In this document: one piece after another, positions 1 to 64,000 of the stretch
Numbering within the stretch: position 1 is the stretch's first letter
Layout of the letters: every line of letters begins with the position of its first letter
Source: an uncultured Thermodesulfobacteriota bacterium
Lineage (GTDB): Bacteria > Desulfobacterota > WTBG01 > CAIYCZ01
Assembly (NCBI GenBank): GCA_964594075.1
Contig: CAZQKW010000011.1
Location: forward strand, 1,480 to 65,479
Length of the DNA stretch: 64,000 nucleotides
Direction of reading: 5' to 3'
Translations under genes and position numbers: made by a program
The notes under the pieces: generated by a model
Database searches by the model: none
Seen by the model: only the letters and a program-made list of their open reading frames with translations
What the model was told of the DNA's origin: nothing

Positions 1-2
1 CT

Positions 3-554
3 GGCCACGAGTGGGGTTACCGGTATTGGGATGCGTTACAGTATTTAAAGGATAGGGGCATTAAACATATTGTTATCGGTTTTCCGCAGATTGTAACAGA
101 TTCGGTATTAAATCTTGTAGAGATTCATAACCAGATTGCGAAAGAAATTGGCTTTAAAAACTGGTTGTATTGGACTTCGGGCAACAATGATGCGTATCCG
201 GGCATTGGTCATCCATTTGCCGATTACTGGGGCAACTGGGTTGATAGGATGTGTGGCACAGAACCATGCTGCTTTGAGATGGGCGGCTGCGATGACGGCA
301 GGCCCTATCCGCCGCCGCGTCAAACCGAACTCGAAAAAAAACGTGGTGACATGGATCCCTCCCTTGCGTATGATGTCAGTGAGTATGGCCATTTAGGATA
401 TGACCCGGGTGCGGGGCTGCCGGATGCGAGTAAGCCGGTGCAGAATCAATACACCGGCACATGGGCTTTATGGACACCGCCAAATGACGACCCCCGCGTT
501 GGCATGGTGCTGGCAAAATATGTTTTAAAGGCCGCTCTCAATGAACTGCCGTGA
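3..554 (+). CDS. 3' part of a gene entering from the left edge; C-terminal region with weak resemblance to class II chelatases (ferrochelatase/CbiK lobe) followed by a Cys-rich tail (MCGTEPCCFEMGGC)
   Basis: Frame 3 is open from nt 3 to TGA at 552-554 (GHEWGYRYWDALQYLKDRGIKHIVIGFPQIVTDSVLNLVEIHNQIAKEIGF...). The ORF-table ATG at 165 is internal. The family call rests on motif spacing only. Confidence 0.3.
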   Translation, partial: GHEWGYRYWDALQYLKDRGIKHIVIGFPQIVTDSVLNLVEIHNQIAKEIGFKNWLYWTSGNNDAYPGIGHPFADYWGNWVDRMCGTEPCCFEMGGCDDGRPYPPPRQTELEKKRGDMDPSLAYDVSEYGHLGYDPGAGLPDASKPVQNQYTGTWALWTPPNDDPRVGMVLAKYVLKAALNELP

Positions 555-598
555 AATATGGCGGTATGGTCCGTTTAACAGCAGATAAGGAGCTTTAC

Positions 599-1237
599 AT
601 GGAAAAAGTAGACAGAAGAACTTTTGCACAAAAGGCCTTTGGCTGGTGTGGCGTGCTCTCGGCCATAGCTGCTTTTAATTGTCGCCGCGCAAACGCAGGT
701 TTTGCCGGCCCGGAAATAGTCGTGCCCTCCAATGCGTTTCTCAACCGCACCGACACCGGCGATGCCCTCAGATCTCTTTACTTGACCTATGATTCCACCA
801 AACCCTATCCCCACAAATTTAATGAAACCACCAGCAAGCATCGGCTGCGGGCGATTGAATTTTTCACCTTAAAGGGTCTGGATAAAGAATATGCAGAACA
901 TTACGTGGCCACGCAGAAGCCACACCTCTTAAAGATTAAAGAGACAATAGAGAAGGAAAAAAATCCCGAAAAGGCTTTGACCGCTCTGTTTGACGATAAT
1001 CCGCAGGCATTCCAGCTTTTTGAACGTATTGTGGTCAAACCGGGTGAACGGTGTTTTCCCTGCCCGTATAAAGGTAAAATTGCGGATTGCAGATACTGGC
1101 TGGGCACCTTTAAGGCCATTGAATGGAAAGATGTTTGCGACCGATGGTGCATCCCGACGTGGAACGGCATGGCGGAAATAATCGGTATCAAGATAAAAAT
1201 AACGCCCAGCGACCAGTGTAGCGTAAAACTTGCGTAA
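599..1237 (+). CDS. Tat-signal secreted protein of unknown function, paralog A (conserved C-terminal ER(C/S)FPCPYK...C..WC..TWNG..I.I.P...C block)
   Basis: AAGGAG 8 nt upstream of ATG 599. Twin-arginine motif RRTFAQKAF followed by a hydrophobic stretch. About 35-40% identical to the next ORF along its whole length. Confidence 0.6.
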   Translation: MEKVDRRTFAQKAFGWCGVLSAIAAFNCRRANAGFAGPEIVVPSNAFLNRTDTGDALRSLYLTYDSTKPYPHKFNETTSKHRLRAIEFFTLKGLDKEYAEHYVATQKPHLLKIKETIEKEKNPEKALTALFDDNPQAFQLFERIVVKPGERCFPCPYKGKIADCRYWLGTFKAIEWKDVCDRWCIPTWNGMAEIIGIKIKITPSDQCSVKLA

Positions 1238-1258
1238 TCCCCGCAAAAGGAGAAATAT

Positions 1259-1933
1259 ATGGATGCTAAAAATTATAGCGATAGTGCATCGGTGCGGTTA
1301 ACACAATCACCGCAAGGTAAATCATCTGCCATGACCCGCAGAGACTTTGCAAAACAGGCTGTTGGCGCAGGCGCCATATCAGTGTTTGCATTGATCAGCT
1401 TGCCGCCGCTTGCCTATGCCTGGATGGATGGCAAGCTGCCGGAGCGCGATGATTTGGGCGACGCAGTCAAGGCGCTAATCAAAACCTACAGCATCACCGA
1501 TCCGTATCCGCTCAAGTTTAACGACGGGCTGGTAAAAATCCATTTGCAGAGTCTTGATTTTGCCGTCCGCAAGGGGCTTGAAAAAGAGCATGCGGAACAC
1601 TTCGTCTACGTATTAGGCCCGGTTTTTGAGCGGCATATAAAACCTGCGGTGCAAAAACTGGGAAAAAATATTTTTCTCTGGGGAATCTTCGAGCGCACCG
1701 GCTGTTCTTATCAGCTCTATGAGCATATTAATATTAAAGAGGGCGAGCGGTCTTTTCCCTGCCCGTATAAAAACATCCTTGAGTATCTTAACAAAGAATA
1801 CGGAACTTACCAGATTGTCTGGAATGATGTCTGCACTAAATGGTGCAGCCTAACCTGGAATGGTTATGCCAAGGTAGCTGGCGTGGAGATTAAAATTGAG
1901 CCGGGCGAAACCTGCAAAGTATCGGTGGTCTAA
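1259..1933 (+). CDS. Tat-signal secreted protein of unknown function, paralog B
   Basis: AAGGAG RBS before ATG 1259. TRRDFAKQAVGAGAISVFALISLPPLAYA Tat signal. Same C-terminal Cys block as paralog A (FPCPYK, WCSLTWNG). Confidence 0.6.
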   Translation: MDAKNYSDSASVRLTQSPQGKSSAMTRRDFAKQAVGAGAISVFALISLPPLAYAWMDGKLPERDDLGDAVKALIKTYSITDPYPLKFNDGLVKIHLQSLDFAVRKGLEKEHAEHFVYVLGPVFERHIKPAVQKLGKNIFLWGIFERTGCSYQLYEHINIKEGERSFPCPYKNILEYLNKEYGTYQIVWNDVCTKWCSLTWNGYAKVAGVEIKIEPGETCKVSVV

Positions 1934-1948
1934 ATTAATTTTGATAAA

Positions 1949-1981
1949 AAAACCCGCTGTTACACACAGCGGGTTTTTTTA
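1949..1981 (+). terminator. rho-independent terminator after the Tat-paralog pair
   Basis: aacccgctg-tTACACAcagcgggtt hairpin followed by TTTTTTT at 1974-1980. Confidence 0.7.
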
Positions 1982-2113
1982 TATTTCCCAACGCGGAAAA
2001 ATTATTGTGCGCATTTAATCTTGCCATAAAAGGAAATTTTGATGCGGGCTGCCCTTCCCCGCCCGCTGTATCTTAAAGAGCCTGCCGTCTGCCTACACAA
2101 AAATCACGGCCAA

Positions 2114-3355
2114 TTACCGTTTGTAAATCTTACCCAAAATATTGCCGCCCGCGCTCATGATATGTCCCTCTACAGAATCAGAAACACCCGGAAAATCGCT
2201 TTGCCAGACCAGTAAAAACGTATTGCTTTGGGGACTATGGGCACTGCGAACAAAACGCTGATTACCCTGGCTGCTGAAGATATCTATCATGCCGCCCTCG
2301 GGCCGACCATCGGCGTCAAGCCACTGAGCAGCTATTTCCAATTGCGCGGTAATATCCTTGAAATAAAATTTATCTACTTCATTTCGGTCGCGCTCAAAAG
2401 CGATGAAGTATTTGTTCTCGCCGGGGACATACAGCGGATGGCCAATCATCTGCGCGCCGGGTGCATCAACCAGAATAAAATCCCCGGCCGGCATGGAACC
2501 ATCTGCGTGCACAATTCTTCCCATAATACCCACATTATGAATGCTGTCGCGGGTATCGGTCCAACTTACCAGAAATTCGTTCTTTTTTATATTATAGGCA
2601 ATGCCGTTAAAACGCTGGTCGGCATCAATGCTGTTGGCATCAGCACACATAGGGATATCATTGACCAGCATCGCGCCGTCTGCGGAAAGCAGAGCCCCGT
2701 AGATATCAGTCATGACTTCAAGCGTTCCCAGCGCCGGCAGGCTGTCCCCATGCGCTCTGAAATCCTCCCAGTTGAGAAGGTAGGTATCATTCTGCGGATT
2801 GTAGCATACCACCGGATTCACCTGATGTCCTTCTGCCGTGCTGACCATAAATTCTTCTTGTGCAACCGCGCCGGCGCCATCTAAAATGACTCCATACACA
2901 TCATTGGCTCCGTTTCTGTTGTCATTGTATGTAATAAAAAACTGATTTCTTTTGGTATTGAATGCCATGTTGTAATGGACCTGATTTGCCGGCACATCGG
3001 TAACCTTAAAGTGCTCTCCTATAGGTTTACCGTCCGTATCCAGGATAACCCCTCGAATATTCAAATAGTCTTCGCCGAGACAGTAGATGATCATATACTG
3101 ATTTTTGTTCGGGTTATGCAGCACAAGGGGCCGTAACACAATATTTTCAGTCTTCACAATCTCAACAGGCGGACCCAGCAGCTCTCCTGAAGCTGAAATT
3201 TTCTGTCCCGCGATGTAATACTCTGCGGCTTCGCGTGTTTCGCCTGGCGCGGCAGCCCAAACAACAAAAAAAGTATTCTCCGCCGAATTATAGGCAACAT
3301 CGGGAAGCGACTTTTTACGGTCATTACAGGAAATTTTAATGACATTATTTTTCAT
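2114..3355 (-). CDS. repeat protein with about 7-8 degenerate ~50-aa repeats (Y/H-N-x-x-x-N-x-F-L/F-V-x-W core), probably beta-propeller-like; no signal peptide seen
   Basis: Recurring blocks VAYNSAENTFFVVWAA / HYNMAFNTKRNQFFITYND / VCYNPQNDTYLLNWEDF / IAYNIKKNEFLVSWTD / PLYVPGENKYFIAFERD / SPQSNTFLLVWQSDF. Confidence 0.5.
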   Translation of the reverse strand: MKNNVIKISCNDRKKSLPDVAYNSAENTFFVVWAAAPGETREAAEYYIAGQKISASGELLGPPVEIVKTENIVLRPLVLHNPNKNQYMIIYCLGEDYLNIRGVILDTDGKPIGEHFKVTDVPANQVHYNMAFNTKRNQFFITYNDNRNGANDVYGVILDGAGAVAQEEFMVSTAEGHQVNPVVCYNPQNDTYLLNWEDFRAHGDSLPALGTLEVMTDIYGALLSADGAMLVNDIPMCADANSIDADQRFNGIAYNIKKNEFLVSWTDTRDSIHNVGIMGRIVHADGSMPAGDFILVDAPGAQMIGHPLYVPGENKYFIAFERDRNEVDKFYFKDITAQLEIAAQWLDADGRPEGGMIDIFSSQGNQRFVRSAHSPQSNTFLLVWQSDFPGVSDSVEGHIMSAGGNILGKIYKR

Positions 3356-3495
3356 AATGATCGCCTGTTAATTATCACCATGTTCTGTTATCCCCCATTG
3401 CATCGGGAAAAAATTTATGCAGCGGGCATCCGGTGCGGTATAGTTAAATCACTTCACGCAAAATTTAGCTCGTGGTTACATAAACGACCAATAGA

Positions 3496-4230
3496 CTAAT
3501 GCACCTGCTGGGAAATAATCTGGTTTACCATCTGCTGGTATGTTGCGAGGTCTTCATGGCGGTAGGATGCAGCAGTCCTCAAGAGGGGATCAAGGGCATG
3601 ATCAGGCTTAAAATTCTGCAAGGTGAGCTTTTTAACGCCGCTCAGATCTTGTGCAACCTGGTAAATATCAGCAGGCTGGTGATAGTGGGGAATTACCGTG
3701 AAACGAAATTCATAGGGAACGGTTCCCGTGCGGATTATGTTAATGCTTTTTTTTACTGCTTCTGTTACGCCGCGCACCCCGGTAATCTGGCAATAGGCAT
3801 TATCTACCAGCGGTCCTTTTATATCCATGGCTATATAATCAACCAGCCCTTCGCATAAAAGCACCTCCAGCATTGTCGGATTGCTGCCGTTGGTATCAAG
3901 TTTGGTGAGAAACCCCTGTTCTTTGAAAGACCGCAACAGGTGCGGCAAAAACCAATGGATAGTCGGCTCTCCGCCGGAAACGCAAACGCCGTCAACCCAG
4001 CCCCGCAGCTTTCTGAGGCGCTCAACGACCTGGTCAAACGGAATGTTCTCAATGCCATCCGGATGCAGCACCAGCTCGGCATTATGGCAGTAGGCGCAGC
4101 GAAAATTACAGTGCGGCAGAAAAACCACTGCGCTAATGTTGCCCGGCCAGTCAACAAAAGAGGTTTCAATGAAACCTTTAATTGAGAAATCTTTGCAGAA
4201 ACAGTCTTGTTGCAGATGCACAATGCACAT
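3496..4230 (-). CDS. nrdG: anaerobic ribonucleoside-triphosphate reductase activating protein (radical SAM)
   Basis: CNFRCAYCHN CxxxCxxC motif after IKGFIETSFVDWPG. Lies downstream of nrdD in the same orientation. Confidence 0.8.
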   Translation of the reverse strand: MCIVHLQQDCFCKDFSIKGFIETSFVDWPGNISAVVFLPHCNFRCAYCHNAELVLHPDGIENIPFDQVVERLRKLRGWVDGVCVSGGEPTIHWFLPHLLRSFKEQGFLTKLDTNGSNPTMLEVLLCEGLVDYIAMDIKGPLVDNAYCQITGVRGVTEAVKKSINIIRTGTVPYEFRFTVIPHYHQPADIYQVAQDLSGVKKLTLQNFKPDHALDPLLRTAASYRHEDLATYQQMVNQIISQQVH

Positions 4231-4258
4231 TGCAGATACCTGTGTCAGCGTTTCCGGA

Positions 4259-4528
4259 TCAGTTGCGGCATTGCTCCATAAGCGCCTTTATTTTCTGAGC
4301 GCTCGGTACTTCCCCGCGAAAATCAGCAATGGTGTTTTCCTGCTGATCCTCGATAATGAAAGTCGGCGTTGCCTGCACGTTATAAAATGTCGCCTCTGCC
4401 AGACCCTCTGCAGTCTCCACATTATAATCAAGCACGGTGTAGCCTTCTTTCTGCAGCAGGCCACTTACTTCCTTTGCTTGGGGACAACGCGGACATTTAT
4501 CTTTCCAGAACAATTTAATCACACCCAT
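4259..4528 (-). CDS. glutaredoxin/NrdH-like small redoxin
   Basis: 89 aa, CPRC active site near the N-terminus. Sits between nrdD and nrdG. Confidence 0.6.
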   Translation of the reverse strand: MGVIKLFWKDKCPRCPQAKEVSGLLQKEGYTVLDYNVETAEGLAEATFYNVQATPTFIIEDQQENTIADFRGEVPSAQKIKALMEQCRN

Positions 4529-4563
4529 AATTATATCCCTTTTCTCCTACACAAGCAGGTTCA

Positions 4564-6705
4564 TCAATTTACATGTTCCTGAAAAAACCCTGGATTGCGG
4601 TTGCGGTCATGCAGTTCGCCCACTTTTCCCTTATTCCAGCTTGATATTTTGGTGAAATACCCGGTAATTCTGGTAATGCCCTCCACGTCGCTTGAATTGC
4701 AGTCGCTGTATCCGCAGGTGGTGCTGAGACCGCGGCTGGTTCTGCCGCAGGTATTGCAGGCGGTAAATTCAGGGGAAAAGGCAATCTGGTCGTTTTGTGT
4801 CCCCTTAAAAACCTTGACCACAAAGTTGGCGAGCGACTCCTTGGATGGCCGTGACTCGCCAAGCCAGATGTGTGTGAGCGCCCCTGCTTCAACAATGGGG
4901 TGGAAAAGCCCTTCCATGCGCACACGCTCAATCGGGTTGACCGGAGCAGATACTGCCAGATAGGTTGAATTAGTATAATAGACCTGCCCGCTTGCGATGT
5001 TGCCCTTAACGACTTTACGCGCTTCGGCAGGAAAATCTTTTAAATCCAGTTTGGCAAACCGATAGGCAGTGCTTTCAGCCGGCGTCTGCTCCAGCACAAA
5101 CCGCATACCATATTCCTCGCTCAATTTATCCGTCAACAGCTTCATGTGGGCGATTATTTTCAAGCCAAACTTAAGCGCATTTTTGGATTCGTGCAGCTCT
5201 TCGCCTAAATGAACTTTAACCAGTTCGTTAAGTCCAACCATGCCGATGAGATATGTCGCCCGCTTCATCCGCAAATAGGGCGCGCCATCCTTATTCATCG
5301 TGAGCAATGCCAGCGGGCCGCTCTCCCCCAGAGATAGCAACTTTTCTATGAATATCTTTTTTTCGACGTGCGCCTTTACCGCCAGCTCGACCATGGAGCT
5401 CAGATTGGCAAACAACTGAGCATCGTCCCGGTTGCAGTTATAGCCCAGCCGCGGCAGATTAATAGTCACATTCTGCAGGGCGCAATAGCGCATTTTCCAG
5501 GGTTCTTTGGCATCATCATAGTCGCTGTGCTTCAGTTTGAAGCTGAGCCGGCAGCACTGGGAAATTTTAGCCGTGCTTCCGCGGTCAAACACAAAATAGG
5601 TGTTGCCCTTTTCGCTGGCAATGTCACAGATATGCAACAGAAACTCCTCATGCCCCTCGGTCTTGAAAAATTTCTCGGTGATGTGGACCAAGGGTTTGGG
5701 GAAGAAGAACGGCCGACCAGTCCCGTCGCCTTCCTTATATACATCAAACAGCGCCCAAACAAAGCGTTGCGCTTCTTTTTCATAGGCTGCATAGGTTTTA
5801 CCGGTAAACTGCCCGCCGGGGCCAATGGCCGGAACATCTTCAAAGTGCTTGGGCACTTCCCAATACAGATTGATATCAGTAAAGATAGCCTGTCCCCCCC
5901 GTGCCACTGCCTGCTGGGAAAATTCAAAGATAAGCATCTGCGCAAGTTGCCGAACTTCACGGTCGCTCATGCCGATCAGATAGGGAGCAAAAAACAGATT
6001 CACGGCATCCCAGCCGATGGCTCCGGCAAAGTTGCTCTGAAGTGCTGCAGCAAATTTCACCATATGGGCAAGCAATACTTCCGGATGTTTAGCCGGCTTT
6101 GCCATGGATAGGGAATTGGGAAGGTTCAGTCCGAATTTTTTAATGTATTCAAGCGACTGCCCCGAACAGTAGGGCCGGTCAATGAAACCCAAGTCGTGAA
6201 GATGAATATCTCCCCGCATATGTGCGTCGCCCACGTCTTCGGAGAAGACTTTCAGCAGCGCATATTCTTTTTTAATATTTTCAGCCAGGGTCAGATTGGT
6301 TGCTTCCGGGCCGTGCGGGACATTGGCATTTTCCTTATTCGGATGCAGTATGAGCTGGTCAACGTCATAAAGGGGGACGCCGAGGCGGGTATGCATCTTC
6401 CGGGCTTTTTCCAGGCCCCGTTCTATCAGTTTTGCATCAACCAGTTCTCTAATGAGCGGGGCGGTAACCCAGGAAATATTTGAGGAAATGATGATTTCCT
6501 GAACTTCTTTGCTGATCTGCTCGGCAGTATCCACGTCAACAAACGTCTCGCGCACCAGCGCATCTATAATTTTCTGCCGGTTCCATCCAGCAAGGTCTTC
6601 GCTTGAAGTTCTAACAAATAGGGCTAAGTCGGTGGTTTCATTAAACCCGTTTTCCCTAAAACTTTCCCTGTTTTTATCCACTGTGATTTCTGCAAGCGTT
6701 CCCAT
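4564..6705 (-). CDS. nrdD: anaerobic ribonucleoside-triphosphate reductase, class III (glycyl-radical enzyme)
   Basis: 713 aa. C-terminal Zn ribbon (CNTCG...C..DC) and glycyl-radical motif RITGYF. Long colinear similarity to the NrdD family. Confidence 0.9.
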   Translation of the reverse strand: MGTLAEITVDKNRESFRENGFNETTDLALFVRTSSEDLAGWNRQKIIDALVRETFVDVDTAEQISKEVQEIIISSNISWVTAPLIRELVDAKLIERGLEKARKMHTRLGVPLYDVDQLILHPNKENANVPHGPEATNLTLAENIKKEYALLKVFSEDVGDAHMRGDIHLHDLGFIDRPYCSGQSLEYIKKFGLNLPNSLSMAKPAKHPEVLLAHMVKFAAALQSNFAGAIGWDAVNLFFAPYLIGMSDREVRQLAQMLIFEFSQQAVARGGQAIFTDINLYWEVPKHFEDVPAIGPGGQFTGKTYAAYEKEAQRFVWALFDVYKEGDGTGRPFFFPKPLVHITEKFFKTEGHEEFLLHICDIASEKGNTYFVFDRGSTAKISQCCRLSFKLKHSDYDDAKEPWKMRYCALQNVTINLPRLGYNCNRDDAQLFANLSSMVELAVKAHVEKKIFIEKLLSLGESGPLALLTMNKDGAPYLRMKRATYLIGMVGLNELVKVHLGEELHESKNALKFGLKIIAHMKLLTDKLSEEYGMRFVLEQTPAESTAYRFAKLDLKDFPAEARKVVKGNIASGQVYYTNSTYLAVSAPVNPIERVRMEGLFHPIVEAGALTHIWLGESRPSKESLANFVVKVFKGTQNDQIAFSPEFTACNTCGRTSRGLSTTCGYSDCNSSDVEGITRITGYFTKISSWNKGKVGELHDRNRNPGFFQEHVN

Positions 6706-7007
6706 AACGCCCCCTCCTCAAGGCTGATGTGTCAAATAAGTAATACGGAATATTGCCATAGATTATATCCTATTTTGTGCAAGGATTTGTCTATACCACA
6801 ACATATAGGGTCGTCAAGGAATTTTTTGGCTAAAGCAGGAAATTTTTTTCGTCTTGCCGGAAGGCTAATTAGTCAAGTAAAAACAGCAAATTATAATTAT
6901 TCGGCAGGAAATATGCGCTTGAGGCCCTGGCAATAATCCCGCTGTTGCAGAGTATACTCATGAATATTTTACAACAGCGCGTGACGATAAGACCGACCGT
7001 CTCTTCA

Positions 7008-7466
7008 TTATTTACGTAACTTATTGAATAAACTTTTAAAAAATCCTTTTCCGCGGGAAGTTTGGCTGTTTATGAATTTTTTTAGCGTGTTTCGTGCTTC
7101 TTCATTCAGGTTGACGAACACAATGCCCACTTCAAAAATAAACTCTTCCGTTTCCTTAGCCAGGTCATACCAGCACACTTCGCCTTGAACTTTAAAAGCT
7201 TTTTCATGAGGATAGAGATATATTGCCAGATCCAGCCGGTTTCTGGGCGACTTCGGGCTGCCAGTAAGAATATGAACACCGTCAACCTCCACCTGTCTTG
7301 TTTCAAGGCAGATTCCGTCCAGGGACATATTTTTGCTTTTAGCTGCAAATGATTTTGGACCGGCAAGCTCCTCGTCATCAGACAAAATGGTAACCCCTAC
7401 GTCAACGGCGCTCTCCAGCCGGTAAAATTTTCTCCTCTCTATCCCGCGGTATTTGACCTTGTGCAT
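7008..7466 (-). CDS. PilZ-domain (c-di-GMP binding) protein
   Basis: RRKFYR (RxxxR) motif followed about 30 aa later by NMSLDG (D/NxSxxG). Confidence 0.55.
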   Translation of the reverse strand: MHKVKYRGIERRKFYRLESAVDVGVTILSDDEELAGPKSFAAKSKNMSLDGICLETRQVEVDGVHILTGSPKSPRNRLDLAIYLYPHEKAFKVQGEVCWYDLAKETEEFIFEVGIVFVNLNEEARNTLKKFINSQTSRGKGFFKSLFNKLRK

Positions 7467-7467
7467 A

Positions 7468-7956
7468 TTATTTTTCCTGCCTGTGAGTATTTATAATGCG
7501 CTGAACAATGCTGGTGGATGAAATACCATCAATAAAAGGCAAGGCAATCACCGTGCCGCCGGCCTTTTCAACGACCTCTCTGCCGATAATGGTCTCAATT
7601 GTCCAGTCCCCACCTTTAACCAGCACCTGGGGCATGACTTCTGAGATAATGCGCAAGGGGTCAGGTTCATCAAAAATTATGACATAATCAACCGATGCTA
7701 ATGCTGCCACCACTTCAGCGCGTTGTTCTGCGGGAACAAATGGCCTGCCTGCGCCTTTGATCGCCTTGACCGATGCATCACTATTAACCGCAACAATGAG
7801 GATATCTCCCAGAGCCTTAGCCTCCTGAAAAAGCCGAACATGCCCTACATGCAATATATCAAAACAGCCATTGGTGAAAACGACTGTCTTCCCCTGTTGC
7901 TTAAGTTGATGGACGATGAGTTTTAATTCGGCAAGTTTCTTTATCTTTTCAGACAA
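7468..7956 (-). CDS. D-glycero-beta-D-manno-heptose 1-phosphate adenylyltransferase (RfaE domain II / HldE C-terminal type cytidylyltransferase)
   Basis: TVVFTNGCFDILHVGHVRLFQEAK nucleotidyltransferase (H/T)xGH motif; 162 aa. Confidence 0.75.
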   Translation of the reverse strand: MSEKIKKLAELKLIVHQLKQQGKTVVFTNGCFDILHVGHVRLFQEAKALGDILIVAVNSDASVKAIKGAGRPFVPAEQRAEVVAALASVDYVIIFDEPDPLRIISEVMPQVLVKGGDWTIETIIGREVVEKAGGTVIALPFIDGISSTSIVQRIINTHRQEK

Positions 7957-8168
7957 ATTAGCTCCTTATAATAACAGGGGCTTTCGAGCCTGCTGCACAG
8001 AGATTTAATCATTTAAATAATCGTAAACAAATGCAGTCAGAACGTTATAATGAAGATCATCACGGTCTTTTATGCCGCAGGGAAAATAGATACTCTGACA
8101 CCCGCATTCCGTTATCCTGCATAATATAGTATCCCAATCTAAAGCTCAACTGTTTTCCCGGATTGGCA

Positions 8169-8199
8169 ATAAAAAAGCAGGGCTATTGCTTACCCTGCT
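8169..8199 (-). terminator. probable intrinsic terminator downstream of ahcY (minus strand)
   Basis: gcaggg-N10-ccctgc hairpin flanked by an A6 run on the plus strand, which reads as a U-run on the minus strand. Confidence 0.45.
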
Positions 8200-8308
8200 C
8201 GTTGCGTCGCACCTATTAAATTCTCACCTGTTTAAATCTGAGCGTATGCAGGGGCGCGCTAAACGCGTCTGACTGCTCTCTCCTTTTTCCTGTCTTCTGT
8301 CTGCTTGG

Positions 8309-9598
<1,290 letters not shown>

Positions 9599-9746
9599 TT
9601 ATACATTTTATTGTCTGAATCTATAAGAGTATTTGTTTATACCTGAAACATCTTGAAAAAGCAATGGTATTCCATTTCAGGGTGATACCCCAAAATTTTT
9701 CACGGAATTTCAGACAAACCGCATAGTCAGGCAATGATGGTCACGT

Positions 9747-10409
9747 ATGAATTGTAATCCAGAAATTAAAAACATCCGGGAGCTTAAACAACACGCTGCA
9801 GCCCAGGGGGCAGATTGTGAAATAAAAATCACTCAGGGCGATGAATTATTTGATTGGCAAGCGCTGTTTGGCAATGCCAATCCCGTTGAAATAGAAATTG
9901 GCTGTGGCAGAGGCCTCTTTGTCCTCAGGCGAGCCCGGGAAAATCCAGGTACAAATTTTCTCGGCATAGAAAAATCCGCCCGGTTTTTTCGCATCCTGAG
10001 GGAACGCGTGGTTAAAAGCGGTGCTCCTAACATCCGATTGATACAAGGAGAAGCAGGATATCTTGTGAAACAATTCGTGCCGTCAAATTCGGTGCAGGCC
10101 GTTCATATCTATTTTCCTGACCCGTGGCCGAAAAAAAAGCACCGGAAACGACGCCTTATCAATTCATCCTTTCTTGAAAATATTGCCCGGGTTCTGAAGC
10201 CCGAAGGTGTCCTGTGCATTGCAACTGATTTCCAGGATTATTGCATGGAAATCCTCGCCTCTGCATCCTCCTGCGGCGGACTTGTCGGCGTCTCATATGA
10301 AGAACGCTCCGCTCAGGATATAAACCCGGACACCGCCGCCACTGCTTACGAACGCAAATATCTGCTGCAGGGCAGAGTGATTTACCGGGCACTGTTCAGG
10401 AAAGTATAA
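9747..10409 (+). CDS. trmB: tRNA (guanine46-N7)-methyltransferase
   Basis: EIGCGRG...FLGIE SAM motif and the FPDPWPKKKHRKRRL block. Confidence 0.85.
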   Translation: MNCNPEIKNIRELKQHAAAQGADCEIKITQGDELFDWQALFGNANPVEIEIGCGRGLFVLRRARENPGTNFLGIEKSARFFRILRERVVKSGAPNIRLIQGEAGYLVKQFVPSNSVQAVHIYFPDPWPKKKHRKRRLINSSFLENIARVLKPEGVLCIATDFQDYCMEILASASSCGGLVGVSYEERSAQDINPDTAATAYERKYLLQGRVIYRALFRKV

Positions 10410-10428
10410 CCGACCTAATAGTTGCGTT

Positions 10429-11220
10429 ATGGATGAAATGCTTCCCATTGTGCTATCAGCAAGCCGCAGAACAGATCTCGTTGGCTGCTATCCTGAATAT
10501 TTCATTGAAAAGCTGAAAACATACCCTCCTGAAAAAGTCCACACCATTGTAATCTGGACAAAGAATCCCTATAACTTGATTTATCACCACGTCTTGCCAA
10601 GCGTTTTAAAGCAATATTCCCAGCTCTATATACATCTCACCATAACCGGTCTTGGCGGCACCATACTGGAACCGCATATAGCTCCCTGGGAGCAGGTCAT
10701 AGACTTCCTGCCAGAACTGATTAAACTGACCGGGGGGCCTGAGCGGATTGCATGGCGGTTTGATCCGATAGTAACTGCAGAAGATGGCACGCGCCAATTT
10801 GAAAATTTCCCGCTATTCTCCGTTATTGCCAAAAGCGTATCAGTGCACGGAATCACTGCGTGCAGAACAAGCTGGGCAACGCCCTATAAAAAAGTTTTTA
10901 AAAGAATGCAGCAGAAGGGGTTTATCTTAAAGACACTTACGCATGCAGAACAGATGGCACAAGCCCATCAAATGAGTGAAGTTGCACACAGCCTTGGTAT
11001 GGAACTTCATTACTGCTCTATGGAGGGCTTTCCCCGCTCGCGCTGCATAGACGGCGAGCTTTTAAACAGACTCCATCCGGAACGACTGAGCTGTTCAACC
11101 AGAAAGGCCGGAGGCCAGAGGCCCCAATGCGGCTGCACGGAAAGCATTGATATTGGCTGGTATAGCCTGAAGTGCGCGCACGGCTGCCTTTACTGTTATG
11201 CTGAACCGCAGCGCCGGTAA
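10429..11220 (+). CDS. DUF1848-family protein (putative Fe-S protein), function unknown
   Basis: N-terminal LSASRRTD motif and C-terminal Cys cluster (C..C....CAHGCLYCYA), as I recall for DUF1848. This call comes from memory only. Confidence 0.45.
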   Translation: MDEMLPIVLSASRRTDLVGCYPEYFIEKLKTYPPEKVHTIVIWTKNPYNLIYHHVLPSVLKQYSQLYIHLTITGLGGTILEPHIAPWEQVIDFLPELIKLTGGPERIAWRFDPIVTAEDGTRQFENFPLFSVIAKSVSVHGITACRTSWATPYKKVFKRMQQKGFILKTLTHAEQMAQAHQMSEVAHSLGMELHYCSMEGFPRSRCIDGELLNRLHPERLSCSTRKAGGQRPQCGCTESIDIGWYSLKCAHGCLYCYAEPQRR

Positions 11221-11491
11221 ACGCTGTCGTGAAATATTCAAAAAAATATTGCGTGCCAGCATGATATATGTTAGGTTTTCATTTGTTTAAATTTGAGAAT
11301 TGTACTCGCATATTTGTATCGTTTGGCTTGTGGTGAAAGCAGTTACGGGCGGTGCGAGCGATGGCTGTGGCGAAAACCACGCCCCGTTCCAGCGAGCACT
11401 GAGCCCGAACAAATGAATCATAAGTCAAATAAATTTCAAATATCTTTGTTTAGGTTTTTACCACAAAATTCTTTTTCTGAGTAATACCTGT

Positions 11492-11567
<76 letters not shown>

Positions 11568-11717
11568 AACTCAATTCTTTTCTTCCTGCATGTTGAAAAA
11601 ATATTGGAGCTTTGCAAGACCGTCTCCATGTAATTTGCCATACTGTCCCTGCCGCTGTTTTAATCTCTCTATACCTTACTGAGCATTGACAGGTCTTGAT
11701 ATACAACAGGGTGTCAT

Positions 11718-12083
11718 ATGGAACATCAACAGCAAAATAATTTGTCAAGTCTATCCGGACTAACCCTTGACGAAAGAGAGGCTGTTTTTGAGTTCGTCAA
11801 ACGCTTGAGAGCATTGTTTGGGCCGAGCATTCAAGAGATTATTTTGTTTGGTTCAAAAGCACGGGGGCAATCTGGGGGCAATTCCGATATAGATATTTTA
11901 ATTGTACTTGATAAAATATCTATTCAAATAAAGAAGGCTATCTCAGAGCTGGCAGCGGAGCAAAACATAAAACATAATGTTCTTATTTCGACCATACGCT
12001 ATGATACCGCCACATGGGGAAATCCCGCCATTCAGGCATCACCTTTCGGACAGGCAGTAAAACATGAGGGGATATGGTTATAA
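11718..12083 (+). CDS. nucleotidyltransferase-domain antitoxin (MNT type) of an MNT/HEPN toxin-antitoxin pair
   Basis: LFGSKARGQSGGNSDIDILIV (GS..RG...DxD polymerase-beta-like NTase motif). Overlaps the next ORF by 10 nt. Confidence 0.75.
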   Translation: MEHQQQNNLSSLSGLTLDEREAVFEFVKRLRALFGPSIQEIILFGSKARGQSGGNSDIDILIVLDKISIQIKKAISELAAEQNIKHNVLISTIRYDTATWGNPAIQASPFGQAVKHEGIWL

Positions 12084-12490
12084 CGAAAGAACAACAGGCG
12101 CTGGCGCTGCACCGCTTCCGGAGGGCAGAGGAAGCTTTGAGGGAGGCACAGGAAGAGCTTTTACGTAAGAATTTAAGACTGACCGTAAACAGAGCATACT
12201 ATGCAATTTTTTATGCTATGCGGTCACTCCTTGCCCTGGTTGCTAAAGATTCGTCAAAACATTCCGGCGTCATTTCTCTTTTCAATCAGGAGTTTATCAA
12301 AACAGGTATTATTTCAGAGGTGAGCTTTAAATCAATCCAACTTCTTATGGATTTGAGGCATGAAGCAGATTATCAAGACTTTTCTGAAATTAATGAAGAT
12401 GAGGCACAAGAGGCAGTTCGGTCAGCAAAAACAATAATTACCACTTTTGATGAAGCATTAAAAAAACTTCTTGAAAGCGGTCAAATATAA
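12074..12490 (+). CDS. HEPN-domain toxin partner
   Basis: 138 aa, alpha-helical, with R-x4-H (RHEADYQ) HEPN motif. Classic MNT-HEPN gene order with overlap. Confidence 0.7.
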   Translation: MVITKEQQALALHRFRRAEEALREAQEELLRKNLRLTVNRAYYAIFYAMRSLLALVAKDSSKHSGVISLFNQEFIKTGIISEVSFKSIQLLMDLRHEADYQDFSEINEDEAQEAVRSAKTIITTFDEALKKLLESGQI

Positions 12491-12503
12491 AAAATATAAC
12501 CCA

Positions 12504-12542
12504 TCAGTAGGTTTGGGGTTCGAGCCCCCGATGGCCCACCAG
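12504..12542 (+). repeat. 39-nt perfect direct repeat of the 3' end of tRNA-Lys (identical to 11529..11567); putative attR-like scar
   Basis: atcagtaggtttggggttcgagcccccgatggcccacca occurs at 11529-11567 and again at 12504-12542. Confidence 0.85.
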
Positions 12543-12589
12543 TAAAATCAAGCGTTACCTGCTTTTGCACACCAATATAAAACTCGAGC

Positions 12590-13198
12590 TCATATCAAAA
12601 CTTTCCCGCAAAAACGACAGAGTTTTGCTTTTGCTTTAATAATCTCCGCACAGTAGGGGCATTCTTTTGTCTCGGCTGGATTGTTACGGCTTCTGTTTAT
12701 GGCCTGCGCCAGTTGTTCTGCCTGCTTTTTCATGAGCGCCTGGCGAAAATCTTCCTGACATTTCGTTATGGTGTCGGCGAGCAGCCGTGGATTACTTACC
12801 GAACAATACGTGGTTGCCCCTCCTTCTGCCGCTGTTTGAATCTGCACATCGCCATACCCCAATAGTCTCCCCCAAAAGCTCTGGGTAAAGGACACATTAT
12901 GGACCTTGTCTATGGGGCTTTCCTTGGCGCAGTGTGAAAGGACGCCAAACTCATCAATGATTCTCAGATTGGTAACCACCCAGATATCGTATTTACGTTC
13001 CAATACCTTCCACAACAAATACAACAGGGGAACGCACAATACGGCCAGGCAGAACATGCCGATAGTTTTATTAAACCACATTGCCATGCTCGCAATGATA
13101 ATGAACAGCAGCACAATCAGGGATGGCTTAACCAGAACAATCCAATGTTTTTGACTTTGCAGAATTAGTTTTTCTGATGGTTTCAGGTTTGCCCGCAT
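12590..13198 (-). CDS. membrane protein with bacterial PH domain (bPH_2/YdbT-like) and C-terminal zinc ribbon
   Basis: Two N-terminal TM helices, then LRIIDEFGVL...FWGRLLGYGDVQIQTA typical of bPH_2. CPYC...CRFC at the C-terminus. Confidence 0.55.
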   Translation of the reverse strand: MRANLKPSEKLILQSQKHWIVLVKPSLIVLLFIIIASMAMWFNKTIGMFCLAVLCVPLLYLLWKVLERKYDIWVVTNLRIIDEFGVLSHCAKESPIDKVHNVSFTQSFWGRLLGYGDVQIQTAAEGGATTYCSVSNPRLLADTITKCQEDFRQALMKKQAEQLAQAINRSRNNPAETKECPYCAEIIKAKAKLCRFCGKVLI

Positions 13199-13464
13199 TT
13201 TAATAGCTCATCTTCCGGTTAACAAAATTTTAAAAGCGGCATGCCCGGATTAGACGCACGCACGGCTTATGCATAAGCCTGGCAAAAATGAATATGACTA
13301 TTTTTTTAAACTATCATATCCTGCTCTATGTTTCAGCAGAATAAATGTTACAGCAGGGGATTGTTACAGACGCGAGAAAAGCGGCCCGGGAACGTCACAC
13401 GCAGGGGGGCTGCCGCCTATTACAGGCTGGTCGCTGGGTGCGCTTTTTTTGTTGCAGCGTATTA

Positions 13465-13659
13465 TCAATGCAGCACAGGAAGAAAATTTTTAAATAGGGT
13501 GCTATACGTATAAAGCACATTAGCCAGTGGCACCAGAATTAAAACAACGGTTAGTATCAACAGCAGCACCCGTTCACTTTTAGGAAAGCCATTGACGCTC
13601 CAATAGTAAAAGAGAAGCGCCACGATAGATACGTTAACCGCAAAGGCCAGAATCGGCAT
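13465..13659 (-). CDS. possible small two-TM membrane protein downstream of pilY1-1
   Basis: 64-aa hydrophobic ORF co-oriented with the pilin operon and 66 nt after the pilY1 stop. A GGAGGG lies 14 nt upstream of the ATG. This is weak support. Confidence 0.25.
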   Translation of the reverse strand: MPILAFAVNVSIVALLFYYWSVNGFPKSERVLLLILTVVLILVPLANVLYTYSTLFKNFLPVLH

Positions 13660-13725
13660 GGTGCAGATTTTTTCCCTCCGGATTTTTCACCACGACATTG
13701 AAAAATTTTTTTGCCTGTTCAGCAA

Positions 13726-16700
13726 TTACTGCCCCTCGCTCCAGTAAATCGTCCCGCTCTTAGGATTGATCGCCGGCTGCACTTCTATTTCAACAATGAC
13801 ACCGGTGCTCTGCTGGCCGTAAATGCTGCCGCCCTCCTCATTGCCGGCATGAATGCCAATGGTTGATGACATGCCTTCTCCCAAAGATATGGAATCAAGA
13901 ATTACCGTTGCATTGTCTGCAGGTGTCCCGACCACCCGTTTTTTATAAGCGGTGCCGGTTTCATAATACACCGCATACAATCTGCTGGTTCCGCCGTAGC
14001 CACAGACATCAGCATTTGGCGTAAAGGCGGGGAACAGGGTTATGCCGCCAAACAATGCCGGTTTATTAATAATCCGCTCTGAGGGGCTGCCGGACACCAG
14101 GCTTCTCCGCCATCCGGGTTTTTCTTTGAGCGCCAGTTTCAGTTCATTGAACGTGGTTATAGAGGAATCACCGCCTGCTAATACTGTGACCGTGCCATCA
14201 GGCTTTATTTGATACGGATCCGCATTAAACAGATCTGCATGGCTCATCGGGCACGCAACATATTGATGATAGCAGGTGTTTTTATTGGGCCCATAGGCAT
14301 CATAAAACGGATCCTTGACGCCGTAATAATAATTCTGCTGCGATGTTGATTTATCCGCCTGAGATAAGTAACGGCCGGTTCCCATAAATACCCAGACATT
14401 ATCATACTTATCCATGCTTAAGCTGAAGGGTGCGGTGAATGGTGCAGGAGCACTGAACAGCGTGGTCCACTGCCAGTTGTTCGGGTTTGTTTCATAAACC
14501 GCCTCGGTTCCTTCTATGTAGGGAACATTCGTTATAGGAATGGCGATTTTATAAGCTTTTCCCTGCCAGGAACCGCTCAGATAGCTCTCCCCCACATAAA
14601 TGGCGTCGGCGCTGTAGTTCAGCGATTTATCAACCGCAACGGGAGAGTTCATAAATGCATTATTTTCGCTGCCTTCAAAATATTTCAGCAACTCGCCGGT
14701 CAGCAAGTTGATGATGAAGACGCGCCCTCTTTGTGTGCTCGTGCCATCATAATCGGTCGGCCCAGAACCAATGGTGCCGAACCATTGGTCATGCACTTTT
14801 ATCACCCCTGGAGTATTTATCGTCAGGCCGAGATTAGGATAGTTTCTTTCCCAGAGCAGGACCGGATCACGGGGATCCGTTATATCAAGCGCCGCAAAAC
14901 TGGACTTGAAGGTACCAACACCGGGCACAGTTATGTCTTTACCCCCCATATTCATGCCGCACAGCAACAGCGTTCCCCACCCGTTAGGGTGTTTGCCATC
15001 ATCGGTAAAAATTTTCACATCAACAACCTTTGGTTTCAGGTCAACATAGGGAACATGGGTGTAGGACTCGGAGGGAAGCCACTTCAAATGGGGCAGCAGA
15101 CACTGCGGAATGTATGCCCACAGCTCATCGCCGATCTGCTCTGATGAACCGCTCACCTGCTCAAATTTTTTCTGCTCCGGGTTATAATATCCTGAAGTAA
15201 AAGCATGGAGCATACCGTCATTGGCGCCCACATAGACCATGGTTTCGCGATTTTTATAGGTTTCGTAAAATGTCTGATACGACTCATCGTCATAGAGCAA
15301 ACCATAATTTTCCACTGGCCGGGCAATTGAAACCGGCGTTGAATAGACAATATCGCCCAGTTTCCAGACTTTATCGTTTATGGTGCGCGACCTCATGACA
15401 GGATTTCCCGTGTAGGCTGAAGAGTCTTCTGAAACACCCCTGATGTAATTAATAAGATTGTTGACCCTGTCATCATACGTTGCCCCCAAATAACTCCAAG
15501 GGCTATCGCAGGCAACACCCAAAAGCGGTTTTATGGTATTGGCATTAGACGTCGTAAATTCTATAAATTCACCGGGTTCAACCTGACCATTACTGTTTAC
15601 ATCCACGAAAGTATAAATATTGCGCGTATCCGCATCCCGATAGGCAAGACGTTTGCCCGCCTCCCAGATGGGGTTTATTTCCTCAAGGCTCAGATATTCC
15701 GGCGTTGCGTTTGAGATATCGGGGTAGGGGTTTGAGCTGACATCATAGCGTTTAACTTTAGATTCCCCTGACTCTGAGTCAAGATAAAATGAAAGGATTT
15801 TGTCGGTATTAACATTGAGCGATTTATCATTATCAGTGTCTTCGCGCAGATTGCCGTAAGTATCCACCCACAATGACTGTAAATACCCGGTCCACTTTAT
15901 TTCGTTGATGCCGTCAATATATGCGGGCCTGAAATATGCCTGCACCAGTGTTCCCTCGCCTTCCCCAGTCGTCGCCAGGACTGATACCGCGGTTCCTGAG
16001 GCAGCCCGTCTCAATATATCGTTTATAGCTAACATGAGCTGCCGCTCAAGCTGATATCCGTCGGTGGCCGCATAATAGGTATCAGGGTCTCCATCGCCGT
16101 TGGCATCCCACTCGAGGCGCTGCTCCGGCGGGTCGGTATATGTCCCATCCGGCTTATTATTGCCGTTTCGATCAGTAAACCCGCCATTGCGCGCTGCGTC
16201 TTTAAGCAGTTGTTTCCCCTGCTCATCGCCGCCGAATGCGTGAACAACATACAGAATCATGTTCTGGCTGCCGGATAGATCTGAACGCAAGTCATTGGTG
16301 CGGGCATAAAGCGCAAGATCCTTCAGATAGTCTGACCCGCAGTTTGGAAAGCTGTAGCCATAGGTTTCGCACGCGGTAGCAGTCGCTTCACCATCTTTCA
16401 CAATATCCACTTCGTCATTAGCAAAAGAGGTTTCAGCACTTTCACCAGAATAATTTTTATACTGATTGGGAATTTTTCTGTCCACAGACGGCGAACCGTC
16501 ATTCAGCAGGATGACAAAGCTTTTCGAGCACTCAATATTACCCCAGGGATCGCCGCCGCTGTTAGGCAGCGCGTTATTGGGATAGTCAAGCCCGCTCGCC
16601 AGTGGCTCCTGTTTGAAATATTGCATTGCCACATAATATGCTTCTGCAAGCGGTGTCAACGTATTACTGTGGGTATTCTGCAAGTCGGTTATCAGCGACG

Positions 16701-18579
16701 TCATATTGGTACCAATTGGGCTGACAACTCTTCCGCCGCTCTCATTGGAACCGGTACCGTAATTAAAAAATAAATTACCCCAACGCGCTTTATCGCCAAC
16801 CCGCTGCAAAACACCGGCAAGATTATGGTCCGGGCCGAAATCCTGCGGTTCATAGGCCTCTTCCTTTTGAACTCTTATATTGTAGCGTTCAGCATATCCG
16901 CTATAGGGGTTTGCATCCGCGGAATCTTCGCCGACATACAGATAGCCGGCTTTGATGCCATAGCAGCGCAACCCGTTATAGGGTGAAACACTGGTCACCC
17001 CGCTAAAATTATTGGCAAACCATTTTTGATAATAACAATCACTGTCATCCGGCGCTTCGCCGATGTTAGTCTGGTTTCCCGTCCCCTGACGGCTGGTGGC
17101 AAGACCGCCCATGAGAACTTTTCGCAGCACATCTATCCTCCTCATGCACAGCCAGTTAAGCCAGTTCCCGGACCATTCTCCTGAAGTACTGCGGACAAAT
17201 GTATTAGAGCTATAGGTGTAGCGCGCAGAAGGGTCAAAATATCCATAATACTGCAGGGGAGTCGGCGGGATAAATGAATATGTTATGATGAGCATAGGCG
17301 GATTTATCTGGTCGCCATCGTATGATAGCGCCTGCCGGACACCACTGCCGGAAAATTTAAACACCAGAGCATTGTTCGCAGTCCAGCCGCTTCTGTTTAC
17401 CAACTCCTGAACTATGGGGGCAAGTTCAGGCGTCTCATAGAATGCGCCGCTGCTCCAGCTCGGGATGGTATTCCAGTTCACCGATGCCGTGGTATTGGGT
17501 CTGCTTGAAATGCTATATGCGGAGGAGGTAAATACCGACGCATTGTCGGTATTTTCTCCATATATAACCAGGGATGCAGCAGAGGTTTTCCGCGCTGCAC
17601 TCTTAAACCGTATCACTGCTGAAGAAATTGTTGCACCTGGGGGAATGTCAACATTCTGGAACCGCAACCCTACCACCTGATTGACGCTGCCGTTCTGTAT
17701 AAGATCCAGCACGTTGCCGGTTAGATCAACGGCGCCGTCAGTTGTTGACTCTTCAGCGTCATCAGCGGACTGCCGGATCTTAACCTGAATGGTTTTGCTG
17801 CTTGGTCCCCCTTCATACGGGTCAGTAATATCCTGCCCGGCGCCGTTCCAAGTTCCGTAGGCGGCAAAATTCGTGCTTTTCGAATTATCAAGCATGATCA
17901 AAATATTTGGCTGTACAGAGGCATTTACCTGAAAAATAGGATAATCAGTATAGGTTGCCATGCTGGGTTCACTGCCTGAACATGTGACACTGGTCGTGGT
18001 GCTTGCCGCTGAGGTGGTAGTCGTGCTTACCGAGGTTGTAGTCGTCGGCGGTGTGGTGGTGGTTGAACTTACCGAGGTTGTAGTCGTTGGCTGCGTGGTG
18101 GTGGTTGAACTTACCGAGGTCGTAGTTGTCGGCGGTGTGGTGGTGGTTGTAATTGGCAATGCCGTTGTCGTGCTGGTAGTTGGCACAGATGTTGTCGCAG
18201 GTGGATTGACAGTTATGGTCCGGGTATAGGATTGCGAGGCATTACAACTTGGGGTGCATGCTCTATAAGTTACCGTATATATACCCGCCTGACCGGGTGC
18301 CGGCGTCCAGGTGAATGTTGCGGTGTAGGTGCTACCAGATTTCGTCACCGGACCAATACTTGCCCCGATTATGAGCGGGGAATATGAAAAGGTCACACTT
18401 TTATTACTGGTTGCTGTTAGGACAAAAGAGAGCAGTTCTCCTTCGTTGACAGTCTTGTTTCCGGGATCAGTAAAATTAAGTGTGTCAGCAAATGCGGCGG
18501 ACGACAGCATGAATAGAGATATGATTGTTATTATAACCCGCACCCTGTTTTTTTTCATATAAGTATTTTTTGATTTCAT
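13726..18579 (-). CDS. pilY1: type IV pilus tip adhesin PilY1/PilC family, giant (1617 aa): signal peptide, Ig-like domain, Thr-rich stalk, vWA domain with intact MIDAS (LDNSKS), C-terminal PilY1 beta-propeller
   Basis: C-terminal region carries the PilY1 hallmark VYVGANDGMLHAF and LWAYIPQ..LPHLKWL blocks. Integrin-like Ca motifs DANGDGDPD and DTDNDKS. Last gene of the fimT-pilW-pilV-pilX-pilY1 operon. Confidence 0.8.
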   Translation of the reverse strand: MKSKNTYMKKNRVRVIITIISLFMLSSAAFADTLNFTDPGNKTVNEGELLSFVLTATSNKSVTFSYSPLIIGASIGPVTKSGSTYTATFTWTPAPGQAGIYTVTYRACTPSCNASQSYTRTITVNPPATTSVPTTSTTTALPITTTTTPPTTTTSVSSTTTTQPTTTTSVSSTTTTPPTTTTSVSTTTTSAASTTTSVTCSGSEPSMATYTDYPIFQVNASVQPNILIMLDNSKSTNFAAYGTWNGAGQDITDPYEGGPSSKTIQVKIRQSADDAEESTTDGAVDLTGNVLDLIQNGSVNQVVGLRFQNVDIPPGATISSAVIRFKSAARKTSAASLVIYGENTDNASVFTSSAYSISSRPNTTASVNWNTIPSWSSGAFYETPELAPIVQELVNRSGWTANNALVFKFSGSGVRQALSYDGDQINPPMLIITYSFIPPTPLQYYGYFDPSARYTYSSNTFVRSTSGEWSGNWLNWLCMRRIDVLRKVLMGGLATSRQGTGNQTNIGEAPDDSDCYYQKWFANNFSGVTSVSPYNGLRCYGIKAGYLYVGEDSADANPYSGYAERYNIRVQKEEAYEPQDFGPDHNLAGVLQRVGDKARWGNLFFNYGTGSNESGGRVVSPIGTNMTSLITDLQNTHSNTLTPLAEAYYVAMQYFKQEPLASGLDYPNNALPNSGGDPWGNIECSKSFVILLNDGSPSVDRKIPNQYKNYSGESAETSFANDEVDIVKDGEATATACETYGYSFPNCGSDYLKDLALYARTNDLRSDLSGSQNMILYVVHAFGGDEQGKQLLKDAARNGGFTDRNGNNKPDGTYTDPPEQRLEWDANGDGDPDTYYAATDGYQLERQLMLAINDILRRAASGTAVSVLATTGEGEGTLVQAYFRPAYIDGINEIKWTGYLQSLWVDTYGNLREDTDNDKSLNVNTDKILSFYLDSESGESKVKRYDVSSNPYPDISNATPEYLSLEEINPIWEAGKRLAYRDADTRNIYTFVDVNSNGQVEPGEFIEFTTSNANTIKPLLGVACDSPWSYLGATYDDRVNNLINYIRGVSEDSSAYTGNPVMRSRTINDKVWKLGDIVYSTPVSIARPVENYGLLYDDESYQTFYETYKNRETMVYVGANDGMLHAFTSGYYNPEQKKFEQVSGSSEQIGDELWAYIPQCLLPHLKWLPSESYTHVPYVDLKPKVVDVKIFTDDGKHPNGWGTLLLCGMNMGGKDITVPGVGTFKSSFAALDITDPRDPVLLWERNYPNLGLTINTPGVIKVHDQWFGTIGSGPTDYDGTSTQRGRVFIINLLTGELLKYFEGSENNAFMNSPVAVDKSLNYSADAIYVGESYLSGSWQGKAYKIAIPITNVPYIEGTEAVYETNPNNWQWTTLFSAPAPFTAPFSLSMDKYDNVWVFMGTGRYLSQADKSTSQQNYYYGVKDPFYDAYGPNKNTCYHQYVACPMSHADLFNADPYQIKPDGTVTVLAGGDSSITTFNELKLALKEKPGWRRSLVSGSPSERIINKPALFGGITLFPAFTPNADVCGYGGTSRLYAVYYETGTAYKKRVVGTPADNATVILDSISLGEGMSSTIGIHAGNEEGGSIYGQQSTGVIVEIEVQPAINPKSGTIYWSEGQ
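17986..18204 (-). repeat. in-frame tandem repeats (about 48 nt, 3+ copies) encoding the Thr-rich stalk PTTTTSVSSTTTT(Q/P) of PilY1-1
   Basis: Near-identical units ...gaggtXgtagtcgtYggc(g/t)gtgtggtggtggttgaacttacc... are visible on the plus strand at about 18030-18170. Confidence 0.75.
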
Positions 18580-18606
18580 GGCTTTTCACCTGTTTCATCT
18601 GTTAAT

Positions 18607-19278
18607 TTATTGCCAGGGAACATAACCATACCCTACGAAAACCTCGGCGCGAGGGGCAGCCGGGTTAATCGAGCCATCAGCCAGACGCAGATTTCTCGCA
18701 AATTTATTATGCGCTGCGTCCCAGGACGAAATTGTTCCCAACATGTCAATATTGTAAATAATGCGGTGCGTGCTTACCCCCACCCCCTCGGCGCCTGCCG
18801 CAAATTCAACCGCACCGCCGGTAACGTAACGGACATCTACCTTATCGACATCAATATCAAGGTTAAATTTATTCTTAATGCGGATCGATATATCCGGCGA
18901 ATCCTCAACGGTATCAACTGCCTGATTGTGCTTTTCCCATCTCCCGGAGTACAGGGGCGAATCATCCCGCCCTTCTAATAAAAAAGACCCGTCTAACATC
19001 TCTACATATTCATCGCTTCCCAGATAAACAAATTTTTCATTGTCAGACCATGAACCATACGCATTTTTCTCATACAATGCCGCTATTGGCGCGGCATATC
19101 CTGACTCTACCTGATAAAAGGTTTCTTTATGGACTTTTTCGTTACCGGCAATATCTATTTCGGTAATACTGGTATTCATTGCCGCAATACCGATAATGCA
19201 GCAAATGGTCAGCATAAACAGCGCAAGTATCAGTACAAATCCCTGCTCATTATGCGGTGTTGATAGTGACTGCTTCAT
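18607..19278 (-). CDS. pilX: type IV pilus minor pilin PilX
   Basis: Leader MKQSLSTPHNEQG|FVLILALFML. PilX_N-type motif AMNTSITEIDIAGNEKVHKETFYQVESGY. Confidence 0.7.
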   Translation of the reverse strand: MKQSLSTPHNEQGFVLILALFMLTICCIIGIAAMNTSITEIDIAGNEKVHKETFYQVESGYAAPIAALYEKNAYGSWSDNEKFVYLGSDEYVEMLDGSFLLEGRDDSPLYSGRWEKHNQAVDTVEDSPDISIRIKNKFNLDIDVDKVDVRYVTGGAVEFAAGAEGVGVSTHRIIYNIDMLGTISSWDAAHNKFARNLRLADGSINPAAPRAEVFVGYGYVPWQ

Positions 19279-19332
19279 ACGTTTACTCCTTCTGACATAT
19301 GCTGTGTATAATTTAATGAGGAACGTTGCTTG

Positions 19333-19836
19333 TCACCCATGCCGTGACAGGGTAAAGCGCAGCACCACCGGCTTTGTTATCATGGGGCTACTTGAGCTGG
19401 CTGCGTCAATTTTTTTAATTGCGACTGAGGTGTCAATTTCTACCGTAGTGGTGTTTTCAATGGGATAATTTGCGGTGATGCGCCAGGTCATGGCACTCCC
19501 CCCTGCATCAACATTCGGTAACTGTTCTTCAGTAAACGCTCCCAAACCCCACGTTTGAAAATTCTCAATCGCTGTGGCGCTGTCGCATGGCACGGTGCGC
19601 GCTGTCGCAGCAGTGTCTGCAGGGTTCACATCAAGCGCTGCAATGCGATCATACGGCTGCTTCATGATCCACTCCATCCAGGCCTCCCCCACCGCACACC
19701 CTTCGGTAACTCTGCCGGCAAACACATTTGCCTGAATCGCTTTGGTCTGCATGGCTGCGACTCCCAGCAGCCCCACTACCAGCACGACAATGGCGATCAT
19801 TACTTCAACAATGCTAAATCCTTCCTGTTTCCACAT
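19333..19836 (-). CDS. pilV: type IV pilus minor pilin PilV
   Basis: Prepilin leader MWKQEG|FSIVEVMIAIVVLVVGLLGVAAMQ with E at +5. Starting at the internal ATG 19836 avoids overlap with pilW. Confidence 0.7.
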   Translation of the reverse strand: MWKQEGFSIVEVMIAIVVLVVGLLGVAAMQTKAIQANVFAGRVTEGCAVGEAWMEWIMKQPYDRIAALDVNPADTAATARTVPCDSATAIENFQTWGLGAFTEEQLPNVDAGGSAMTWRITANYPIENTTTVEIDTSVAIKKIDAASSSSPMITKPVVLRFTLSRHG

Positions 19837-19850
19837 AGGACATGATCCTC

Positions 19851-20555
19851 TTATTGCAGCCCCAGATTTCTGCATTTGATCTCGGTTATTAATAACTTCC
19901 GCTGATGCGAATCATTAAACGGCCCCCACGCGGCGGCCTCGGTATCATGGTCGGGATTGGATGCCGGGAAATAGCGTGTCGTATCACGATAACCGCGAAT
20001 TGTTTCTCTGGTTCTTGCCAGCAGAGAAAGTTCTATGGATCGTATATCTGCCGGGTTGATCGGATTGGCGGCAACTGTTCCGTCAGCAAGGTGATACAGA
20101 AGTTCCATGGCATCAACGTTGTCAGCTACTGGCTCAAGTGTTCCGTTTAAGCCAATCTGGCGGCCCAGATGGCAGGGAGCGCCATCGGCAATGCCGTCAC
20201 CATTTACATCATTGGTCAGAGCGTAGCGGACATATTCCTCGTCTTGAATAATCCCATCACCATTGATATCGCGAGCGAACCTGAATTCTGCTCTCCGGGC
20301 ACGGTTATTAGTGTTGTTTGCAGCATCAGCCTTCTCGCTGGGGTCATAGCCGGCCATTCTGATGTCACGATTCAAAAAAAAGAGCGCGGTGCGCAGATTC
20401 TGCTGCATATCTGAAACCTGCTCCTGGGTATGATAGGAATTCTGCTGCGCTTGATAAGAAGCATACAATGCTGCTGAAGCTATGCCAAAAATAGCCATTG
20501 CGATCATAAGCTCTACCAGGGTGAATCCCCAGTTTAGTTTTAGAGGCTTTTTCAT
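19851..20555 (-). CDS. pilW: type IV pilus minor pilin PilW
   Basis: MKKPLKLNWG|FTLVELMIAMAIFGIASAALYASYQAQQ. Size and position in the operon fit PilW. Confidence 0.7.
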   Translation of the reverse strand: MKKPLKLNWGFTLVELMIAMAIFGIASAALYASYQAQQNSYHTQEQVSDMQQNLRTALFFLNRDIRMAGYDPSEKADAANNTNNRARRAEFRFARDINGDGIIQDEEYVRYALTNDVNGDGIADGAPCHLGRQIGLNGTLEPVADNVDAMELLYHLADGTVAANPINPADIRSIELSLLARTRETIRGYRDTTRYFPASNPDHDTEAAAWGPFNDSHQRKLLITEIKCRNLGLQ

Positions 20556-20604
20556 CTGCAGTACCCCGTGGCTTTTTTTGCAATGTAAAAGATCTTCTTA
20601 TTCA

Positions 20605-21108
20605 TCAGTTCCACCGCCCATGAGCCCAGTGCCGCAACACAATTCTTCCCGAGGCGTGCATACCCACGGCAAAGGTTTCTCCCTTATCGTTTTGCACATA
20701 AACATAGCCCGCATTGCTGCAAATTCCCTGATTGTTTATGGATGTGCTATTTTCGGAAAATGAGATGCCATTGGAAGGAATACCCTCTGCGGGGTTTGCG
20801 CTGAGCGTTGCACTGCCGTGGCCAAATGAAAGTCCGTTTTCAAGGCGAATTGGTGCGCCGTTATTAATTGCGTCAATTGAATAGCTGTTGTTATTACTAT
20901 CAAATCTTATATTAACGCTGGTATTATGTTTTACTGCCAGAGAGCGGGCTTTGCGCAGGTTTGAGCATAAATCTACCGAAGTATTTTTTAATTTATAAGA
21001 TGAAACCGAGGTTACAAAATTTGGCACCGCAATGACCCCTAAAATGCCAATGATGCTGATCACGATCATGAGTTCAGTTAGTGAATAGCCTTTTTGCTTT
21101 TTATTCAT
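20605..21108 (-). CDS. fimT: type IV minor pilin of the FimT/FimU (GspH-domain) type
   Basis: MNKKQKG|YSLTELMIVISIIGILGVIAVP and LRKARSLAV (GspH-like). First gene of the operon. Confidence 0.6.
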   Translation of the reverse strand: MNKKQKGYSLTELMIVISIIGILGVIAVPNFVTSVSSYKLKNTSVDLCSNLRKARSLAVKHNTSVNIRFDSNNNSYSIDAINNGAPIRLENGLSFGHGSATLSANPAEGIPSNGISFSENSTSINNQGICSNAGYVYVQNDKGETFAVGMHASGRIVLRHWAHGRWN

Positions 21109-21680
21109 AGAATATTTCCATCCTCTCTGGTTTTTGCCTTTTGACTATTCGCACAAACCATTCCAATAAATCTTGGGTTGGGTAATTATTTGTCAGTAGA
21201 AATTAACCTTTTGAATTTTCTTAATAAATTAAATCATCTGGCAATTCTTCAACAGGTTATCTCTATTCTGAGGTATGTGGGATTTATTAAATAATTTTAT
21301 AGTTGGTCTATTATTTTATACGGTTGGAATTAATGGATCAAAAAACTGCAAGGTTCGGTAAAAAGGCGGGTATGACTGTTTTGATAACCGCGGGGTTTTC
21401 AAAATTTTATTTTGCCGCGCAGGATAGAATAGAGAACGCTTGGATCGCAAAGGGTTTCAGGACAGGAGAAGCGCACACCTCTTGTAATAATGTTATCAAG
21501 TCAACAAAATATTGAAATGTGCTTTAACCAATAAATAATCAGCGAAAAAATACCTTTTCAATGAGCTGCGTCACAAAATAAAAATTTTTTTGTGGCATAC
21601 TGTGATTAGCTTCACATAATCCCCCCATTATGTGGGCCGGGGTTGCGGCAGAACTGCCGCCCCACCCCCTTTCTGTAGCC

Positions 21681-21714
21681 CGGGGAGTGGCTCTTGCCAC
21701 TCCCCGTTTTTTTA
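21681..21714 (+). terminator. strong plus-strand intrinsic-terminator-like hairpin (11-bp GC stem, T7 tail) with no upstream plus-strand gene
   Basis: cggggagtggc-TCTT-gccactccccg followed by TTTTTTT. Two further hairpins precede it at 21616-21634 and 21645-21660. Confidence 0.5.
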
Positions 21715-21897
21715 TGGTATGGAAATTGGCATTGCGTTTATTTTTTACTCGGCTGCCGATGATCGGAGCGAATATGAGCTCACAGTAAGGGTTATGGGAA
21801 TTGATGGATCAACAATAGGAAGCATTATCGAAATAAAAACGTCTGGCATTGTCAAATATTCCCTGGATTGAAAGAGAACTTGAATAATTGGAAATTA

Positions 21898-24800
21898 TCA
21901 GCGCCGTTCTTTCCAGTAAACCGCCCCGCTTTTTACCCGGTGCGGAGGGATAATATTCACCGTTATAATCTCCCCGGTACTTTTCTGAAGAAACGCCGTT
22001 GCGCCATCCTGCTTGCCCGCATAAATAGAGACGCCTGCGGTTAAACCACTGCCATAATCGCTCTTCTCATTAACATAAGCCCCCGGGTTGTTTTTCCTAC
22101 TGCCCAGAACCTCCCTGCTAAACGCCGTTCCCGTCACATAGTACAACCCATATAGAGAACTGCTGCCACTGGCACTGCACACATCCGCGGCTGGCGCAAA
22201 TGCCGGGAAAAAGACCACTCCGCCAACTAAAGCCGGTTTCTGCAACGCCCGCTCCGACGGAGACGTTGCAGCCAAAGTCCGGTACCAGCCGTCTTTTGCT
22301 TGCACTGCCGCTGTCAGTTTATCAAATGTTACTATAGTTGCATCACCCCCGCTTAACACTTCAACAGCCCCGCCAACCTTGACGCGGTATGGATCAGCAT
22401 AAAACAGATCGGTATCGGTCAGCTTGCAGCTCAAGTTTTCTAAATCATTTGCATAGACATGAAAACAGGCTGCTTTTTTGGGAGAAGCAGCGTTATAAAA
22501 GGGGTCTTTGATGCCATAAAGGTAATTGACTTGATTGGCTGCTAAATTTTTAGAATCTTTATCGGTAAATGCCATATACCGGCCGCTTCCCGCATAAATC
22601 CACACCGTATCGCTGCTGTCAACGCTTAATGAAAAGGGGGCGGCGAGCGGCGCCGGTGCGTCAAACAGCACGCTCCATTTCCACCGGGCAGGATTTCGTT
22701 CGTAGGCGGCTTTGCCTCCCTCGGTATAGGTTCCATTAGTTATCGGGATTGTTAGCTTATAGATGGTGCCGCGCCAGCGACCATCCCCATCAGGATACGA
22801 AGCCCCCGCATACACCGCATCAACGCTGTAATTCAGCCCTTTATCCAGCGCAATCGGCGCATTCATCCAGGCATTCTGCTGCAAGGTCTGAAACCAGCCG
22901 GGAAATGCCTCAGATGCCTGTAATGCTCCCGTGCGCAGATCAACAATAAATATGCGGCCGGGGTTTGTACTGGTGCCATCGTAATCGGTGGGACCGGAAG
23001 ACAATACACACAGCCAGGCATCGTGAACTTTGATCACGCATGGTGTTGATGTGGTGAATCCTAAACCATCAAAACTTTTCTCCCACAACAGAACCGGCGG
23101 ACGCGCGGGGTCAGTTATATCAAGAACCGCATAACTGGATGAAAATGTCCTGCTTCCCCCTGGGAATGCATCATTTGCAACGGTAACCGGTTTGCCCCCC
23201 ATATTCATGCCGCAGATCAAGATCGTCCCCCAACCATTGGGGTGCACGGCATCGGCATTAAAAATCTGGGCGTCCACGACTTTTGGTTTTAAATCAACAT
23301 AACTGAGATGGTTATAGGAAGGCATTGCCAGCCATTTTAAATGCGGCAGCACACACTGCGGTATATACGCCCACAGCTCTTCGCCAATCCCGACTGTTAC
23401 CCCTGGGGTAAAACGCTGCTCCGCCGCATCATACCGGCCGGCGCTGAAAGCATGCAGCATGCCGTCGTTTGCCCCCACATACACCACGGTTTCCCGCTGG
23501 CGGTAGGCATCGTAAAATTCCCGATAGCTCGCATCATCATAGAGCAGCCCATATTGTTCAACAGGCTTTGAAATAACGACCGGCGTGGAATGCACAATAT
23601 CGCCCAGCAGCCAAGGATGGGTTTCACCGTCTATCGTAACATCGCGCTTTCTCAGGACCGGATTACCCGTAAACAGCGGCGCATGGTCTGCTGCTCCGCG
23701 AATATAGGCAATAAGATTGCTCGTGCGATCCTGCGGTGTTACACCCAATGCCGAGTAATCGCTGCCTGTGCCCAGTGCAAGATAGGGCTGCAGCACAGCG
23801 GCATTTGGGGTGTTGAACTCGATGAGCCGGTCGGTGCAGGTAAATATTCTTCGGTCCTCAGGTGCGCGCGCCCACAATTTTTTGCCGCCTTCCCATAGTG
23901 GCTCCAGTTCATCCAAAGTCAAAAGTTCTGACGCGCCGCTTTTTTTGTCAGGATTGTTGGCATCTCCTGCATACCGTTTTACCCGAATATCTCCGGACCC
24001 TGCATCCTGAAAAAGCTCAATAATCTTATCCTCGGCGGGATTTAAATGGTAATCATGGACCGTATCTTCGCGCAGGTTGCCATATGAATCAATCCATAAA
24101 GATTGCAGATATCCCGCCCAGGTAATCGTATGGCGGCCGTTTGTATCGGTGAGGTACGGTTTAAAATACGCCTGCAGCAGCATGCCTTCGCCCTTTCCGC
24201 CCGCCGACCACACTGCTGCTGCAGAACCTGAAACGGTCTTTTGCATCATCGCCGCAAATGATTTGTTCAGTTGCTCTTCAAGCCGCAGCATGCTTGAACC
24301 ATAGAAATAATGGTCCGGGGTGCCATCTTTATCGGCATCCCACTCGGTGGGGTCATCGGGAACATTATTGCCATTATGATCCTCAAATGCGCCCCATTTT
24401 GCTGCATACCAGAGTGGATTATGTGGCAGCATTTTTTGTTCAGAACTTCCTGCGGTGAACGATCGAGTGCTGTGCAGCGGCAGAGCGGAGCCGGGATGTT
24501 GCGGCGTATCAAGGAAATAGTTCACGTCCGCCGACTCATCGGTGTCGCGGTCTCGAACGACCAAGTACGTACCGTCTTCCGTTGTTCCCGATATGAGGTA
24601 TCCGAGATGCTGAATCAGGCAGCTACCGGCTGACTCTGAAACGACGCTCATGGTAACAGTGTTTCCGTGCACCTGATATTCATAAAACACAATGGCATCC
24701 ATATCATGGTCAGCACCCTGTTCCATGTCCTCGAAATTGACCCTCAGGCGTCCCCGATCGGCTGTTTTCTGTTCAATGTAAAAATCTGCCACCGTGTTTG

Positions 24801-27207
24801 TGGGTTGAAACGATCCTTCGTCTGGAACGACGCCCAGGCACCCACCAACTGATTTTGCAAAGGGAATTATGGTTACCACGGAGTCCCCAACCGGAATGGC
24901 TAATTGCGGCAGCGAGGACGGCATGCCGGCCGCAATCACCGTTATGTTCTGATCATTCGGGACACGGGAATTCACATCGTTACGATTCCCGTAATATGCA
25001 ACTGCCGCCGTATAAAAACTGCCGTTCCCGGTTGGGGCATCGGGACACAAGCCACGAATGGTGCCCAGTCCGTTTAGCGTTTTTTCCGTGCAGGCACCGT
25101 CAGCCTGCGACCCCGACTGTCCGATTAAATATGATCCGTTTATGCCTTCAGCCGAACCTATGGCATTGGCAAACGTGGCGGCGTTTAATCCGGAAACATC
25201 GCTCGCAAATGATCCAAAGGCAGTGCCGGGAACCGATTCAGAATCATAACTCGGCTTTGCGTCGCTCAAAACCAACAGGAACGGTTTAGCGCAATAATTA
25301 AAACCGTCCTCTTCGTTATAGGGATCCTTCCAGACGGCTTTGGGAAGCCCCAGGGCAGTATCAGCGGCCGTTTCCCGGTAATCAAAATCCGGCGTGGGCA
25401 CGGGTTTGCCTGCAAAGTAACGAACTGCCTCATACATCATCTCAGCCACCGGATTGCCCCAGTTCCCCTGCTCGCCGTCCGCCATCGGCCGGGTGGCAAT
25501 CCACGCCCCCGGCCATCCTGGCTCATACATATAATCATCATAGCGGAAACCATAAATCCGCAGCTTATCAATGGTCTTTATAATTCCGTTCAAGGCTGTA
25601 ACTTGTCCGGTCTGCGGATTAATTTCGTCCCTTAGCGATCCTATATTTTTTCGCAGCACGCCCCCGGAAATGTTTTTTGCAAAGGAGCCGGTCAATAGAC
25701 CAAAATACATTTGTTCGGACTCGCCATATCGCTGCAGCAGACCAACAGGCTTATGCCCACCGGAGGGATATTGTTTGCAATTGGCTTCTGGCATTGCCGA
25801 AACGCCAACCATTACCCGCACGGCATAATCAGTCAAAACAGATGCTTCAATTAACCGCTGCCAGGAAAGACTGTAGCTCCCATTACCATCGGTATTTTGC
25901 TGGCGAAATACCAGCCGGTGGATACCCGCCGTGAGATGTATGGTTCCCGTATGCACCGTGCAACTGCAGGCGGCATGAGCCCCATACCAGCCTGCAATGA
26001 CCGTCCCGTCTATGATAAGTTCCACGGCGTCGCTTCCGTCCACCGCAAATGTGTATATCGCAGTTCTGGGAACCTGCAACTGCCCGTTAAAAATGCTGAG
26101 ATAATTATTTTGCTGGTTTCCGAATGGATTGCCGACGCCGTTAATGTTGATCGCGGCTCCCGAGCCCCGCTTCCGCTCTTCGATAGCAACGGCGGCAACC
26201 AATGCATCATACTCGTCATGATCTGCCGGACACAACGCATATCCCGTCGTATCAAAGGCCGTCACCGTCAATTGTTCAAATGCGGTTCCCGGCACCGGTT
26301 CCCAGATGAGGGAGCGATCATGGGCGCAGTCGGGTCCGGTGGCGCCGTTCAGACAGCGCGTTCCCGCAACCGGCCGTTCAATTGAAACCCATTCCCATAT
26401 CCGATACGTGCTGTTTGTCAATACGCGCAGCAGGGGAGGACCTGCTTCGCTCAGCGACGTGTTAGCAAACAAATGCCGTGTTCCCGGCTCAGGAAAAGAA
26501 AGCGGTGTATATTCACGAATGTCATAGCCGTTGGTTTCTATGCTTTCATATTCCTTCCCCCATGAGTGGGCATCTTGCGGTATAAACGAGCGTTCTAAAA
26601 CGGTTTGGGTTTCGGTGTCTGTTGAACGGTAGCCGCCATACAGAACCTTTCGCAGACAATCAATACGCGACATGGTCAGGTAGTTCAAAAAATCACCGCT
26701 CCAGCGGCCGGGGCAGCGCTTGTCCGGCGTCACCGACACCGGTTCAAACCGGGCAGCGGTGGGACGATACTCATAACAGGTGTGGCAGTCAAAGTATCCG
26801 TAATAATCTATGGCCGGTTTATAACCAATATCCAGTTCGCCGTCGCCATCCAAATCAGTGGCATCATTGTAAGCCTCGTAATACAGGCTGTGGTCTCGTT
26901 CCATCACCAACATTACCAGCGGCGGCACTGCTCCATTAAGAAACAACGGCGGAGGTTCATTCGGCGGGGATTCTGCGGCACGGGCATGACCAGAGGTCTG
27001 GGGCAATATAAGACTCAGCACATTGCATAACCAGACAAACAAAAGTAATTTTACCTGGAAAATTCCTTGCGTTGGTTTGGCGGCACGTAACAACAGCTGG
27101 CCGCTATTAGAAAAGCCGCTTCTGAAACCTGCTTTCATCAAAAACCATATCCCGTTCAAAAGGACACGCATATTTCTCCAGAGCGTTTTTGTGCGTTCGC
27201 CGGTCAC
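21898..27207 (-). CDS. pilY1: second PilY1/PilC-family tip adhesin (1769 aa) with a PA14 domain inserted in the N-terminal half and the C-terminal PilY1 beta-propeller; exact start uncertain
   Basis: VYVGANDGMLHAF, LWAYIPQCVLPHLKWL and Ca-site-like DADKDGTPD. PA14-like block FAVDGSDAVELIIDGTVIAGWYG...GIHRLVFRQQNTDGNGSYSLSW at about residues 300-452. Colinear with pilY1-1 over the C-terminal ~1000 aa. Confidence 0.8.
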   Translation of the reverse strand: MTGERTKTLWRNMRVLLNGIWFLMKAGFRSGFSNSGQLLLRAAKPTQGIFQVKLLLFVWLCNVLSLILPQTSGHARAAESPPNEPPPLFLNGAVPPLVMLVMERDHSLYYEAYNDATDLDGDGELDIGYKPAIDYYGYFDCHTCYEYRPTAARFEPVSVTPDKRCPGRWSGDFLNYLTMSRIDCLRKVLYGGYRSTDTETQTVLERSFIPQDAHSWGKEYESIETNGYDIREYTPLSFPEPGTRHLFANTSLSEAGPPLLRVLTNSTYRIWEWVSIERPVAGTRCLNGATGPDCAHDRSLIWEPVPGTAFEQLTVTAFDTTGYALCPADHDEYDALVAAVAIEERKRGSGAAININGVGNPFGNQQNNYLSIFNGQLQVPRTAIYTFAVDGSDAVELIIDGTVIAGWYGAHAACSCTVHTGTIHLTAGIHRLVFRQQNTDGNGSYSLSWQRLIEASVLTDYAVRVMVGVSAMPEANCKQYPSGGHKPVGLLQRYGESEQMYFGLLTGSFAKNISGGVLRKNIGSLRDEINPQTGQVTALNGIIKTIDKLRIYGFRYDDYMYEPGWPGAWIATRPMADGEQGNWGNPVAEMMYEAVRYFAGKPVPTPDFDYRETAADTALGLPKAVWKDPYNEEDGFNYCAKPFLLVLSDAKPSYDSESVPGTAFGSFASDVSGLNAATFANAIGSAEGINGSYLIGQSGSQADGACTEKTLNGLGTIRGLCPDAPTGNGSFYTAAVAYYGNRNDVNSRVPNDQNITVIAAGMPSSLPQLAIPVGDSVVTIIPFAKSVGGCLGVVPDEGSFQPTNTVADFYIEQKTADRGRLRVNFEDMEQGADHDMDAIVFYEYQVHGNTVTMSVVSESAGSCLIQHLGYLISGTTEDGTYLVVRDRDTDESADVNYFLDTPQHPGSALPLHSTRSFTAGSSEQKMLPHNPLWYAAKWGAFEDHNGNNVPDDPTEWDADKDGTPDHYFYGSSMLRLEEQLNKSFAAMMQKTVSGSAAAVWSAGGKGEGMLLQAYFKPYLTDTNGRHTITWAGYLQSLWIDSYGNLREDTVHDYHLNPAEDKIIELFQDAGSGDIRVKRYAGDANNPDKKSGASELLTLDELEPLWEGGKKLWARAPEDRRIFTCTDRLIEFNTPNAAVLQPYLALGTGSDYSALGVTPQDRTSNLIAYIRGAADHAPLFTGNPVLRKRDVTIDGETHPWLLGDIVHSTPVVISKPVEQYGLLYDDASYREFYDAYRQRETVVYVGANDGMLHAFSAGRYDAAEQRFTPGVTVGIGEELWAYIPQCVLPHLKWLAMPSYNHLSYVDLKPKVVDAQIFNADAVHPNGWGTILICGMNMGGKPVTVANDAFPGGSRTFSSSYAVLDITDPARPPVLLWEKSFDGLGFTTSTPCVIKVHDAWLCVLSSGPTDYDGTSTNPGRIFIVDLRTGALQASEAFPGWFQTLQQNAWMNAPIALDKGLNYSVDAVYAGASYPDGDGRWRGTIYKLTIPITNGTYTEGGKAAYERNPARWKWSVLFDAPAPLAAPFSLSVDSSDTVWIYAGSGRYMAFTDKDSKNLAANQVNYLYGIKDPFYNAASPKKAACFHVYANDLENLSCKLTDTDLFYADPYRVKVGGAVEVLSGGDATIVTFDKLTAAVQAKDGWYRTLAATSPSERALQKPALVGGVVFFPAFAPAADVCSASGSSSLYGLYYVTGTAFSREVLGSRKNNPGAYVNEKSDYGSGLTAGVSIYAGKQDGATAFLQKSTGEIITVNIIPPHRVKSGAVYWKERR

Positions 27208-27250
27208 GCTATTTTTTATTCAACAGCCATTACCATCAACTGCGTAGATC

Positions 27251-27937
27251 TCAGTAAGGAATATACCCGTAGCCCACAATAATTTCTGAAAGGGGCACAG
27301 CGGGATTGATCGTTCCATCGGGCAGACGCAACAACCTGACAAAGCGGTTGTTCCTATTATCCCAGGCAGGCAGCGTCGCAATGCAATCCATATTATAAAT
27401 CACGGTATGCATGCTCACGCCCATGCCTTCACTGGCAGAAGAGAATTCGGCTCCTGCGCCGGAAAGGTGTCGCACCGCTATTTTATCCACGTCAACGTCT
27501 GCATTAAACCGCCCGGCGGCTCTGATCTCAATATCAGGAGAGCGTTCAACAGTATCAAGCTGCTTATTCTTATTCCACCTGCCAGACCCCGCGGGGTAAT
27601 CGTCCCTGCCCTCGAATAAGAATTCTCCATCTTTAATAACTATGGAACCCGGTGCGGGGAAATCAGAGAAATGTTCATTGTCTGCCCAGCTTCCATAGGC
27701 CCCCTGCATTCTGATAACCTCGGCTGCAATCAAATACCCGGCTTCTGCCTGATAGACAGTTTCTTTATGAACCCTTTCATTACCGGCAATGTCAAGTTCA
27801 GTGGTGCTGGTCAGCAATGCCGCAGCGCCAATAGTGCTGCAGATGCTGAGCATAAAAAGGGCGAGCACCAGCACAAACCCGTTCTCACGATCTGTTCTTT
27901 GGAAAACCTGCGGCATGCGCAATGGCGGTTGTCTCAT
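27251..27937 (-). CDS. pilX: type IV pilus minor pilin PilX (copy 2)
   Basis: ...RENG|FVLVLALFMLSICSTIGAAALLTSTTELDIAGNERVHKETVYQAEAGY. Paralog of 18607-19278. Confidence 0.7.
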   Translation of the reverse strand: MRQPPLRMPQVFQRTDRENGFVLVLALFMLSICSTIGAAALLTSTTELDIAGNERVHKETVYQAEAGYLIAAEVIRMQGAYGSWADNEHFSDFPAPGSIVIKDGEFLFEGRDDYPAGSGRWNKNKQLDTVERSPDIEIRAAGRFNADVDVDKIAVRHLSGAGAEFSSASEGMGVSMHTVIYNMDCIATLPAWDNRNNRFVRLLRLPDGTINPAVPLSEIIVGYGYIPY

Positions 27938-27944
27938 ATATCAA

Positions 27945-28469
27945 TTATATAGGGCGCGAAATAACAAAAATTAATGAACTGCTGTTTTGCCCTTCGGCTG
28001 CTTCTATTTTAATCGTGGTGGTGTTTGCAACCGGCGTCTGGGCATCAATATACCAGGTAATGCGGTAGTTTTTTGTCTGGAATTTGGGCAGTTGCGCTTC
28101 AGTAAAAAATTCGCCGGTTGGTGGCCTGAGCCCCAGATCATGCAGCGTTTCGCTGAGTTCCTGCGGATTCGTGCCGGCGATGGGCACAGCGGTAAAACGA
28201 CCTGCCTGCGGCTGCGTGTCCAACGCCGCAAGACAGTCATAGCCGATATACGTATCGCTGTCCGCGCGGTAATTCTGTCTGCTAAAATTAATCAGCCATT
28301 CCATCCACTGTTCTGCAACACCGGTTTTTTCGGTCAGCACTGTGGCGCGGCAGTTGTCGTTGATTGCTTTGAGCTGCATGGCCGCAACGCCCAGCAGACC
28401 GACCGTTAATATCATCACCGCGGTCATGACTTCCGTTATGGTAAATCCGGCTTCCCGATGCAACTGCAT
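27945..28469 (-). CDS. pilV: type IV pilus minor pilin PilV (copy 2)
   Basis: MQLHREAG|FTITEVMTAVMILTVGLLGVAAMQ. Confidence 0.7.
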   Translation of the reverse strand: MQLHREAGFTITEVMTAVMILTVGLLGVAAMQLKAINDNCRATVLTEKTGVAEQWMEWLINFSRQNYRADSDTYIGYDCLAALDTQPQAGRFTAVPIAGTNPQELSETLHDLGLRPPTGEFFTEAQLPKFQTKNYRITWYIDAQTPVANTTTIKIEAAEGQNSSSLIFVISRPI

Positions 28470-28514
28470 TCAGATCTCTCTTACATTCAATGAGCTGCAG
28501 CTCACGAGCCTGAA

Positions 28515-29294
28515 TTATTGCAGGCCCAGATTCCTGCAGGTCACGTTGGTTATTAATAATTTACGCCGATAACCGTCATTGAAAGGTCCCCAGACCTTTT
28601 TGCCCGCCCCGATTTCATGCCCGGGGTTAGATGCGGGAAAATAGACGCGCCTGTCCCTATGCCCGGCGATGACACGCTGCGTCCGCACTAACAAAGAAAC
28701 ATCAACGGCGCGGACATCGCTCGGGTTGGCCGGGTTCAGGGAGGTTGTGCCGTCTGCAAGATAATATAAAAATTCTAACGCTTCCACCTGTTCCGCAACC
28801 GGCTGCAGGCCGCCACTGCCATGTTCTCTTCCCAGGTTGCAGGGAAAACTGTCCGCTTGTCCGTCACGGTTGGCATCACGGCTCAATGCATAGCGAATCT
28901 TTTCTGCATTTTCAATCGTGCCGTTTTCATTTTCATCAACGACATATTTAAATTCTGCAACGCCGCATCGGTTGTCCCGGTGGCGTGCGGCGCCCGCTTG
29001 ACCGGTGGGATCGTATCCTGCCATCTTAATGCCCTGCGCCAGAAAAAACATGCCTGCCCGCAGATTTTGCTGCATGTCGGCAATCTGCTCCTGCGCAACA
29101 TATACATTCTGTTGGTGCTGGTAGGCTGTGTAAAAAGCAGCGGAGGCGATGCCAAAGATAGCAATGGCAATCATTAATTCTATGAGCGTAAACCCGCCAT
29201 GAATCGTCTTGACGCCAGGATCGTGCCTCCCGCCACCGTGTTTCTTGAATCCTCTGATAACCAACTTTCTCTGATCATTTCCATGCAGTCCCAT
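28515..29294 (-). CDS. pilW: type IV pilus minor pilin PilW (copy 2); unusually long N-terminal leader if the ATG at 29294 is used
   Basis: ...KTIHGG|FTLIELMIAIAIFGIASAAFYTAYQHQQ. Paralog of 19851-20555. Overlaps fimT-2 by 20 nt. Confidence 0.65.
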   Translation of the reverse strand: MGLHGNDQRKLVIRGFKKHGGGRHDPGVKTIHGGFTLIELMIAIAIFGIASAAFYTAYQHQQNVYVAQEQIADMQQNLRAGMFFLAQGIKMAGYDPTGQAGAARHRDNRCGVAEFKYVVDENENGTIENAEKIRYALSRDANRDGQADSFPCNLGREHGSGGLQPVAEQVEALEFLYYLADGTTSLNPANPSDVRAVDVSLLVRTQRVIAGHRDRRVYFPASNPGHEIGAGKKVWGPFNDGYRRKLLITNVTCRNLGLQ

Positions 29295-29769
29295 TCCACT
29301 GCCTCATAATAATACTGCCCGACGTCCTGGCGCCTATCGCATACGCCTGCCCCTTGTTGTTCTGAATATAGACATAGCCGCTGGTGCCGCTCACCAGCCC
29401 CTGGGGCGTAAAGGAGACGACATTATTTAAAAAACTGACGCCGTCGGCAGGCGGCGGCTCTCCGGTCGCTGACTGTGCAGCGTTTCCACAGCCAAAAGAA
29501 ATTCCTGCTGCTAATGCGATTAAATCACTGCCGTCAATCAGGTAACAACGATCATTAACTTTAAATGCAACGCTGATGGTGCGGTTCTGTTTGACCGCAC
29601 AGGAGCGCGCTTTTCGCAGGTGTGAACAAATATTCCGCGCGGAACTTTTAAGCCGATAATCGGGAAGGGCAGTGACGATGTTCGGCACTGCGATAAGCCC
29701 CAAAATGCCAATGATGGCCGAAATTATCATCAATTCAGTGAGACTAAAGCCTTTCTGACAGCCGTGCAT
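29275..29769 (-). CDS. fimT: FimT/FimU-type minor pilin (copy 2)
   Basis: MHGCQKG|FSLTELMIISAIIGILGLIAVP and LRKARSCAV. Confidence 0.6.
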   Translation of the reverse strand: MHGCQKGFSLTELMIISAIIGILGLIAVPNIVTALPDYRLKSSARNICSHLRKARSCAVKQNRTISVAFKVNDRCYLIDGSDLIALAAGISFGCGNAAQSATGEPPPADGVSFLNNVVSFTPQGLVSGTSGYVYIQNNKGQAYAIGARTSGSIIMRQWNGTAWK

Positions 29770-30481
29770 TTTTATAAAACCGCTTATAAAGACGTTATAC
29801 GTGTTAGGTGCAATGAACGGTCAAACATTACCCGTTCGCACTGTGCATGTGATCTGGAATTGCCGCGCTTTTCTGCAATCAAAAGGGCAAAAAACTGCTT
29901 ATGGTGCGTGAATACGCGCATCACAAACGGCATCTACGGGACGTTATTTTTAGAGACGAACCTTAGAATAAAACTCAAAAATAGTAAACAAAAAAGAGCA
30001 CAAAAAGTTCGTGGCAGAACTTTTGCAAAATATTTTATTGCCAAGATGACCAAACATCTGGGGTTTTTTCTGCCGCAACAATGTGCTTATCCGCCGGCAG
30101 CGCGAACCCGGAGCCGTGCCAATCCCGGCGTGTTCACGGCACGGAGGGGTGTGTTGGGACAATGAAACCCCGCCAGCCGCTCATTGTGTTAATATTTCTC
30201 CTTATACCAATTGCGTTTTGGCGTTTCTCATGTAGTGTGCCGGCACTTTCAAAATAAATTTTGTGGAATGTCATGAAGTTGTTGGTTGTTGACATGAGTC
30301 TGATTTTTTTTTATTATGCGCCAACAATTTCTCAACGTTTATCGCGATTATTTTTATTCTATTAGTCAAGGGATATTCCCGATACCGTGATTAACCGACA
30401 GACGGCAGAAACCAGAAACACTATCAACGCTTCAACCGGTATCCGCAGTGCAGCAGTTATTCTTTATAGTTACCTGTTGAC

Positions 30482-31450
30482 ATGAATATAAGCAAGGAAG
30501 AGAAACTGGCGTTATTCAAGAAGATGTTATTGATCCGCGCCTTTGAAGAAAAAACCGAGGCGCTGTTTCAGCAAAAACTTATTCCGGGATTTGTGCATCT
30601 CTCGCTGGGACAGGAGGCATCAACGGTGGGCAGTTGCGCTGCGTTGCGGCCGGAAGATTATATTATATCCACCCACCGCGGACATGCCCATATTCTGGCC
30701 AAAGGGGGCGACCCGCGGTTTATGTTTGCCGAACTGTTTGGCAAGGCAACTGGCTACTGCAAGGGCAAAGGTGGCTCTATGCACATGGCGGACTTTTCGC
30801 GGGGCATTCTCGGCGCCAATGGCGTTGTGGGAGGCGGATTTCCAATTATAGTCGGCGCAGGATTTTCAATTAAATTGCGCAACTCACAGCAAGTGGGCAT
30901 GGTTTTTTTTGGCGACGGCGCCTCCAACCGCGGCACCTTTCATGAAGCCTGCAATATGGCGGCGGTTTTTAAGCTGCCCATTGTCTTTGTGTGTGAAAAT
31001 AATGGCTATGCGTCAACATCACCGGCAGCAAAAATGATCGCCGGTGGGTCTGCAGCCGGAAGATCGCGGGCTTATGGAATTCCCGGCTATATTACCGACG
31101 GCAGCAATGTGCTGGAGGTGCTGGAGGTGGTGCATGAGGCTGTAGAACGGGCGCGCTGCGGCAACGGCCCATCCATTGTTGAGAATGAAACGTATCGCTA
31201 TAAAGGTCATTTTGAAGGTGACCGGCAAAAATACCGCAGTAAGGATGAAATTCATACGTATAGAAAAAAACGTGATCCCGTCGATAAATTTGAACACCAT
31301 CTTATTGCTGAGAAACTTCTGACAAACGCATTAGCTGCACAGATTAAGGCAGAAATAGCAGCCCGCATAGAGGAAGCTGTGCAGTTCGCGCTGAATGCAC
31401 CGCTGCCTCAACCCGAAGACGCGCTTGAGGATTTGTTTGCAACATCCTGA
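30482..31450 (+). CDS. TPP-dependent 2-oxoacid/acetoin dehydrogenase E1 component alpha subunit (AcoA/PdhA-like)
   Basis: 322 aa with the TPP-binding GDGA..RG..HEA.N motif region (FFGDGASNRGTFHEACNMAAV). Confidence 0.8.
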   Translation: MNISKEEKLALFKKMLLIRAFEEKTEALFQQKLIPGFVHLSLGQEASTVGSCAALRPEDYIISTHRGHAHILAKGGDPRFMFAELFGKATGYCKGKGGSMHMADFSRGILGANGVVGGGFPIIVGAGFSIKLRNSQQVGMVFFGDGASNRGTFHEACNMAAVFKLPIVFVCENNGYASTSPAAKMIAGGSAAGRSRAYGIPGYITDGSNVLEVLEVVHEAVERARCGNGPSIVENETYRYKGHFEGDRQKYRSKDEIHTYRKKRDPVDKFEHHLIAEKLLTNALAAQIKAEIAARIEEAVQFALNAPLPQPEDALEDLFATS

Positions 31451-31463
31451 GGAGATTGCAGGT

Positions 31464-32486
31464 ATGGGAATGAAAGACATGACCTGTGCCCAGGCCACTG
31501 CCGAAGCACTTTTGGAAGAAATGACACGGGATGATACGGTGTTCATTCTGGGGGAAGACTTGGTGAGCAATGGCGGCATCTTCTGCCAGTTTAAGGGCTT
31601 GCCGGAAAAATTTCCCGGTCGGATCATTGACACTCCCATTTCTGAAACAAGCATCGTTGGTTGCGGCGTCGGGGCCGCACTTACCGGCATGCGGCCTATT
31701 ATTGACATGCATTTTGCCGATTTTGTTACCACGGCTATGGACGAAATTGTCAATCAAATGGCTAAAATACGCTATATGTTTGGCGGCCAGGCAAAACTGC
31801 CGCTGGTGCTGTGGGCGCCTGATGGTGCCGGTATTTCTGCAGCAGCACAACATTCGCAGAGCCTTGAAAGCTGGTTTGTTCACACACCGGGACTGAAAGT
31901 CGTTGTCCCTTCCGAACCGTCAGATGTAAAGGGGCTGTTGAAAGCTGCCGTCCGCGATGATGATCCCGTCATCTTTTTTCAGCATAAGCGCCTGTTTAAA
32001 AAGACCGGTTTAGTGCCCAAAGAACCGTATTTAATTCCGTTGGGGAAGGCCGCTATAAAACGTTCGGGAACTCACATTACGCTGATCACCTATTCCCGTA
32101 TGGTCTATGTTTGTCTGGAAGCTGCTCAGCACCTTGCCGCAGAAGGCATTGATGTTGAAGTAATCGATCTGAGAACTCTGAAACCCCTTGATTTTGCCCT
32201 TATTGAGCAGTCGGTGAAAAAAACCCGCCATGCTCTGGTAGTTCACGAAGCCTGCCTCACCGGCGGCTTTGGCGCTGAAGCGGCGGCCCGCATTGGTGAA
32301 GAGCTGTTTGAATATCTTGAAGGACCGGTCGTGCGCGTGGGCGCAAAAGATGTTCCGGTGCCGTTCAGCCCGATACTGGAGCAGTATGTTTTGCCCCAAG
32401 TCTCAGATATTCTTGCCGGCGTTGACAAGGCGCTGCGGCGCACACGACAGCCCATAGACATACCGGAGATCGCCCCGGCTCAATAG
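31464..32486 (+). CDS. E1 component beta subunit (transketolase-like; AcoB/PdhB-like)
   Basis: GAGGAG RBS at 31449-54 before ATG 31464. ILGEDLVSNGGIFCQFKGL...IIDTPISETSIVGCGVGAALTGMRPI. The ORF-table start at 31395 overlaps the alpha subunit and is unlikely. Confidence 0.8.
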   Translation: MGMKDMTCAQATAEALLEEMTRDDTVFILGEDLVSNGGIFCQFKGLPEKFPGRIIDTPISETSIVGCGVGAALTGMRPIIDMHFADFVTTAMDEIVNQMAKIRYMFGGQAKLPLVLWAPDGAGISAAAQHSQSLESWFVHTPGLKVVVPSEPSDVKGLLKAAVRDDDPVIFFQHKRLFKKTGLVPKEPYLIPLGKAAIKRSGTHITLITYSRMVYVCLEAAQHLAAEGIDVEVIDLRTLKPLDFALIEQSVKKTRHALVVHEACLTGGFGAEAAARIGEELFEYLEGPVVRVGAKDVPVPFSPILEQYVLPQVSDILAGVDKALRRTRQPIDIPEIAPAQ

Positions 32487-32535
32487 CGGGCAAACATCCT
32501 GATAGTGCTTCACAAACCTTTTACCGGAGCGCCCT

Positions 32536-33498
32536 ACGAACACCCTTGTTCAAACAGTTACCGGATCTGTTCATCCGTCACAACTTGGTCGCACGCTTAT
32601 CCACGAGCATATTTTCGTTGAATACGGCGGACCTTCTCCAGAGGTTTTTCATCCTGGCCCCCTGCATGATGACATTCTCTGCAGTTGTATTAATTATATT
32701 GAAAAGCTCAAGACGTTCAAGGTTTCAACGGTGGTAGATCCTACCACCATTGATCTCGGCCGGAATGTGCTGCTCATGGCTGAAATTGCTTCCCGGACCG
32801 GTTTTGCGATCATCTGCGCAACCGGCATTTACAGCCCTGCTGCCTATGTGCGGGTGCGCGAACGATTGGGCGGCGATTCGAATGCTGTTGCCGAACTGTT
32901 TATCAGGGAGTTGACCGAAGGCATTGACGATACCGAAATTAAAGCCGGCATTATTAAAGTTGTTACGGGAGGGACGAAGATAACCACAGCAGAATATGAG
33001 CTGCTGCGCGTTGCCGCACGTGCCGCAGTGGAAACCGGTGCACCGATTATCACGCATACAGAAGGCGTTCGCGGTGATGAGCAGCAGGAAATACTGACGG
33101 GCGCCGGCGTGCCAGCCGAGCGCATCGTCATCGGCCATAGCTGTCTGTCACGAAATTTTGACTATCATATGCGAATCGTGCAGAACGGCTCTTACCTGGC
33201 ATTTGACCGCTTTGGCATGCCGGGCATGTCTGACGAAGCGCGTGCGTCATCGCTCGTCAAACTGATTGATGCTGGATGTGCCTCGCGTCTTATGGTTTCT
33301 CACGATTCAGTCTGGTATTGGGTGGACGGTCCGACCATCGGCACCGGAGCCTATAAGAACTGGGTCCCAACGAACTTTTTTGAACGAATTATCCCACTGC
33401 TCAGATATAACGGCGTAACAGATGAACAGATTGAGACGATACTGTGTGAAAACCCGCACCGGTTTTTTTCAGGCAAAAAAACCCCGCCACTCAGGTAA
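32536..33498 (+). CDS. phosphotriesterase-like lactonase (PTE/PLL family, SsoPox-like); the codon at the expected start position is ACG, not ATG
   Basis: Frame 1 encodes (T)NTLVQTVTGSVHPSQLGRTLIHEHIF...VVDPT..LGRN...CENPHRFF, colinear with PLLs from the N-terminus. There is no ATG/GTG/TTG in frame between the TGA-TAG stops at 32500-05 and the HxH motif. GGAG lies 6 nt upstream of ACG 32536. Confidence 0.6.
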   Translation, partial: TNTLVQTVTGSVHPSQLGRTLIHEHIFVEYGGPSPEVFHPGPLHDDILCSCINYIEKLKTFKVSTVVDPTTIDLGRNVLLMAEIASRTGFAIICATGIYSPAAYVRVRERLGGDSNAVAELFIRELTEGIDDTEIKAGIIKVVTGGTKITTAEYELLRVAARAAVETGAPIITHTEGVRGDEQQEILTGAGVPAERIVIGHSCLSRNFDYHMRIVQNGSYLAFDRFGMPGMSDEARASSLVKLIDAGCASRLMVSHDSVWYWVDGPTIGTGAYKNWVPTNFFERIIPLLRYNGVTDEQIETILCENPHRFFSGKKTPPLR

Positions 33499-33592
33499 AA
33501 GCACACACCCTACCATACGCTGCACCTGCGGCAGCTATGCCCAGCCCTTTCCCGAAAAGTTCTTTTGCCAGGCTGTAGATTCATGTTGCTTC

Positions 33593-34921
33593 TTAATAAG
33601 CGGGAAATCCCAGCCGGGTGGCGGGCTTCATGGCGGCGATGGCCCGTTCGGGAGTGAAGGTTGCAAGCTTTTCTGCCAGGGTCGGGCGTTCTTTCTTTAT
33701 TCGTTCAAGATGCGGTTGAATGCCCCGCATAATGTGGCCGTAAAGATTAAACGGATTCAGCGACCAGAAGAGCTTTTGGGTGATTATGTTGTGCAGGTAA
33801 TTAAGTTCATCTTCAGTAAAGATGCGGAAAAAGACCGGGTAACAGAGAAAGTCTTTGTAATCATGCGTCTCCGGCCAGTTTCTTTTCCACCACGTTATAT
33901 AATCCAGCACACCGTCCCGATTTGGCTGGCCCGTGTGCAGCGCCTTGCAGACCGCATGTGCCGCCTTATGGCCGGAGAGCAGTGCGCCGGTGTTTTCTGC
34001 TTCGGCAAACCAGCAACTGTCGCCCACAAATAGGATATTGTTTTTAAACGGCTCGGGCGCCGGACTCCAGGCGTTTATAACGGCGCAGCGTTTGTGTGTT
34101 ACTTCGACATTTTTAAACCATTTGCTGAAGGCGCTTTTATTAATAAAAAAATTAAGTTTTTCATCGCCTGCAATATAGAGCCAGTATTCATCATTCCGGT
34201 AAACGCTGGGCAGCATACAAAAGTGCACAGCTCCCAGATTGCCTTCATGATCAAATGCGTTGCCCATGCAGATCATCTCGGAGCGGTCAAAGTGAACCCC
34301 GGTTATATAGTAGCTTACCGAGCCGGAAGTGAACAGAAAAACCCGGTCGCGGTTGAGGCCGGTTATGCGCGCCACGCGCGAATTGATTCCGTCTGCGGCG
34401 ATACAGAACGTGCCGACAAGTTTTTCGCCGCTGCTCGTTATGACTTCCACGCCGCCTGCGGTGTTTCGCACGTCAATGACATTGCGCTCAAGCAAAAACG
34501 CCACGCCTGCCTTCAGCCCTTCTTCATACAAACCGTTGAGCAGGGCTTCTTTGTCAAAAACGACAGCCGCAATGCCTGCGCCTGAAGCATTTTTCTCGTA
34601 ATCGCCGATTTCAATCCGGTCTTCTGCATTCGGCGCAATAAAATGCGTCGCATAAAATTCACGATAGCCGCCCGAATAGGTAACAGAAAAATTATTAACC
34701 GGGAAAACCCATTTCTGCTTTTCTCGTGAAAAATACATGCGTTCATTATAAAAAGAATCCATATTCATAAGAAACATCTGGGCGCAGGCCCGATATACCC
34801 TGGCCGGATGCGATTTTCGTTCCAGCAACGCGACTTTCAATCCATTTTCCGCTGCGGTCTTTGCAGCTTCCAGTCCAGAAGTTCCTCCCCCTACTACGAC
34901 AAGGTCATATTGTTTCGCCAT
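33593..34921 (-). CDS. FAD-dependent oxidoreductase, geranylgeranyl-reductase family, with ~100-aa C-terminal extension (paralog 1)
   Basis: YDLVVVGGGTSGLEAAKTAAENG Rossmann motif; FCIAADGINSRVAR; 442 aa. Confidence 0.65.
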   Translation of the reverse strand: MAKQYDLVVVGGGTSGLEAAKTAAENGLKVALLERKSHPARVYRACAQMFLMNMDSFYNERMYFSREKQKWVFPVNNFSVTYSGGYREFYATHFIAPNAEDRIEIGDYEKNASGAGIAAVVFDKEALLNGLYEEGLKAGVAFLLERNVIDVRNTAGGVEVITSSGEKLVGTFCIAADGINSRVARITGLNRDRVFLFTSGSVSYYITGVHFDRSEMICMGNAFDHEGNLGAVHFCMLPSVYRNDEYWLYIAGDEKLNFFINKSAFSKWFKNVEVTHKRCAVINAWSPAPEPFKNNILFVGDSCWFAEAENTGALLSGHKAAHAVCKALHTGQPNRDGVLDYITWWKRNWPETHDYKDFLCYPVFFRIFTEDELNYLHNIITQKLFWSLNPFNLYGHIMRGIQPHLERIKKERPTLAEKLATFTPERAIAAMKPATRLGFPAY

Positions 34922-34983
34922 ACGGTAACCCTTTTAAATATGTTATCTCTGCCATTGCGTATTTGGTACCTGTTTGCTCTTTA

Positions 34984-36309
34984 TCAATAATTTGGATAGC
35001 CGGCACGGGTAGCTGGTTTCAACATGGTGATGGCCATCTCGGGCTTGAACAGTGCAATCTTTTGGGCCAGCGCCGGGCGCTCCTGCTTAATTTTTTCCAT
35101 ATGCGGCTGGATCCCGATCATAACCCGTTCGTACAGTTTAAACGGATTCATGGTCCATGGCAGTTTCTGCGTGACGATCCGGTGCAGATAGTTGTGCTCT
35201 TCTTCGTTAAACAAGCGATTAAAGACCGGGTAACACAGAAATTCCTTATAATCATGCGTTTCTGCCCAGTTGCGCTGCCACCAGGTAATATAGTCCATAA
35301 TCCCCTCTCGATCCGGCTTGCCGCTGTGCAGGGCGTTGCACACGGCATGAGCCGCTTTGTGCCCTGACAACAGCGCGCCCGTGTTTTCGGCTTCTGCAAA
35401 CCAACAGCTATCGCCCACAAAAACCACATTATCTTTGAAGGGTTCTTTTGCCGGACTCCAGTTATTGATGACCGCACATCTCTTGTGTGTTACCTGAACA
35501 TTATGAAACCATTTCTTGAAAGGGCTGCTCTGCGTAAAAAACTCAAACCGCTCCTGATTGGGAATATACAACCAGTACTCGTCCTCCCGGTAAACGCTGG
35601 GCAGCATGGAGAACGGGAAGGTGCCGCGTCCGCCGGGTTCCGGACAGAGACCGAGAAAAATAGCTTCAGAGCGATCAAATTTGACGCCCGTTATATAATA
35701 GCTGATCGCTCTGCCGGTATTGCAGAACACCCGGTCGCGATTTAATCCCAAAACCCGCGCCAGTCGCGAGTTAGCGCCATCGGCAGCTATGCAGAAAGTG
35801 CCGACAAACCGCTCGCCCGTGCTGGTCAGAATTTCTACCCCCTGGGCACACGTACGGGCATTAATCACATTGCGCTCAAGATAGTAGCGAACGCCGGCTT
35901 TTTTGCCTTCCTCGAATAGCCCGCCTAATAATGCGCCTTTGTCAAACACAACTGCGGGGATGCCCTGTCCCGCTGCATTTTTCTCATAATCGCCTATCTC
36001 AATCCGGTCTTCGGCATTGGGAGCAATAAAATGACAGCCGTAAAATTCGCGATACGTGCCGGCATAGTTCACCGAAAAGTTATTAACCGGGAAAATCCAC
36101 TTTTTGGTGTCGCGGCAAAAATACATGCGTTCATTGTAAAAGGAATCCATGTTCATCAAAAACATCTGGGCACAGGAACGCTGGATGATTGCCGGATTGG
36201 TTTTGCGTTCAAGCACTGCCACCGCAAGACCATTTTCCGCTGCGGTTTTTGCCGCCTCAAGTCCGGATGTTCCGCCGCCCACCACTATCAGATCATATTT
36301 TTTTGCCAT
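34984..36309 (-). CDS. FAD-dependent oxidoreductase, geranylgeranyl-reductase family (paralog 2; about 70% identical to 33593-34921)
   Basis: MAKKYDLIVVGGGTSGLEAAKTAAENGLAVAVLERK...FCIAADGANSRLAR. Tandem duplicate. Confidence 0.65.
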   Translation of the reverse strand: MAKKYDLIVVGGGTSGLEAAKTAAENGLAVAVLERKTNPAIIQRSCAQMFLMNMDSFYNERMYFCRDTKKWIFPVNNFSVNYAGTYREFYGCHFIAPNAEDRIEIGDYEKNAAGQGIPAVVFDKGALLGGLFEEGKKAGVRYYLERNVINARTCAQGVEILTSTGERFVGTFCIAADGANSRLARVLGLNRDRVFCNTGRAISYYITGVKFDRSEAIFLGLCPEPGGRGTFPFSMLPSVYREDEYWLYIPNQERFEFFTQSSPFKKWFHNVQVTHKRCAVINNWSPAKEPFKDNVVFVGDSCWFAEAENTGALLSGHKAAHAVCNALHSGKPDREGIMDYITWWQRNWAETHDYKEFLCYPVFNRLFNEEEHNYLHRIVTQKLPWTMNPFKLYERVMIGIQPHMEKIKQERPALAQKIALFKPEMAITMLKPATRAGYPNY

Positions 36310-36423
36310 TGTGTAATCCTCACCTTCTGTTCTGTGAATCTTTGATGTGCAATAGCGAAGGCAGGCGAATATGCTCTGCCACCCATTGTGTGCTTTCTGC
36401 TGCCAGTCTGAGGTCTTGGCGCT

Positions 36424-37389
36424 CTATTGCTTCTTTCTATCAAACAGTTTCTCAATCTTCCAGCGTATTTTTCGGGCGCTCACTGAAAGCTTCACGCGCA
36501 TATAATCTTTTCGCAGCCGTTTCATCAGTTGTTTATTATCCCCCCAGTAGGCGCGCAGAAAAAAGAGCTGGTCGCGTTCGGTCACAGCGAGCCCCTGCTC
36601 CCTGAGTTTCATCATCGAACGGCAAAAACGCAATACGTTTCTACTGCGTTCAGTGTGGTTCAGCTGCTTCTTATGCCGGGATTTATCCCAATCCAGGATA
36701 TACACCCGGTCATCATGGTGCGTATCTATAAGGATATTTTTCAGATTGAGATCGCCGTGAAAAAAACCCCGGTCATGCATTAAACGAATTGCCTGTGCCA
36801 CCTTTGCCAGCAGTATTCGTTTTCTGCAAAACCCTTCCCTCCCCGCGCTCATGGCGACCGCCGCAAAAACCGCAGGTAAATGTGCTGCGGACGGCAGTTC
36901 ACTGCTGATAAGATATGCCTTATAAAAAGGACCAGCAACGCGTTCGGTTACTGCAGCCAGTATCGGGGCTGTAGGAATTCCGCTATTGAACGCATCGGTT
37001 GCTACGCGCAGCTCTTTGAAAAGCCGTCGTTCGCCCCAGTAAACATCTGGGATGAAAAATCTAAGCAGCCCGCCCCTGCGGCACTTTCTGATCACCATTT
37101 TTTCCTGATTGCGCGCCTGAATGGGAATTACCGGTGTAACGCCTCTCCCCAAAAGTGCCCTGTGATTGCTCTGGCAGCCCTGCATCAGTTTTTCGGGATT
37201 TTCAATACCCTGTTGCAGCAGGTCATTGCAATATGTTTCCCTGATAGCAATAGTAGTGGTGCCGCGGTGAATGACCAAAAAACCTTGAGGACAAACTGTG
37301 TGTTTCATCTGTGTATCTGAGTTAATGGTTAATAAACCGAACCGCGATACAGCAGGCACGTAACATTGTATGATAAAATCCTGAGACAT
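36424..37389 (-). CDS. lipopolysaccharide-kinase-family protein (Kdo kinase KdkA/InaA-like, protein-kinase fold); true start may be the internal ATG near 37308
   Basis: Catalytic-loop-like FHGDLNLKNILID and IRKCRRGG...YW. Sequence-motif call only. Confidence 0.5.
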   Translation of the reverse strand: MSQDFIIQCYVPAVSRFGLLTINSDTQMKHTVCPQGFLVIHRGTTTIAIRETYCNDLLQQGIENPEKLMQGCQSNHRALLGRGVTPVIPIQARNQEKMVIRKCRRGGLLRFFIPDVYWGERRLFKELRVATDAFNSGIPTAPILAAVTERVAGPFYKAYLISSELPSAAHLPAVFAAVAMSAGREGFCRKRILLAKVAQAIRLMHDRGFFHGDLNLKNILIDTHHDDRVYILDWDKSRHKKQLNHTERSRNVLRFCRSMMKLREQGLAVTERDQLFFLRAYWGDNKQLMKRLRKDYMRVKLSVSARKIRWKIEKLFDRKKQ

Positions 37390-37655
37390 GATTTGTCAAA
37401 CAGTAAAATTACTACAGGGGGTTCCTCTAATTTTTTTGCCGTGCTCTTAATGCACATGAGGGTTTGGCCCACAAAGATATTCTCGTTGACTTACTCACGA
37501 CGCCGCTTCTTTTTTTCTTCTTTTCCCCTGCTGTCATGCTGTTTGTCTGATTCTTAAAGAGAATTTTTGGGAAAACTCGTGTTAATAATTAATAGACCCC
37601 GGCGTATTACAGCCGGGGCCTATGGTGTTACCTGTGATCACGCGTAATCTCCGCA

Positions 37656-38474
37656 TCACCGTTTTGTCTGAACGTCGTTCGGGGTCTCAACCGGCATCGG
37701 GGTAAACACCGCTTCCTGGTCGGGAGTGCCAGTGTGCGGTGCGGTGCGCGCATCTTCGATATATCTGTCAAAGAACCCTTTCTCCTTTTTATCCTTGATC
37801 CACCGAATTCTGCCAAAAGAAGGAACGTGACCCGGGCATTTCTGCACACAGTGCATGCACAAAATGCAATGCGTGGGAGCGCTGCGGCGGCCCAGGTTAA
37901 CCACGTCTCGTTCACCATGTATGTGCATAGGGCATACCTGCGCCCATACGCATCCGTTCTTGCAGTGTATGCATTTATCCGGGTCTGCCTTAATCCCCCA
38001 GGTTCTAATTCTCCCATAAACCATTGACCCGGTGCCCAGCGGGCAGATATAGCGACACCAGTGGCGGGGAATAATAAACAGGCCGATGCCGACTGCAACA
38101 ATGTCAAAGATATGCACGTACCATATGTAAAAATCAAGGTCCCAGAAAATTTCAAAGGTTCCAAAAAAGATAAAAAAACCATACACCCAGTACCAGCTAT
38201 GCATCCATTTGGGCAATTGCATGCGTTTCCATTTCAATTTATTGGTCACAAATTCAATAACCGCTGAATACATGCAGTACCAGCCGCACCCCCATCTGCC
38301 AAAGATGGCAGGCAGCAGGATCAAAACGATCCCGAACCAGGCCCACCAGTAAAGCCAAAGCCCATTTGGCATGCCTTTGAAATAGCGATAATAGAGGTAC
38401 AGGTAAATAAGCAGCGTGAGAAACAGGGTAAGAGAACGCCAACGTTGCCAGTTAACCTTGTGTTGGACAATCAT
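37656..38474 (-). CDS. membrane-bound polyferredoxin of the NapH/MauN/NosR-C type (4 TM plus 2x[4Fe-4S] motifs)
   Basis: GRWGCGWYCM and RHWCRYICPLG (CxxxCP) motifs in TM regions, plus CIHCKNGCVWAQVCP and CILCMHCVQKCP ferredoxin motifs. Confidence 0.7.
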   Translation of the reverse strand: MIVQHKVNWQRWRSLTLFLTLLIYLYLYYRYFKGMPNGLWLYWWAWFGIVLILLPAIFGRWGCGWYCMYSAVIEFVTNKLKWKRMQLPKWMHSWYWVYGFFIFFGTFEIFWDLDFYIWYVHIFDIVAVGIGLFIIPRHWCRYICPLGTGSMVYGRIRTWGIKADPDKCIHCKNGCVWAQVCPMHIHGERDVVNLGRRSAPTHCILCMHCVQKCPGHVPSFGRIRWIKDKKEKGFFDRYIEDARTAPHTGTPDQEAVFTPMPVETPNDVQTKR

Positions 38475-39730
38475 GCGGCACCTCCTTCCTCGCCTGCGGC
38501 AATGAAACGAATCAGTCTTACTATTTCAGGATCCATGTCTTCGAAGGTTAGCCATTTCTTTTCATCCCACTTGATGAGCGTTTGCGCCTCCTCTGCCGTC
38601 AAATTTATATGCTTTTTCTTCTTAAACTCTTCCTCAATCATGCTGCGGACGATATCTGCATATGTCCACTTTTTCTCCTTGGTCTCTGCTAAATATTTCT
38701 GGTAAATAGGGTCAACCAGCTTGGTATTCTTGGTAATAATAATTTTTCCCTCTTCTTGCAGGGCCTCCATGCGATCAATGGTCTGGCCGACTGATTCATA
38801 ATGGCCGCCCAGAATCATGAGTTCATTTTCAATGTTTATTCTGTCCCGCTGTCTAAAGTTGAACTCATAATAAAATGCAGCCACTATAACACAGGCCCAC
38901 CCGGCAATCTTGCCCCCATACGTGTCAACAAAGCGCTGTTTGCCCATGCCTTCAAGGATTTTTTTGCCGCTCAAAAGAAGCGCCCAGACAACAATCACTA
39001 TCAGTGCCATATAGCCTGTTATTTCCGCCACGGTAAAACGCGGATTGCTACTCCAGATGCCCGATATGACGTAGGTGCAATAAAAAATCCAGGGAAGATT
39101 CAGCAGGTAACCCTGCCACCGTTTTAGTTTGAACAAGTACCGGTGCAGACCATACATCAACGCAATTGACCACATGAAGAATATGAGGCCGGTCATGATG
39201 TAGGTGCGCCAATATGCCTCTATCGTCTGGACTGGCGGAACCAGGGACTTATCGCCGGGAAATCCCAAGTGGATAATTTGCGGCGTAATCACCCACACTG
39301 CCTCGCCAGATGCGGAATACCACCACGTCTTGTAAGGGATCATGGCTATTCCAGTAGCCATCACCACTTTCCAAAAACTTGGTCGTTCACGGTTAAAAAT
39401 CGTAATAAGGATGTAATTGAGCATTACGAAGCCCAAGATAACGGGCACCTGATACATGAAGGCAGTGAACCACAAAGCAAAAATGTCAGATGTTACTCCC
39501 TCAGGTCCCGGTATCCACCTAAAATAGGGTTCCAGCGTTTCGCTCATGTGGATTCCCCAATTTTGAATCGGCTGCATAATGGTCATGGGGAAATACTCAT
39601 AGCACTCTGCCATGCCTCTGATGGTAAGGACGACCACTGACAGAGATTCCCAGAAAACCCGGGTCTGATAAATTTTTAGCCCTCGATTTTCTCTCTGGAG
39701 TTCGTCGCTAAAATCATTGAACCAACCCAT
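38471..39730 (-). CDS. multi-pass integral membrane protein of unknown function with C-terminal soluble domain; translationally coupled (4-nt overlap) to the NapH-like gene
   Basis: GGGAGG RBS 6 nt upstream of ATG 39730. At least 8 predicted hydrophobic helices. The upstream extension to 39901 is probably not translated. Confidence 0.5.
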   Translation of the reverse strand: MGWFNDFSDELQRENRGLKIYQTRVFWESLSVVVLTIRGMAECYEYFPMTIMQPIQNWGIHMSETLEPYFRWIPGPEGVTSDIFALWFTAFMYQVPVILGFVMLNYILITIFNRERPSFWKVVMATGIAMIPYKTWWYSASGEAVWVITPQIIHLGFPGDKSLVPPVQTIEAYWRTYIMTGLIFFMWSIALMYGLHRYLFKLKRWQGYLLNLPWIFYCTYVISGIWSSNPRFTVAEITGYMALIVIVVWALLLSGKKILEGMGKQRFVDTYGGKIAGWACVIVAAFYYEFNFRQRDRINIENELMILGGHYESVGQTIDRMEALQEEGKIIITKNTKLVDPIYQKYLAETKEKKWTYADIVRSMIEEEFKKKKHINLTAEEAQTLIKWDEKKWLTFEDMDPEIVRLIRFIAAGEEGGAA

Positions 39731-40118
39731 ATAATACCTCCCGTTTATTAAGCTTAAAGGTAAGACATGAAAATAAGGTGGCAAGAAGATGAAATAAGCG
39801 GAGTGCTGGAGAAATTTTATAGAAGCAGATTGACGGTTGTGACTATAGTGAGATTTATAGGGGAGAAAATTACACCGCCAGCCGGTTGTGATATCGGACA
39901 AGGCGCGGGTGTAAAAAGCGGTGCGTGACTGTTTAAAAAGACTGCAATTGGTTCTGTCTGAAATTCATTTTTTAGCAGTTTTTTAGTCTTTCTAAAGTCA
40001 TTCTGGTTAATCAGTACCCTACCGCCGTGGGCCGAACTCAGTATTTCTGCGTAGGGACAGAGCATGAGATAGACAAATGCAAATAGCAGGAGCAGACCCA
40101 GGACGCGTTGATAGCTTT

Positions 40119-40496
40119 TCACGGTTGTTGTCTCCGATTGGCTCTGCGGAATGTATCCATGACGGGAACCAGTAGCCCATACATCTCGTCAAGCAGCTTT
40201 CTGCCAAACGGCGTCAAGGAATAATATTTTCTATTTGCCCCCTGAGAAGAAGGCTCGGAATGACTTTTAAGCAATCCGTCTCTTTCCAGTGCGCGAAGTT
40301 TTTTATACAGGTTGTTCCGGTCAATGTCAAAGAGGCCGTTGGTAATTCTGAGGACCTCGGCCTTGATTTCATAGGCGTACTGGGATTTCTGACTAATAAG
40401 GGCTAACGTCGCGAACTGAAGGAACCCCCTTTTTAAGTCAAAAATTAACTGGTCCATATGCCGCTTGATAACGCGTTGTTTGTCTATATCATTCAT
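40119..40496 (-). CDS. PadR-family transcriptional regulator
   Basis: LKRGFLQFATLALISQKSQYAYEI...LYKKLRALERDGLL...RKYYSLTPFG winged-helix pattern. Start taken at the internal ATG (MNDIDKQ). Confidence 0.65.
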   Translation of the reverse strand: MNDIDKQRVIKRHMDQLIFDLKRGFLQFATLALISQKSQYAYEIKAEVLRITNGLFDIDRNNLYKKLRALERDGLLKSHSEPSSQGANRKYYSLTPFGRKLLDEMYGLLVPVMDTFRRANRRQQP

Positions 40497-40845
40497 ATAC
40501 TGCAAACAATTAAAAGAAAAGTTACCCCAGAAAATAGTTCTTTTAGATGTATTCTTTAAGACTACATATATATAGTGCAACCTGTGCCCTTTGTCAAGAA
40601 AAAATAATGTCTGGTGTCTGAGCGTTTCCCTAAACATTTCATAGGTGGGATGAAGAAGCGTCTGAGGGTTTCATTTGCCTTTTTTTACCTCTTCTTTGGT
40701 ATTCTTGAGTGGGTTACCTGAACGCCATGGATAAATTTTTTGGGAAACCGCATAAAAATTATGAAGGATCCAAATATGACACTACCATCTGCTAAAACTT
40801 TATGCTATATAACGTGGCAATTTGCCTTAAATTTAAAAGGAGAGC

Positions 40846-41670
40846 ATGGCTATGTACTTTGTCGTGTGTGTAAAAATGGTGCCTGACACCACGCAGGTAA
40901 AAATTGACCCCGTAACCAACACCTTGGTCAGAGAGGGTGTGCCTTTTATAACCAATCCCTTCGATACGCACGCGGTTGAAGAAGCGCTGCTGCTCAAAGA
41001 AAAATACGGTGGGCGGGTTACCGCTATCTCCATGGGGCCGCCTTCCGCCGAAAGCATTTTGCGCAAAGCTCTTGCCGTGGGGGTTGATGACGCAGTGCTC
41101 CTGAGCGATCGGGCATTTGGGGGCGCCGACACCCTGGCAACCAGCACGGTGTTAGCCGCCGCAATTGCCAAGCTTGCAGAACAGGAGCCGGTGGACATCG
41201 TTTTGTGCGGCAAACAGACTATTGACGGCGACACTGCCCAGGTTGGTCCCGGAATTGCCAGCCGATTAAAATTTTCTCAACTGACACTGGTTGACCGCAT
41301 TATGGAAATTCACAAAGAAAAGAAGATAATCGTGGTGCGCAGGGCACTGGAAGACCGCTATGAGATTATTGAATCAAAACTTCCCGCGCTCATCACGGTG
41401 GTGCGGGAGTGCAACGTGCCCCGTTATCCGAGCGTTCCGGGAAGGCTTGAAGCATTTGATATGAAAATCCCGGTCTGGACGAATGATAATCTTAAACTTG
41501 ATCCGGATACTATCGGCTTGCGCGGGTCGCCAACACAGGTGCGGAGAATATTTGCTCCCCAAAGAGAAAAGGGAGAAATTATTGAAGGCGAAGGGGATAA
41601 AAAGCACCTGGCTGTGGAAACAGTCTTTAAAAAGCTGGTTGACTGGGATTTTGTAACACTGGAACACTAA
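40846..41670 (+). CDS. etfB: electron transfer flavoprotein beta subunit
   Basis: MYFVVCVKMVPDTTQVKIDP...VTAISMGPP...DIVLCGKQTIDGDTAQVGP. GGAG RBS upstream. Confidence 0.85.
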   Translation: MAMYFVVCVKMVPDTTQVKIDPVTNTLVREGVPFITNPFDTHAVEEALLLKEKYGGRVTAISMGPPSAESILRKALAVGVDDAVLLSDRAFGGADTLATSTVLAAAIAKLAEQEPVDIVLCGKQTIDGDTAQVGPGIASRLKFSQLTLVDRIMEIHKEKKIIVVRRALEDRYEIIESKLPALITVVRECNVPRYPSVPGRLEAFDMKIPVWTNDNLKLDPDTIGLRGSPTQVRRIFAPQREKGEIIEGEGDKKHLAVETVFKKLVDWDFVTLEH

Positions 41671-41765
41671 CGGGGTTTTGTTAACATTAATAAAGTTTCT
41701 CGCTGCAAAGCGTTCTATATTTTCAAACGCACAACCGCTAAACTCTTCTCACCACCTGCGGAGGA

Positions 41766-43088
41766 TTGATGGAAGATACATCGCCAAAGAAAAAGAAACC
41801 ACGTGGAAAAGCGCGCCTTAAACCAGGCATATGCATCGCATGCGGAGCCCGATGTCAAACTGCATGCCCGGCCGATGCCATTGAAATGAACGAGAAGGGC
41901 GAGCCGATTATTGACATTGAAAAGTGCATTGGATGCCGTAAATGCGTTAAGGTATGCCCTGCCGATGCTTTGGAAATGGTTTTCACGCCGGAAGAAGAAA
42001 AAATGCTGACCGAGATGGCGGTGCAGAGTGTAATTGAAGAAACAGAAGAAGAATTGCGCAAGACCGAAGATGATATTTCTTCATGGCGCGGCGTATGGGT
42101 TTTTGTTGAGCAGAGCGACGGCAAAGCGCATCCGGTCTCGTGGGAATTATTAGGCGTTGGCAGAACACTGGCGCAGGATCTTAACGTTGAGCTGGCAGCC
42201 TTTATCTTAGGATCAAACGTAAGCACTCTGGCGGAGGAGGCATTCGCCTATCAGGCTGATAAGGTATATCTTATAGACGATCCGCTGCTTGCCCAGTATC
42301 GCACTGAAACCTACCTGTGCGGCACGCTGTCGCTTATAAGACGATACAAACCGGAAATTGTCCTTATGGGCGCAACCGGACTTGGTCGCGACCTGGCAGG
42401 GGCGGTTGCCACAGAGCTTAAAACGGGTCTCACCGCCGACTGTACGGGCTTGAGCATAGATAAGAAAAGGCGACTTCTGGAACAGACAAGACCTGCCTTT
42501 GGCGGCAATATCATGGCGACCATCCTGACGGAAACCAGGCGGCCGCAAATGGCATCCGTGCGGCCACATGTTATGCCCAAACCCGAGATGCAGCCGGGCA
42601 GAAGCGGTCCGGTCATTATAGAACCGTTTTCCATGCCTGCCGACCAAATTAAAAGCGCTATCCTGGAAGTGACTCCCTTGCTCACGGAGGGTTCCGTCAA
42701 CATTGCCGCTGCACCGGTCATCGTCAGCGGCGGCCGCGGAATGCTTAATGCGGATAATTTTAAGATGCTGTTTGAGCTTTCAGACCTGCTGGGAGGAATA
42801 GTGGGGTGTTCCCGCAGCGTGGTTGATGCCGGATGGATGCCCCATGAGCGCCAAGTCGGGCAAACCGGCAAGACCGTGCACCCCAAATTATATATAGCCT
42901 GCGGCATCTCCGGCGCCATCCAGCATCTGGTGGGGATGCAGAGTTCTGATTACATTATCGCCATCAATAAAGATAAAAATGCCCCTATTTTTGAGGCTGC
43001 CCATCTGGGCATTGTGGGAGATGTATTTGAAATTATACCGTTGCTGATTGAAAAGCTCCGCTCCAGCGGAGCACGGTCAGTAAGCTGA
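41766..43088 (+). CDS. etfA: electron transfer flavoprotein alpha subunit with N-terminal 2x[4Fe-4S] ferredoxin domain
   Basis: CIACGARCQTACP and CIGCRKCVKVCP, followed by the EtfA body (VWVFVEQSDGK...FAD-binding C-terminal domain). Confidence 0.85.
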   Translation: MMEDTSPKKKKPRGKARLKPGICIACGARCQTACPADAIEMNEKGEPIIDIEKCIGCRKCVKVCPADALEMVFTPEEEKMLTEMAVQSVIEETEEELRKTEDDISSWRGVWVFVEQSDGKAHPVSWELLGVGRTLAQDLNVELAAFILGSNVSTLAEEAFAYQADKVYLIDDPLLAQYRTETYLCGTLSLIRRYKPEIVLMGATGLGRDLAGAVATELKTGLTADCTGLSIDKKRRLLEQTRPAFGGNIMATILTETRRPQMASVRPHVMPKPEMQPGRSGPVIIEPFSMPADQIKSAILEVTPLLTEGSVNIAAAPVIVSGGRGMLNADNFKMLFELSDLLGGIVGCSRSVVDAGWMPHERQVGQTGKTVHPKLYIACGISGAIQHLVGMQSSDYIIAINKDKNAPIFEAAHLGIVGDVFEIIPLLIEKLRSSGARSVS

Positions 43089-43133
43089 GATTCATTTTAA
43101 ACATCAAAGCCCTGTTGAAGAAAGGAGTCCCTC

Positions 43134-45158
43134 TTGAGTGGTGTAGAAAGAACGCTGTTTTACCTGGTATTCATCTTTGCCATTCTGTTTTTTCTCAGAA
43201 ATATATTCCGGTTGTTTGCCATTATATGCCTCGGAAGGTTTGAAAACAGGTTTGACAGACTCGGAAAGCGTTTTAAGGAAATGCTCATTTATGCCTTTGC
43301 CCAAGTGCGGGTGGTAAGCGAAAAATTCGGCATAAACCATTTTCTGTTGTTCTGGGGGTTTATGGTATTGCTGATGAGCAACCTTGAATTCATACTGGCA
43401 GGTTTGTTTCCACGTTTTTCCCTTGAGTTTTTGGGTGACACCCCCTACGGAATACTGTTGGTTCTCTGTGATGTCATGTCGCTGGTGGTCCTGGGCGCAG
43501 TAATTGTTGCCGTCATCAGGAGAATTTTTTTCCGGCCGCCGCATATTGAAGCAAGTTTTGAGGCATTTTTTATTCTTACCTTAGTGGCGTCGCTTATGAT
43601 TGCCTATTTTGGCATGCGCGCCTGTGAAATCCGGTTCAGTGAGGAAGACCGGATGGTCTGGTTGCCGGTTTCATATGTAGTGTTCACATTCATGAGCGGG
43701 ATTCCAGCCGATACGTTGCATGTGCTTGAACGCATCTTCTGGTGGATACATGCACTGGTGCTGCTGTTCTTTTTAAATTATCTTCCCTACAGCAAACATC
43801 TGCATATTTTAACTGCTATTCCCAATTGTTTTTTCAAAAGTTTTTCATTTATTAAAACCATGCCGCCCATGACCTTTAAGAAGGGTGGACGCTTCGGCAT
43901 TTCAAAAATAATTCAGTTTTCATGGAAAGACCTTTTTGATTTTCTCTCCTGTACGGAATGCGGCAGATGTGCGCGCGCCTGTCCTGCCACCTGCACGGGC
44001 AAACCGCTCAATCCCATGAAACTTATCCATCAGGGCAAACTTAATCTGTTAGCCAACGGGAGAGAAATTCTTGCCTCCCGTCCTGCCGATACTATTGCGT
44101 CAGCACCTGACGATACGCCCATGGCTGTGCCGCTCATCAACGGCGGTGAGGCAAATATTTCAACTGATGCGATCTGGGCATGCACCACCTGCGGCGCCTG
44201 CATGCAGAAATGTCCCGTCTTTATTGAACACGTGCCAAAGTTGTTGTGGCTAAGGCGACATCTGGTTATGGAGAAAGCTTCGTTTCCGCAGGAGCTGATT
44301 GGTTTTTTTGAGAACTCAGAGCAACGGTTCAACCCCTGGGGCATCGCCCCCTCGGAACGGGACAAATGGGTTCAGGATCGAACGACAAAAATACTGTCTC
44401 ACGGTGCCCGCGTTGATTACCTGTTTTTTGTGGGCTGCTCGGGTTCTTTTGATTCCAGAAACCGCCAGGTTACGCTCGCCCTGACTAAAATTTTTAATGC
44501 CGCGCATCTATCATGGGGCATATTGGGAACTGAAGAAAAGTGCTGTGGCGATTCGCTCAGGCGACTGGGCAATGAATATGTCTTTGACCAGTTTGCCCGG
44601 GAAAACGTCAAACTTTTTAAAAGCTACGGCATCAAAAAAATTATCACGTATTGTCCCCACTGCTATAGCACCCTCAAGAATGATTACCAGCAGTTTGGCG
44701 GCGATTTTGAGGTTATTCATCATACCCAATTAATTCATATGCTTCTGCAGCGCGGCGTTATTAGGCTCAGAAAACAGCAACCGTGTGCAACGGTCTTTCA
44801 TGATTCCTGTTATCTGGGACGGTATAATGATATTTACCAGGAACCCCGGGAGATTCTTACTAAAGTTTGCGGCGGAACACCGCCCCTTGAAATGAAGCGC
44901 CATGGGCCCACCAGCTTCTGTTGCGGTGCTGGCGGGGGAAGAATGTGGATGGAGGAAGACATTGGCAAGCGCATCTATCTTGAGAGAACCCAGGAAGCCC
45001 TTGCCACCAATCCGTCAACCATCTGTGTTGCCTGCCCGTATTGCATGACCATGTTTGAAGATGGCGTGAAGGACGAAAAGGCACAGGATAGAGTCAGGGT
45101 AAAAGATATTGCGGAAATTGTGGCAGATGCAATCGTAGGTGATGATATGCTCGCTTAA
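43134..45158 (+). CDS. membrane-anchored Fe-S oxidoreductase: N-terminal heme-b-type multi-TM domain fused to HdrD/GlpC/DsrK-like CCG-domain Fe-S protein; the Etf-associated EMO type of syntrophs
   Basis: Six or more TM helices, then CTECGRCARACP and CTTCGACMQKCP ferredoxin motifs and two CCG-like Cys clusters (CCGDS..., CCGAGGG). Immediately follows etfBA. TTG start with AAAGGAG RBS. Confidence 0.75.
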   Translation: MSGVERTLFYLVFIFAILFFLRNIFRLFAIICLGRFENRFDRLGKRFKEMLIYAFAQVRVVSEKFGINHFLLFWGFMVLLMSNLEFILAGLFPRFSLEFLGDTPYGILLVLCDVMSLVVLGAVIVAVIRRIFFRPPHIEASFEAFFILTLVASLMIAYFGMRACEIRFSEEDRMVWLPVSYVVFTFMSGIPADTLHVLERIFWWIHALVLLFFLNYLPYSKHLHILTAIPNCFFKSFSFIKTMPPMTFKKGGRFGISKIIQFSWKDLFDFLSCTECGRCARACPATCTGKPLNPMKLIHQGKLNLLANGREILASRPADTIASAPDDTPMAVPLINGGEANISTDAIWACTTCGACMQKCPVFIEHVPKLLWLRRHLVMEKASFPQELIGFFENSEQRFNPWGIAPSERDKWVQDRTTKILSHGARVDYLFFVGCSGSFDSRNRQVTLALTKIFNAAHLSWGILGTEEKCCGDSLRRLGNEYVFDQFARENVKLFKSYGIKKIITYCPHCYSTLKNDYQQFGGDFEVIHHTQLIHMLLQRGVIRLRKQQPCATVFHDSCYLGRYNDIYQEPREILTKVCGGTPPLEMKRHGPTSFCCGAGGGRMWMEEDIGKRIYLERTQEALATNPSTICVACPYCMTMFEDGVKDEKAQDRVRVKDIAEIVADAIVGDDMLA

Positions 45159-45180
45159 AATGATAATTCTAAACCAAAGA

Positions 45181-45220
45181 AACGGGCAGAAGCAAGTTTA
45201 TAACTTCTGCCCGTTTTTCT
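45181..45220 (+). terminator. rho-independent terminator after the etf/EMO operon
   Basis: 10-bp stem cgggcagaag/cttctgcccg with 11-nt loop, then TTTTT at 45214-45218. Confidence 0.75.
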
Positions 45221-45663
45221 GTAAATCATACTTTGCTTTAACACGTCGAGAAAAAAGGTTGTAAGCTAAGCTTAAATTCTTCCCTGAAATGTCATTAATT
45301 CATGTCTGCTTCAAATTGTCTTCAGATTTAGTCTCTTGCCATTAGTTGCCAGTAAACTAAGGAAATTATATGTTTGTAAATAAACAAATCAATCTATTAA
45401 AATTATTCGAAAATATGATTGCTGAATGCAGCCTGGCACTTATGATTTTTTACTTGACGGGTTTTGAAATCTATTGGTATATAATTATATAGCTATTTGG
45501 CTAATTAACCTAAGCACTGGGAACTTCATAGTGATTCGTGGCCAGTAAAAAAAATAAGACTGGCAACAGGTAAAGGAATACTCGAGGTTCATTATTCATC
45601 CTCGGCACTCAGAACTGATTATGACGCTGATGGCTGATAACTAAGCATTTCCAGGGAGCTTTC

Positions 45664-46011
45664 ATGAAAGAACTGGTCAAGGTATTTAAAGCGGTCGCTG
45701 ATCCAAACCGCATCAGAATATTAAAGATGCTGCAGCAGAAAAAGATGTGCGTCTGCGAGCTTTCTGCGGCGCTCGGGATCTCCCAACCCAGCGTATCCCG
45801 CCATTTAGCAATGATGAAAGACGCCGGTCTGGTGAGCGATGAGCGCGAAGGCCAGTGGATTAATTATCAACTTAGCGAGGAAAAAGTTAACCAATATGCT
45901 CCGGTCATTATGGAGCATATCAAATCGTGGATAAATGACTACCCCAGAATAAAAGAAGATGCGGCAAAAATAAAGCATCTCAACCGGGAAACGCTGTGTA
46001 AAAAAATATAA
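45664..46011 (+). CDS. arsR: ArsR/SmtB-family metalloregulator
   Basis: ADPNRIRILKMLQQKKMCVCELSAALGISQPSVSRHL wHTH with CVC metal site. Confidence 0.8.
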   Translation: MKELVKVFKAVADPNRIRILKMLQQKKMCVCELSAALGISQPSVSRHLAMMKDAGLVSDEREGQWINYQLSEEKVNQYAPVIMEHIKSWINDYPRIKEDAAKIKHLNRETLCKKI

Positions 46012-46106
46012 ATTTTTTTATCCAGCTAATTAGTCTTTTAGCTAATTTACTTAATAGCTATTTAATAAAGAGATTTAAACAGCAGTTAACAATTTAACAG
46101 GAGGTA

Positions 46107-47204
46107 ATGACTATGCCTGAATCAGTTGCAAAAAAGCTGTCGTTTCTTGACCGTTTTTTAACGCTGTGGATTTTTCTCGCCATGTTTATAGGGGTCGGCT
46201 GGGGTTACATATTCCCCGGCATTGTGAAATTCTGGGACCGGTTTCAGGTTGACACCACCAACATACCTATTGCCATTGGCCTTATTCTTATGATGTATCC
46301 GCCCCTGGCAAAAGTTAAATACGAGGAATTGGGGGAAGTGTTCAGAAACTATAAGGTTTTGGGATTGTCATTAGTCCAGAACTGGGTCGTTGGACCGATT
46401 TTAATGTTCATTCTGGCGATTTTGTTTTTGAGCGGCTATCCCGCCTACATGCAGGGTTTGATTATGATTGGACTTGCTCGTTGCATTGCCATGGTTATTG
46501 TCTGGAACGACCTTGCCAAAGGCGATACCGAGTATTGCGCCGGTCTGGTGGCATTTAACTCAGTATTTCAAGTGCTCTTCTTTTCAGTGTATGCCTGGAT
46601 ATTTATAACCATACTGCCTCCTCTTCTTGGTCTTAAAGGCACAGAAGTTAACGTCACTATTGGCCAGATTGCGCAAAGCGTTTTTATCTATCTCGGCATT
46701 CCGTTCATCGCAGGCATCATTACCCGTTTCACCCTAATAAATATCAAAGACAAGAAATGGTATCATGAAAAGTTTATTCCCAAAATCAGCCCGATTACCT
46801 TGCTCGCACTGCTTTTTACCATTTTAGTGATGTTTTCGCTAAAGGGTGAATACATCGTTAAAATCCCCCTTGATGTTGTCCGGATTGCCATACCGCTGCT
46901 TGTTTATTTTGTGGTCATGTTTTTGGTAACGTTCTACATGAGCAAAAAAGCCGGTGCAAGCTATGCCCAGACGGCAACGCTCTCCTTCACCGCGGCAAGC
47001 AACAATTTTGAGCTGGCGATAGCAGTTGCGGTGGCAGTCTTTGGTATTAGTTCCGGCCAGGCATTTGCAGCCGTCATTGGCCCGCTGGTAGAGGTGCCGG
47101 TGCTCATAGGTTTGGTGAACGTAGCGTTAAAGTTTAAAGAAAAATATTTTTCGTCGGCACCAGAAACACCAATTGATGTGTGTCAGATAAGCTGCACAGA
47201 TTGA
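46107..47204 (+). CDS. acr3: arsenite efflux permease, Acr3 family
   Basis: AGGAGG RBS. 365 aa, 10 TM, with [21 protein letters not shown]...MMYPPLAKV hallmark. Confidence 0.8.
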
Positions 47205-47278
47205 ACAACATTGCACCGCAGGGGATTAAAGAGTTTACCGTTCTCCTGCGATAGGGGCGTATTATCATTTAGCAGTTT

Positions 47279-47743
47279 TTACAATGTGTGATCAGCGCTC
47301 ATAGGTATGATGTAATTTTTGCAGGAGGCGATAAAATTTTCGACCGCCGTTTTAATCTGATCCCGCACAATTCTTGTTTTGTTTTTTATTTCTTCTGCAG
47401 TGCCGTTAAAGCAAGCGGGGTCTTCAAAGCTCCAGTGTAATCGCTGGGTTATGCCTGGAAATAGAGGACATCGTTCTGAAGCGCTCTGTTCGCATACCGT
47501 TATGACAAAATTATATTTTCTTCCCTGTTTAAAAAAATCAAATACGCTGTTTGTTTGGTTGTGGGAGATATCAAGCCCGACCTCTTTCATAACTTCAATT
47601 GCAACAGGGTTAAGCTGTCCGGGGGACAGTCCGGCACTTTCCGCTTCAAATCTGTCTCCTGCCAAATGATTAAGAAAAGCTTCTGCCATCTGACTGCGAG
47701 CGGAATTATGAACACAGACAAAGAGAACACGTATTTTTTTCAT
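47279..47743 (-). CDS. arsC: arsenate reductase, LMW-PTP family (thioredoxin-coupled)
   Basis: [20 protein letters not shown]-loop (CxxNSxRS), plus downstream Cys residues for the disulfide cascade. Confidence 0.8.
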
Positions 47744-47827
47744 TATATTTGGCCTCCTGTGGTTTTTTTCATCACACATAGTTAATGATTGTTAAGATTT
47801 GATAAAGATTTGAAAAAAAATTGATAG

Positions 47828-48250
47828 ATGTCAAATAATAAAAAGAAAAAAGTCCTTTTTCTCTGCACCGGCAACTCCGCCCGCAGCCAGATGGCGGAAG
47901 GTCTGATGCGCCATTTTCGCGGCGATGAATTTGAGGTCTTCTCCGCAGGGGTGGAGCCCAAAGGGGTGCACCCGCAGGCAATCGAAGCCATGCAGGAGAT
48001 CGGCGTGGATATCTCCGGGCAGCAATCAAAACATGTGAACGATCTGCCAATAAAAGAATTTGACTGCATTATAACCCTCTGTGACCACGCGGCACAGAAT
48101 TGCCCGGTGTTCCCCGGCACGGGAAAACGCATGCATCAGGAGTTTCCCGATCCGGCGCAAGTTCATGGCAGCGAGCACGAGGTGTTAGAAGCCTTCCGAA
48201 AAGTGCGTGACGAACTGAAGCAGTTTATTCTTGCATTCGAAACCACTTAG
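47828..48250 (+). CDS. arsC: second arsenate reductase, LMW-PTP family (divergent from the first)
   Basis: [20 protein letters not shown]-loop, ...CDHAAQNCP. Confidence 0.8.
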   Translation: MSNNKKKKVLFLCTGNSARSQMAEGLMRHFRGDEFEVFSAGVEPKGVHPQAIEAMQEIGVDISGQQSKHVNDLPIKEFDCIITLCDHAAQNCPVFPGTGKRMHQEFPDPAQVHGSEHEVLEAFRKVRDELKQFILAFETT

Positions 48251-48374
48251 GTGCGTAGACAACTCGGGAGTCATTGCGAACGAAGTAAAGCAATGTATTG
48301 AGATTGCCACGTCGCTCTTGCTTTTTGCAATGACTACTTTCTTTAGTCATACGCTATAAAAAAGGAACCGTCTG

Positions 48375-49673
48375 ATGAACTGGAAAGAGGAATGGAAGCT
48401 GCTGGCATTAATTGCCGGAGCTTTTCTTGTTTGTTTTTATTTGCCAGTAGGCTCGCAGCGCTTTGACAACGCCGTGATGGAAGCCTTGCAACTGGTAAAA
48501 TGGTATGCACGAGAGCATGTGCTGTTATGCCTTGTGCCGGCATTTTTTATTGCCGGCGCCATCTCAGTTTTCGTCAGCCAGGCATCAGTCATGAAATATC
48601 TGGGAGCACGGGCTAACAAAGTTTTGGCATACGGTGTTGCGTCGGTATCCGGAAGCGTGCTTGCGGTGTGTTCCTGCACGGTGCTGCCGCTGTTTGCCGG
48701 CATTTATAAAATGGGTGCCGGGCTTGGTCCTGCCTCGGCGTTTCTTTATTCCGGCCCGGCAATTAATGTGCTGGCGATTATTCTTACGGCACGAATCCTT
48801 GGCATGGAAATCGGCATTGCCCGGGCAGTTGGTGCCGTGGCTTCCAGCATAATAATCGGGCTGTTAATGCATCTCATATTTCGAAAAGAAGAGATTGCAA
48901 AAGTTAATGCGCAAATGGCAATACCTGAGCCCGAGGTTAAGCGTCCGCTCTGGCAAACCACAGTCTATTTTGCCCTGATGGTAGCAATTCTGGTCCTTGC
49001 CAACTGGGGAAAGCCTGACACGCAGGAAGGTTTTTTTTACGCAGTCCATTCCATAAAATGGTATCTGACCGGGATTTCAGCGATAGCTTTTGCCGTAATA
49101 CTGGTTCTCTGGTTTAACCTTGCATGGGTCAAAATAGTATATGCTGCTGTGCCGACCATAGTGCTTGCATTTCTGTTTCCCGGTCAGCCGCTCATAGCCT
49201 TTGGCGCTGCGGTAATAGGTCTTTCCGCAATCACCAGCAAAGATAGCGGCGAGTGCGGAGAATGGTTCAGTGCAAGCTGGGGTTTTACAAAGCAAATTAC
49301 CCCACTGCTTTTGGGAGGGGTTCTGGTATCAGGTCTCCTGCTTGGCCGCCCGGGAAACGAAGGCATTATTCCCAATGCATGGGTCACAAATCTTGTCGGT
49401 GGCAATTCTTTGTGGGCAAACCTGTTTGCCTCAGTTGTCGGCGCCTTTATGTACTTTGCCACGCTCACTGAGGTGCCTATCCTGCAGGGACTTATCGGCA
49501 GCGGCATGGGCAAAGGCCCTGCTCTTTCGTTACTGCTTGCCGGCCCTGCATTGTCGTTGCCGAACATGCTGGTGCTGAACAGTATCATGGGAACTAAAAA
49601 GACGGTGGTGTATTGCTCACTCGTAGTCGTCATGGCGACGGTTACCGGCATGCTTTTCGGCGCTCTGCCATAA
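48375..49673 (+). CDS. arsP: permease of the DUF318/ArsP family (putative organoarsenical efflux)
   Basis: 8-10 TM. AVCSCTVLP motif resembles the ArsP TPFcSCS signature. Context is the ars operon. Confidence 0.6.
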   Translation: MNWKEEWKLLALIAGAFLVCFYLPVGSQRFDNAVMEALQLVKWYAREHVLLCLVPAFFIAGAISVFVSQASVMKYLGARANKVLAYGVASVSGSVLAVCSCTVLPLFAGIYKMGAGLGPASAFLYSGPAINVLAIILTARILGMEIGIARAVGAVASSIIIGLLMHLIFRKEEIAKVNAQMAIPEPEVKRPLWQTTVYFALMVAILVLANWGKPDTQEGFFYAVHSIKWYLTGISAIAFAVILVLWFNLAWVKIVYAAVPTIVLAFLFPGQPLIAFGAAVIGLSAITSKDSGECGEWFSASWGFTKQITPLLLGGVLVSGLLLGRPGNEGIIPNAWVTNLVGGNSLWANLFASVVGAFMYFATLTEVPILQGLIGSGMGKGPALSLLLAGPALSLPNMLVLNSIMGTKKTVVYCSLVVVMATVTGMLFGALP

Positions 49674-49695
49674 CCAATCAGAGGGAGGCTTATTG

Positions 49696-49917
49696 ATGTT
49701 AGATATAACCAAAAAGACACTCACACTTGAACCCCGGGAAGTTATGGAACTTGAGCGGATTATTATTGATGATGACCGGGAAGGTGCTTTTCAGTTTTTA
49801 AAAAAGAACATTTACCAGAGATTTATTGCTTCGCAGCAAGATCATCTCAAATCACACTTTGATGGGTGCAGCGATCCGGCTACTTCATTTTCCCAGGGGC
49901 AAACAAGTAAAAAATAA
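49696..49917 (+). CDS. small hypothetical protein (74 aa)
   Basis: GAGGGAGG RBS 7 nt upstream of ATG. No recognisable motifs. Confidence 0.4.
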   Translation: MLDITKKTLTLEPREVMELERIIIDDDREGAFQFLKKNIYQRFIASQQDHLKSHFDGCSDPATSFSQGQTSKK

Positions 49918-49950
49918 TTTATTCAAATTCTTCCATCAATTTTTTATAGG

Positions 49951-51879
49951 ATGATGCTCATGAAAAAAATTATTCTTTTTTTAATCTTTGGTGCATTTTT
50001 CCCCTTAATCTTAATTGCTAAAACAGAGAGTAAAACTAATTCATTTACCGGTGTATGCCCTCCCTTTTACATTAAAGACGAACGGGGAGAGATTATTAAT
50101 CCCGTTACAAATCAAAACACGGATGTTCCTTATAGTCCAAAGCAAACCTGCGGAACAGCAGGCTGTCACAATTATGAAAAAATCACTATGGGTTATCACT
50201 TTCAGCAGGGAAAAGACGAACAGCCAAGTCAGAAGTTAAAAGAACTCTATCAGTGGGTTTTAAGCCCCGGCCAGTACGGCGGCCGGTGGTGAACGCCGGC
50301 ACCCAACTTTCGCCAGTTGGCGAAAAAAGAAAACAGCTCAGCCGCTGTAATTGACTTAACGTCTTTTGAGTTTGCCACAGCCGCTGCCTGCGGAAGCTGT
50401 CACCCTGGCGGCGGTCCCCTTGAGTACGACCGCAAAGGCAACCGTTATGACGTGTTTGCTGCGGACCCTAAAAATAATATCACCTCAGGAGGTGACAACG
50501 GGTTTGATGGCGACTATTTTAAAGCCCGCTGGGCGGAATCCGGGGTGGTTGAAGCTGATTGTCTTCTGTGCCACAGCCCCAGTTATGATATGAGTGCAAG
50601 AAACAAGCAGCTTGCAGTGTTTAATTATAAGTGGTCAGCATCGGCAGGGGCTGGTATCGCGCGCGTAACGGGGGAGGTAAAAAAAGGTGAGAAGCCGGTT
50701 ATCCAGTACCAAACTGATAAATTTAACAGCGACGGACATTTATCTGTGCCCATAATCAAGGAGGTTCCCACGGAGAACTGTTTGTTCTGCCATGCAGAGA
50801 CAGACTGGAAGAAGAAAGGCACCAGTTACAGCCATCGCTTTGATGTGCATCTGCGAGCTGGCATAAAATGTATTGAGTGCCATCCGGCAGGAACCAGTGC
50901 TGCCGATAGCCGAATCAACAGCAAAGAAGAGCACCATTTTGCAAAGGGTGATGATCCGGGGACTTTGGTGAGAGATGATCTTGATAATACAGTGATCACC
51001 TGTCAACAATGCCACGAAAAAGGTTTGCACCGAGCTCCTCTTATGAAGCACGCTTCATTCACTGATGGCAGCTTTGAAGTGCATCAGGAGAAAATCTCCT
51101 GCCAGGCCTGCCATGTTCCTCAGAAAGCGGTCAAGCCAGCACTCATTCAGGATAGCGTTGTATTGAACCCCAAACCCCGCGTGCCGGGTTTAAAACGCAT
51201 CTGGTCATTCTATGGTCCTGATGTCAAGCCGTGGAATTACTACGGAGAAGTTGACCTGACAAAAGGCAAAGGTAAACCGTTGTATTTTTATACCCCGCAA
51301 CTGCGCTGGTATAAGGAAAAAATATATCCGGTCAGCAGTCTTTATTCCATCTGGTATGGATTGAAGACCAATGGGAAGAACGGTCTTGATCAGGTTTTTA
51401 TGCAGGATATCGGGGACATGTGGTCTAACGCACAAGACTATCCCCTTCTTGCCAGCATAACCGATGATAATGGTGACGGCTTCAAGGAGGTTAACCGCTC
51501 AGAAGAAATTGACGCAGCAATTGCTTCCATGACAGCATATTTGAAGAAAAAGGGCAAACTCAATAAAGACCAGAAGGTTGTCTTGGTCAAGGGAAATGAA
51601 GCGCATCTGTCTGGCAAAGAGAAAGTTATGTTAGAGAAGCAGCCCTATGAATACTCAGCATACGGTGCCACCTTCAAATTGAGCCATGATATTGCACCGG
51701 CCAGCGCTGCCCTTGGCGCCGGGGGCTGTGCAGATTGCCACCGCAAAGAGGCGCCATTTTTTACTCAACTTTATATGGCAGAGCCATTCGGCGAAGATGG
51801 AAAGATCCAATGGTTGCCGGCTTATAAGGTGCTCAATTACAGCGAAGAGGCTCTAAAGGAGCAGACTCAGGAAAGGTGA
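49951..51879 (+). CDS. multiheme (7x CxxCH plus one CX4CH) c-type cytochrome with N-terminal signal peptide; the reading frame is interrupted by an in-frame TGA at 50290-50292 (readthrough/selenocysteine candidate, or pseudogene)
   Basis: ORFs 49951-50292 and 50317-51879 are in the same frame. The signal peptide (MKKIILFLIFGAFFPLILIA) is only on the first; the second has all the CxxCH sites, no signal peptide and only a TTG start. A hairpin at 50308-50325 lies 17 nt after the TGA. Confidence 0.6.
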
Positions 51880-51904
51880 TGTGCGATTTTGTAGAATGAT
51901 ATAA

Positions 51905-53242
51905 ATGCAGAAAGGCTTTAACAGCGTTATTATTATTATAAGCGTGCTTATTCCTCATATCCTATACGGAGCCTCGGATGTTGCACATACAAATATCTGG
52001 AATCCGTTAAAGGGTATTGCGCTCGGTTCAGGTAAATTTGATATATCTGGCAGCTTGCGGCTTCGTTATGAATATGTGGAAAATTATAACAGAAAAGAAT
52101 ACGGGCTTAAAAAGAATGACGGCTTTTTGCTGCAGCGGTTCAGACTGGAATTTGATGTGCACTGGGAAGACCGCCTGCGACTTTTTCTGCAGTTCCAGGA
52201 TGCACGGGTATTTGACTATAAGCTCAAAGATCGTGATTTTATTAGCAATCCCAATAAAGACGAACATGAGCTGCACCAGGCATTTGTAGAAGCACAGCCG
52301 GCATCTGTCGTTCCTGTCTATCTGAAGCTGGGCAGGCAGGTGATTGAGTATGGTGACAGTCGCATCTTCGGCCCCGGCGATTGGGGAAACACGGGGCGCG
52401 TGTTATGGGATGCAGCCAAGATCAGTTATCATGACGAGAACTGTGCCATAGATACATTTTACGGCAGACGAATAATACATGATCCGCACCAATTTAATGA
52501 TCATTATGACCGACAGGCGTATGGTTTGTATGGCACTATTTTTATGCCGCAGAAGAACGTTTTTGACGTCTTTTATGTCCTGGAACTTGACAATGAAAAA
52601 GACACCCAAGGAGAGTCAGGAAGTTACGGCGATCTGCGAGTGCATACCGCGGGGTTTAGAATGGCCGGGACATACCAGCGGTTTGATTATGACACGACCT
52701 ATGCCCGTCAGTTTGGCGGCTGGGGACCAGACACAATGAGGGCTTGGGCATTACATACCGGCGGTGGCTATACATTTTCTACCCTCTGGTCTCCACGCAT
52801 CGGGATAGATTATGCGTATGGTTCCGGTGATGATGACCCAACAGACGGAAAACACAAAACATTCAACCCGGCATTTGGCTCTATGGACAAATACTACGGG
52901 TGGATGAATCTTTTTTCATGGCGAAACATTATTAACTGGCAATTCAGTGCATCGGTGAGACCTCACCGGAAACTGAATCTTGTTCTTGACTATCACATGT
53001 TCCGTTTAGCCCAGAACAAGGATGCCTGGTACAGCACCGGCCCTGCATACCGGCGGGATGAAACGGGAAAGAGCGGCAGCGATGTGGGCGAGGAAATTGA
53101 TTTTACCCTTCACTTTTCTGTAACAGAGCATCTAAAACTCAGGGCAGGTTATGCACACTTCTTCCCGGGAGATTTTGTTGAGAACACCGGCGCGCATGGA
53201 AGTGCAGATTGGGTCCATTGCCAGTGGCTTTGGTTTTTTTAA
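51905..53242 (+). CDS. outer-membrane beta-barrel of the alginate-export (AlgE-like) family
   Basis: Signal peptide; alternating amphipathic strands; LRLRYEYVEN...; many aromatic-Gly strand ends; C-terminal ...WLWFF. Confidence 0.55.
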   Translation: MQKGFNSVIIIISVLIPHILYGASDVAHTNIWNPLKGIALGSGKFDISGSLRLRYEYVENYNRKEYGLKKNDGFLLQRFRLEFDVHWEDRLRLFLQFQDARVFDYKLKDRDFISNPNKDEHELHQAFVEAQPASVVPVYLKLGRQVIEYGDSRIFGPGDWGNTGRVLWDAAKISYHDENCAIDTFYGRRIIHDPHQFNDHYDRQAYGLYGTIFMPQKNVFDVFYVLELDNEKDTQGESGSYGDLRVHTAGFRMAGTYQRFDYDTTYARQFGGWGPDTMRAWALHTGGGYTFSTLWSPRIGIDYAYGSGDDDPTDGKHKTFNPAFGSMDKYYGWMNLFSWRNIINWQFSASVRPHRKLNLVLDYHMFRLAQNKDAWYSTGPAYRRDETGKSGSDVGEEIDFTLHFSVTEHLKLRAGYAHFFPGDFVENTGAHGSADWVHCQWLWFF

Positions 53243-53273
53243 GCTGTTATAAATATAGGAAAGGAGTAATTGT

Positions 53274-53687
53274 ATGAAAATTACCATCATCGGCGTGGTC
53301 CCTCCCTGTCCCCGGTGCCAGCGGATTTACGATCTAACTATAGAAGCGGTTAACGAATTGGGGGCAAAAGCAGAGATAAAGAAAATTGCCTATGATTCTG
53401 ATGAAGCAAAACAGTTCGGCAGGGTGGGCACTGTTCATGATATTGCCGAATGGGCGCAGATTGACATCGACTGGAGAAAAATCTGGGACATTGCCACAGA
53501 AGGCTGGTCGCAGGAACTTGATGAACTGATGATGCCGTGCAAACAGCGGGCCGGCATTGAAGGATGGCTGATGACTCCGGTATTGTTGCTTGACGACACG
53601 GTTGCCGCCATGGGCTATGTTCCAGACAAAGAATACATCAAAACAGCAATAAAAAAACACTTGCAGAAAGGAGCGCACAACGCATGA
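53274..53687 (+). CDS. thioredoxin-fold CxxC protein (Trx_3-like core split by a ~50-aa insertion)
   Basis: KITIIGVVPPCPRCQ N-terminus and TPVLLLDDTVAAMGYVPDKEYIK C-terminus match the Trx_3 fold; the middle segment is extra. Its stop overlaps the next start (ATGA). Confidence 0.5.
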   Translation: MKITIIGVVPPCPRCQRIYDLTIEAVNELGAKAEIKKIAYDSDEAKQFGRVGTVHDIAEWAQIDIDWRKIWDIATEGWSQELDELMMPCKQRAGIEGWLMTPVLLLDDTVAAMGYVPDKEYIKTAIKKHLQKGAHNA

Positions 53688-53914
53688 AAATCGAAATTCT
53701 GGGAACCGGTTGCCCGAAATGTAAGAAGCTTTTTGAGAATGCTCAGGAAGCGGCAAAAGCGCTCGGTATAGCAGCCGAGATAGTAAAAGTGGAAGATATC
53801 CAGCAGATCATGAATGCCGGCGTCATGATTACGCCGGCACTGGCAGTTGACGGCGAGGTCAAGGCTGCGGGAAAAGTATTAAGTGTGGATGAAATCAAGA
53901 AAATTATCGAGTAA
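53684..53914 (+). CDS. small thioredoxin-family protein (Trx_3 / redox-active disulfide protein 2 type)
   Basis: MKIEILGTGCPKCKKL...MITPALAVDGEVKAAGKVLSVDEIKKIIE; 76 aa. Confidence 0.7.
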   Translation: MKIEILGTGCPKCKKLFENAQEAAKALGIAAEIVKVEDIQQIMNAGVMITPALAVDGEVKAAGKVLSVDEIKKIIE

Positions 53915-53986
53915 GAGGGAAGCCGTTCAAAAGACACAAGACAAAGTAAAAGAGCAGCTTGCACAACCCATTACGAGAGAGGTGGC

Positions 53987-54439
53987 ATGATGAAAAAAAT
54001 ACATCTGGTAATAATAATAGCTGCATGGTGCTGCGGTCTCGTGGCAAACAGCCTGTTCAATAGCGCCCGGGCAGAAACGCGGAAAGAGCAGAAACCGGAT
54101 AAAGGAACCGTCGTCGCCTATTACTTTCATGGAAATTTCCGCTGTTATAGCTGTTTCACGATTGAACAGTATGCAAAAGAAGCAATTGAAAAATATTTTC
54201 CTGAACAGCTTAAAAACGGCAGGCTTTCATTTCAGCCCATAAATATTGAAGAGAAGGGAAATGAACATTTTATACAGGATTATCAGCTTTATACCCGCTC
54301 TCTGATCCTTGCTGTATTTAAGAATGGCAAACAGGTTAAGTGGATAAACCTTGAGAAAGTGTGGAATTATATTAGAGACCGGGATGCCTTTTATAACTAT
54401 GTAAAAACCGAAGTTGAAAAATATTTAAAGCACCTATAA
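53987..54439 (+). CDS. periplasmic (signal-peptide) thioredoxin-fold CxxC protein
   Basis: Signal peptide MMKKIHLVIIIAAWCCGLVANSLF. VVAYYFHGNFRCYSCF CxxC motif. Confidence 0.5.
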   Translation: MMKKIHLVIIIAAWCCGLVANSLFNSARAETRKEQKPDKGTVVAYYFHGNFRCYSCFTIEQYAKEAIEKYFPEQLKNGRLSFQPINIEEKGNEHFIQDYQLYTRSLILAVFKNGKQVKWINLEKVWNYIRDRDAFYNYVKTEVEKYLKHL

Positions 54440-54443
54440 GCAA

Positions 54444-55139
54444 ATGGAACTGTCTTTTCTTCCGCTTGTTTCCGCTTTATGGCTGGGTATTCTGACATCG
54501 GTCAATCCCTGCCCGCTTGCTTCAAATATAGCGGCAGTGTCTTTTATCATGAAGCGCATAGACAGATCTTCGGTTGTCTTGTCCTCGGGTTTTTCCTATA
54601 CGCTGGGCAGAATGACCTGTTATACGGTTCTGGGCGTGCTGCTCACCTCATCGCTGCTGGCCATTCCCCAGACTGCCCAGTTTCTGCAGAAACATATGAA
54701 CCAGGTCATGGGACCGGTCTTACTGTTCACCGGGTTATTTTTGCTCGGTCTGATTAAAGTCCCCGTCACCAGCTTTTCATTATCGGACCGTGTCAACAGC
54801 CGTATGGCCGACACAGGTGTCATGAGCTCATTTCCGCTGGGTGTTCTATTTGCCCTCTCCTTTTGTCCGGCATCAGCCGCCATATTCTTCGGCAGTCTGC
54901 TGCCCCTGTCGCTCAAACATAGTTCACCCGTTTTATTTCCCGCGGTCTATGGTATTGGCACGGGCCTGCCGGTGATTGCGTTTGCGTTTTTTATTTCTTT
55001 CGGGGCAAAAAATATCGGCCTCCTGTTCAAGAAGGTGACCGCCGTTGAATACTGGATCAGAAAGGCAACCGGCATAATATTTATCCTGATCGGGATATAT
55101 TATATCATGGTCCACATTTTCTATCTACAGATACTATAA
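54444..55139 (+). CDS. ccdA: CcdA/DsbD-transmembrane-domain family thiol:disulfide transporter
   Basis: TM1 SVNPCPLA and TM4 ALSFCPASAAIF conserved Cys pair. 6 TM. Confidence 0.75.
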   Translation: MELSFLPLVSALWLGILTSVNPCPLASNIAAVSFIMKRIDRSSVVLSSGFSYTLGRMTCYTVLGVLLTSSLLAIPQTAQFLQKHMNQVMGPVLLFTGLFLLGLIKVPVTSFSLSDRVNSRMADTGVMSSFPLGVLFALSFCPASAAIFFGSLLPLSLKHSSPVLFPAVYGIGTGLPVIAFAFFISFGAKNIGLLFKKVTAVEYWIRKATGIIFILIGIYYIMVHIFYLQIL

Positions 55140-55140
55140 A

Positions 55141-56427
55141 TTGTTTTGGTATGGTTCGTTTGGTCAACAAACAATGAAATTCAAACCTGAATTGCACGCA
55201 ACTGTAGATGAGCACAATCGTTTAATCCTGCCACCAGAAATTGTTGCTCAATTAGGATTACGTCCCGGCAATAGCATTCCTATCAGTCCGGGACGGCACT
55301 GCATATCTGTGCGCCAGCCAATAACGCATCTGAAAAAGATCTATATTGAACCGACCAATCAATGCAATTTGTCCTGCCGTATGTGCATTCGCTCGGTATG
55401 GAAAGAGCCTCTGGGGCAGATGACGCTTGAAACGTTCAATCATATTATTCAAAGTTTGCGCGAGCTTTCGGGACCGTTAACCGTTGTATTCGGCGGCTTC
55501 GGCGAGCCGTTGTTTCACCCGGATATCATCACCATGATAGCAGCCCTGAAAGAACTTGGCGCATCGGTTGAATTAATTACCAATGGCACGTTGCTGACCG
55601 AAGAGTTTTCGCGCGCGTTCCTTGAAACCGGCATTGATGTGCTGTGGCTCTCCCTGGATGGCGCATCACCGGAAAGCTATGCCGATGTCCGGCTTGGAGC
55701 GATGCTGCCGGAAGTGCTGGCAAATATGTCCCGCCTGCGTTACAGTTCATGGGCATACCAGTATCCCCAGCCGCATTTGGGTATCGTTTTCGTCGCTATG
55801 AAGCGCAATATTGCGGACCTGCCGGCAGTCATGACCATCGGGTCGCAACTGAAGGCTGATCGTTTTATTATAACTAATGTGCTTCCATATACTTCGGAAC
55901 TGCTGCCCGAAGTGCTTTATACCCGAACCATAGGCGATATTGCTGTGGCGCCGTCTCCTTGGGCGCCGTATATCAATTTTTCAAAAATGGACATGAATGA
56001 TGACACCCGGGAGACTCTCCATCGTGTGATCCGCTCCTGGCGAATAACCAGTTATCATAAAGACGACATGGGCGAATCGGCAAATTATTGCCCGTTTATT
56101 GAAGGCGGCGCAACTGCGATAAGCTGGGACGGCTCGGTCAGTCCCTGCCTGCCGCTCATGCATTCCCACGAAAGTTATTTGCACGACCGGCGGCGCTTTT
56201 CCCGGCGCCACGTCATCGGCAATATTGCAAACCAGTCGTTGCGTGATTTGTGGAACAACCCTCAGTATGTCGCCCTGCGACAACGGGTGCAGGACTTTGA
56301 CTTCTCGCCGTGCACGTTTTGCGGCGGCTGCGATCTTTCGGAAGCCAATGAAGAAGATTGCTTCGGCAACGTCTTCCCGACCTGTGGCGGCTGTCTCTGG
56401 GCACAGGGTGTGATTCAATGTCCGTAA
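55141..56427 (+). CDS. radical SAM enzyme with N-terminal AbrB/MazE-like swapped-hairpin domain and C-terminal Cys-rich SPASM/twitch-like domain (paralog 1); start may be ATG 55174
   Basis: HNRLILPPEIVAQLGLRPG (AbrB-like). CNLSCRMC CxxxCxxC. GGFGEPL. C-terminal CPFIEGG...SPCLP...CTFCGGC...CGGCLWAQG. Confidence 0.7.
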   Translation: MFWYGSFGQQTMKFKPELHATVDEHNRLILPPEIVAQLGLRPGNSIPISPGRHCISVRQPITHLKKIYIEPTNQCNLSCRMCIRSVWKEPLGQMTLETFNHIIQSLRELSGPLTVVFGGFGEPLFHPDIITMIAALKELGASVELITNGTLLTEEFSRAFLETGIDVLWLSLDGASPESYADVRLGAMLPEVLANMSRLRYSSWAYQYPQPHLGIVFVAMKRNIADLPAVMTIGSQLKADRFIITNVLPYTSELLPEVLYTRTIGDIAVAPSPWAPYINFSKMDMNDDTRETLHRVIRSWRITSYHKDDMGESANYCPFIEGGATAISWDGSVSPCLPLMHSHESYLHDRRRFSRRHVIGNIANQSLRDLWNNPQYVALRQRVQDFDFSPCTFCGGCDLSEANEEDCFGNVFPTCGGCLWAQGVIQCP

Positions 56428-56501
56428 TTGCTGAAAGATTAAAAGAAAAAGGCGCACCGCTGTGAAAAAGGGTCTCACGAGTTGTTTTTCTTGCGCCCTC
56501 C

Positions 56502-57782
56502 TTGCCGGTGCGCCCCTGTGCCTATTTGCCTCTGCTTATGAAACTCAAACCCGATTCATACGCGCATATTGATAGCGACGGCCGGCTTGTTATTCCGCAG
56601 GAAATTGCATTCTGCTATGGATACAAACCCGGAGCCGTTGTGCCTCTGAATGAGGCTGAACAAAACATAACGTTGCGCTTGCCGCCCACCCACCTGAAAA
56701 AAGTCTATATAGAGCCTACCAATCGCTGCAATCTTGCGTGCCGCATGTGCATCCGCAGAACCTGGGATGAACCGCTGGGCAGAATGGCGCAAAATATTTT
56801 TAAGCGTATCCTTGAAGGCCTGCGTGATTTCTCTCCGACCCCTTCCATTGTGTTCGGCGGGTTTGGTGAACCGCTCTCTCATCCTGATATTGTGGCAATG
56901 GTTCAGGAAGCGAAACACCTCAAGGCGCAGGTGGAGTTGATTACCAATGCAACCCTGCTTTCTGAGGATCTTGCCCGCAGTCTCGTAGCCGCGCGTCTTG
57001 ATGTGCTGTGGGTTTCAATTGAGGGGGCCAAAACGGCAAGTTATGCAGACGTGCGGTTAGGGGGTGAATTAACCACGGTGCTGGATAATATACGCCGGTT
57101 CCGCGACAGCAGACAGGCATACCGGACGGACATTGGCGTCGTGTTTGTTGCCATGAAACGCAACGTCCACGAACTGCCGGCTGTCATGCAGCTCGCCAAA
57201 GACCTCGGCGCAAACCGTTTTCTGGTAACCAATGTTCTGCCCTATACAGAAGAGCTGTGCGCCGAAACGCTCTATACCTGCGAACCGATTCACGAGACCA
57301 ATCCATTTTTAAATCTGAATAATTCGTTTGAACTTTGTAAAATGGATTTCAACGAGGCAACCAGCATGCCGCTGCAAACCATAATCCATCATGCGAGTAT
57401 CCTGAACGACACTGCGACCAATGCCAGCATGATGCAGAATTACTGCCCTTTCATAGAGGGCGGTTCAGTTGCGATCTGCTGGGATGGACGTGTCAGCCCG
57501 TGTCTGCCGCTCATGCATACCCACACGAGTTTCTTAAGAGACCGAAAACGGCTTACCAAATGTTTTCATGTCGGCTCGATTGCGGATCAGGGTCTGAAGG
57601 AAATCTGGAATTCCGCTGTTAACATCGCTTTTCGGCGGCGCATCCAGGCCTTTATGTTTGCTTCCTGCACGTCGTGCAAAGGCTGTGAGCTGGCGGAGAA
57701 GAATGAAACAGACTGTTTGGGCAATGGCTTTCCATCCTGCGGCGGCTGTTTATGGGCGCAGGGATACATCCGGTGTCCGTAA
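56502..57782 (+). CDS. radical SAM enzyme with AbrB-like N-domain and SPASM-like C-domain (paralog 2; about 60% identical to paralog 1); start may be ATG 56538
   Basis: DGRLVIPQEIAFCYGYKPG. CNLACRMC. C-terminal CPFIEGG...SPCLP...CTSCKGC...CGGCLWAQG. Confidence 0.7.
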   Translation: MPVRPCAYLPLLMKLKPDSYAHIDSDGRLVIPQEIAFCYGYKPGAVVPLNEAEQNITLRLPPTHLKKVYIEPTNRCNLACRMCIRRTWDEPLGRMAQNIFKRILEGLRDFSPTPSIVFGGFGEPLSHPDIVAMVQEAKHLKAQVELITNATLLSEDLARSLVAARLDVLWVSIEGAKTASYADVRLGGELTTVLDNIRRFRDSRQAYRTDIGVVFVAMKRNVHELPAVMQLAKDLGANRFLVTNVLPYTEELCAETLYTCEPIHETNPFLNLNNSFELCKMDFNEATSMPLQTIIHHASILNDTATNASMMQNYCPFIEGGSVAICWDGRVSPCLPLMHTHTSFLRDRKRLTKCFHVGSIADQGLKEIWNSAVNIAFRRRIQAFMFASCTSCKGCELAEKNETDCLGNGFPSCGGCLWAQGYIRCP

Positions 57783-57987
57783 AACACGGGAGAAAGAATT
57801 CACGGAATCACGGGTCCGCTTGGTGCTTGGGGGCATGAACCATTACGTGCAGCCCCTGGTAATTAAATTTTGGCCTTGTTGAGAATTTTTCATTACCGCA
57901 GGTCGTTGAAAATTGTTATAAAAAGGTCTGTGAAAATATATCTCAAATCTCTTGGGATAGGATTTCGGATAGAGAAAGGGGGTGGAT

Positions 57988-58230
57988 ATGCTCACCATTA
58001 GAATACTGGGCACTGGCTGTGCAAGCTGCGATAATCTGCACCAAGAAGTTATAAACACTCTGGCCGAGCTGAACATTGCCGCTGATGTCCGCCACGAACG
58101 CAATGTCGCGGAATTCTATAAATACGGCGTGGCAGCAACGCCCGCGCTGGTTATTAATGGAAAGGTAAAGGCGGCTGGCAGAGTCCCGTCAAAAAGAGAG
58201 ATTGTCGAGTGGGTAAAAGCCGCCGGATGA
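57988..58230 (+). CDS. small thioredoxin-family protein (Trx_3 type), third copy
   Basis: GGGGGTGG RBS. MLTIRILGTGCASCDNL...ATPALVINGKVKAAGRVPSKREIVEWV. Confidence 0.7.
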   Translation: MLTIRILGTGCASCDNLHQEVINTLAELNIAADVRHERNVAEFYKYGVAATPALVINGKVKAAGRVPSKREIVEWVKAAG

Positions 58231-58262
58231 AATTCTTGAGACCCAGCCCGGGAAACATGCCG

Positions 58263-58685
58263 TTAAACAAACGGCAGCGGCTTGCCGGTGCGGAATGCAA
58301 GCGCCTGGCAGGTGGCAATAAGCCGACCATCCTGATCATGCACTCGAATATCATAGGTTGCGGTCTGCTTGGTGCTGCTGATTTCCCGCGCCTCGGCGCG
58401 CAGTCTTCCCCTGCCTTTTGGACTTGACACATAGGTGACACTGACATTAAGCGCCACCGTAACCACCCCGCAGGTCTGGCATACTGTTTCAAATGCCTCG
58501 TCAATTAAAGAAAAGATGGCGCCGCCGTGTGCCCGGCTGAAAATGTTGTCCATGGTCTCCGGCTCGTAGGTCATCTGCACTGCTGAAAAGCCTTCCTCAA
58601 GCGCCACCAGTTCCAGCTTCATCAACTGCGCAAACGGCTCCCTTTCTACGATCTGCTGAATAGCTTGTTTGACTTGTGGGTCCAT
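58263..58685 (-). CDS. hotdog-fold acyl-CoA thioesterase (PaaI/YdiI-like)
   Basis: HGGAIFSLIDEAFETV motif; 140 aa. Confidence 0.65.
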   Translation of the reverse strand: MDPQVKQAIQQIVEREPFAQLMKLELVALEEGFSAVQMTYEPETMDNIFSRAHGGAIFSLIDEAFETVCQTCGVVTVALNVSVTYVSSPKGRGRLRAEAREISSTKQTATYDIRVHDQDGRLIATCQALAFRTGKPLPFV

Positions 58686-58756
58686 GCTGTCTCCTCGCCG
58701 CTCAATGTTTAGCGCATATCATTTAAAACCGCCCCTTTTATGTTTCCGGCATTAGG

Positions 58757-60163
58757 TTATTGAATAATACTGCCCAATGTATCCTGATGTTTCTTAAGCG
58801 CAGCCAAAATCTGGGGGGTTTCATTGAGTCCTTCCACAATCAGTTTACAGGACTGGGTTGCGCCGGTGAGAGCATCCACATCTTTCTTAAGGTGCAGCGG
58901 CAGTTTCTGGCCTGCTTTCAGCATAACGCGCTGCAAATAATCGTCCGCCGAGATCGGCACGCCGTATAAATCTATGGATTCTATCAACACGATATTTTTT
59001 ATTTTGCCGCTCTGGTCAAAAGAATACACAAAATGCACATTGGTGCACACGTCGCACAGGATATCTTTGAAAACCTCCCGCACAAAAATTTTTCCATTGT
59101 TTTCTGCAACGCCGATATACACCGTCTGCTCATTTTCGAGGATTATTTTCTGAAATTTCTTAACGCCCGGGGCAACTCTGCGTATATAGTCCATAAGCAA
59201 ATCTTCGGGAAGCTCTTCTCTGAAATAACTGCCGGCTTTTGCCAGCACGCCGTTTAGATTCTCCAGTGAAATTTCGTCCTGCATATAGCGTATTAAGCCC
59301 TTTTTATTGATGATAAAAACTTTATTGCTGATAACCGCACGATTGGGGGAAATTTCAACGCCATAGAGCTTTGCCACCTCTCCATTTTCATCAACGTAAA
59401 TGGGATAATTGACATAGTATCTTTCCCTAAATCTTTTTACCTCCTCCGCGGAATCGCCCACGGCAATGCGGATAATGTCCAGGTCTTCCCGCTTATACCG
59501 GCTGTAAACGGTTTTAAGAATTTCTATAGCCTTTTTTACTCCTTCATTGCGGATTGATAAAAACGTGAGGGTAATGGTTTTTTTGCCAATACTGTCATAA
59601 AGATGGAAGGTTTCCCCTTCGGTATTTTTGAGTGAAAAATCCGGCGGCCGGTTCCAGAGTGCGACCCCCACCGGCGTCTCCTTTTCAGCAATTGCTCGCT
59701 CTATGACCGGGGCAAGTTCGGATTCTGCCGGCAATTTGCCGCGGAACCGGATAGTACCGTTTCTGTCTATGATGTCTATAAGCGGCACTGTGCGCACAAA
59801 ATATTTTTCGTATATTTGTTTCTGAGGATCTGGAACAAGGTCGTAGTCCGGTTTAAATTTCTTTTTAAACTCAAGCACTTCTTCACGATCGTTGCCGATA
59901 GCAATCCCGATTACTCGCAGGTTCTTATACTTCTGCACAATGTCGTTGATTCTGGCGACTTCTTCGCGACAGGAGTGGCAATAGGTGTTGAAATGCACGA
60001 GCATCAAAACAGTGCCCGAGAATCGGGATAGAGAAATTATATTGCCGTCAATATCCTGCAGAGAAAATTCAGGGGCTTCCGCCCCGGTCATGTCGGCCGG
60101 TGCGGGGGAGGGATATAGGACTAAAATATATATTATAATTATAATAATGAACACTTTGTTCAT
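58757..60163 (-). CDS. periplasmic fusion protein: two TlpA/redoxin-like thioredoxin domains (first with CHSC active site) plus C-terminal FMN-binding (NosR/NqrC-type) domain
   Basis: Signal peptide. APEFSLQDIDGN...VHFNTYCHSCREE; second redoxin-like repeat PPDFSLKNTEGE... without CxxC; C-terminal DALTGATQSCKLI (SGAT-type FMN attachment motif). Confidence 0.55.
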   Translation of the reverse strand: MNKVFIIIIIIYILVLYPSPAPADMTGAEAPEFSLQDIDGNIISLSRFSGTVLMLVHFNTYCHSCREEVARINDIVQKYKNLRVIGIAIGNDREEVLEFKKKFKPDYDLVPDPQKQIYEKYFVRTVPLIDIIDRNGTIRFRGKLPAESELAPVIERAIAEKETPVGVALWNRPPDFSLKNTEGETFHLYDSIGKKTITLTFLSIRNEGVKKAIEILKTVYSRYKREDLDIIRIAVGDSAEEVKRFRERYYVNYPIYVDENGEVAKLYGVEISPNRAVISNKVFIINKKGLIRYMQDEISLENLNGVLAKAGSYFREELPEDLLMDYIRRVAPGVKKFQKIILENEQTVYIGVAENNGKIFVREVFKDILCDVCTNVHFVYSFDQSGKIKNIVLIESIDLYGVPISADDYLQRVMLKAGQKLPLHLKKDVDALTGATQSCKLIVEGLNETPQILAALKKHQDTLGSIIQ

Positions 60164-60310
60164 ACGTTAAGCGTATTTCTTATGGTGAAAAATGATTTCT
60201 GCTGTTACTGGAAGGGAAGAGTGTATGTGTTACCTATTGTATTCCTGCATATGTAACACTTTTTTTTGCGCGTATTTAAATGCTGCCTCGGCAGACAACG
60301 CTCACGCAGG

Positions 60311-60999
60311 CTACCGCAACGCTGTCTCTCTAACGGCGGCGTGATCCGCCATGCCGCCTAAAGCGGCGCGCAGAATCTGGCGCCCGATCTGGCTGCCAAC
60401 GGTTCGCGCAGCCTGTTTGGCCAGCGTTTCCACCATGCCTTGCCGGCGTTTGATGCCCCATAGTAAATCGCCAATCATGGCCCGGCTTTCAGACGGCGCT
60501 GCCGTCTCGTCTCGGTTTGCTTCCGACCCAGCCGCTTGCTTTTCCTCGGTCCGTTGTTTCAAAATTTCATAGGCCGATTTCAAGCGTCGCGGTTTGGGTG
60601 TCGTTATTCAGGCTTAAGTATCCGACTGAGCAAACTCGGTCCCATTTCGCTGCTCGAAGTGCGCACGGGGTGACCAGCGGTGCCAAACACGTCCCAGAAT
60701 AATATCGGGTTCGCTTCATGAGCGTATCCCTCAATGTCGATGCTGACAACGCGCTGCTGAATTTTCTCGTTAGGTGTTCCGGCTATCGCCAGACCCGAGA
60801 CGTCGCCCTTTACATCAGCCATGAAGACCGGCACGCCCAACCGCGATAAGCCCTCAGCCAATACAAGCAAAGAAATGGTCTTGCCAGTCCCGGTGACGCA
60901 AGCAATCAGCCCATGGCAGTTGCCATACTGGGCGAGTAAATAAACAGGCCGATCGCCTTTGCCAATAAGAATCTGGTTCATGGTTTTTTTTTGCGACAA
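60311..60999 (-). pseudogene. remnant of a DUF853 (YjgR-like) P-loop NTPase gene: N-terminal ~125 aa and C-terminal ~90 aa retained, central ~300 aa deleted
   Basis: ORF 60604-60999 (ILIGKGDRPVYLLAQYGNCHGLIACVTGTGKT...FWDVFGTAGHPVRTSSSEMGPSLLSRIL) matches the DUF853 N-terminus. ORF 60311-60583 (...TLAKQAARTVGSQIGRQILRAALGG) matches the DUF853 C-terminus. Only about 20 nt separate them. Confidence 0.55.
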
Positions 61000-61222
61000 C
61001 CATGACTCGCGCTGGCCAAGATCGCGGTGCAGATCTACATATTGCTGTTTATTATATTTCTATTCTTGTTCACTTAATATAAGCAACCTCATAGCAAGTC
61101 AAGGTTTTTGATTAACTAATTTTCTTGAAAAAACCTCGGTGGTTTTTTATATTATTGTCAATAAAATACTGCAGGTATGCCAGAAAGCCCCCATTTTTAC
61201 TGCCAAGGGTGAATTGTTTCAC

Positions 61223-62062
61223 ATGAAATCAGATGACCTTAAACAGATCGTAAAGGAAAAATACGGCGCGATTGCAAAGCAGGAAATTTCGCGGTTACCA
61301 TCATGTTCCTGTTGCTGTCCGGATGCGTCTGCACGCACAGATTATTCAACTTTTAGCGAAGACTATTCCAAACTGGAGGGCTATAACCCTGATGCAGATT
61401 TTGGTCTTGGCTGCGGCATGCCAACCGAAACAGCGCGAATTAAGCCCGGCGATACCGTCATTGATCTGGGCTCAGGCGCGGGAAATGATGTGTTTGTAGC
61501 CCGACGGCTGGTGGGAGAATCGGGAAAAGTCATTGGCATTGACATGACGCCGGCGATGATAGAAAAAGCTCTGGAAAATAACCGAAAACTGGGTTATGCC
61601 AATGTGGAATTCCGTTTGGGTGAAATTGAAAACCTGCCGGTTGATGACAATACGGCAGACGTGGTAATAAGCAACTGCGTGTTAAATCTGGTGCCCGACA
61701 AGCTGGAGGCCTATCGGGAAATCTATCGAGTACTGAAACCGGGCGGCCATTTCAGCATTTCCGATGTGGTGCTCACCGGCGATCTGCCGCCGACTCTGCA
61801 ATCTGCGGCAGAAATGTATGCCGGCTGTGTTGCCGGCGCGCTTAAAAAAGAAGTTTATATGCGGGTGATAAAAAAAGCCGGTTTTATAAACGTTGCCCTG
61901 GCAAAAGAAAAGCCTATGACCATTCCTAACGAGATGCTTTCCCAGTTTCTTTCGGAGCCCGAGCGGACAGAATTTAAAAAGGATGTCTCTCCCCTTCTCA
62001 GCATCACCGTGTATGGAGAAAAGCCCGAATTGATCGGCGGCGGCCGCTGCTGCTGCGATTGA
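61223..62062 (+). CDS. arsM: arsenite S-adenosylmethionine methyltransferase
   Basis: SAM MTase motif VIDLGSGAGNDVF. Conserved Cys cluster near the N-terminus (SCSCCCPD) and CVLNLVPDK. Cys-rich C-terminus GGGRCCCD. Confidence 0.8.
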   Translation: MKSDDLKQIVKEKYGAIAKQEISRLPSCSCCCPDASARTDYSTFSEDYSKLEGYNPDADFGLGCGMPTETARIKPGDTVIDLGSGAGNDVFVARRLVGESGKVIGIDMTPAMIEKALENNRKLGYANVEFRLGEIENLPVDDNTADVVISNCVLNLVPDKLEAYREIYRVLKPGGHFSISDVVLTGDLPPTLQSAAEMYAGCVAGALKKEVYMRVIKKAGFINVALAKEKPMTIPNEMLSQFLSEPERTEFKKDVSPLLSITVYGEKPELIGGGRCCCD

Positions 62063-62090
62063 AATTTGCGGACATTCTGTTTTTCTCAAT

Positions 62091-62375
62091 TTACTGCTTG
62101 AATCCCATTTCCACTTTCGGCTCTTCGGCCGTTGCAATCTCGCCAAATTTATGCTCATATTTGGCGATATTCTCATTCAGCGCTGCAACAATTCTTTTCA
62201 TGTGGCCAGGGCTGACGATTATCCGCGCCGTAACTGCGCCCGCTGGAGGCACCACCATTAAATAGTCCATCACAAACTCCTCCTTGGTGTGTGTCACAAT
62301 CATATTGTTGGCATACACGCCCCCGTGAAGCTTCTCCGGGAAGTTTACTTTGATTTCCTGTTTTTGCTCTGCCAT
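62091..62375 (-). CDS. DUF3467-family protein
   Basis: 94 aa: ...LHGGVYANNMIVTHTKEEFVMDYL...ARIIVSPGHMKRIVAALNENIAKYEHKFGEI, as I recall the DUF3467 consensus. Confidence 0.5.
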   Translation of the reverse strand: MAEQKQEIKVNFPEKLHGGVYANNMIVTHTKEEFVMDYLMVVPPAGAVTARIIVSPGHMKRIVAALNENIAKYEHKFGEIATAEEPKVEMGFKQ

Positions 62376-62401
62376 TATTTCACCTCGCGTTCTAATTTGA
62401 A

Positions 62402-64000
62402 TTAAGCATCATGACGAAGTTCTTCAAGCCCCAATGCTGCCAATTTTCTTGTTTGTATTCGGCTGTCAGCTTCCCATCCTCTAACCCGGTAATAATCTTT
62501 AATCATTTTGTCAACCGGCGGCAGATGATTTACTGCGGGTCCATAATTTCTTTTTAAGGTAGTAAAGCGTTCATGCAGATAGTCTGAAGAAGAATCACAT
62601 CCGCGTCTGAGATTAATGAGATGCTTGAGATTGAATATCCTCTCGCCCGACAGCATCAGAGAGGCAAAGTCCTGCTCCATGCCGGTAACAAGATTAAACC
62701 ATTCAACGACTTCTTTTGCGGTTATGCCCGAAAACCCTGTGGCAGCATAATTTTGCGCATAACCGGCATGTGAGAAAGCGCACAGCACCAGCGAATTGAG
62801 AATACAGCCATAATCCTGCCCGCGGGCAACCATTTCAGGAGCCATATCACCATTAAATCTGATAGTGGCCATTTCCATCAAATCAAAGCCCTCAACGCGC
62901 GGGTCTGCTGCACCGGTGTGGATTGCGCCGCGCGGGTCAGTGGCATATGCAAGGGCAAGGAAGTTGTGGGCGCGGGGATCGTGGGCCGGCACTTCAAGAC
63001 CTTTTACTTCAATGGCATATTTTTCTGCTCCCTTCCCTATCATCTGCGCAGCGCGCCGTGTGCCCTCGGCAAGTATCGCGCCGAAACCTTCTCGCACGCA
63101 GATTTTTTCCAACATTGAAAGCATCGCTGTGCCGTTGCCAAAGGTGAGTTGAATGCCATCGGTATCTTTTTCGTTAATCAATCCCTGCGCAAAGCATTCC
63201 ATGGCAAAGGAGATAACACCGCCCGCAGATATGCTGTCTATACCGTTGCGGTTGCATAAATCATATGCTTTCTGCACCAGCCCCAGGTCTGTTATGCCAC
63301 ACTGCGAACCAAGCGGAGCCATTGATTCCCATACATTTTGCCGTAGCCCAGCTTTAACATATGATTCAACGCATCCTGTCGGACAGCTCGCGCATTGATA
63401 CGGGTGCGCTTCCCGGACATGGTTTTCGATTTCCTTCAAAACAGAGTTTTTAAACCCTGCAAGGTATCCATCACGCCAGTTGTTGACGCCATGCCGTCCA
63501 TCATCAACAAACATACTAAAAACTGCTGCGGCCTTTTTAAAACAGTGTTCAGGCTCCTTTATCATCACCGGCACAGCTTTGCGTATGGCAGGCAGCAGTT
63601 TTTCCTTCTCTCTCACTGCAACGCTCTGGCTTCCGAGAACGGCTATTGCCTTCAGGTTCTTCGAACCCATCACCGCCCCGACGCCACAGCGAGCTGCAGT
63701 TCGGGCCGCAGAGCCGTCATGGACAATGGCTGCAAACTTTACCAGCCGTTCACCGGCACTGCCGATTGCCGCTACTTTGACCCTTTCGCCGCACAGGTTG
63801 CAAAGAAGCTGCTTGGTTTCAAATGTATCGCGCCCTGCAATGTCTTCCGCATCTTCTATTGCCACAGACTGATTTATTATTTTAAGATAAACGGGATGCT
63901 CTGCCCTGCCTGTTATAACGATGCCGTCAAAGCCAGCCCGTTTTAGCTCTGTGCCCCAGGTTCCTCCGGCATACGACTCCCCCCATACGCCGGTGAGTGG
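62402..64000 (-). CDS. aor: tungsten-containing aldehyde:ferredoxin oxidoreductase (AOR family), 5' end beyond the window
   Basis: Frame open to nt 64000 (...PLTGVWGESYAGGTWGTELKRAGFDGIVITGRAEHPVYLKI...). AOR domain 2/3 similarity throughout, including CNLCG and DSISAGG regions. Confidence 0.8.
   Translation of the reverse strand, partial: PLTGVWGESYAGGTWGTELKRAGFDGIVITGRAEHPVYLKIINQSVAIEDAEDIAGRDTFETKQLLCNLCGERVKVAAIGSAGERLVKFAAIVHDGSAARTAARCGVGAVMGSKNLKAIAVLGSQSVAVREKEKLLPAIRKAVPVMIKEPEHCFKKAAAVFSMFVDDGRHGVNNWRDGYLAGFKNSVLKEIENHVREAHPYQCASCPTGCVESYVKAGLRQNVWESMAPLGSQCGITDLGLVQKAYDLCNRNGIDSISAGGVISFAMECFAQGLINEKDTDGIQLTFGNGTAMLSMLEKICVREGFGAILAEGTRRAAQMIGKGAEKYAIEVKGLEVPAHDPRAHNFLALAYATDPRGAIHTGAADPRVEGFDLMEMATIRFNGDMAPEMVARGQDYGCILNSLVLCAFSHAGYAQNYAATGFSGITAKEVVEWFNLVTGMEQDFASLMLSGERIFNLKHLINLRRGCDSSSDYLHERFTTLKRNYGPAVNHLPPVDKMIKDYYRVRGWEADSRIQTRKLAALGLEELRHDA

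What the first reader, a model, noticed from the sequence alone, without database searches (positions are those of the whole stretch)
13726..29769. Tandem duplication of an entire type IV pilus minor-pilin/tip-adhesin operon with diversified giant PilY1 adhesins
Two complete fimT-pilW-pilV-pilX-pilY1 operons lie head-to-tail on the minus strand: 20605-21108 down to 13726, and 29275-29769 down to 21898.

The cognate minor pilins are clearly paralogous. Both PilY1 proteins are about 1.5 times the usual length. They are colinear only in the C-terminal ~1000 aa, which carries the GANDGMLHAF propeller and Ca-site motifs.

The N-terminal halves differ by module. Copy 1 has an Ig-like domain, a Thr-rich repetitive stalk, a vWA domain with an intact DxSxS MIDAS and an extra ~200-aa insertion. 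Copy 2 lacks the stalk and has a degenerate MIDAS (ERDHS). It carries a PA14 carbohydrate-binding-type domain at about residues 300-452.

This looks like a two-cassette adhesin repertoire, giving pili with alternative tip specificities. It is not a simple recent duplication. Such adhesins may matter for partner or surface attachment in a syntroph.
Basis: partly seen in the sequence, partly recalled or inferred. Interest (0 to 1): 0.65.

Follow-up and report, generated by a model that had tools for sequence, protein, structure and literature searches.

The report
Two tandem pilus-tip adhesin gene cassettes
An uncultured deltaproteobacterium carries two adjacent, anciently duplicated gene sets for the tip complex of its type IV pili; their large PilY1 tip proteins carry different sugar-binding-like modules, one of them through a swapped front end, which is a new example of a known way of giving pili alternative tips.

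Summary
Two minus-strand clusters (21108 to 13726 and 29769 to 21898) each encode four minor pilins (GspH/FimT-like, PilW-like, PilV, PilX) and a giant PilY1. Cognate proteins are 36-57% identical. DNA similarity is patchy (63-74%). All ten genes are under purifying selection (dN/dS 0.05-0.25).

PF05567 hits both PilY1s. PA14 is confirmed in copy 2 by Pfam and Foldseek. The "extra insertion" in copy 1 is a mobile CBM96-like beta-sandwich. The Ig-like segment has only sub-threshold support. The vWA call rests on invariant MIDAS motifs and one transitive alignment; no direct Pfam, PDB-profile or Foldseek hit was found.

First, the tandem dates to an ancestor shared with two MAGs in which both PilY1s are PA14-type. 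Second, copy 1 is a chimera. Residues up to about 945 come from a different PilY1 family, and residues 945-1617 (the propeller) belong to the resident clade (198-200 of 200 bootstraps, clean controls).

Multiple minor-pilin/PilY1 sets with variable N-termini are already described in Myxococcus. Nine of 77 related reference-genome loci also carry tandem PilY1 genes. Verdict: a real, functional two-cassette tip repertoire and a new member of a known kind. Ligands and any syntrophic role are untested.

The parts
29275..29769 (-). Cluster 2, gene 1: GspH/FimT(FimU)-like minor pilin (H2, 164 aa)
   Evidence: Pfam GspH E 1.2e-6 and N_methyl. 48% identical to H1. dN/dS 0.15 against the L003 ortholog.
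28515..29294 (-). Cluster 2, gene 2: PilW/GspJ-like minor pilin (W2). The longest ORF is 259 aa; the true start may be later, because the prepilin cleavage site G|FTLIELM lies at residues 33-34.
   Evidence: N_methyl E 3.6e-8. PilW PF16074 E 1.7e-4, below cutoff. TIGR01711 gspJ partial hit. 57% identical to W1. Closest non-orthologous match is the upstream cluster of L005, at 70%.
27945..28469 (-). Cluster 2, gene 3: PilV-like minor pilin (V2, 174 aa)
   Evidence: TIGR02523 PilV E 4.8e-10, below cutoff. 36-38% identical to V1.
27251..27937 (-). Cluster 2, gene 4: PilX-like minor pilin (X2, 228 aa; public gene aa)
   Evidence: PilX_N weak hit, E 0.0019. 54% identical to X1, which passes the PilX_N cutoff.
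21898..27207 (-). Cluster 2, gene 5: PilY1 copy 2 (Y2). 1769 aa from GTG; the public gene call is 1757 aa. Layout: hydrophobic signal-like segment at about residues 50-78; MIDAS-less scaffold from about 95; PA14 insertion at about 300-455; a second all-beta insertion at about 758-931; an EF-hand-like loop EWDADKDGTPD at 955; the PilY1 propeller from about 1200 to the end.
   Evidence: PF05567 E 1e-11 and PA14 E 6.6e-7. 3HX6 E 3.4e-13 and 6qdi PA14. AF2 model of residues 78-1000 has pLDDT 87.7. Foldseek top hits are sugar-binding PA14 domains: 6m8m, Epa1 and Flo. Block map. dN/dS 0.15 overall, with PA14 at 0.19 and the scaffold at 0.05.
21722..21868 (+). Remnant (last 49 codons) of a convergent 147-aa type IV pilin gene. 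The gene is intact between the clusters in the closest relative.
   Evidence: tblastn with the L001 pilin gives 86% identity over 49 aa. A stretch of about 355 bp (L001 15415-15769) is missing from the window. The same state is seen in the JGI and Logan assemblies.
20605..21108 (-). Cluster 1, gene 1: GspH/FimT(FimU)-like minor pilin (H1, 167 aa)
   Evidence: N_methyl E 5.6e-8. GspH E 0.0021, just below cutoff. dN/dS 0.10.
19851..20555 (-). Cluster 1, gene 2: PilW/GspJ-like minor pilin (W1, 234 aa)
   Evidence: N_methyl E 1.3e-7 and partial gspJ hits. Best non-orthologous matches are the downstream clusters of L005 and L004, at 63-64%.
19333..19875 (-). Cluster 1, gene 3: PilV-like minor pilin (V1). 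The longest ORF is 180 aa; the likely start is M14, giving 167 aa.
   Evidence: TIGR02523 PilV E 1.9e-10, below cutoff. The public gene call is 167 aa.
18607..19278 (-). Cluster 1, gene 4: PilX (X1, 223 aa)
   Evidence: PilX_N E 2.7e-6, above cutoff. dN/dS 0.08.
13726..18579 (-). Cluster 1, gene 5: PilY1 copy 1 (Y1, 1617 aa), a chimera. Layout: signal peptide 1-31; Ig-like domain about 32-125; Thr-rich stalk 126-205; MIDAS strand 224-236; CBM96-like insertion about 250-436; vWA-like scaffold 437 to about 870; EF-hand-like loop EWDANGDGDPD at 823; junction at about residue 945; resident-type C-terminal region with the propeller 1074-1617.
   Evidence: PF05567 E 3.6e-17. 3HX6 E 2.6e-15. AF2 model of residues 32-900 has pLDDT above 90 for most of residues about 220-860. 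Foldseek hits 8wab and 7vbo CBMs. CBM96 E 0.0019 and He_PIG E 6.7e-4, both below cutoff. Quartet bootstraps. dN/dS 0.03-0.13 in every structured segment, including residues 1-125.
17992..18159 (-). Three 42-nt tandem repeats that encode the Thr-rich stalk of Y1
   Evidence: the repeat finder family D1. The Thr fraction is up to 0.56 in residues 126-200.
15600..15900 (-). Approximate recombination junction inside pilY1 copy 1 (codons about 895-995). It lies just downstream of the most conserved motif, GYLQSLWVDxYGNLREDT.
   Evidence: In a sliding-window quartet analysis the best topology switches between windows 845-994 and 895-1044. Partition 795-944 groups with family A in 200/200 replicates. 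Partition 945-1200 groups with clade B in 198/200.

Best explanation
The region encodes two alternative priming/tip complexes for a type IVa pilus. Each cassette supplies four minor pilins (GspH/FimU-like, PilW, PilV, PilX) and its own PilY1.

By analogy with M. xanthus and P. aeruginosa (inferred), the four minor pilins and the C-terminal propeller of PilY1 assemble in the inner-membrane machine. They prime polymerisation of a major pilin encoded elsewhere and then ride at the pilus tip. The variable N-terminal part of PilY1 is exposed there as the adhesin.

The two cassettes arose by tandem duplication of a PA14-type cassette in an ancestor shared with two other MAG lineages (shown). In the lineage of this genome, recombination replaced the first ~945 residues of the downstream PilY1 with those of a different PilY1 family (shown). 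The incoming part has an intact MIDAS motif and a CBM96-like insertion. An Ig-like domain and a Thr-rich stalk were added later. The original propeller, which must dock on that cassette's own minor pilins, was kept.

The cell can therefore build pili with two different tips (inferred). One carries a PA14 lectin-like module on a MIDAS-less scaffold. The other carries a metal-dependent MIDAS site and a CBM-like module on a stalk. The tips probably bind different glycan or surface ligands.
For: Shown:
- Gene content and family hits for both cassettes.
- Operon-like spacing: gaps of 54 nt or less, or overlaps.
- Paralogy at 36-57% identity.
- All ten genes are intact and under purifying selection, with dN/dS 0.05-0.25 against L003.
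- The tandem is conserved in relatives with about 80% and 91-94% DNA identity.
- Minor pilins of cluster 1 are orthologous to the downstream clusters of L004 and L005, and those of cluster 2 to the upstream clusters. Any other genome reaches 49% at most for H and W. This places the duplication in their common ancestor.
- Both PilY1s in L004 and L005 are PA14-type.
- Quartet bootstraps: Y1 residues 437-944 group with the CBM/MIDAS family in 200/200 replicates. Residues 945-1617 group with the resident PA14 clade in 198-200/200, even with Y2 and P0122 excluded. The divergent ortholog P0002 gives the same result. Control proteins from either family do not switch.
- The PA14 fold is supported by Pfam and Foldseek.
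- The CBM-like fold of the Y1 insertion is supported by Foldseek (8wab E 1.2e-6, target TM 0.67; 7vbo), by a weak CBM96 hit, and by 2-4 tandem copies of the module in unrelated secreted proteins.
- MIDAS residues are invariant in 61/61 members of the copy-1 family.

From the literature: minor pilins plus PilY1 form the priming and tip complex, with the PilY1 C-terminal domain on the pilin side and the variable N-terminus at the extreme tip. Three such clusters in M. xanthus are proposed to give tips with different properties (PMC7541494). Multiple PilY1 proteins per genome are common (PMC13190605).
Against: - There are no expression, localisation or binding data. The alternative-specificity step is an inference from domain content.
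- No pilus machinery or major pilin gene is in the 64-kb window, so a functional T4aP in this organism is assumed.
- The vWA fold of the scaffold was not detected directly by Pfam, by PDB profile search or among the Foldseek top 50.
- The PA14 Asp-Asp (DcisD) calcium/sugar motif is Ser-Asp in this lineage (PMC8092209).
- The canonical propeller calcium loop (P. aeruginosa DNNSDGVAD) is only partly conserved: DKSLNYSAD in Y1 and DKGLNYSVD in Y2.
- The chimera inference uses distance-based quartets, not full maximum-likelihood phylogenies.
- The Ig-like call is below Pfam cutoffs and that segment is poorly modelled.
Confidence: 0.72

Rival explanations
1. The cassettes are redundant or condition-specific, not ligand-specific. 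Both build functionally equivalent tips, and two copies are kept because they work or are expressed under different physico-chemical conditions such as calcium level, redox state or growth phase. This resembles M. xanthus clusters 1 and 3, each of which alone supports motility.
For: [quoted passage not shown] Here the 790-bp gap with its own AT-rich upstream region suggests separate promoters. The two proteins differ in metal-site motifs: MIDAS is intact in one and absent in the other, and the propeller calcium loops differ.
Against: A wholesale replacement of about 945 N-terminal residues with a different module set, kept under strong purifying selection (omega 0.03-0.06), is more than regulatory subfunctionalisation needs. 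Pairs of a PA14-type and a MIDAS-type PilY1 recur in independent lineages (L009, L017, L028).
Confidence: 0.18
2. One or both cassettes do not serve adhesion by a retractile T4aP. They prime a short pseudopilus or secretion-type fibre, for example a T2SS-like or Geobacter-type pilin system that exports extracellular proteins. In that case the PilY1 modules bind cargo or cell-envelope polysaccharide.
For: The minor pilins also give partial hits to T2SS pseudopilin models GspH, GspI and GspJ. No T4aP machine genes are in the window. A multihaem cytochrome and a porin-like gene lie about 20 kb away.
Against: A PilY1 propeller (PF05567; 3HX6 at E about 1e-13 to 1e-15 for the single proteins and 2.6e-41 with the family profile) and PilX_N are signatures of T4aP minor-pilin sets, not of T2SS. 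The GspH/I/J hits are far below their cutoffs and cover only the N-terminal helix. The cytochrome genes are not linked to the clusters.
Confidence: 0.06
3. The second copy is an artefact or a decaying duplicate: either an assembly duplication or a pseudogenising cassette.
For: The intercluster pilin gene is truncated in this genome, which shows that gene decay does occur at this locus. Public gene callers truncate Y1 to 1389-1411 aa.
Against: The copies are only 36-57% identical as proteins, with no long identical DNA. All ten ORFs are intact with dN/dS of 0.25 or less. The arrangement is conserved across relatives and across three assemblies. The 5' part of Y1 omitted by the gene callers has omega 0.05-0.13 and supplies the only signal peptide.
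Confidence: 0.02

Closest known systems
Myxococcus xanthus minor-pilin/PilY1 clusters 1-3 (Treuner-Lange et al. 2020, PMC7541494; Mahanta et al. 2026, PMC13190605)
   Same: There are several complete sets of four minor pilins (FimU/GspH-type, PilV, PilW, PilX) plus a PilY1. The C-terminal PilY1 domain is conserved and the N-termini differ. One N-terminal type has vWFA/MIDAS and the other types have a lectin-like domain. The sets are proposed to give priming complexes and tips with different properties on a single machine.
   Different: - Here the sets are directly tandem (790 bp apart), not dispersed.
- The gene order is H-W-V-X-Y1.
- The lectin-like modules are PA14 and a CBM96-like beta-sandwich, not DUF4114. 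They are inserted into the scaffold, not placed at the N-terminal end.
- One PilY1 is demonstrably a recombinant of two PilY1 families.
- The organism is an uncultured Thermodesulfobacteriota bacterium with no functional data.
Pseudomonas aeruginosa fimU-pilVWXY1E operon and the PilY1 C-terminal domain (PDB 3HX6)
   Same: The propeller is homologous: E 2.6e-15 and 3.4e-13 for the single proteins, and 2.6e-41 with the family profile. The GANDGMLH motif aligns. The operon logic is the same, with minor pilins followed by pilY1. The copy-1 family has vWA-type MIDAS motifs at the N-terminus.
   Different: - P. aeruginosa has a single set per genome and a 1161-aa PilY1 (my recollection).
- No pilE follows pilY1 here. 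The only nearby extra pilin gene is convergent and truncated.
- The calcium loop DNNSDGVAD is DKSLNYSAD or DKGLNYSVD here.
- PA14 and CBM-like insertions are absent from P. aeruginosa PilY1.
PA14 lectin domains of large adhesins (Marinomonas primoryensis MpIBP, Candida Epa, yeast Flo)
   Same: The Y2 insertion has the PA14 fold by Pfam (29.7 bits against a cutoff of 24) and by Foldseek (6m8m, 6x7z, Epa1A; probability 1.0; target TM 0.57-0.60). It sits in a surface adhesin.
   Different: The Asp-Asp (DcisD) pair that holds the sugar-binding calcium is Ser-Asp in this protein and its two closest orthologs. It is Asp-Asp in 58 of 61 family members (PMC8092209). Sequence identity to the lectins is only 14-17%.
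CBM96 / acidic-polysaccharide-binding CBMs (PDB 7VBO alginate-binding; 8WAB chondroitin-sulfate-binding)
   Same: The Y1 insertion (about residues 250-436) matches these by fold (E 1.2e-6 to 4.5e-5; target TM 0.50-0.67) and weakly matches Pfam CBM96 (E 0.0019). Like a CBM, it occurs as tandem repeats in multidomain secreted enzymes.
   Different: The Pfam match is below the cutoff and sequence identity is 12-19%. The module is inserted into an adhesin scaffold right after the MIDAS strand, not appended to a glycan-degrading enzyme. Its ligand is unknown.

Membership tests
PilY1/PilC type IV pilus tip protein (PF05567) | C-terminal PilY1 beta-propeller domain | tested here: met
   PF05567 scores 62.8 bits (Y1) and 44.8 bits (Y2) against a cutoff of 28.1. 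phmmer to 3HX6 gives E 2.6e-15 and 3.4e-13. The family profile gives E 2.6e-41.
PilY1/PilC type IV pilus tip protein (PF05567) | Encoded directly downstream of a minor-pilin set that includes PilX | tested here: met
   Both pilY1 genes start 27-43 nt after a PilX_N-containing gene, and three prepilin-type genes precede each.
PilY1/PilC type IV pilus tip protein (PF05567) | Nine-residue calcium-binding loop in the propeller (P. aeruginosa D851-D859, DNNSDGVAD) | tested here: inconclusive
   The aligned loops are DKSLNYSAD (Y1) and DKGLNYSVD (Y2). The first and last Asp are kept and the middle ligands are changed. A separate EF-hand-like loop, EWDxxxDGxPD, is invariant in alignment A1.
PilY1/PilC type IV pilus tip protein (PF05567) | Located at the pilus tip and required for piliation or adhesion | not testable with these tools
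   This needs genetics and microscopy in an uncultured organism.
Type IVa pilus core minor-pilin set (FimU/GspH, PilV, PilW, PilX) | Four genes with a class III (prepilin) signal and an N-terminal methylation motif | tested here: met
   N_methyl (PF07963) or TIGR02532 hits H1, W1, V1, H2, W2 and V2. The PilX proteins carry PilX_N in its place.
Type IVa pilus core minor-pilin set (FimU/GspH, PilV, PilW, PilX) | Family-specific matches for each of the four members | tested here: inconclusive
   GspH passes the cutoff in H2 only. PilX_N passes in X1 only. The PilV (TIGR02523) and PilW (PF16074) hits are below cutoff. Assignments are supported by cognate paralogy and by gene order conserved across many loci.
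von Willebrand factor A (vWA) domain with MIDAS | Sequence match to vWA family models (PF00092 / PF13519) | tested here: not met
   There is no hit even at E up to 10 for either N-terminal half, and none for family members P0004 and P0052. A family-profile search of PDB sequences finds no vWA chain.
von Willebrand factor A (vWA) domain with MIDAS | MIDAS residues: DxSxS after beta-1, a Thr, and an Asp after beta-4 | tested here: met
   This applies to Y1 only. D231, S233, S235 and D694 are invariant in 61/61 family members, and T640 and T642 are nearly invariant. Y1 218-434 aligns (E 1e-33) to P0109 45-304, whose residues 52-147 are a Pfam VWA hit. The motif is not met in Y2, whose family consensus is G-R-D/N-H-K.
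von Willebrand factor A (vWA) domain with MIDAS | Rossmann-like alpha/beta fold similar to solved vWA domains | tested here: inconclusive
PA14 domain (PF07691), lectin type | PA14 beta-sandwich fold | tested here: met
   Pfam scores 29.7 bits against a cutoff of 24. phmmer to 6qdi gives E 2.4e-7. Foldseek matches MpPA14, Epa and Flo domains with probability 1.0.
PA14 domain (PF07691), lectin type | Consecutive Asp-Asp (DcisD) pair coordinating the carbohydrate-binding calcium | tested here: not met
   Y2 has D390-G-S392-D393. The column is Asp in 58 of 61 family members and Ser only in Y2, P0121 and P0122. The motif definition is from PMC8092209.
CBM96-like carbohydrate-binding module | Match to family model PF24517 above the curated cutoff | tested here: not met
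   The hit scores 18.5 bits against a cutoff of 26, with E 0.0019, and is partial.
CBM96-like carbohydrate-binding module | Beta-sandwich fold similar to solved CBMs, and behaviour as an autonomous module | tested here: met
   Foldseek matches 8wab (E 1.2e-6, target TM 0.67) and 7vbo (E 4.5e-5). The module occurs 2-4 times in tandem in unrelated secreted proteins at 36-44% identity. It is absent from about 1250-aa members of the same PilY1 family.
CBM96-like carbohydrate-binding module | Binds a polysaccharide | not testable with these tools
   This needs binding assays.

The most novel reading that the evidence does not exclude
PilY1 tip adhesins in Thermodesulfobacteriota evolve by cassette-style exchange. 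Tandem duplication creates a spare minor-pilin/PilY1 set. Recombination at the universally conserved GYLQSLWVDxYGNLREDT motif then grafts a foreign N-terminal adhesin head onto the resident propeller, which stays matched to its own minor pilins. The head carries lectin-like modules such as PA14 or a CBM96-like domain. The resulting pair of glycan-binding tips lets one pilus machine attach to different partners or polymers, for example in syntrophic aggregates. This would be a general, testable mechanism for retargeting type IV pili.
Probability: 0.3. Interest if true: 0.55.

Novelty: new member of a known kind. Interest (0 to 1): 0.33.

Why it matters
Type IV pili mediate attachment, aggregation and possibly partner contact in anaerobic consortia, and the tip protein PilY1 sets what the pilus sticks to.

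This locus is a clean natural example of how a bacterium gets a second tip. The whole priming cassette is duplicated. The exposed head of one PilY1 is then replaced, while the part that docks on the minor pilins is kept.

The locus also extends the catalogue of PilY1 head modules. The literature on studied proteins lists only vWFA and DUF4114. Here there are PA14 and a CBM96-like domain, and related domain architectures are common in uncultured Thermodesulfobacteriota.

The practical value is modest. The locus offers candidate glycan-binding adhesins and a defined recombination junction for engineering or for comparative studies. It does not change the current model of type IV pilus tips.

Tried and rejected
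- Pfam at E up to 10 on both N-terminal halves gave no vWA hit. NCBIfam gave nothing for either PilY1.
- A family-profile search against PDB sequences found only 3HX6 and noise.
- An exact look-up of Y1 failed because public gene calls start at M207 or M229.
- The genome-contig scan did not contain the source species, so the organism could be placed only as an uncultured Thermodesulfobacteriota/Deltaproteobacteria lineage.
- Rfam found nothing in the intercluster gap. The promoter and terminator scan was at chance level overall.
- I looked for long identical or inverted repeats that could drive switching or gene conversion between the cassettes and found none. A phase-variation or shuffling mechanism is therefore rejected.
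- Recent gene conversion from Y2 as the source of Y1's resident-type C-terminus is rejected. Y1 is no closer to Y2 (52%) than to other clade members (53-57%), and the result holds with Y2 excluded.
- The dN/dS values for L001 Y2 and V1 were discarded because my extraction was out of frame. The L003 values were used in their place.
- A first whole-C-terminus NJ tree was superseded by the partitioned quartet analysis.

Full report
**1. Observation**

The minus strand carries two operon-like runs of five ORFs at exactly the coordinates given.

Cluster 1:
- H1, 20605-21108
- W1, 19851-20555
- V1, 19333-19875
- X1, 18607-19278
- Y1, 13726-18579 (1617 aa)

Cluster 2:
- H2, 29275-29769
- W2, 28515-29294
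- V2, 27945-28469
- X2, 27251-27937
- Y2, 21898-27207 (1769 aa from a GTG)

Within each cluster the intergenic distances are 54 nt or less, or the genes overlap.

Pfam and NCBIfam give these hits:
- Prepilin N-methylation motifs in H, W and V of both clusters.
- GspH in H2 (above cutoff) and H1 (just below).
- PilW/GspJ-like and PilV (TIGR02523) hits, all below cutoff.
- PilX_N in X1 (above cutoff) and X2 (weak).
- The PilY1 propeller PF05567 in both large proteins (62.8 and 44.8 bits; cutoff 28.1).
- PA14 only in Y2 (residues 361-452, 29.7 bits; cutoff 24).

Both large proteins match the solved P. aeruginosa PilY1 C-terminal domain 3HX6 (E 2.6e-15 and 3.4e-13).

Cognate proteins are 48% (H), 57% (W), 36-38% (V) and 54% (X) identical. 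The PilY1s are 50% identical over about 850 C-terminal residues, with only short collinear patches further upstream. At DNA level only 63-74% identical patches remain, and there are no long identical repeats.

An assembly duplication is excluded by three facts:
- The two copies are highly diverged.
- The tandem is conserved in relatives L001 (91-94% nucleotide identity) and L003 (about 80%).
- Two other public assemblies are 100% identical to the window over 16.8-20.7 kb.

**2. Domain anatomy of the two PilY1 proteins**

*Copy 2.* An AlphaFold2 model of residues 78-1000, built with 60 homologues, is confident (pLDDT 87.7, pTM 0.84). Its best PDB matches are carbohydrate-binding PA14 domains: the Marinomonas RTX adhesin, Candida Epa and yeast Flo. 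A pairwise block map shows that Y2 has three specific insertions relative to Y1:
- the PA14 block (about 292-453);
- a short block at 543-579;
- a second all-beta block (about 758-931).

*Copy 1.* The model of residues 32-900 is confident from about residue 220 onward, but poor for the Ig and stalk part, which only one homologue covers. Its best PDB matches are a chondroitin-sulfate-binding CBM (8WAB, E 1.2e-6, target TM 0.67) and an alginate-binding CBM (7VBO).

On its own this segment gives a sub-threshold CBM96 hit (E 0.0019). The same module occurs 2-4 times in tandem in unrelated secreted proteins at 36-44% identity. These include a protein annotated as a chitinase, metallophosphatases and PKD or Kelch proteins. 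The module is absent from a subset of the same PilY1 family that is about 1250 aa long. It is therefore a mobile, CBM-like domain.

The N-terminal segment 32-128 gives sub-threshold but full-length matches to Ig families: He_PIG E 6.7e-4 and Big_9 E 1.2e-3. The Thr-rich stalk is encoded by three 42-nt tandem repeats.

Public gene calls start Y1 at M207 or M229 and omit this region. However, it contains the only signal peptide, and codons 1-125 have dN/dS of 0.05-0.13. The long form is therefore the real one.

**3. The vWA question**

No direct method detected a vWA domain in either protein:
- Pfam at E up to 10 found nothing.
- A PDB profile search found nothing.
- No vWA structure is among the top 50 Foldseek hits of either model.

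Indirect support is strong for copy 1. In 61 of 61 family members the DxSxS triad (D231, S233, S235) and the Asp of the "LLTDG" strand (D694) are invariant, and a "DTxTPL" Thr is nearly so. In addition, Y1 218-434 aligns (E 1e-33) to another PilY1, P0109. In P0109 the corresponding strand is a Pfam VWA hit and is followed by the same CBM-like module.

Copy 2 has "ERDHS" at this position. Its whole family has the conserved alternative G-R-D/N-H-K, with "SD" in place of "TDG". The MIDAS loss is therefore an old family trait and not a local degeneration.

I treat "vWA-like scaffold" as likely but unproven.

**4. Metal and sugar-site details**

The propeller calcium loop of P. aeruginosa (DNNSDGVAD) aligns to DKSLNYSAD in Y1 and DKGLNYSVD in Y2, so it is only partly conserved. 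An EF-hand-like loop (EWDANGDGDPD in Y1, EWDADKDGTPD in Y2) is invariant across both families.

In the PA14 domain, the consecutive Asp pair coordinates the sugar-binding calcium in lectin-type PA14 domains (PMC8092209). This pair is Asp-Asp in 58 of 61 family members. It is Ser-Asp in Y2 and its two closest orthologues. Canonical sugar binding by this particular PA14 is therefore uncertain.

**5. Evolutionary history**

Both PilY1 types belong to large families of similarly long proteins, about 1450 aa and about 1800 aa. They come mostly from uncultured Deltaproteobacteria/Thermodesulfobacteriota.

Among 77 reference-genome loci, nine carry two PilY1 genes within 10 kb. These include three pairs of a PA14-type and a MIDAS-type gene (L009, L017, L028) and same-type pairs (L004, L073).

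Minor-pilin comparisons show the following:
- Window cluster 1 is orthologous to the downstream cluster of two MAGs, L004 and L005 (W1 63-64%).
- Cluster 2 is orthologous to their upstream cluster (W2 70% to L005).
- For H and W, any other genome reaches 49% at most, which is below or about equal to the H1-H2 (48%) and W1-W2 (57%) identities.

The tandem duplication therefore happened in the common ancestor of these lineages. In both L004 and L005, both PilY1s are PA14-type with the Y2-like scaffold.

A bootstrapped four-group quartet analysis used these groups: the Y1 group; family A (CBM/MIDAS type); clade B (the nearby PA14 clade); and F (distant PA14-type proteins). The results were:
- Y1 residues 437-944 join family A in 200 of 200 replicates.
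- Residues 945-1200 join clade B in 198 of 200, and residues 1201-1617 in 200 of 200.
- This holds even when Y2 and P0122 are removed from B.
- The divergent orthologue P0002 (67% identical) behaves identically.
- Control proteins from A (P0004, P0052) and from B (P0123, P0127) never switch.

The switch lies just after the most conserved motif of the whole family, GYLQSLWVDxYGNLREDT, which is a plausible homologous-recombination site.

Y1 is no closer to Y2 (52%) than to other B members (53-57%) in the last 400 residues. The resident-type C-terminus is therefore ancestral and not the product of recent gene conversion.

Copy 1 is thus a chimera: a foreign head on the resident propeller. The Ig domain and stalk were added later, because they are present only in Y1 and its close orthologues P0001 and L003.

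**6. Function**

All ten genes are intact and under purifying selection against the L003 orthologues (dN/dS 0.05-0.25). Within Y2, the PA14 segment has the highest omega among the structured parts (0.19, against 0.05 for the scaffold). Both cassettes are therefore maintained.

The literature model comes from PMC7541494. Four minor pilins plus PilY1 prime the T4aP and stay at its tip, with the PilY1 C-terminal domain on the pilin side and the variable N-terminus outermost. Applied here, the most likely reading is two alternative priming/tip complexes that present different adhesive heads.

The following are inferences, not demonstrations:
- that the ligands are glycans;
- that the two cassettes are used alternately;
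- that this matters for partner attachment.

No pilus machine or major pilin gene lies in the window.

The organism is an uncultured Thermodesulfobacteriota/Deltaproteobacteria lineage. An EtfAB plus FeS-oxidoreductase cluster is compatible with a syntrophic lifestyle but does not prove it.

**7. Comparison with what is known, and novelty**

Multiple minor-pilin/PilY1 clusters with conserved C-terminal and divergent N-terminal PilY1 regions are established in M. xanthus. That work explicitly proposes tips with different properties (PMC7541494). A 2026 survey finds about two PilY1 proteins per myxobacterial genome. It states that only vWFA and DUF4114 N-terminal domains have been recognised so far in the studied proteins (PMC13190605). 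No paper in the searched library combines "PilY1" with "PA14 domain".

The locus is therefore a new member of a known kind. The undescribed details are:
- the direct tandem arrangement;
- PA14 and CBM96-like modules inserted into the scaffold;
- a well-supported head-swap chimera.

It does not challenge the current model, so interest is moderate to low (0.33).

**8. Rivals**

| Rival explanation | Estimated weight |
|---|---|
| Condition-specific redundancy, not ligand specificity | about 0.18 |
| A pseudopilus or secretion role | about 0.06 |
| Artefact or decay | about 0.02 |

The condition-specific rival remains possible. The pseudopilus rival is unlikely given PF05567 and PilX_N. The artefact or decay rival is effectively refuted.

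Noticed in passing
window 21722-21868 (+); compare L001 15271-15714 (-): In the closest relative, a convergent 147-aa type IV pilin gene lies between the two clusters. It has a G|LTLIELLVV prepilin signal. In this genome a deletion of about 355 bp has removed its promoter and first ~98 codons, leaving only the last 49 codons. The L003 copy ends early (98 aa), and L004 and L005 lack the gene. The same deletion is present in the JGI and Logan assemblies.
   Followed up: partly
window 21681-21713 (+): A perfect 11-bp GC-rich hairpin followed by T7 lies in the intercluster gap, preceded by sigma-70-like hexamers at 21512-21539 and 21592-21620. In L001 it sits about 90-115 nt upstream of the intact pilin gene, on the same strand. 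It could be a small RNA terminator or a leader/attenuator. There is no Rfam match.
   Followed up: partly
window 17961-18579 (-), codons 1-206 of pilY1 copy 1: Public gene calls (JGI 1411 aa, NCBI/Logan 1389 aa) start Y1 after the Thr-rich repeats, so they omit the signal peptide, Ig-like domain and stalk. They call short opposite-strand ORFs there instead. dN/dS of 0.05-0.13 on codons 1-125 shows the long form is the real gene.
   Followed up: yes
window 26029-26040 (-), Y2 residues 390-393: The conserved PA14 motif D-G-D-D is D-G-S-D only in this protein and its two closest orthologues (3 of 61 family members). The Asp-Asp pair is the DcisD calcium/sugar site in lectin-type PA14 domains.
   Followed up: partly
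window 13465-13659 (-): A 64-aa ORF that looks, from its sequence, like a small protein with two transmembrane segments lies 66 nt downstream of pilY1 copy 1 on the same strand. A 64-aa gene is also called at the corresponding position in L003, and the ORF is called in the JGI annotation. It might belong to the operon.
   Followed up: no
window 7008-7466 (-): A stand-alone PilZ-domain (c-di-GMP-binding type) protein lies about 6 kb from cluster 1. A link to pilus regulation is possible but untested.
   Followed up: no
window 11718-12490 (+): An overlapping gene pair encodes a nucleotidyltransferase (NTP_transf_2) and a HEPN-domain protein, the arrangement typical of a HEPN/MNT toxin-antitoxin module. 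It lies next to a tRNA gene at 11492-11564.
   Followed up: no
window 40846-45158 (+) and 50317-53242 (+): EtfB and EtfA (the latter with an N-terminal ferredoxin domain) are followed by a CCG/4Fe-4S oxidoreductase. This arrangement is common in syntrophic fatty-acid oxidisers (from my own knowledge). Further on, a multihaem cytochrome (MtrC/c7-like hits) lies next to an Alginate_exp-family outer-membrane porin.
   Followed up: no
L004 (JAPLIX010000439.1), L005 (CAWDOY010000005.1), L009, L017, L028, L073: Other Thermodesulfobacteriota MAGs also carry two PilY1 genes within 10 kb. In L009 the two pilY1 genes are only about 740 bp apart, too close for a full set of minor-pilin genes between them, so they may share one minor-pilin set. 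The PilY1 genes of L005 show frameshifts that look like long-read sequencing errors.
   Followed up: partly
window 30482-32486 (+) compared with L001 5562-6838: The E1 alpha/beta dehydrogenase genes upstream of cluster 2 are intact in the window. In the 94%-identical relative L001 they are partly deleted and only a 158-aa Transketolase_C fragment is called. The flanks of the pilus locus are therefore structurally unstable among close relatives.
   Followed up: no

Follow-up and report, generated by a model that had tools for sequence, protein, structure and literature searches.

Multiheme cytochromes c with a selenocysteine (Sec) residue are on record, namely ExtKL/MccSep, the GSU2204 family and an octaheme selenoprotein of the Otr family (PMC13510729, PMC13188914). 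MccSep/ExtKL (GSU2937-2936) of Geobacter sulfurreducens is a pentaheme selenocysteine cytochrome c, which acts as a polysulfide reductase (PMC13510729; PDB 9wt8, 9wt9); the Otr-family octaheme selenoprotein is annotated in GenBank (WP_331457571.1; PMC13188914). Here, we describe a gene located at positions 49951..51879 (+) of a 64-kb window, i. e. the whole stretch of DNA that was analysed. Judged from sequence comparisons, and with the host's selenocysteine genes sought in the window only, this apparently split cytochrome is very probably a single intact gene, in which an internal TGA serves as selenocysteine codon. The original prediction, which was made without database searches, had called a Sec-containing multiheme cytochrome unusual. 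This is half true: the proteins listed above are precedents, and the cytochrome belongs to none of their families.

The resemblance to MccSep concerns several features. Both proteins are periplasmic multiheme c-type cytochromes (by prediction in our case), and in both cases annotation splits the gene at one in-frame UGA, which is followed by a SECIS-like hairpin. In both phylogenies, Sec-type and Cys-type homologues are mixed, and in some loci rhodanese and outer-membrane porin genes are nearby. Both proteins also possess a second strictly conserved Cys outside the heme motifs; that of MccSep ligates the active-site heme, whereas the role of the corresponding Cys36 is inferred. In contrast, the cytochrome has eight hemes and not five, its Sec is residue 114 of 642 and not residue 325 of 450 in a C-terminal Ig-like domain, the surrounding motif is GGRW-U-TPAP instead of PDG-U-PTP, and the gene lies in an ars island and not in an ext cluster. 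The profile NF040886, which represents the MccSep/ExtKL family, did not match the cytochrome at E<=0.1, and the MccSep chains 9wt8 and 9wt9 in the PDB were matched neither by the protein nor by the family profile at E<=1; by these sequence-based measures, the cytochrome is not a member of family NF040886. Similarly, NF041027, the model of the GSU2204-family CXXCH selenoprotein, gave no match at E<=0.1. Octaheme tetrathionate reductases (TIGR04315) are also eight-heme periplasmic cytochromes c, and a weak local similarity exists in the central heme-packing region (residues 292-393); however, with 28 bits compared to a family cut-off of 375, the cytochrome is not a member of this family. Searching the PDB by sequence and profile yielded only NrfA and NapB at noise level. 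An entry for the exact protein does not exist in the databases searched. For the cytochrome family, neither an NCBIfam model nor a solved structure is available.

Reading-frame inspection confirmed that the locus is one frame of 642 codons including Sec114, whose sole internal stop is the TGA at 50290-50292 and whose own stop is the TGA at 51877-51879; an alternative start is possible at ATG 49960 (+). This is in agreement with the original prediction, which had described same-frame ORFs of 113 and 520 residues separated by this single TGA, the former comprising a signal peptide and one CX4CH site, the latter seven CXXCH sites, a TTG start and no signal peptide. The 113-residue segment has a signal-peptide-like N-terminus (MKKIILFLIFGAFFPLILIA); the signal peptide MMLMKKIILFLIFGAFFPLILIAK (49951..50022, +) was read from the sequence and not determined by a predictor, and its extent is approximate. 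Hydrophobic N-terminal leaders were found in all Sec-type relatives. The codon of Cys36 (GVCPPF; 50056..50058, +) is invariant in the core family according to alignment A1, as are C67, C72 and H73 of heme site 1 (CGTAGCH; 50149..50169, +). The 520-residue segment, beginning at TTG 50317, contains heme sites 2-8 (span 50389..51741, +), with CXXCH motifs at 50389, 50560, 50779, 50869, 51001, 51100, and 51727; all eight heme sites are invariant in the family. Six His codons not belonging to a heme motif are also invariant in A1: five lie inside the span of heme sites 2-8 (50848, 50932, 51049, 51082, 51685), and the sixth, His83 (50197), is upstream. The Pfam models Cytochrome_C7, Cytochrom_c3_2, and MtrC/MtrF domain II/IV scored above their cut-offs. 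With multiple heme sites and an export signal, the predicted product fulfils the criteria for a multiheme c-type cytochrome. TGA is the normal stop of 19 of the 55 window ORFs of at least 110 aa, among them the cytochrome gene itself; therefore, an alternative genetic code is not involved. Position 50290 is the only credible in-frame TGA of the window; its ResA-like gene and its small thioredoxin_3 genes belong to the Cys type.

Aligning orthologues had been proposed as a means of discriminating between selenocysteine and a pseudogene, and the outcome was unambiguous: 100 of 100 full-length homologues have a Cys at the column of the TGA (50290..50292, +), embedded in the motif PGNYGGxW-C-[ST]PAP. 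These Cys-type homologues consist of 639-647 aa and cover 97-100% of the cytochrome frame. On the codon level, TGT or TGC occurs in 37 loci and TGA in 15. The TGA is kept in 13 distinct related loci, which share 51-89% protein identity, and it was also found in a locus of a distant subfamily (L056); among the TGA-bearing loci are MAGs that carry the labels Planctomycetota and Deltaproteobacteria. All eight complete short forms, and also the long form L002, possess eight heme sites and a single internal stop. The eight codons located between the TGA and the TTG (TPAPNFRQ) include the residues P116, A117, P118, R121, and Q122, which are family-invariant in A1; as these codons match invariant residues, the stretch must be translated. 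In a neighbour-joining tree, Sec and Cys forms interleave. Other selenoprotein families likewise mix the two forms.

A hairpin with the sequence UUUCGCC-AGUU-GGCGAAA is located at 50308..50325 (+), immediately 3' of the TGA. Its 7-bp stem is formed by 50308-50314 and 50319-50325, the loop comprises 50315-50318, and the complete element consists of 18 nt with a computed energy of -8.8 kcal/mol when folded by itself. The stem with its AGUU loop, which had been noticed from the sequence, proved to be a real, conserved and Sec-specific element; its distance from the UGA had been given as 17 nt, which is off by about 2, as the spacing is 15 nt and the loop begins 22 nt past the UGA. In bacterial SECIS elements such as that of fdhF, and as implemented in bSECISearch, the apical loop is 16-22 nt from the UGA and contains G and U, and the upper stem has 7-8 bp. 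Measured against these values, which follow the bSECISearch literature and were not obtained from a program run, the hairpin fulfils the criterion of a SECIS-like stem-loop; Rfam contains no SECIS family matching it. No other perfect 7-bp hairpin lies near the TGA; 46 such hairpins exist in the window, which corresponds to 0.013 expected per 18-nt placement window.

The comparison of loci links the hairpin to the TGA. Of 57 loci, 15 contain the exact motif TTYCGCCRGTTGGCGRAA; each of them is Sec-type, and the motif invariably lies just 3' of the TGA. They include 12 of the 13 distinct Sec-type loci, plus the distant subfamily, in which the hairpin is identical and the spacer has 9 nt; the remaining locus (L001) contains a variant. 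None of the Cys-type loci possesses the exact motif. Of the 7 aligned stem pairs, 6.7 were formed in Sec loci, whereas the 32 Cys loci reached 3.0 (Mann-Whitney p=1e-7); the MFE of the 30-nt segment was -9.8 and -4.0 kcal/mol, respectively. In the closest Cys relative, the peptide NFRQLA is identical, the codons differ and the stem is lost. Synonymous codon variation, which is 0.50 across the gene, drops to 0.05 in the hairpin; of 258 windows, only 2 are equally low. Covariation support is thin: one compensatory exchange from U-A to C-G was detected in the stem of L032 (n=1), and the stem is otherwise invariant. In addition, the 4-bp core CGCC/GGCG can result from the RQLA codons alone, as is the case in the Cys locus L044. 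The element is similar to the fdhF SECIS with respect to its location inside the coding sequence directly 3' of the UGA and the G/U in the apical loop; it differs in being very short and near-invariant across subfamilies, and in lacking an evident bulged U or lower stem. Taken directly from these data, Cys matches UGA, the UGA and its coding flanks are conserved, the hairpin is specific for Sec-type loci, and it is under constraint at the RNA level. A helix enclosing the UGA, which appeared in a single-sequence fold, was rejected as a functional element together with the upstream palindrome, as a key pair is broken in 4 of 13 sequences. This palindrome (ccggcc-N8-ggccgg, 50267-50286), which had also been pointed out in the original prediction, does exist; it has no evident role and is probably incidental, because it is not conserved in relatives. 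A scan for promoters and terminators gave counts near chance and was uninformative.

According to our model, the UGA at 50290 would be recoded as selenocysteine during translation. The hairpin would act as a bacterial SECIS element and recruit SelB carrying Sec-tRNA(Sec), and the ribosome would continue into the 528 codons after the UGA. The product would be an octaheme cytochrome c of ~640 aa exported via the Sec pathway, in which Sec114 would take the place of a Cys that is invariant elsewhere in the family. Among AhcY relatives, the best named ones belong to Desulfobacterota (Dissulfuribacter, Desulfobacteraceae), and the host lineage supports recoding, because this phylum is documented to make Sec multiheme cytochromes (PMC13510729).

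That SelB and Sec serve as decoder, and not another amino acid, is inferred. We found none of selA, selB, selC, and selD in the 64-kb window and no tRNA-Sec in the window or in ten related loci; the Rfam scan of the window signaled only a tRNA-Lys. With the Sec machinery unverified beyond the window, the UGA could be read independently of a SECIS element, by a near-cognate tRNA (Trp/Cys) or at low efficiency, such that the hairpin only slows the ribosome and the product contains Cys or Trp. Insertion of Cys at UGA under selenium limitation is known from other bacteria. However, the size of the hairpin, the placement of its loop 16-22 nt from the UGA and its apical G/U fit SelB-dependent elements, and a lineage needing Cys could simply have TGC at this site, like its neighbours in the tree. 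Moreover, the long maintenance of TGA and hairpin across subfamilies argues for a Sec-specific benefit, and we regard decoding without a SECIS as improbable. Still less can be said for two separate genes, i. e. a 113-aa monoheme protein ending at the TGA and a 520-aa heptaheme protein made from TTG 50317. About 20 relatives are indeed automatically annotated as proteins of 505-521 aa starting at that point; the called start is LAKK in some relatives and MTSF in others, a variation often produced by gene-caller artefacts, and neither a Shine-Dalgarno-like sequence nor a ribosome-binding site precedes the TTG. Furthermore, the downstream part has no signal peptide and could therefore not reach the heme-attachment machinery, the 24-nt "intergenic" stretch codes for the family-invariant residues listed above, and all Cys-type relatives are single fused proteins. 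A fresh pseudogene or a sequencing error, by which a Cys (TGC/TGT) or Trp (TGG) codon was mutated or miscalled to TGA in a dead gene, would require only one base change, and read-level data are lacking, but both halves are intact and retain all eight heme sites, the hairpin is co-conserved only with the TGA, and, as the TGA recurs in 13 distinct sequences from independent samples, repeated identical nonsense mutations or errors are not credible, which leaves this reading next to no chance. Thus, pseudogene, sequencing-error and two-gene readings are effectively excluded, and of the two options left by the original prediction, the pseudogene is refuted and selenocysteine is strongly supported.

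The gene is part of an ars island. Upstream are genes for ArsR (45664-46011; Pfam HTH_5), Acr3 (46107-47204; Pfam SBF), two copies of the LMW-PTP ArsC (47279-47779 on the minus strand, and 47828-48250; Pfam LMWPc) and an ArsP_1 permease (48375-49673; Pfam ArsP_1); these also flank homologues in other phyla. A conserved 74-aa ORF without a Pfam match (49693..49917, +) immediately precedes the cytochrome gene, and tblastn found homologues of it (46-89% identity) upstream of the cytochrome gene in L015, L038, L045, L048, and L052. Immediately downstream is an outer-membrane beta-barrel protein of the Alginate_exp family (51905..53242, +; Pfam PF13372, E=1e-69), a homologue of which adjoins the cytochrome gene in 13 of 26 loci. 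An ArsE-like thioredoxin-fold protein (53274-53687, +), a small CxxC thioredoxin_3 (53684-53914, +), an ArsF-like protein (53987-54439, +) and an ArsG-like DsbD_2 membrane protein (54444-55139, +) follow; the NCBIfam matches in 53274..55139 are TIGR00412, NF040494, and NF040495. The arsenite methyltransferase ArsM (61139..62062, +; NCBIfam NF008823, 344 bits versus a cut-off of 263) is located at the far end of the island. For 26 loci, which were chosen only by cytochrome similarity, the flanks were adequate; in 22 of these, ars genes are on the same strand as the cytochrome gene within the flanks. The neighbours of homologues, which stem from several phyla, comprise ArsR, Acr3, ArsC, ArsP, ArsM, ArsEFG-like proteins and an outer-membrane porin. 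A recurrent same-strand linkage to ars genes across lineages is thus observed, and genes of ArsEFG/ArsP organoarsenical detoxification (NF040494, NF040495, TIGR00412; Pfam PF03773) are travelling neighbours of the cytochrome gene. In L047, L051, and L056, ars neighbours are absent. In L045 and L052, the gene behind that of the cytochrome codes for a rhodanese, and an outer-membrane porin is adjacent; this rhodanese would suit sulfur or selenium chemistry equally well. Our literature searches found neither a c-type cytochrome as component of an ars island nor an ars-linked multiheme cytochrome, and we know of no description of the former.

Regarding function, the Cys at residue 36, which is invariant in the core family, is exchanged for His in remote full-length relatives. 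This exchange suggests that one heme probably has Cys36 as its distal ligand (a His/Cys heme), an inference made without coordinates. As the eight hemes have only six invariant distal His between them and Cys36 is a probable ligand, Sec114 is probably the catalytic nucleophile beside the Cys36-ligated heme; this assignment is inferred and has its analogue in the unrelated MccSep. An AF2 model did not demonstrate that residues 36 and 114 are near a heme, the pLDDT being below 50 around the Sec/Cys loop. We infer that Cys36 and Sec114 of a periplasmic redox enzyme act on an arsenical or chalcogen substrate. Electrons would move along the heme chain; in long-form relatives, a fused cytochrome b561 domain would connect this chain to the quinone pool as their source or sink. 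An arsenical would be bound by the Cys/Sec pair in the periplasm. Exported trivalent (methyl)arsenicals might be oxidised, or pentavalent ones reduced. An arsenical is the most likely substrate, because the family sits in ars islands near ArsP, a porin and DsbD/thioredoxin-type proteins. As this argument is based on gene neighbourhood only and the activity is inferred, the arsenic part of our explanation is tentative, and we rate it somewhat below an even chance.

Alternatively, the recoding might be the same and the chemistry another one: the protein could reduce polysulfide, elemental sulfur or selenite in the manner of MccSep, or be a cytochrome for thiol redox reactions in general, and its location in ars islands could be due to co-selection, for example if sulfide is made to thiolate or precipitate arsenic without any direct action on arsenicals. 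The rhodanese of L045 and L052 and the adjacent porin echo ExtH, ExtI, and ExtKL of Geobacter, where ExtH is a rhodanese. A porin gene, extI, is part of the ext cluster (PMC5877670). A further parallel is MccSep itself, a periplasmic multiheme cytochrome in which Sec is accompanied by another conserved Cys (PMC13510729), and the loci lacking ars genes point the same way. On the other hand, the arsenic-specific genes ArsP, Acr3, ArsC, ArsM, and ArsR dominate the neighbourhood of 22 of 26 loci across phyla, the gene tables of those loci that were inspected list no sulfur genes of the psr, sox or dsr type, and the cytochrome has no sequence homology to MccSep. We consider a chemistry other than that of arsenic possible but doubtful.

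The cytochrome very probably founds an uncatalogued family of eight-heme selenoproteins, which occurs across many phyla in ars islands. With E<=1e-30 and clustering at 50% identity, the superfamily comprises 402 clusters; in many of them, the representative starts exactly behind the Sec site, and all members bear the cluster name "hypothetical protein". In the output of gene callers and in NCBI-sourced records, such a gene routinely appears as two, one for a "hypothetical 114-aa protein" and one for a leaderless "505-520-aa cytochrome". A large selenoprotein family would thus be added to the catalogue, and a further family of Sec multiheme cytochromes without detectable homology to MccSep, the one characterised so far. 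The apparent convergence on a Sec beside a probable Cys-ligated heme strengthens the idea of a general catalytic device. More speculatively, and in our view unlikely as a complete proposal, the family may represent a new class of arsenic-transforming enzymes: a widespread, mis-annotated octaheme cytochrome of the periplasm, which is linked to the quinone pool and holds an (organo)arsenical between a heme-ligating Cys and a Sec for anaerobic redox chemistry. If true, the Sec position would be Cys in most lineages, the substrate would be a trivalent or pentavalent (organo)arsenical, and the enzyme might be a counterpart of ArsH that needs no oxygen and converts methylarsenite after its export by ArsP, or else an ArrAB-independent reductase of arsenate or methylarsenate; it would be spread over phyla such as Desulfobacterota, Planctomycetota, Acidobacteriota, and Verrucomicrobiota, where its mis-annotation would be systematic. 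The consistent occurrence in ars islands suggests that a periplasmic redox step of anaerobic arsenic or organoarsenic metabolism has so far been missed, and the gene would be a candidate for ArrAB-independent arsenate respiration or anaerobic redox cycling of methylarsenicals, activities to which no enzymes are currently assigned.

The cytochrome gene (49951-51879, plus strand) constitutes a frame of 642 codons, whose sole interruption is the TGA at 50290-50292. Codons 1-113 specify a hydrophobic leader and the heme site CGTAGCH (CX4CH, 50149-50169), and the 528 codons following the TGA contain seven CXXCH sites. A gene caller would let the downstream ORF begin at a TTG (50317), without a leader and without a ribosome-binding site. 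Note that TGA is an ordinary stop in 19 of the 55 ORFs of the window having at least 110 aa, including the cytochrome gene's own terminator; thus, no variant genetic code is at work. The original prediction had considered the gene either a candidate for selenocysteine (Sec) insertion or readthrough, or a fresh pseudogene. Its description of the split frame, the heme sites, a hairpin after the UGA and an upstream palindrome was accurate except for the spacing of the hairpin, which is 15 nt and not 17 nt due to a counting difference of 2 nt.

A search with the joined, TGA-bridged protein yielded 1512 homologues. An alignment with orthologues, which had been proposed as a check, showed Cys at the TGA column in all 100 full-length proteins among the best 120 of these homologues, embedded in the invariant motif PG(N/Q)YGGxW-C-(S/T)PAP. 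Annotation gives each of the 20 closest relatives (65-89% identity) approximately 371-521 aa, in most cases 502-521 aa, and a start just past the TGA column, the hallmark of a gene split in the same way. In the fetched DNA, TGA occupies exactly the same codon in 13 distinct loci (Sec-type), with identities down to 51-52%; these originate from independent metagenomes or MAGs, including one MAG of the Planctomycetota and one, from Guaymas, of the 'Deltaproteobacteria'. In 37 loci (Cys-type), the codon is TGT or TGC, and both types intermingle in a neighbour-joining tree. A sequencing error is excluded by the occurrence of the same TGA in 13 distinct loci from independent samples. The comparative data also exclude two separate genes: the TGA and the called start are separated by eight codons for TPAPNFRQ, residues that are invariant or near-invariant in the family, a conservation that can be understood only if this stretch is translated. 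The fresh pseudogene, for which the TGA would be a lesion, is incompatible with this conserved stretch, with the conserved TGA, with the Cys column and with the intact halves: all eight complete short-form Sec-type genes (lacking a C-terminal membrane domain) as well as the long-form locus L002 possess a leader, eight heme sites and a single internal stop.

The hairpin UUUCGCC-AGUU-GGCGAAA (50308-50325) has a perfect 7-bp stem. Hairpins of equal quality occur 46 times in 64 kb, i.e. about 0.013 are expected per such placement window. It is found at the same codons (F-R-Q-L-A-K) in 12 of the 13 distinct Sec-type loci; in the Sec-type locus L001, the hairpin varies, having a GUU loop and a single C·A mismatch. 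A scan of the 57 fetched loci with the degenerate motif TTYCGCCRGTTGGCGRAA gave matches in 15, all of them Sec-type, with the motif shortly downstream of the TGA each time; no Cys-type locus was matched. On average, 6.7 of the 7 aligned stem pairs are formed in Sec-type loci versus 3.0 in 32 Cys-type loci, and the local folding energies are -9.8 and -4.0 kcal/mol, respectively. The nearest Cys-type relative uses a different set of codons (ttt cgt cag ctc gcc) for the same peptide and lacks the stem. For conserved degenerate columns of the eight complete Sec-type genes, codon variation is 0.05 in the hairpin versus a gene mean of 0.50; just 2 of 258 windows have values this low. Covariation is limited to one U-A to C-G exchange (locus L032), and the case for the hairpin, which is a comparative one, rests on the Sec/Cys contrast and on synonymous constraint, not on compensatory changes. 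In L056, a locus of a distant subfamily, the TGA in ...GMMGKH-U-PPSFRQLAKK is followed by the identical hairpin (TGA and hairpin together at 3980-4009) with a spacer of 9 nt versus 15 nt in the window, i.e. two codons shorter; its neighbourhood is not of the ars type, a sigma-54 two-component system and a DUF533 gene being adjacent. Position, size and the G and U of the loop agree with the criteria in use for bacterial SECIS elements, although no SECIS program was run; Rfam contains no family matching the hairpin. Two further elements were rejected, as they are not conserved in relatives: the palindrome ccggcc-N8-ggccgg, which does exist at 50267-50286, and a UGA-enclosing helix suggested by a single-sequence fold.

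The invariant Cys, the recurrent TGA and the Sec-specific hairpin bear out the selenocysteine interpretation of the original prediction, and we are highly confident that UGA is decoded as Sec, giving a full-length octaheme cytochrome. Neither the 64-kb window nor the related loci analysed, which do not cover the rest of the genome, contained a gene of the Sec machinery or a tRNA-Sec. The host can be assigned to an uncultured member of the Desulfobacterota, because the best named relatives of its adenosylhomocysteinase (8309-9592, minus strand) belong to Dissulfuribacter thermophilus and to Desulfobacteraceae/Thermodesulfobacteriota MAGs (77-78%); one NCBI sequence reaches 96%. The set of species-representative genomes does not include this lineage. 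Biochemical proof of Sec-containing multiheme cytochromes exists for the Desulfobacterota (PMC13510729). Elsewhere in the window, two tandem paralogous clusters (13726-21108 and 21898-29769, minus strand) each encode four prepilin-type minor pilins together with a giant PilY1-like protein, of 1617 aa in the first cluster and 1769 aa in the second; the larger protein has a PA14 domain.

Apart from the histidines of the eight CXnCH sites, no more than six His residues are invariant (H83, H300, H328, H367, H378, H579), and the invariant non-motif Cys residues are C36 (GVCPPF, codon 50056-50058) and C114, which is Sec in the window. Distant full-length relatives have His instead of Cys at position 36, the [CH]-P-x-F/I-x-L context being retained, as expected of a distal heme ligand; this exchange leads us to infer that one heme of the core family is His/Cys-ligated. 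Sec114 would either serve as the remaining heme's ligand or act as a nucleophile beside that heme; the latter is more likely because of the analogy with MccSep (ExtKL of Geobacter sulfurreducens), which has a heme-ligating C239 and a catalytic U325 (PMC13510729), whereas the roles of C36 and Sec114 are inferred. The long forms, among them the relatives P0027 and P0082 and the Sec-type loci L001 and L002, have a cytochrome b561 (PF01292)/DUF4405 membrane domain at the C-terminus, which would link their heme chain to the quinone pool; in L053, DUF4405 is a separate downstream gene. No such partner was found near the short form of the window.

The gene lies in an ars island (45664-62062). It is preceded by ArsR, Acr3, two ArsC, ArsP and a 74-aa ORF, and followed by an Alginate_exp-type outer-membrane barrel, ArsE-like, thioredoxin_3, ArsF-like and ArsG-like proteins, two radical SAM/SPASM proteins and, farther on, ArsM. 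The association recurs in the Cys-type locus L048 (66% identical), the Sec-type locus L050 and the distant long forms L054 and L055. In a tblastn survey of 26 loci with adequate flanks, chosen by cytochrome similarity alone, 22 had same-strand ars-type genes (ArsR, Acr3, ArsC, ArsP, ArsM or ArsF/G-like), 11 had ArsP and 13 the barrel, often directly downstream of the cytochrome. Judged by gene order, the family, Cys-type and Sec-type alike, is a recurrent ars-island component across phyla; exceptions are L047, L051 and L056. No publication that assigns this role to a c-type cytochrome turned up in our literature search. In L045 and L052, the cytochrome gene is followed by one for a rhodanese. 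Trivalent arsenicals are classically bound by a Cys/Sec pair, and their delivery to the periplasm would fall to ArsP. Based on the neighbourhood, we tentatively propose, with somewhat less than even confidence, a periplasmic oxidoreductase acting directly on arsenicals; a polysulfide or selenite reductase, like MccSep, is a serious rival.

Several neighbours deserve mention. The 74-aa ORF (49693-49917, plus strand) directly upstream of the cytochrome has no Pfam match; homologues (46-89% identity) lie upstream in L015, L038, L045, L048 and L052, directly so only in L015, L038 and L052 and, for L045 and L048, at a distance of 5-6 kb. A role of the ORF as dedicated chaperone or regulator is possible. 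The tandem radical SAM/SPASM genes (55141-57782, plus strand) score best as 'tungsten cofactor oxidoreductase radical SAM maturase' (296/292 bits, cut-off 380), and an aldehyde:ferredoxin oxidoreductase gene (62402-64000, minus strand) runs off the window end. The pair also accompanies the cytochrome gene in L045, L048, L051 and L038, and may mature the cytochrome rather than this oxidoreductase. A double ResA/AhpC-TSA thiol-disulfide oxidoreductase (58757-60163, minus strand; 468 aa, with leader), retained beside the cluster in L045, weakly matches NCBI selenoprotein models (WAxxUGC, SelL-related) and is Cys-type in the window. At 60311-60999 (minus strand), the HerA_C helicase profile is matched by two short adjoining ORFs, but in positions 7-123 and 413-497 alone; this looks like the remnant of an internally deleted HerA-like ATPase.

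Sec multiheme cytochromes are established: MccSep was characterised in 2026 (PMC13510729), and a review of prokaryotic selenoproteins from the same year lists ExtKL, the GSU2204 family and one octaheme protein of the Otr (octaheme tetrathionate reductase) family (PMC13188914). The present family is absent from that catalogue and matched none of the three in direct tests: the ExtKL (NF040886) and GSU2204 (NF041027) models gave no match, and TIGR04315 (Otr) scored 28 bits (cut-off 375). No NCBIfam model covers the cytochrome (best score 29.8 bits, methanogenesis heptaheme), and Pfam found only generic multiheme domains. Neither the protein nor the 57-sequence family profile reached a meaningful E-value against solved structures, MccSep chains included; a Cys-type homologue, modelled with AlphaFold2 at moderate quality, gave no fold match. 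Among 1.84 billion representatives, the profile detected 402 clusters at E<=1e-30, and about 14 of the best 150 representatives start exactly at the first start codon past the Sec site ([LM]A[KAR]K.N...). Together with L056, these truncated starts indicate that many further subfamilies are probably Sec-type and mis-annotated, i.e. unannotated selenoproteins. The recoding mechanism itself is ordinary; new are the family itself, the position of Sec close to the N-terminus, the scale of mis-annotation and the arsenic-island context.

Follow-up and report, generated by a model that had tools for sequence, protein, structure and literature searches.

Arsenic gene catalogues have been drawn mostly from aerobes and facultative organisms, and to our knowledge the handling of arsenic by strict anaerobes is poorly known beyond efflux, reduction and methylation. 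ArsS and ArsL are radical SAM enzymes that take part in the biosynthesis of arsenosugars and arsinothricin; both are encoded in ars clusters and work with ArsM, and we know of neither having an AbrB-plus-SPASM architecture. The ArsEFG proteins of Shewanella putrefaciens have been reported to carry out nitroreduction of roxarsone and nitarsone and efflux of the amino-arsenical products, in a system that, as named in that publication, has no radical SAM component (Chen, Zhang & Rosen 2019). The NCBIfam family TIGR04317 comprises Cmo-type 'tungsten cofactor oxidoreductase maturases' with a predicted role, T. kodakarensis TK1064 being an example, and the trio of aldehyde ferredoxin oxidoreductase (AOR), MoaD and radical SAM genes in T. 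kodakarensis has been discussed as possibly involved in tungsten cofactor maturation (PMC11323500).

An arsEFG cassette extended by two radical SAM genes

The locus described here lies in a stretch of 64,000 nucleotides from an uncultured Thermodesulfobacteriota bacterium (the window), in which an arsEFG cassette continues into genes for two paralogous radical SAM enzymes in tandem, rSAM1 and rSAM2 (Table 1). All seven open reading frames of the string that the first-pass annotation had listed are present on the plus strand, at the positions given there. The operon had been regarded as uncharacterised as a whole, which does not hold for genes 2–4 and 7, since these are arsE, arsF, arsG and a second arsE-like gene with scores above the NCBIfam cut-offs, the order E-F-G being contiguous. 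The packing is also looser than had been stated: the 4-nt overlap, located between TrxIns and arsE, is confirmed, but the spacings that follow are 72 nt, 4 nt, 1 or 34 nt, 74 or 110 nt and about 199 nt, and thus not uniformly 1–30 nt. In contrast to the published ArsEFG system, cassettes of this kind lead from arsG straight into one or two rSAM genes and a second arsE, and have TrxIns in front. The nitroreductase and efflux roles are those of the publication; judged by the domain families of the window's cassette, the proposal that Trx_3, DsbD_2 (DsbD/CcdA-type) and secreted CxxC proteins resemble a thiol relay is reasonable. The ArsF translation has a hydrophobic N-terminus. For TrxIns, the PF13192 match is confined to the first part of the protein, consistent with a Trx_3 fold into which a segment has been inserted, and orthologs occupy the equivalent position in seven related loci (L001, L008, L036, L039, L040, L047 and L115).

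Upstream of the string, the gene that had been described as an octaheme cytochrome is a single multiheme cytochrome gene broken by a conserved in-frame TGA. The 74-aa small protein belongs to a recurring family without annotation, for which our HMM returned 18 matches, namely the copy in the window and 17 in 13 related loci; its distance from the rSAM gene is 42–91 nt in five of these 13. The N-terminal half of this family is conserved and the C-terminal half variable, and the family has no invariant cysteine. Downstream, the convergent pair of thioesterase and AhpC/Redoxin genes is syntenic and kept in five related loci (L001, L035, L036, L039 and L116).

Table 1. Features of the gene string and its surroundings in the window.
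Feature	Position	Strand	Remarks
arsR	45664-46011	+	upstream ars core
acr3	46107-47204	+	upstream ars core
extra LMW-PTP gene	47279-47779	-	
arsC	47828-48250	+	upstream ars core
ArsP_1 permease	48375-49673	+	upstream ars core
74-aa small protein	49693-49917	+	recurring unannotated family; HMM, 18 matches
multiheme cytochrome	49951-51879	+	one gene; in-frame TGA at 50290-50292
Alginate_exp-type porin	51905-53242	+	follows multiheme cytochrome
TrxIns (Trx_3-like protein)	53274-53687	+	137 aa; CPRC; insertion of ~55 aa; PF13192 residues 1-49 only
arsE (MTH895/ArsE thioredoxin-like)	53684-53914	+	76 aa; CPKC; TIGR00412 107.9 bits (cut-off 62); full-length Thioredoxin_3
arsF (secreted CxxC protein)	53987-54439	+	150 aa; CYSC; NF040494 nitrored_ArsF 120.9 bits (cut-off 60)
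arsG (DsbD_2/CcdA-type membrane protein)	54444-55139	+	231 aa; NF040495 equivalog 273.9 bits (cut-off 200); PF13386 DsbD_2
rSAM1	55174-56427	+	alternative TTG start 55141; AbrB-like N-domain (residues 1-54), radical SAM core (C64, C68, C71), SPASM
rSAM2, paralog of rSAM1	56538-57782	+	alternative TTG start 56502; architecture as rSAM1; all 12 conserved cysteines
second arsE-like Trx_3 gene	57982-58230	+	82 aa; CASC; TIGR00412 88.1 bits (cut-off 62); Trx_3
hotdog thioesterase	58263-58685	-	convergent
double AhpC/Redoxin protein, FMN_bind-like tail	58757-60163	-	convergent
arsM (arsenite methyltransferase)	61139-62062	+	NF008823 344 bits (cut-off 263)
AOR	62402-64000	-	intact; runs off window end

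Architecture and placement of rSAM1 and rSAM2

The two enzymes are 50% identical over their full length, and domain searches and alignment agree with the three-part architecture first proposed for both, an AbrB-like N-domain followed by a CxxxCxxC core and a SPASM region. PF04055 (Radical_SAM) matches rSAM1 and rSAM2 with 63 and 56 bits and PF13186 (SPASM) with 53.5 and 43.7 bits. In an alignment of 17 sequences, C64, C68 and C71 are conserved together with nine further cysteines, more than the minimum of seven auxiliary ones asked for, and the C-terminal motifs quoted previously are invariant across the family; in an alignment of 119 sequences, C64, C68, C325 and C416 are at least 90% conserved, though not invariant. 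The nine additional cysteines of the SPASM region are enough for two auxiliary [4Fe-4S] clusters.

The N-domain remains below the PF04014 gathering score of 24.7 (16.0 bits for rSAM1, no match for rSAM2), but some homologs have a precomputed PF04014 match and its reading as a swapped-hairpin domain of the AbrB/MazE type is borne out by profile and fold comparison. An hhalign comparison of the N-domain profile with AbrB, SpoVT and Abh, using three reference sequences entered by hand, gave a probability of 93%, and a profile search of the PDB found 2glw at E=4e-6, with AbrB and SpoVT weaker. When an AF2 model of the domain was searched with Foldseek, the best 17 PDB matches were all AbrB, SpoVT, Abh, MazE or Sso7c4-type structures (TM 0.55–0.71). 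The enzymes share the fold class and the multi-cysteine auxiliary domain with the SPASM maturases anSME, SuiB, CteB, SkfB and PqqE (Foldseek probability 1.0, TM about 0.5), but are only 15–19% identical to them and have no adjacent precursor gene. This is a new SPASM domain architecture, with an AbrB-like half-barrel where solved peptide maturases carry an RRE/PqqD-type recognition domain.

For naming we used NCBIfam release 20.0 (June 2026), in which no model scores above its cut-off for rSAM1 or rSAM2, in line with the earlier statement that the pair fits no characterised family. That annotation had however overlooked the closest named relative, the AOR-associated TIGR04317, which is the best match of both proteins with 296.3 and 292.0 bits against a cut-off of 380. 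Nine relatives, ars-linked as well as AOR-linked, score 277–323 bits with this model, whereas a true member, Tlie_1912 of Thermovirga lienii, which is encoded as AOR-MoaD-rSAM, reaches 502.1 bits. Over the core and SPASM regions, Tlie_1912 and rSAM1 share 30% identity, and their C-terminal cysteine motifs are closely related (CGGCLWAQGVIQCP in rSAM1, CGDCLWARNLILCP in Tlie_1912), but with 373 aa Tlie_1912 lacks the AbrB-like N-domain, the alignment beginning at query residue 48. rSAM1 and rSAM2 thus belong to a large unnamed family that is a sister of TIGR04317.

Like ScmE and ScmF, the pair consists of tandem radical SAM/SPASM paralogs from an anaerobe, and a SynChlorMet-type cassette had been offered as one option. 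Scores of 46.9 and 55.7 bits with TIGR04250 and of 45.9 and 45.6 bits with TIGR04251, both with cut-offs of 400, rule this out, and the window neighbours are ars and thiol genes and not other Scm genes. The ArsS and ArsL models are outside the best 25 of 57 NCBIfam matches and, with the 25th match at 37–40 bits, both must score below about 40 bits, so that membership in these families, to which the pair had been compared as radical SAM enzymes encoded in an ars cluster, is unsupported as well.

Genomic context of the family

We sampled the nearest 107 relatives by similarity, many of them on short contigs, and counted contexts over 59 informative clusters at 80% identity, with ars genes sought within 6 kb. 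Specific ars genes are present in 32 of the 59 clusters, only ArsR or Trx_3 is nearby in 11, and an AOR gene adjoins the rSAM gene in 12, four of which also have ars genes. Unbiased clustering of the neighbours returned ArsR, Trx_3, Acr3, DsbD_2/ArsG, OsmC, DGC, AOR, ArsP_1, ArsF, an FeS protein (PF04060), ArsC, GcvH, AhpD-like and ThiS/MoaD-like proteins and TauE; among these, Trx_3, DsbD_2, OsmC, DGC and the AhpD-like, GcvH-like and ThiS/MoaD-like proteins handle thiols or sulfur. None of the neighbour families occurs in a majority of the sampled loci. Trx_3 is the commonest named family immediately downstream, with 11 of the 93 close neighbours on that side, the majority of which belong to no named family, and arsM is found near an rSAM gene in only 4 of 110 related loci.

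The gene string is syntenic in relatives with 55–97% rSAM identity, showing that it is not a chance juxtaposition, and the gene-neighbourhood check proposed at the outset confirmed that it is conserved within arsenic islands. Orthologs of rSAM2 (67–97% identity) are always the second of the tandem pair, in the same synteny (loci L035, L115 and L116). The family recurs, co-directionally and tightly spaced, in ArsR/Acr3/ArsC/ArsEFG islands of anaerobic Deltaproteobacteria, Chloroflexota and others, and this recurrence in arsenic operons of many anaerobes makes it a candidate new arsenic-related gene.

Some relatives at 51–59% identity adjoin AOR and MoaD-like genes and others PerR, rubrerythrin and Hsp33 genes, in both cases with no ars genes within 10 kb. 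In a simple neighbour-joining tree, which places rSAM1 in an ArsF/ArsG-linked clade, the clades linked to ars genes are interspersed with those linked to AOR. The two sets of sequences differ consistently at no column of the alignment, and mean identity is 55% and 54% within the sets, compared to 52% between them. The organoarsenical biosynthesis suggested in the first-pass annotation is disfavoured as the pure role of the family, since close members are located beside AOR and MoaD-like genes in the absence of ars genes; the rarity of arsM in the neighbourhood also sets the family apart from ArsS and ArsL.

Possible functions

The descriptive layer of the explanation that we prefer is very probably correct. 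As to function, we tentatively favour an enzyme linked to arsenic stress that matures or repairs a sulfur-based site in a protein or cofactor. In such an enzyme SAM would be cleaved to a 5'-deoxyadenosyl radical, which would abstract hydrogen from the substrate, and the auxiliary clusters might serve in electron transfer or in sulfur or substrate ligation. The target would be a sulfur-based site poisoned by As(III), for example a cofactor of the dithiol or dithiolene type or a cysteine site of a partner protein, and the enzyme would therefore serve in maturation or repair, being expressed together with arsenic resistance, and would not be an organoarsenical synthase. As(III)-sensitive sulfur sites could be the link between the arsenic and AOR contexts, and sequence relationships suggest that all family members may share one radical activity. 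A further proposal, which we consider possible but somewhat unlikely, sees in the family a new arsenic gene, widespread among anaerobes, that either performs chemistry on arsenic (such as O2-independent C-As cleavage or formation) or builds or rescues a dithiol or dithiolene against As(III), with the AbrB-like domain as a new substrate or partner recognition element of SPASM enzymes. The family is conserved, has no curated NCBIfam name and occurs in the ars operons of numerous Deltaproteobacteria and Chloroflexota that are uncultured, which makes it a concrete candidate, open to testing, for a missing step. Through this family, arsenic islands are connected with the radical SAM partner of tungsten AOR enzymes, which is just as unexplained, and solving either of them would probably explain the other.

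Direct action on arsenic, with a C-As (or As-S) bond formed or cleaved under anoxia, is unlikely. The reaction could belong to a new pathway for organoarsenicals, or the enzymes could be the anaerobic equivalent of ArsI, a C-As lyase that depends on O2; in either case ArsE/F/G, ArsP or Acr3 would handle substrate and product. The dominance of ars genes in the family's surroundings, where the rSAM gene often lies right among arsC, arsR and acr3, would agree with it, as would arsM, ArsP_1 and arsEFG in the window, the published arsEFG substrates being aromatic arsenicals; ArsS and ArsL show that radical SAM chemistry on arsenic has precedents (see PMC8552651). It is weakened by the relatives with AOR/MoaD-like or PerR/rubrerythrin/Hsp33 neighbours, which no residue distinguishes from ars-linked members, by the scarcity of arsM and by the low rank of the ArsS and ArsL models. 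The opposite view, that the pair are ordinary AOR or tungsten cofactor maturases serving the AOR at the window's end and are merely hitch-hiking beside arsEFG, draws on TIGR04317 as the top-scoring family, on an intact AOR that in both the window and L035 follows 4.6 kb downstream, and on the minority of clusters in which AOR adjoins the rSAM gene, several of them also with ThiS/MoaD-like genes. The scores nevertheless stay under the TIGR04317 cut-off, ars linkage occurs much too often to be explained by hitch-hiking, and the syntenic loci L001 and L036 keep arsEFG-rSAM-Trx_3 with no AOR within 10 kb. The arrangement typical of TIGR04317 is not found in the window either, since the AOR is on the opposite strand, the string has no MoaD-like gene, and this AOR belongs to a different subfamily, with only 31–34% identity to either of the AOR subfamilies found as partners of family members elsewhere (internal identity 66–84% in one and 90–93% in the other). 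We regard this view as very improbable.

A pair of peptide or small-protein maturases is a distinctly doubtful alternative. They would install a crosslink or modified residue in a co-encoded substrate (the 74-aa family, Trx_3, the DGC protein or ArsF) with the AbrB-like domain as recognition element, the SynChlorMet-type cassette being the extreme version. Most SPASM enzymes that have two auxiliary clusters modify peptides or proteins, and such modifiers are among the nearest solved folds, but the small-molecule enzymes BlsE, DesII, BtrN and MoaA are equally close. The proximity of the 74-aa gene to rSAM genes and the frequency of Trx_3 downstream could point to substrates; none of the candidates, however, occurs in a majority of loci, the 74-aa family being found in 13 of about 116 and lacking an invariant cysteine, and the ScmE/ScmF scores are low. 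In agreement with the initial reading, no conserved small ORF was found in the gaps flanking rSAM1 and rSAM2.

For the maturase or repair enzyme that we favour, the most likely role of the AbrB-like half-barrel would be dimerisation. In the window, rSAM1 and rSAM2 might form a heterodimer via their half-barrels, which may in addition contribute to substrate binding.

The arsEFG cassette and its island

Seven co-directional ORFs, described in the first-pass annotation as a tightly packed, uncharacterised operon with two radical SAM enzymes (rSAM1 and rSAM2) in a transmembrane thiol-electron relay, were all found and assigned with Pfam and NCBIfam models. Not all gaps have the 1-30 nt stated there: a 4-nt overlap is followed by spacers of 72, 4, 1 or 34, 74 or 110 and ~199 nt. 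The relay genes are present but not uncharacterised: they score above the cut-offs of the ArsE, ArsF and ArsG models and the relay is therefore an arsEFG cassette, which is reported to detoxify roxarsone and nitarsone (Chen, Zhang & Rosen 2019). While arsEFG is thus already known, new here are the N-terminal domain on a SPASM radical SAM enzyme and the strong association of such enzymes with arsenic islands; full-text searches of the literature revealed no description of ars operons that include a SPASM or AbrB-fused radical SAM gene. A consensus scan of the gaps within the string for promoters and terminators gave no convincing terminator, and Rfam found a single match in the whole window, a tRNA, and no other RNA element.

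The string is surrounded by arsR, acr3, two LMW-PTP arsC-type genes (the second located between acr3 and arsC on the opposite strand), an ArsP_1 permease, a 74-aa ORF, a multiheme cytochrome and an Alginate_exp porin. On its 3´ side, a convergent thioesterase and AhpC/Redoxin protein are followed by arsM and an intact aldehyde ferredoxin oxidoreductase (AOR). Of the 502 positions of the HerA_C helicase profile, only 7-123 are matched by a 131-aa ORF that lies between the AhpC-like gene and arsM; this gene fragment points to an earlier rearrangement or insertion in that place of the island. Directly upstream of the island, genes for EtfB, EtfA with a ferredoxin domain and a CCG-domain Fe-S oxidoreductase are located, a set that is typical for syntrophic fatty-acid oxidisers.

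The multiheme cytochrome, for which no specific NCBIfam family match was obtained, is encoded by a single gene that contains a TGA codon in frame (GGRW*TPAPNF). An ortholog in the related locus L036 is 75% identical, has the TGA at the same codon and is conserved on both sides of it, and a conserved hairpin (TTTCGCC-AGTT-GGCGAAA) is located 18 nt 3´ of the TGA. This codon probably encodes selenocysteine with a SECIS element, rather than separating two ORFs or marking a pseudogene.

Features of the window and of related loci (L numbers are handles for loci of family relatives; TrxIns, Trx_3-like CPRC protein with insertion)
Feature	Locus	Position	Strand	Remarks
EtfB, EtfA, CCG-domain oxidoreductase	window	40846-45158	+	
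tRNA	window	11492-11564		Rfam
Second LMW-PTP (ArsC-type)	window	47279-47779	-	
74-aa ORF	window	49693-49917		
Multiheme cytochrome	window	49951-51879		TGA at 50290-50292
Cytochrome ortholog	L036	5947-7860		TGA at 6280-6282
TrxIns	window	53274-53687	+	Trx_3 fold, N-terminal half only; PF13192 on residues 1-49
ArsE	window	53684-53914	+	TIGR00412, 108 bits (cut-off 62)
ArsF	window	53987-54439	+	NF040494, 121 bits (cut-off 60)
ArsG	window	54444-55139	+	NF040495, 274 bits (cut-off 200); Pfam DsbD_2
rSAM1	window	55174-56427	+	Radical_SAM and SPASM (Pfam)
rSAM2	window	56538-57782	+	Radical_SAM and SPASM (Pfam)
Second ArsE-like Trx_3	window	57982-58230	+	88 bits (cut-off 62)
131-aa ORF	window	60604-60999	-	HerA_C, partial
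74-aa family examples	L040; L083; L090; L069	3580-3786; 6985-7203; 1437-1655; 465-638		
rSAM-Trx_3 gap with motif	L001; L036; L039; L115	9597-9886; 11249-11426; 4445-4619; 9246-9393		
GcvH-like module around rSAM	L010, L011, L012, L015, L016, L017, L020, L021, L023, L033, L041, L052, L054, L056, L078			
ThiS/MoaD-family carriers, 94-aa type	L044, L050, L059, L065			
ThiS/MoaD-family carriers, 96-aa type	L051, L082, L108, L114			

Family and architecture of the radical SAM enzymes

For rSAM1 and rSAM2, no model of NCBIfam release 20.0 reached its cut-off. The top curated family was TIGR04317, the tungsten cofactor oxidoreductase radical SAM maturases (296 and 292 bits, cut-off 380), followed by TIGR04311 (218 and 210 bits, cut-off 400). 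Nine relatives from arsenic and AOR contexts and one with neither nearby scored 277-323 bits on TIGR04317, therefore the whole group lies outside this model. A plasmid-collection search returned a single distant homolog, Tlie_1912 of Thermovirga lienii, which served as TIGR04317 control. This true member (502 bits, gene order AOR-MoaD-rSAM) is 30% identical to rSAM1 in an alignment running from residue 48 onward and, unlike rSAM1 and rSAM2, is without the AbrB-like domain. The scores below cut-off and the comparison with a true member thus place the window proteins in an unnamed sister family of TIGR04317. T. kodakarensis has the same AOR-MoaD-rSAM gene trio, whose role in W-cofactor maturation is no more than a possibility mentioned in PMC11323500.

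The family is large, with more than 5,400 cluster representatives at E<=1e-10 and a query coverage of 92-100% for the best 120 (98% or more for nearly all of these), and public annotations of its members are generic. A SynChlorMet (ScmE/ScmF-like) assignment, one option of the first-pass annotation, was rejected with HMM scores of only 46-56 bits. HMM scores likewise ruled out ArsS/ArsL, neither being among the best 25 NCBIfam matches, as well as PqqE, NirJ/AhbD and anSME.

In a full-length comparison, rSAM1 and rSAM2 share 50% identity. C64, C68, C71 and nine further cysteines are invariant in a 17-member family alignment, as are D12, R16, G28, P31 and G32 of the N-domain; the radical SAM core is intact and the cysteine count is sufficient for two auxiliary clusters. 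No solved structure exists for the family and no close one was found in the PDB, where the top sequence match was BtrN with 48 bits. The nearest solved folds to the AF2 model (mean pLDDT 82.7, pTM 0.86) are generic SPASM/twitch enzymes with TM ~0.5 and 14-19% identity, namely SuiB, BlsE, DesII, BtrN, MoaA, CteB, anSME, SkfB and PqqE.

Pfam alone gave only a sub-threshold match (16 bits) for the N-domain, but three further searches show that this domain is AbrB-like. With hhalign, a probability of 93% was obtained against hand-entered AbrB/SpoVT/Abh target sequences; in a PDB profile search 2glw was matched with E=4e-6 and AbrB/SpoVT entries more weakly; and the 17 top Foldseek matches of a separate N-domain model were without exception AbrB, SpoVT, Abh, MazE or Sso7c4-type chains. 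The N-terminal half-barrel is a member of a fold that normally makes a barrel by dimerising.

Gene neighbourhoods of the relatives

The sample comprised 27 loci of GTDB genomes and 80 metagenome loci, together with loci looked up individually. Searching them by tblastn with the window proteins showed recurring linkage to Acr3, ArsC, ArsR, ArsE, ArsF, ArsG, ArsP and ArsM. When all neighbours up to 5 kb from a family gene were clustered without preselection, the clusters obtained were ArsR, Trx_3, Acr3, DsbD_2/ArsG, OsmC, DGC, AOR, ArsP_1, ArsF, FeS protein (PF04060), ArsC, GcvH-like, secreted Trx, AhpD-like, ThiS/MoaD-like, TauE and C_GCAxxG proteins. Collapsing the relatives at 80% identity resulted in 76 clusters, 59 of them informative: within 6 kb, 32 have specific ars genes (4 of these together with AOR), 11 ArsR/Trx_3 only, 8 AOR without ars genes and 8 none of these. 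The linkage of rSAM genes to ars and thiol/sulfur genes is conserved and operon-like, and the Trx_3/CcdA-type/rSAM string recurs with ars genes. Recurring modules are TrxIns-ArsE-(DGC)-ArsF-ArsG-rSAM-Trx_3, GcvH-DGC-DGC-OsmC-rSAM-Trx_3, secreted Trx-DsbD_2-(FeS)-(ArsC)-rSAM-Acr3 and AOR-(MoaD-like)-rSAM.

In the tree, rSAM1 is located within an ArsF/ArsG-linked clade whose sister is AOR-linked. Orthologs of rSAM2 are few (67-97% identity), each being second in a tandem pair with the same synteny (L035, L115, L116); elsewhere among the relatives, for example in L001, L036 and L039, the rSAM gene is present once.

In Chloroflexota-type loci the common module is GcvH-like-DGC-DGC-OsmC-rSAM-Trx_3-(AhpD-like), often beside ArsR-ArsD-ArsA and with the lipoyl-lysine position of the GcvH-like protein retained; it resembles a redox set of lipoyl or thiol-peroxidase type within arsenic islands. 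Sulfur-carrier genes of the ThiS/MoaD family adjoin the rSAM gene in ars-linked and AOR-linked loci alike, and are fused to a protoglobin domain in L051 and L063. Four rSAM-Trx_3 gaps share the motif TTTGAAATTTGACAT, preceded in L001, L036 and L115 by ATGTCAAATAA, which results in an inverted repeat; the motif, absent from the window's own 199-nt rSAM2-Trx_3 gap, could be a promoter or operator.

Possible functions

Clades linked to ars genes are interleaved with AOR-linked clades in the tree, no alignment column differs in its 70% consensus between the two sets, and mean identities are 55% and 54% inside the two sets and 52% across them. Taken together, these results speak for one biochemical activity that would serve both contexts. 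The predicted function of the family is one radical activity that would act on a sulfur-based target poisoned by As(III), possibly a dithiol or dithiolene cofactor or a protein cysteine site. A maturation or repair role on such a target, which would be compatible with arsenic as well as AOR/MoaD contexts, is the reading we tentatively favour. Direct arsenic chemistry by the rSAM enzymes would suit the dominance of the ars context among relatives, but it seems unlikely, with non-ars members in the family and arsM rarely near the rSAM genes.

Maturation of a small protein or peptide is supported to some extent by the recurrence of the 74-aa ORF family; it is nevertheless rather improbable, as there is no universal substrate and, as already remarked in the first-pass annotation, no flanking precursor: the gaps beside the rSAM genes hold only overlapping or unconserved small ORFs. 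Conservation of the intergenic DNA around them is limited to close relatives. A maturase dedicated to AOR is very unlikely, because synteny is kept in relatives with no AOR within 10 kb and the window AOR is of a mismatched subfamily. The AORs adjoining family members form two coherent subfamilies (internal identity 66-84% and 90-93%); the window AOR shares only 31-34% identity with each of them, was therefore discarded as a candidate and is probably not the rSAM partner.

The 74-aa ORF belongs to an unannotated family of 48-83 aa with a conserved N-terminal half (L.L...E..ELERII.D.D.E.A..FLK) and a variable C-terminal half. An HMM search gave 18 matches, the window copy and 17 in 13 related loci, in 5 of which the gene is located 42-91 nt from the rSAM gene; the protein could be a partner, substrate or regulator.

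AORs beside rSAM genes in Chloroflexota-type loci (L018, L051, L063, L082, L094, L098, L103) belong to one subfamily with 66-84% identity, although the rSAM genes paired with them are spread over more than one clade of the tree. The AOR-rSAM pair of L082 and ArsR-ArsD-ArsA are transcribed divergently.
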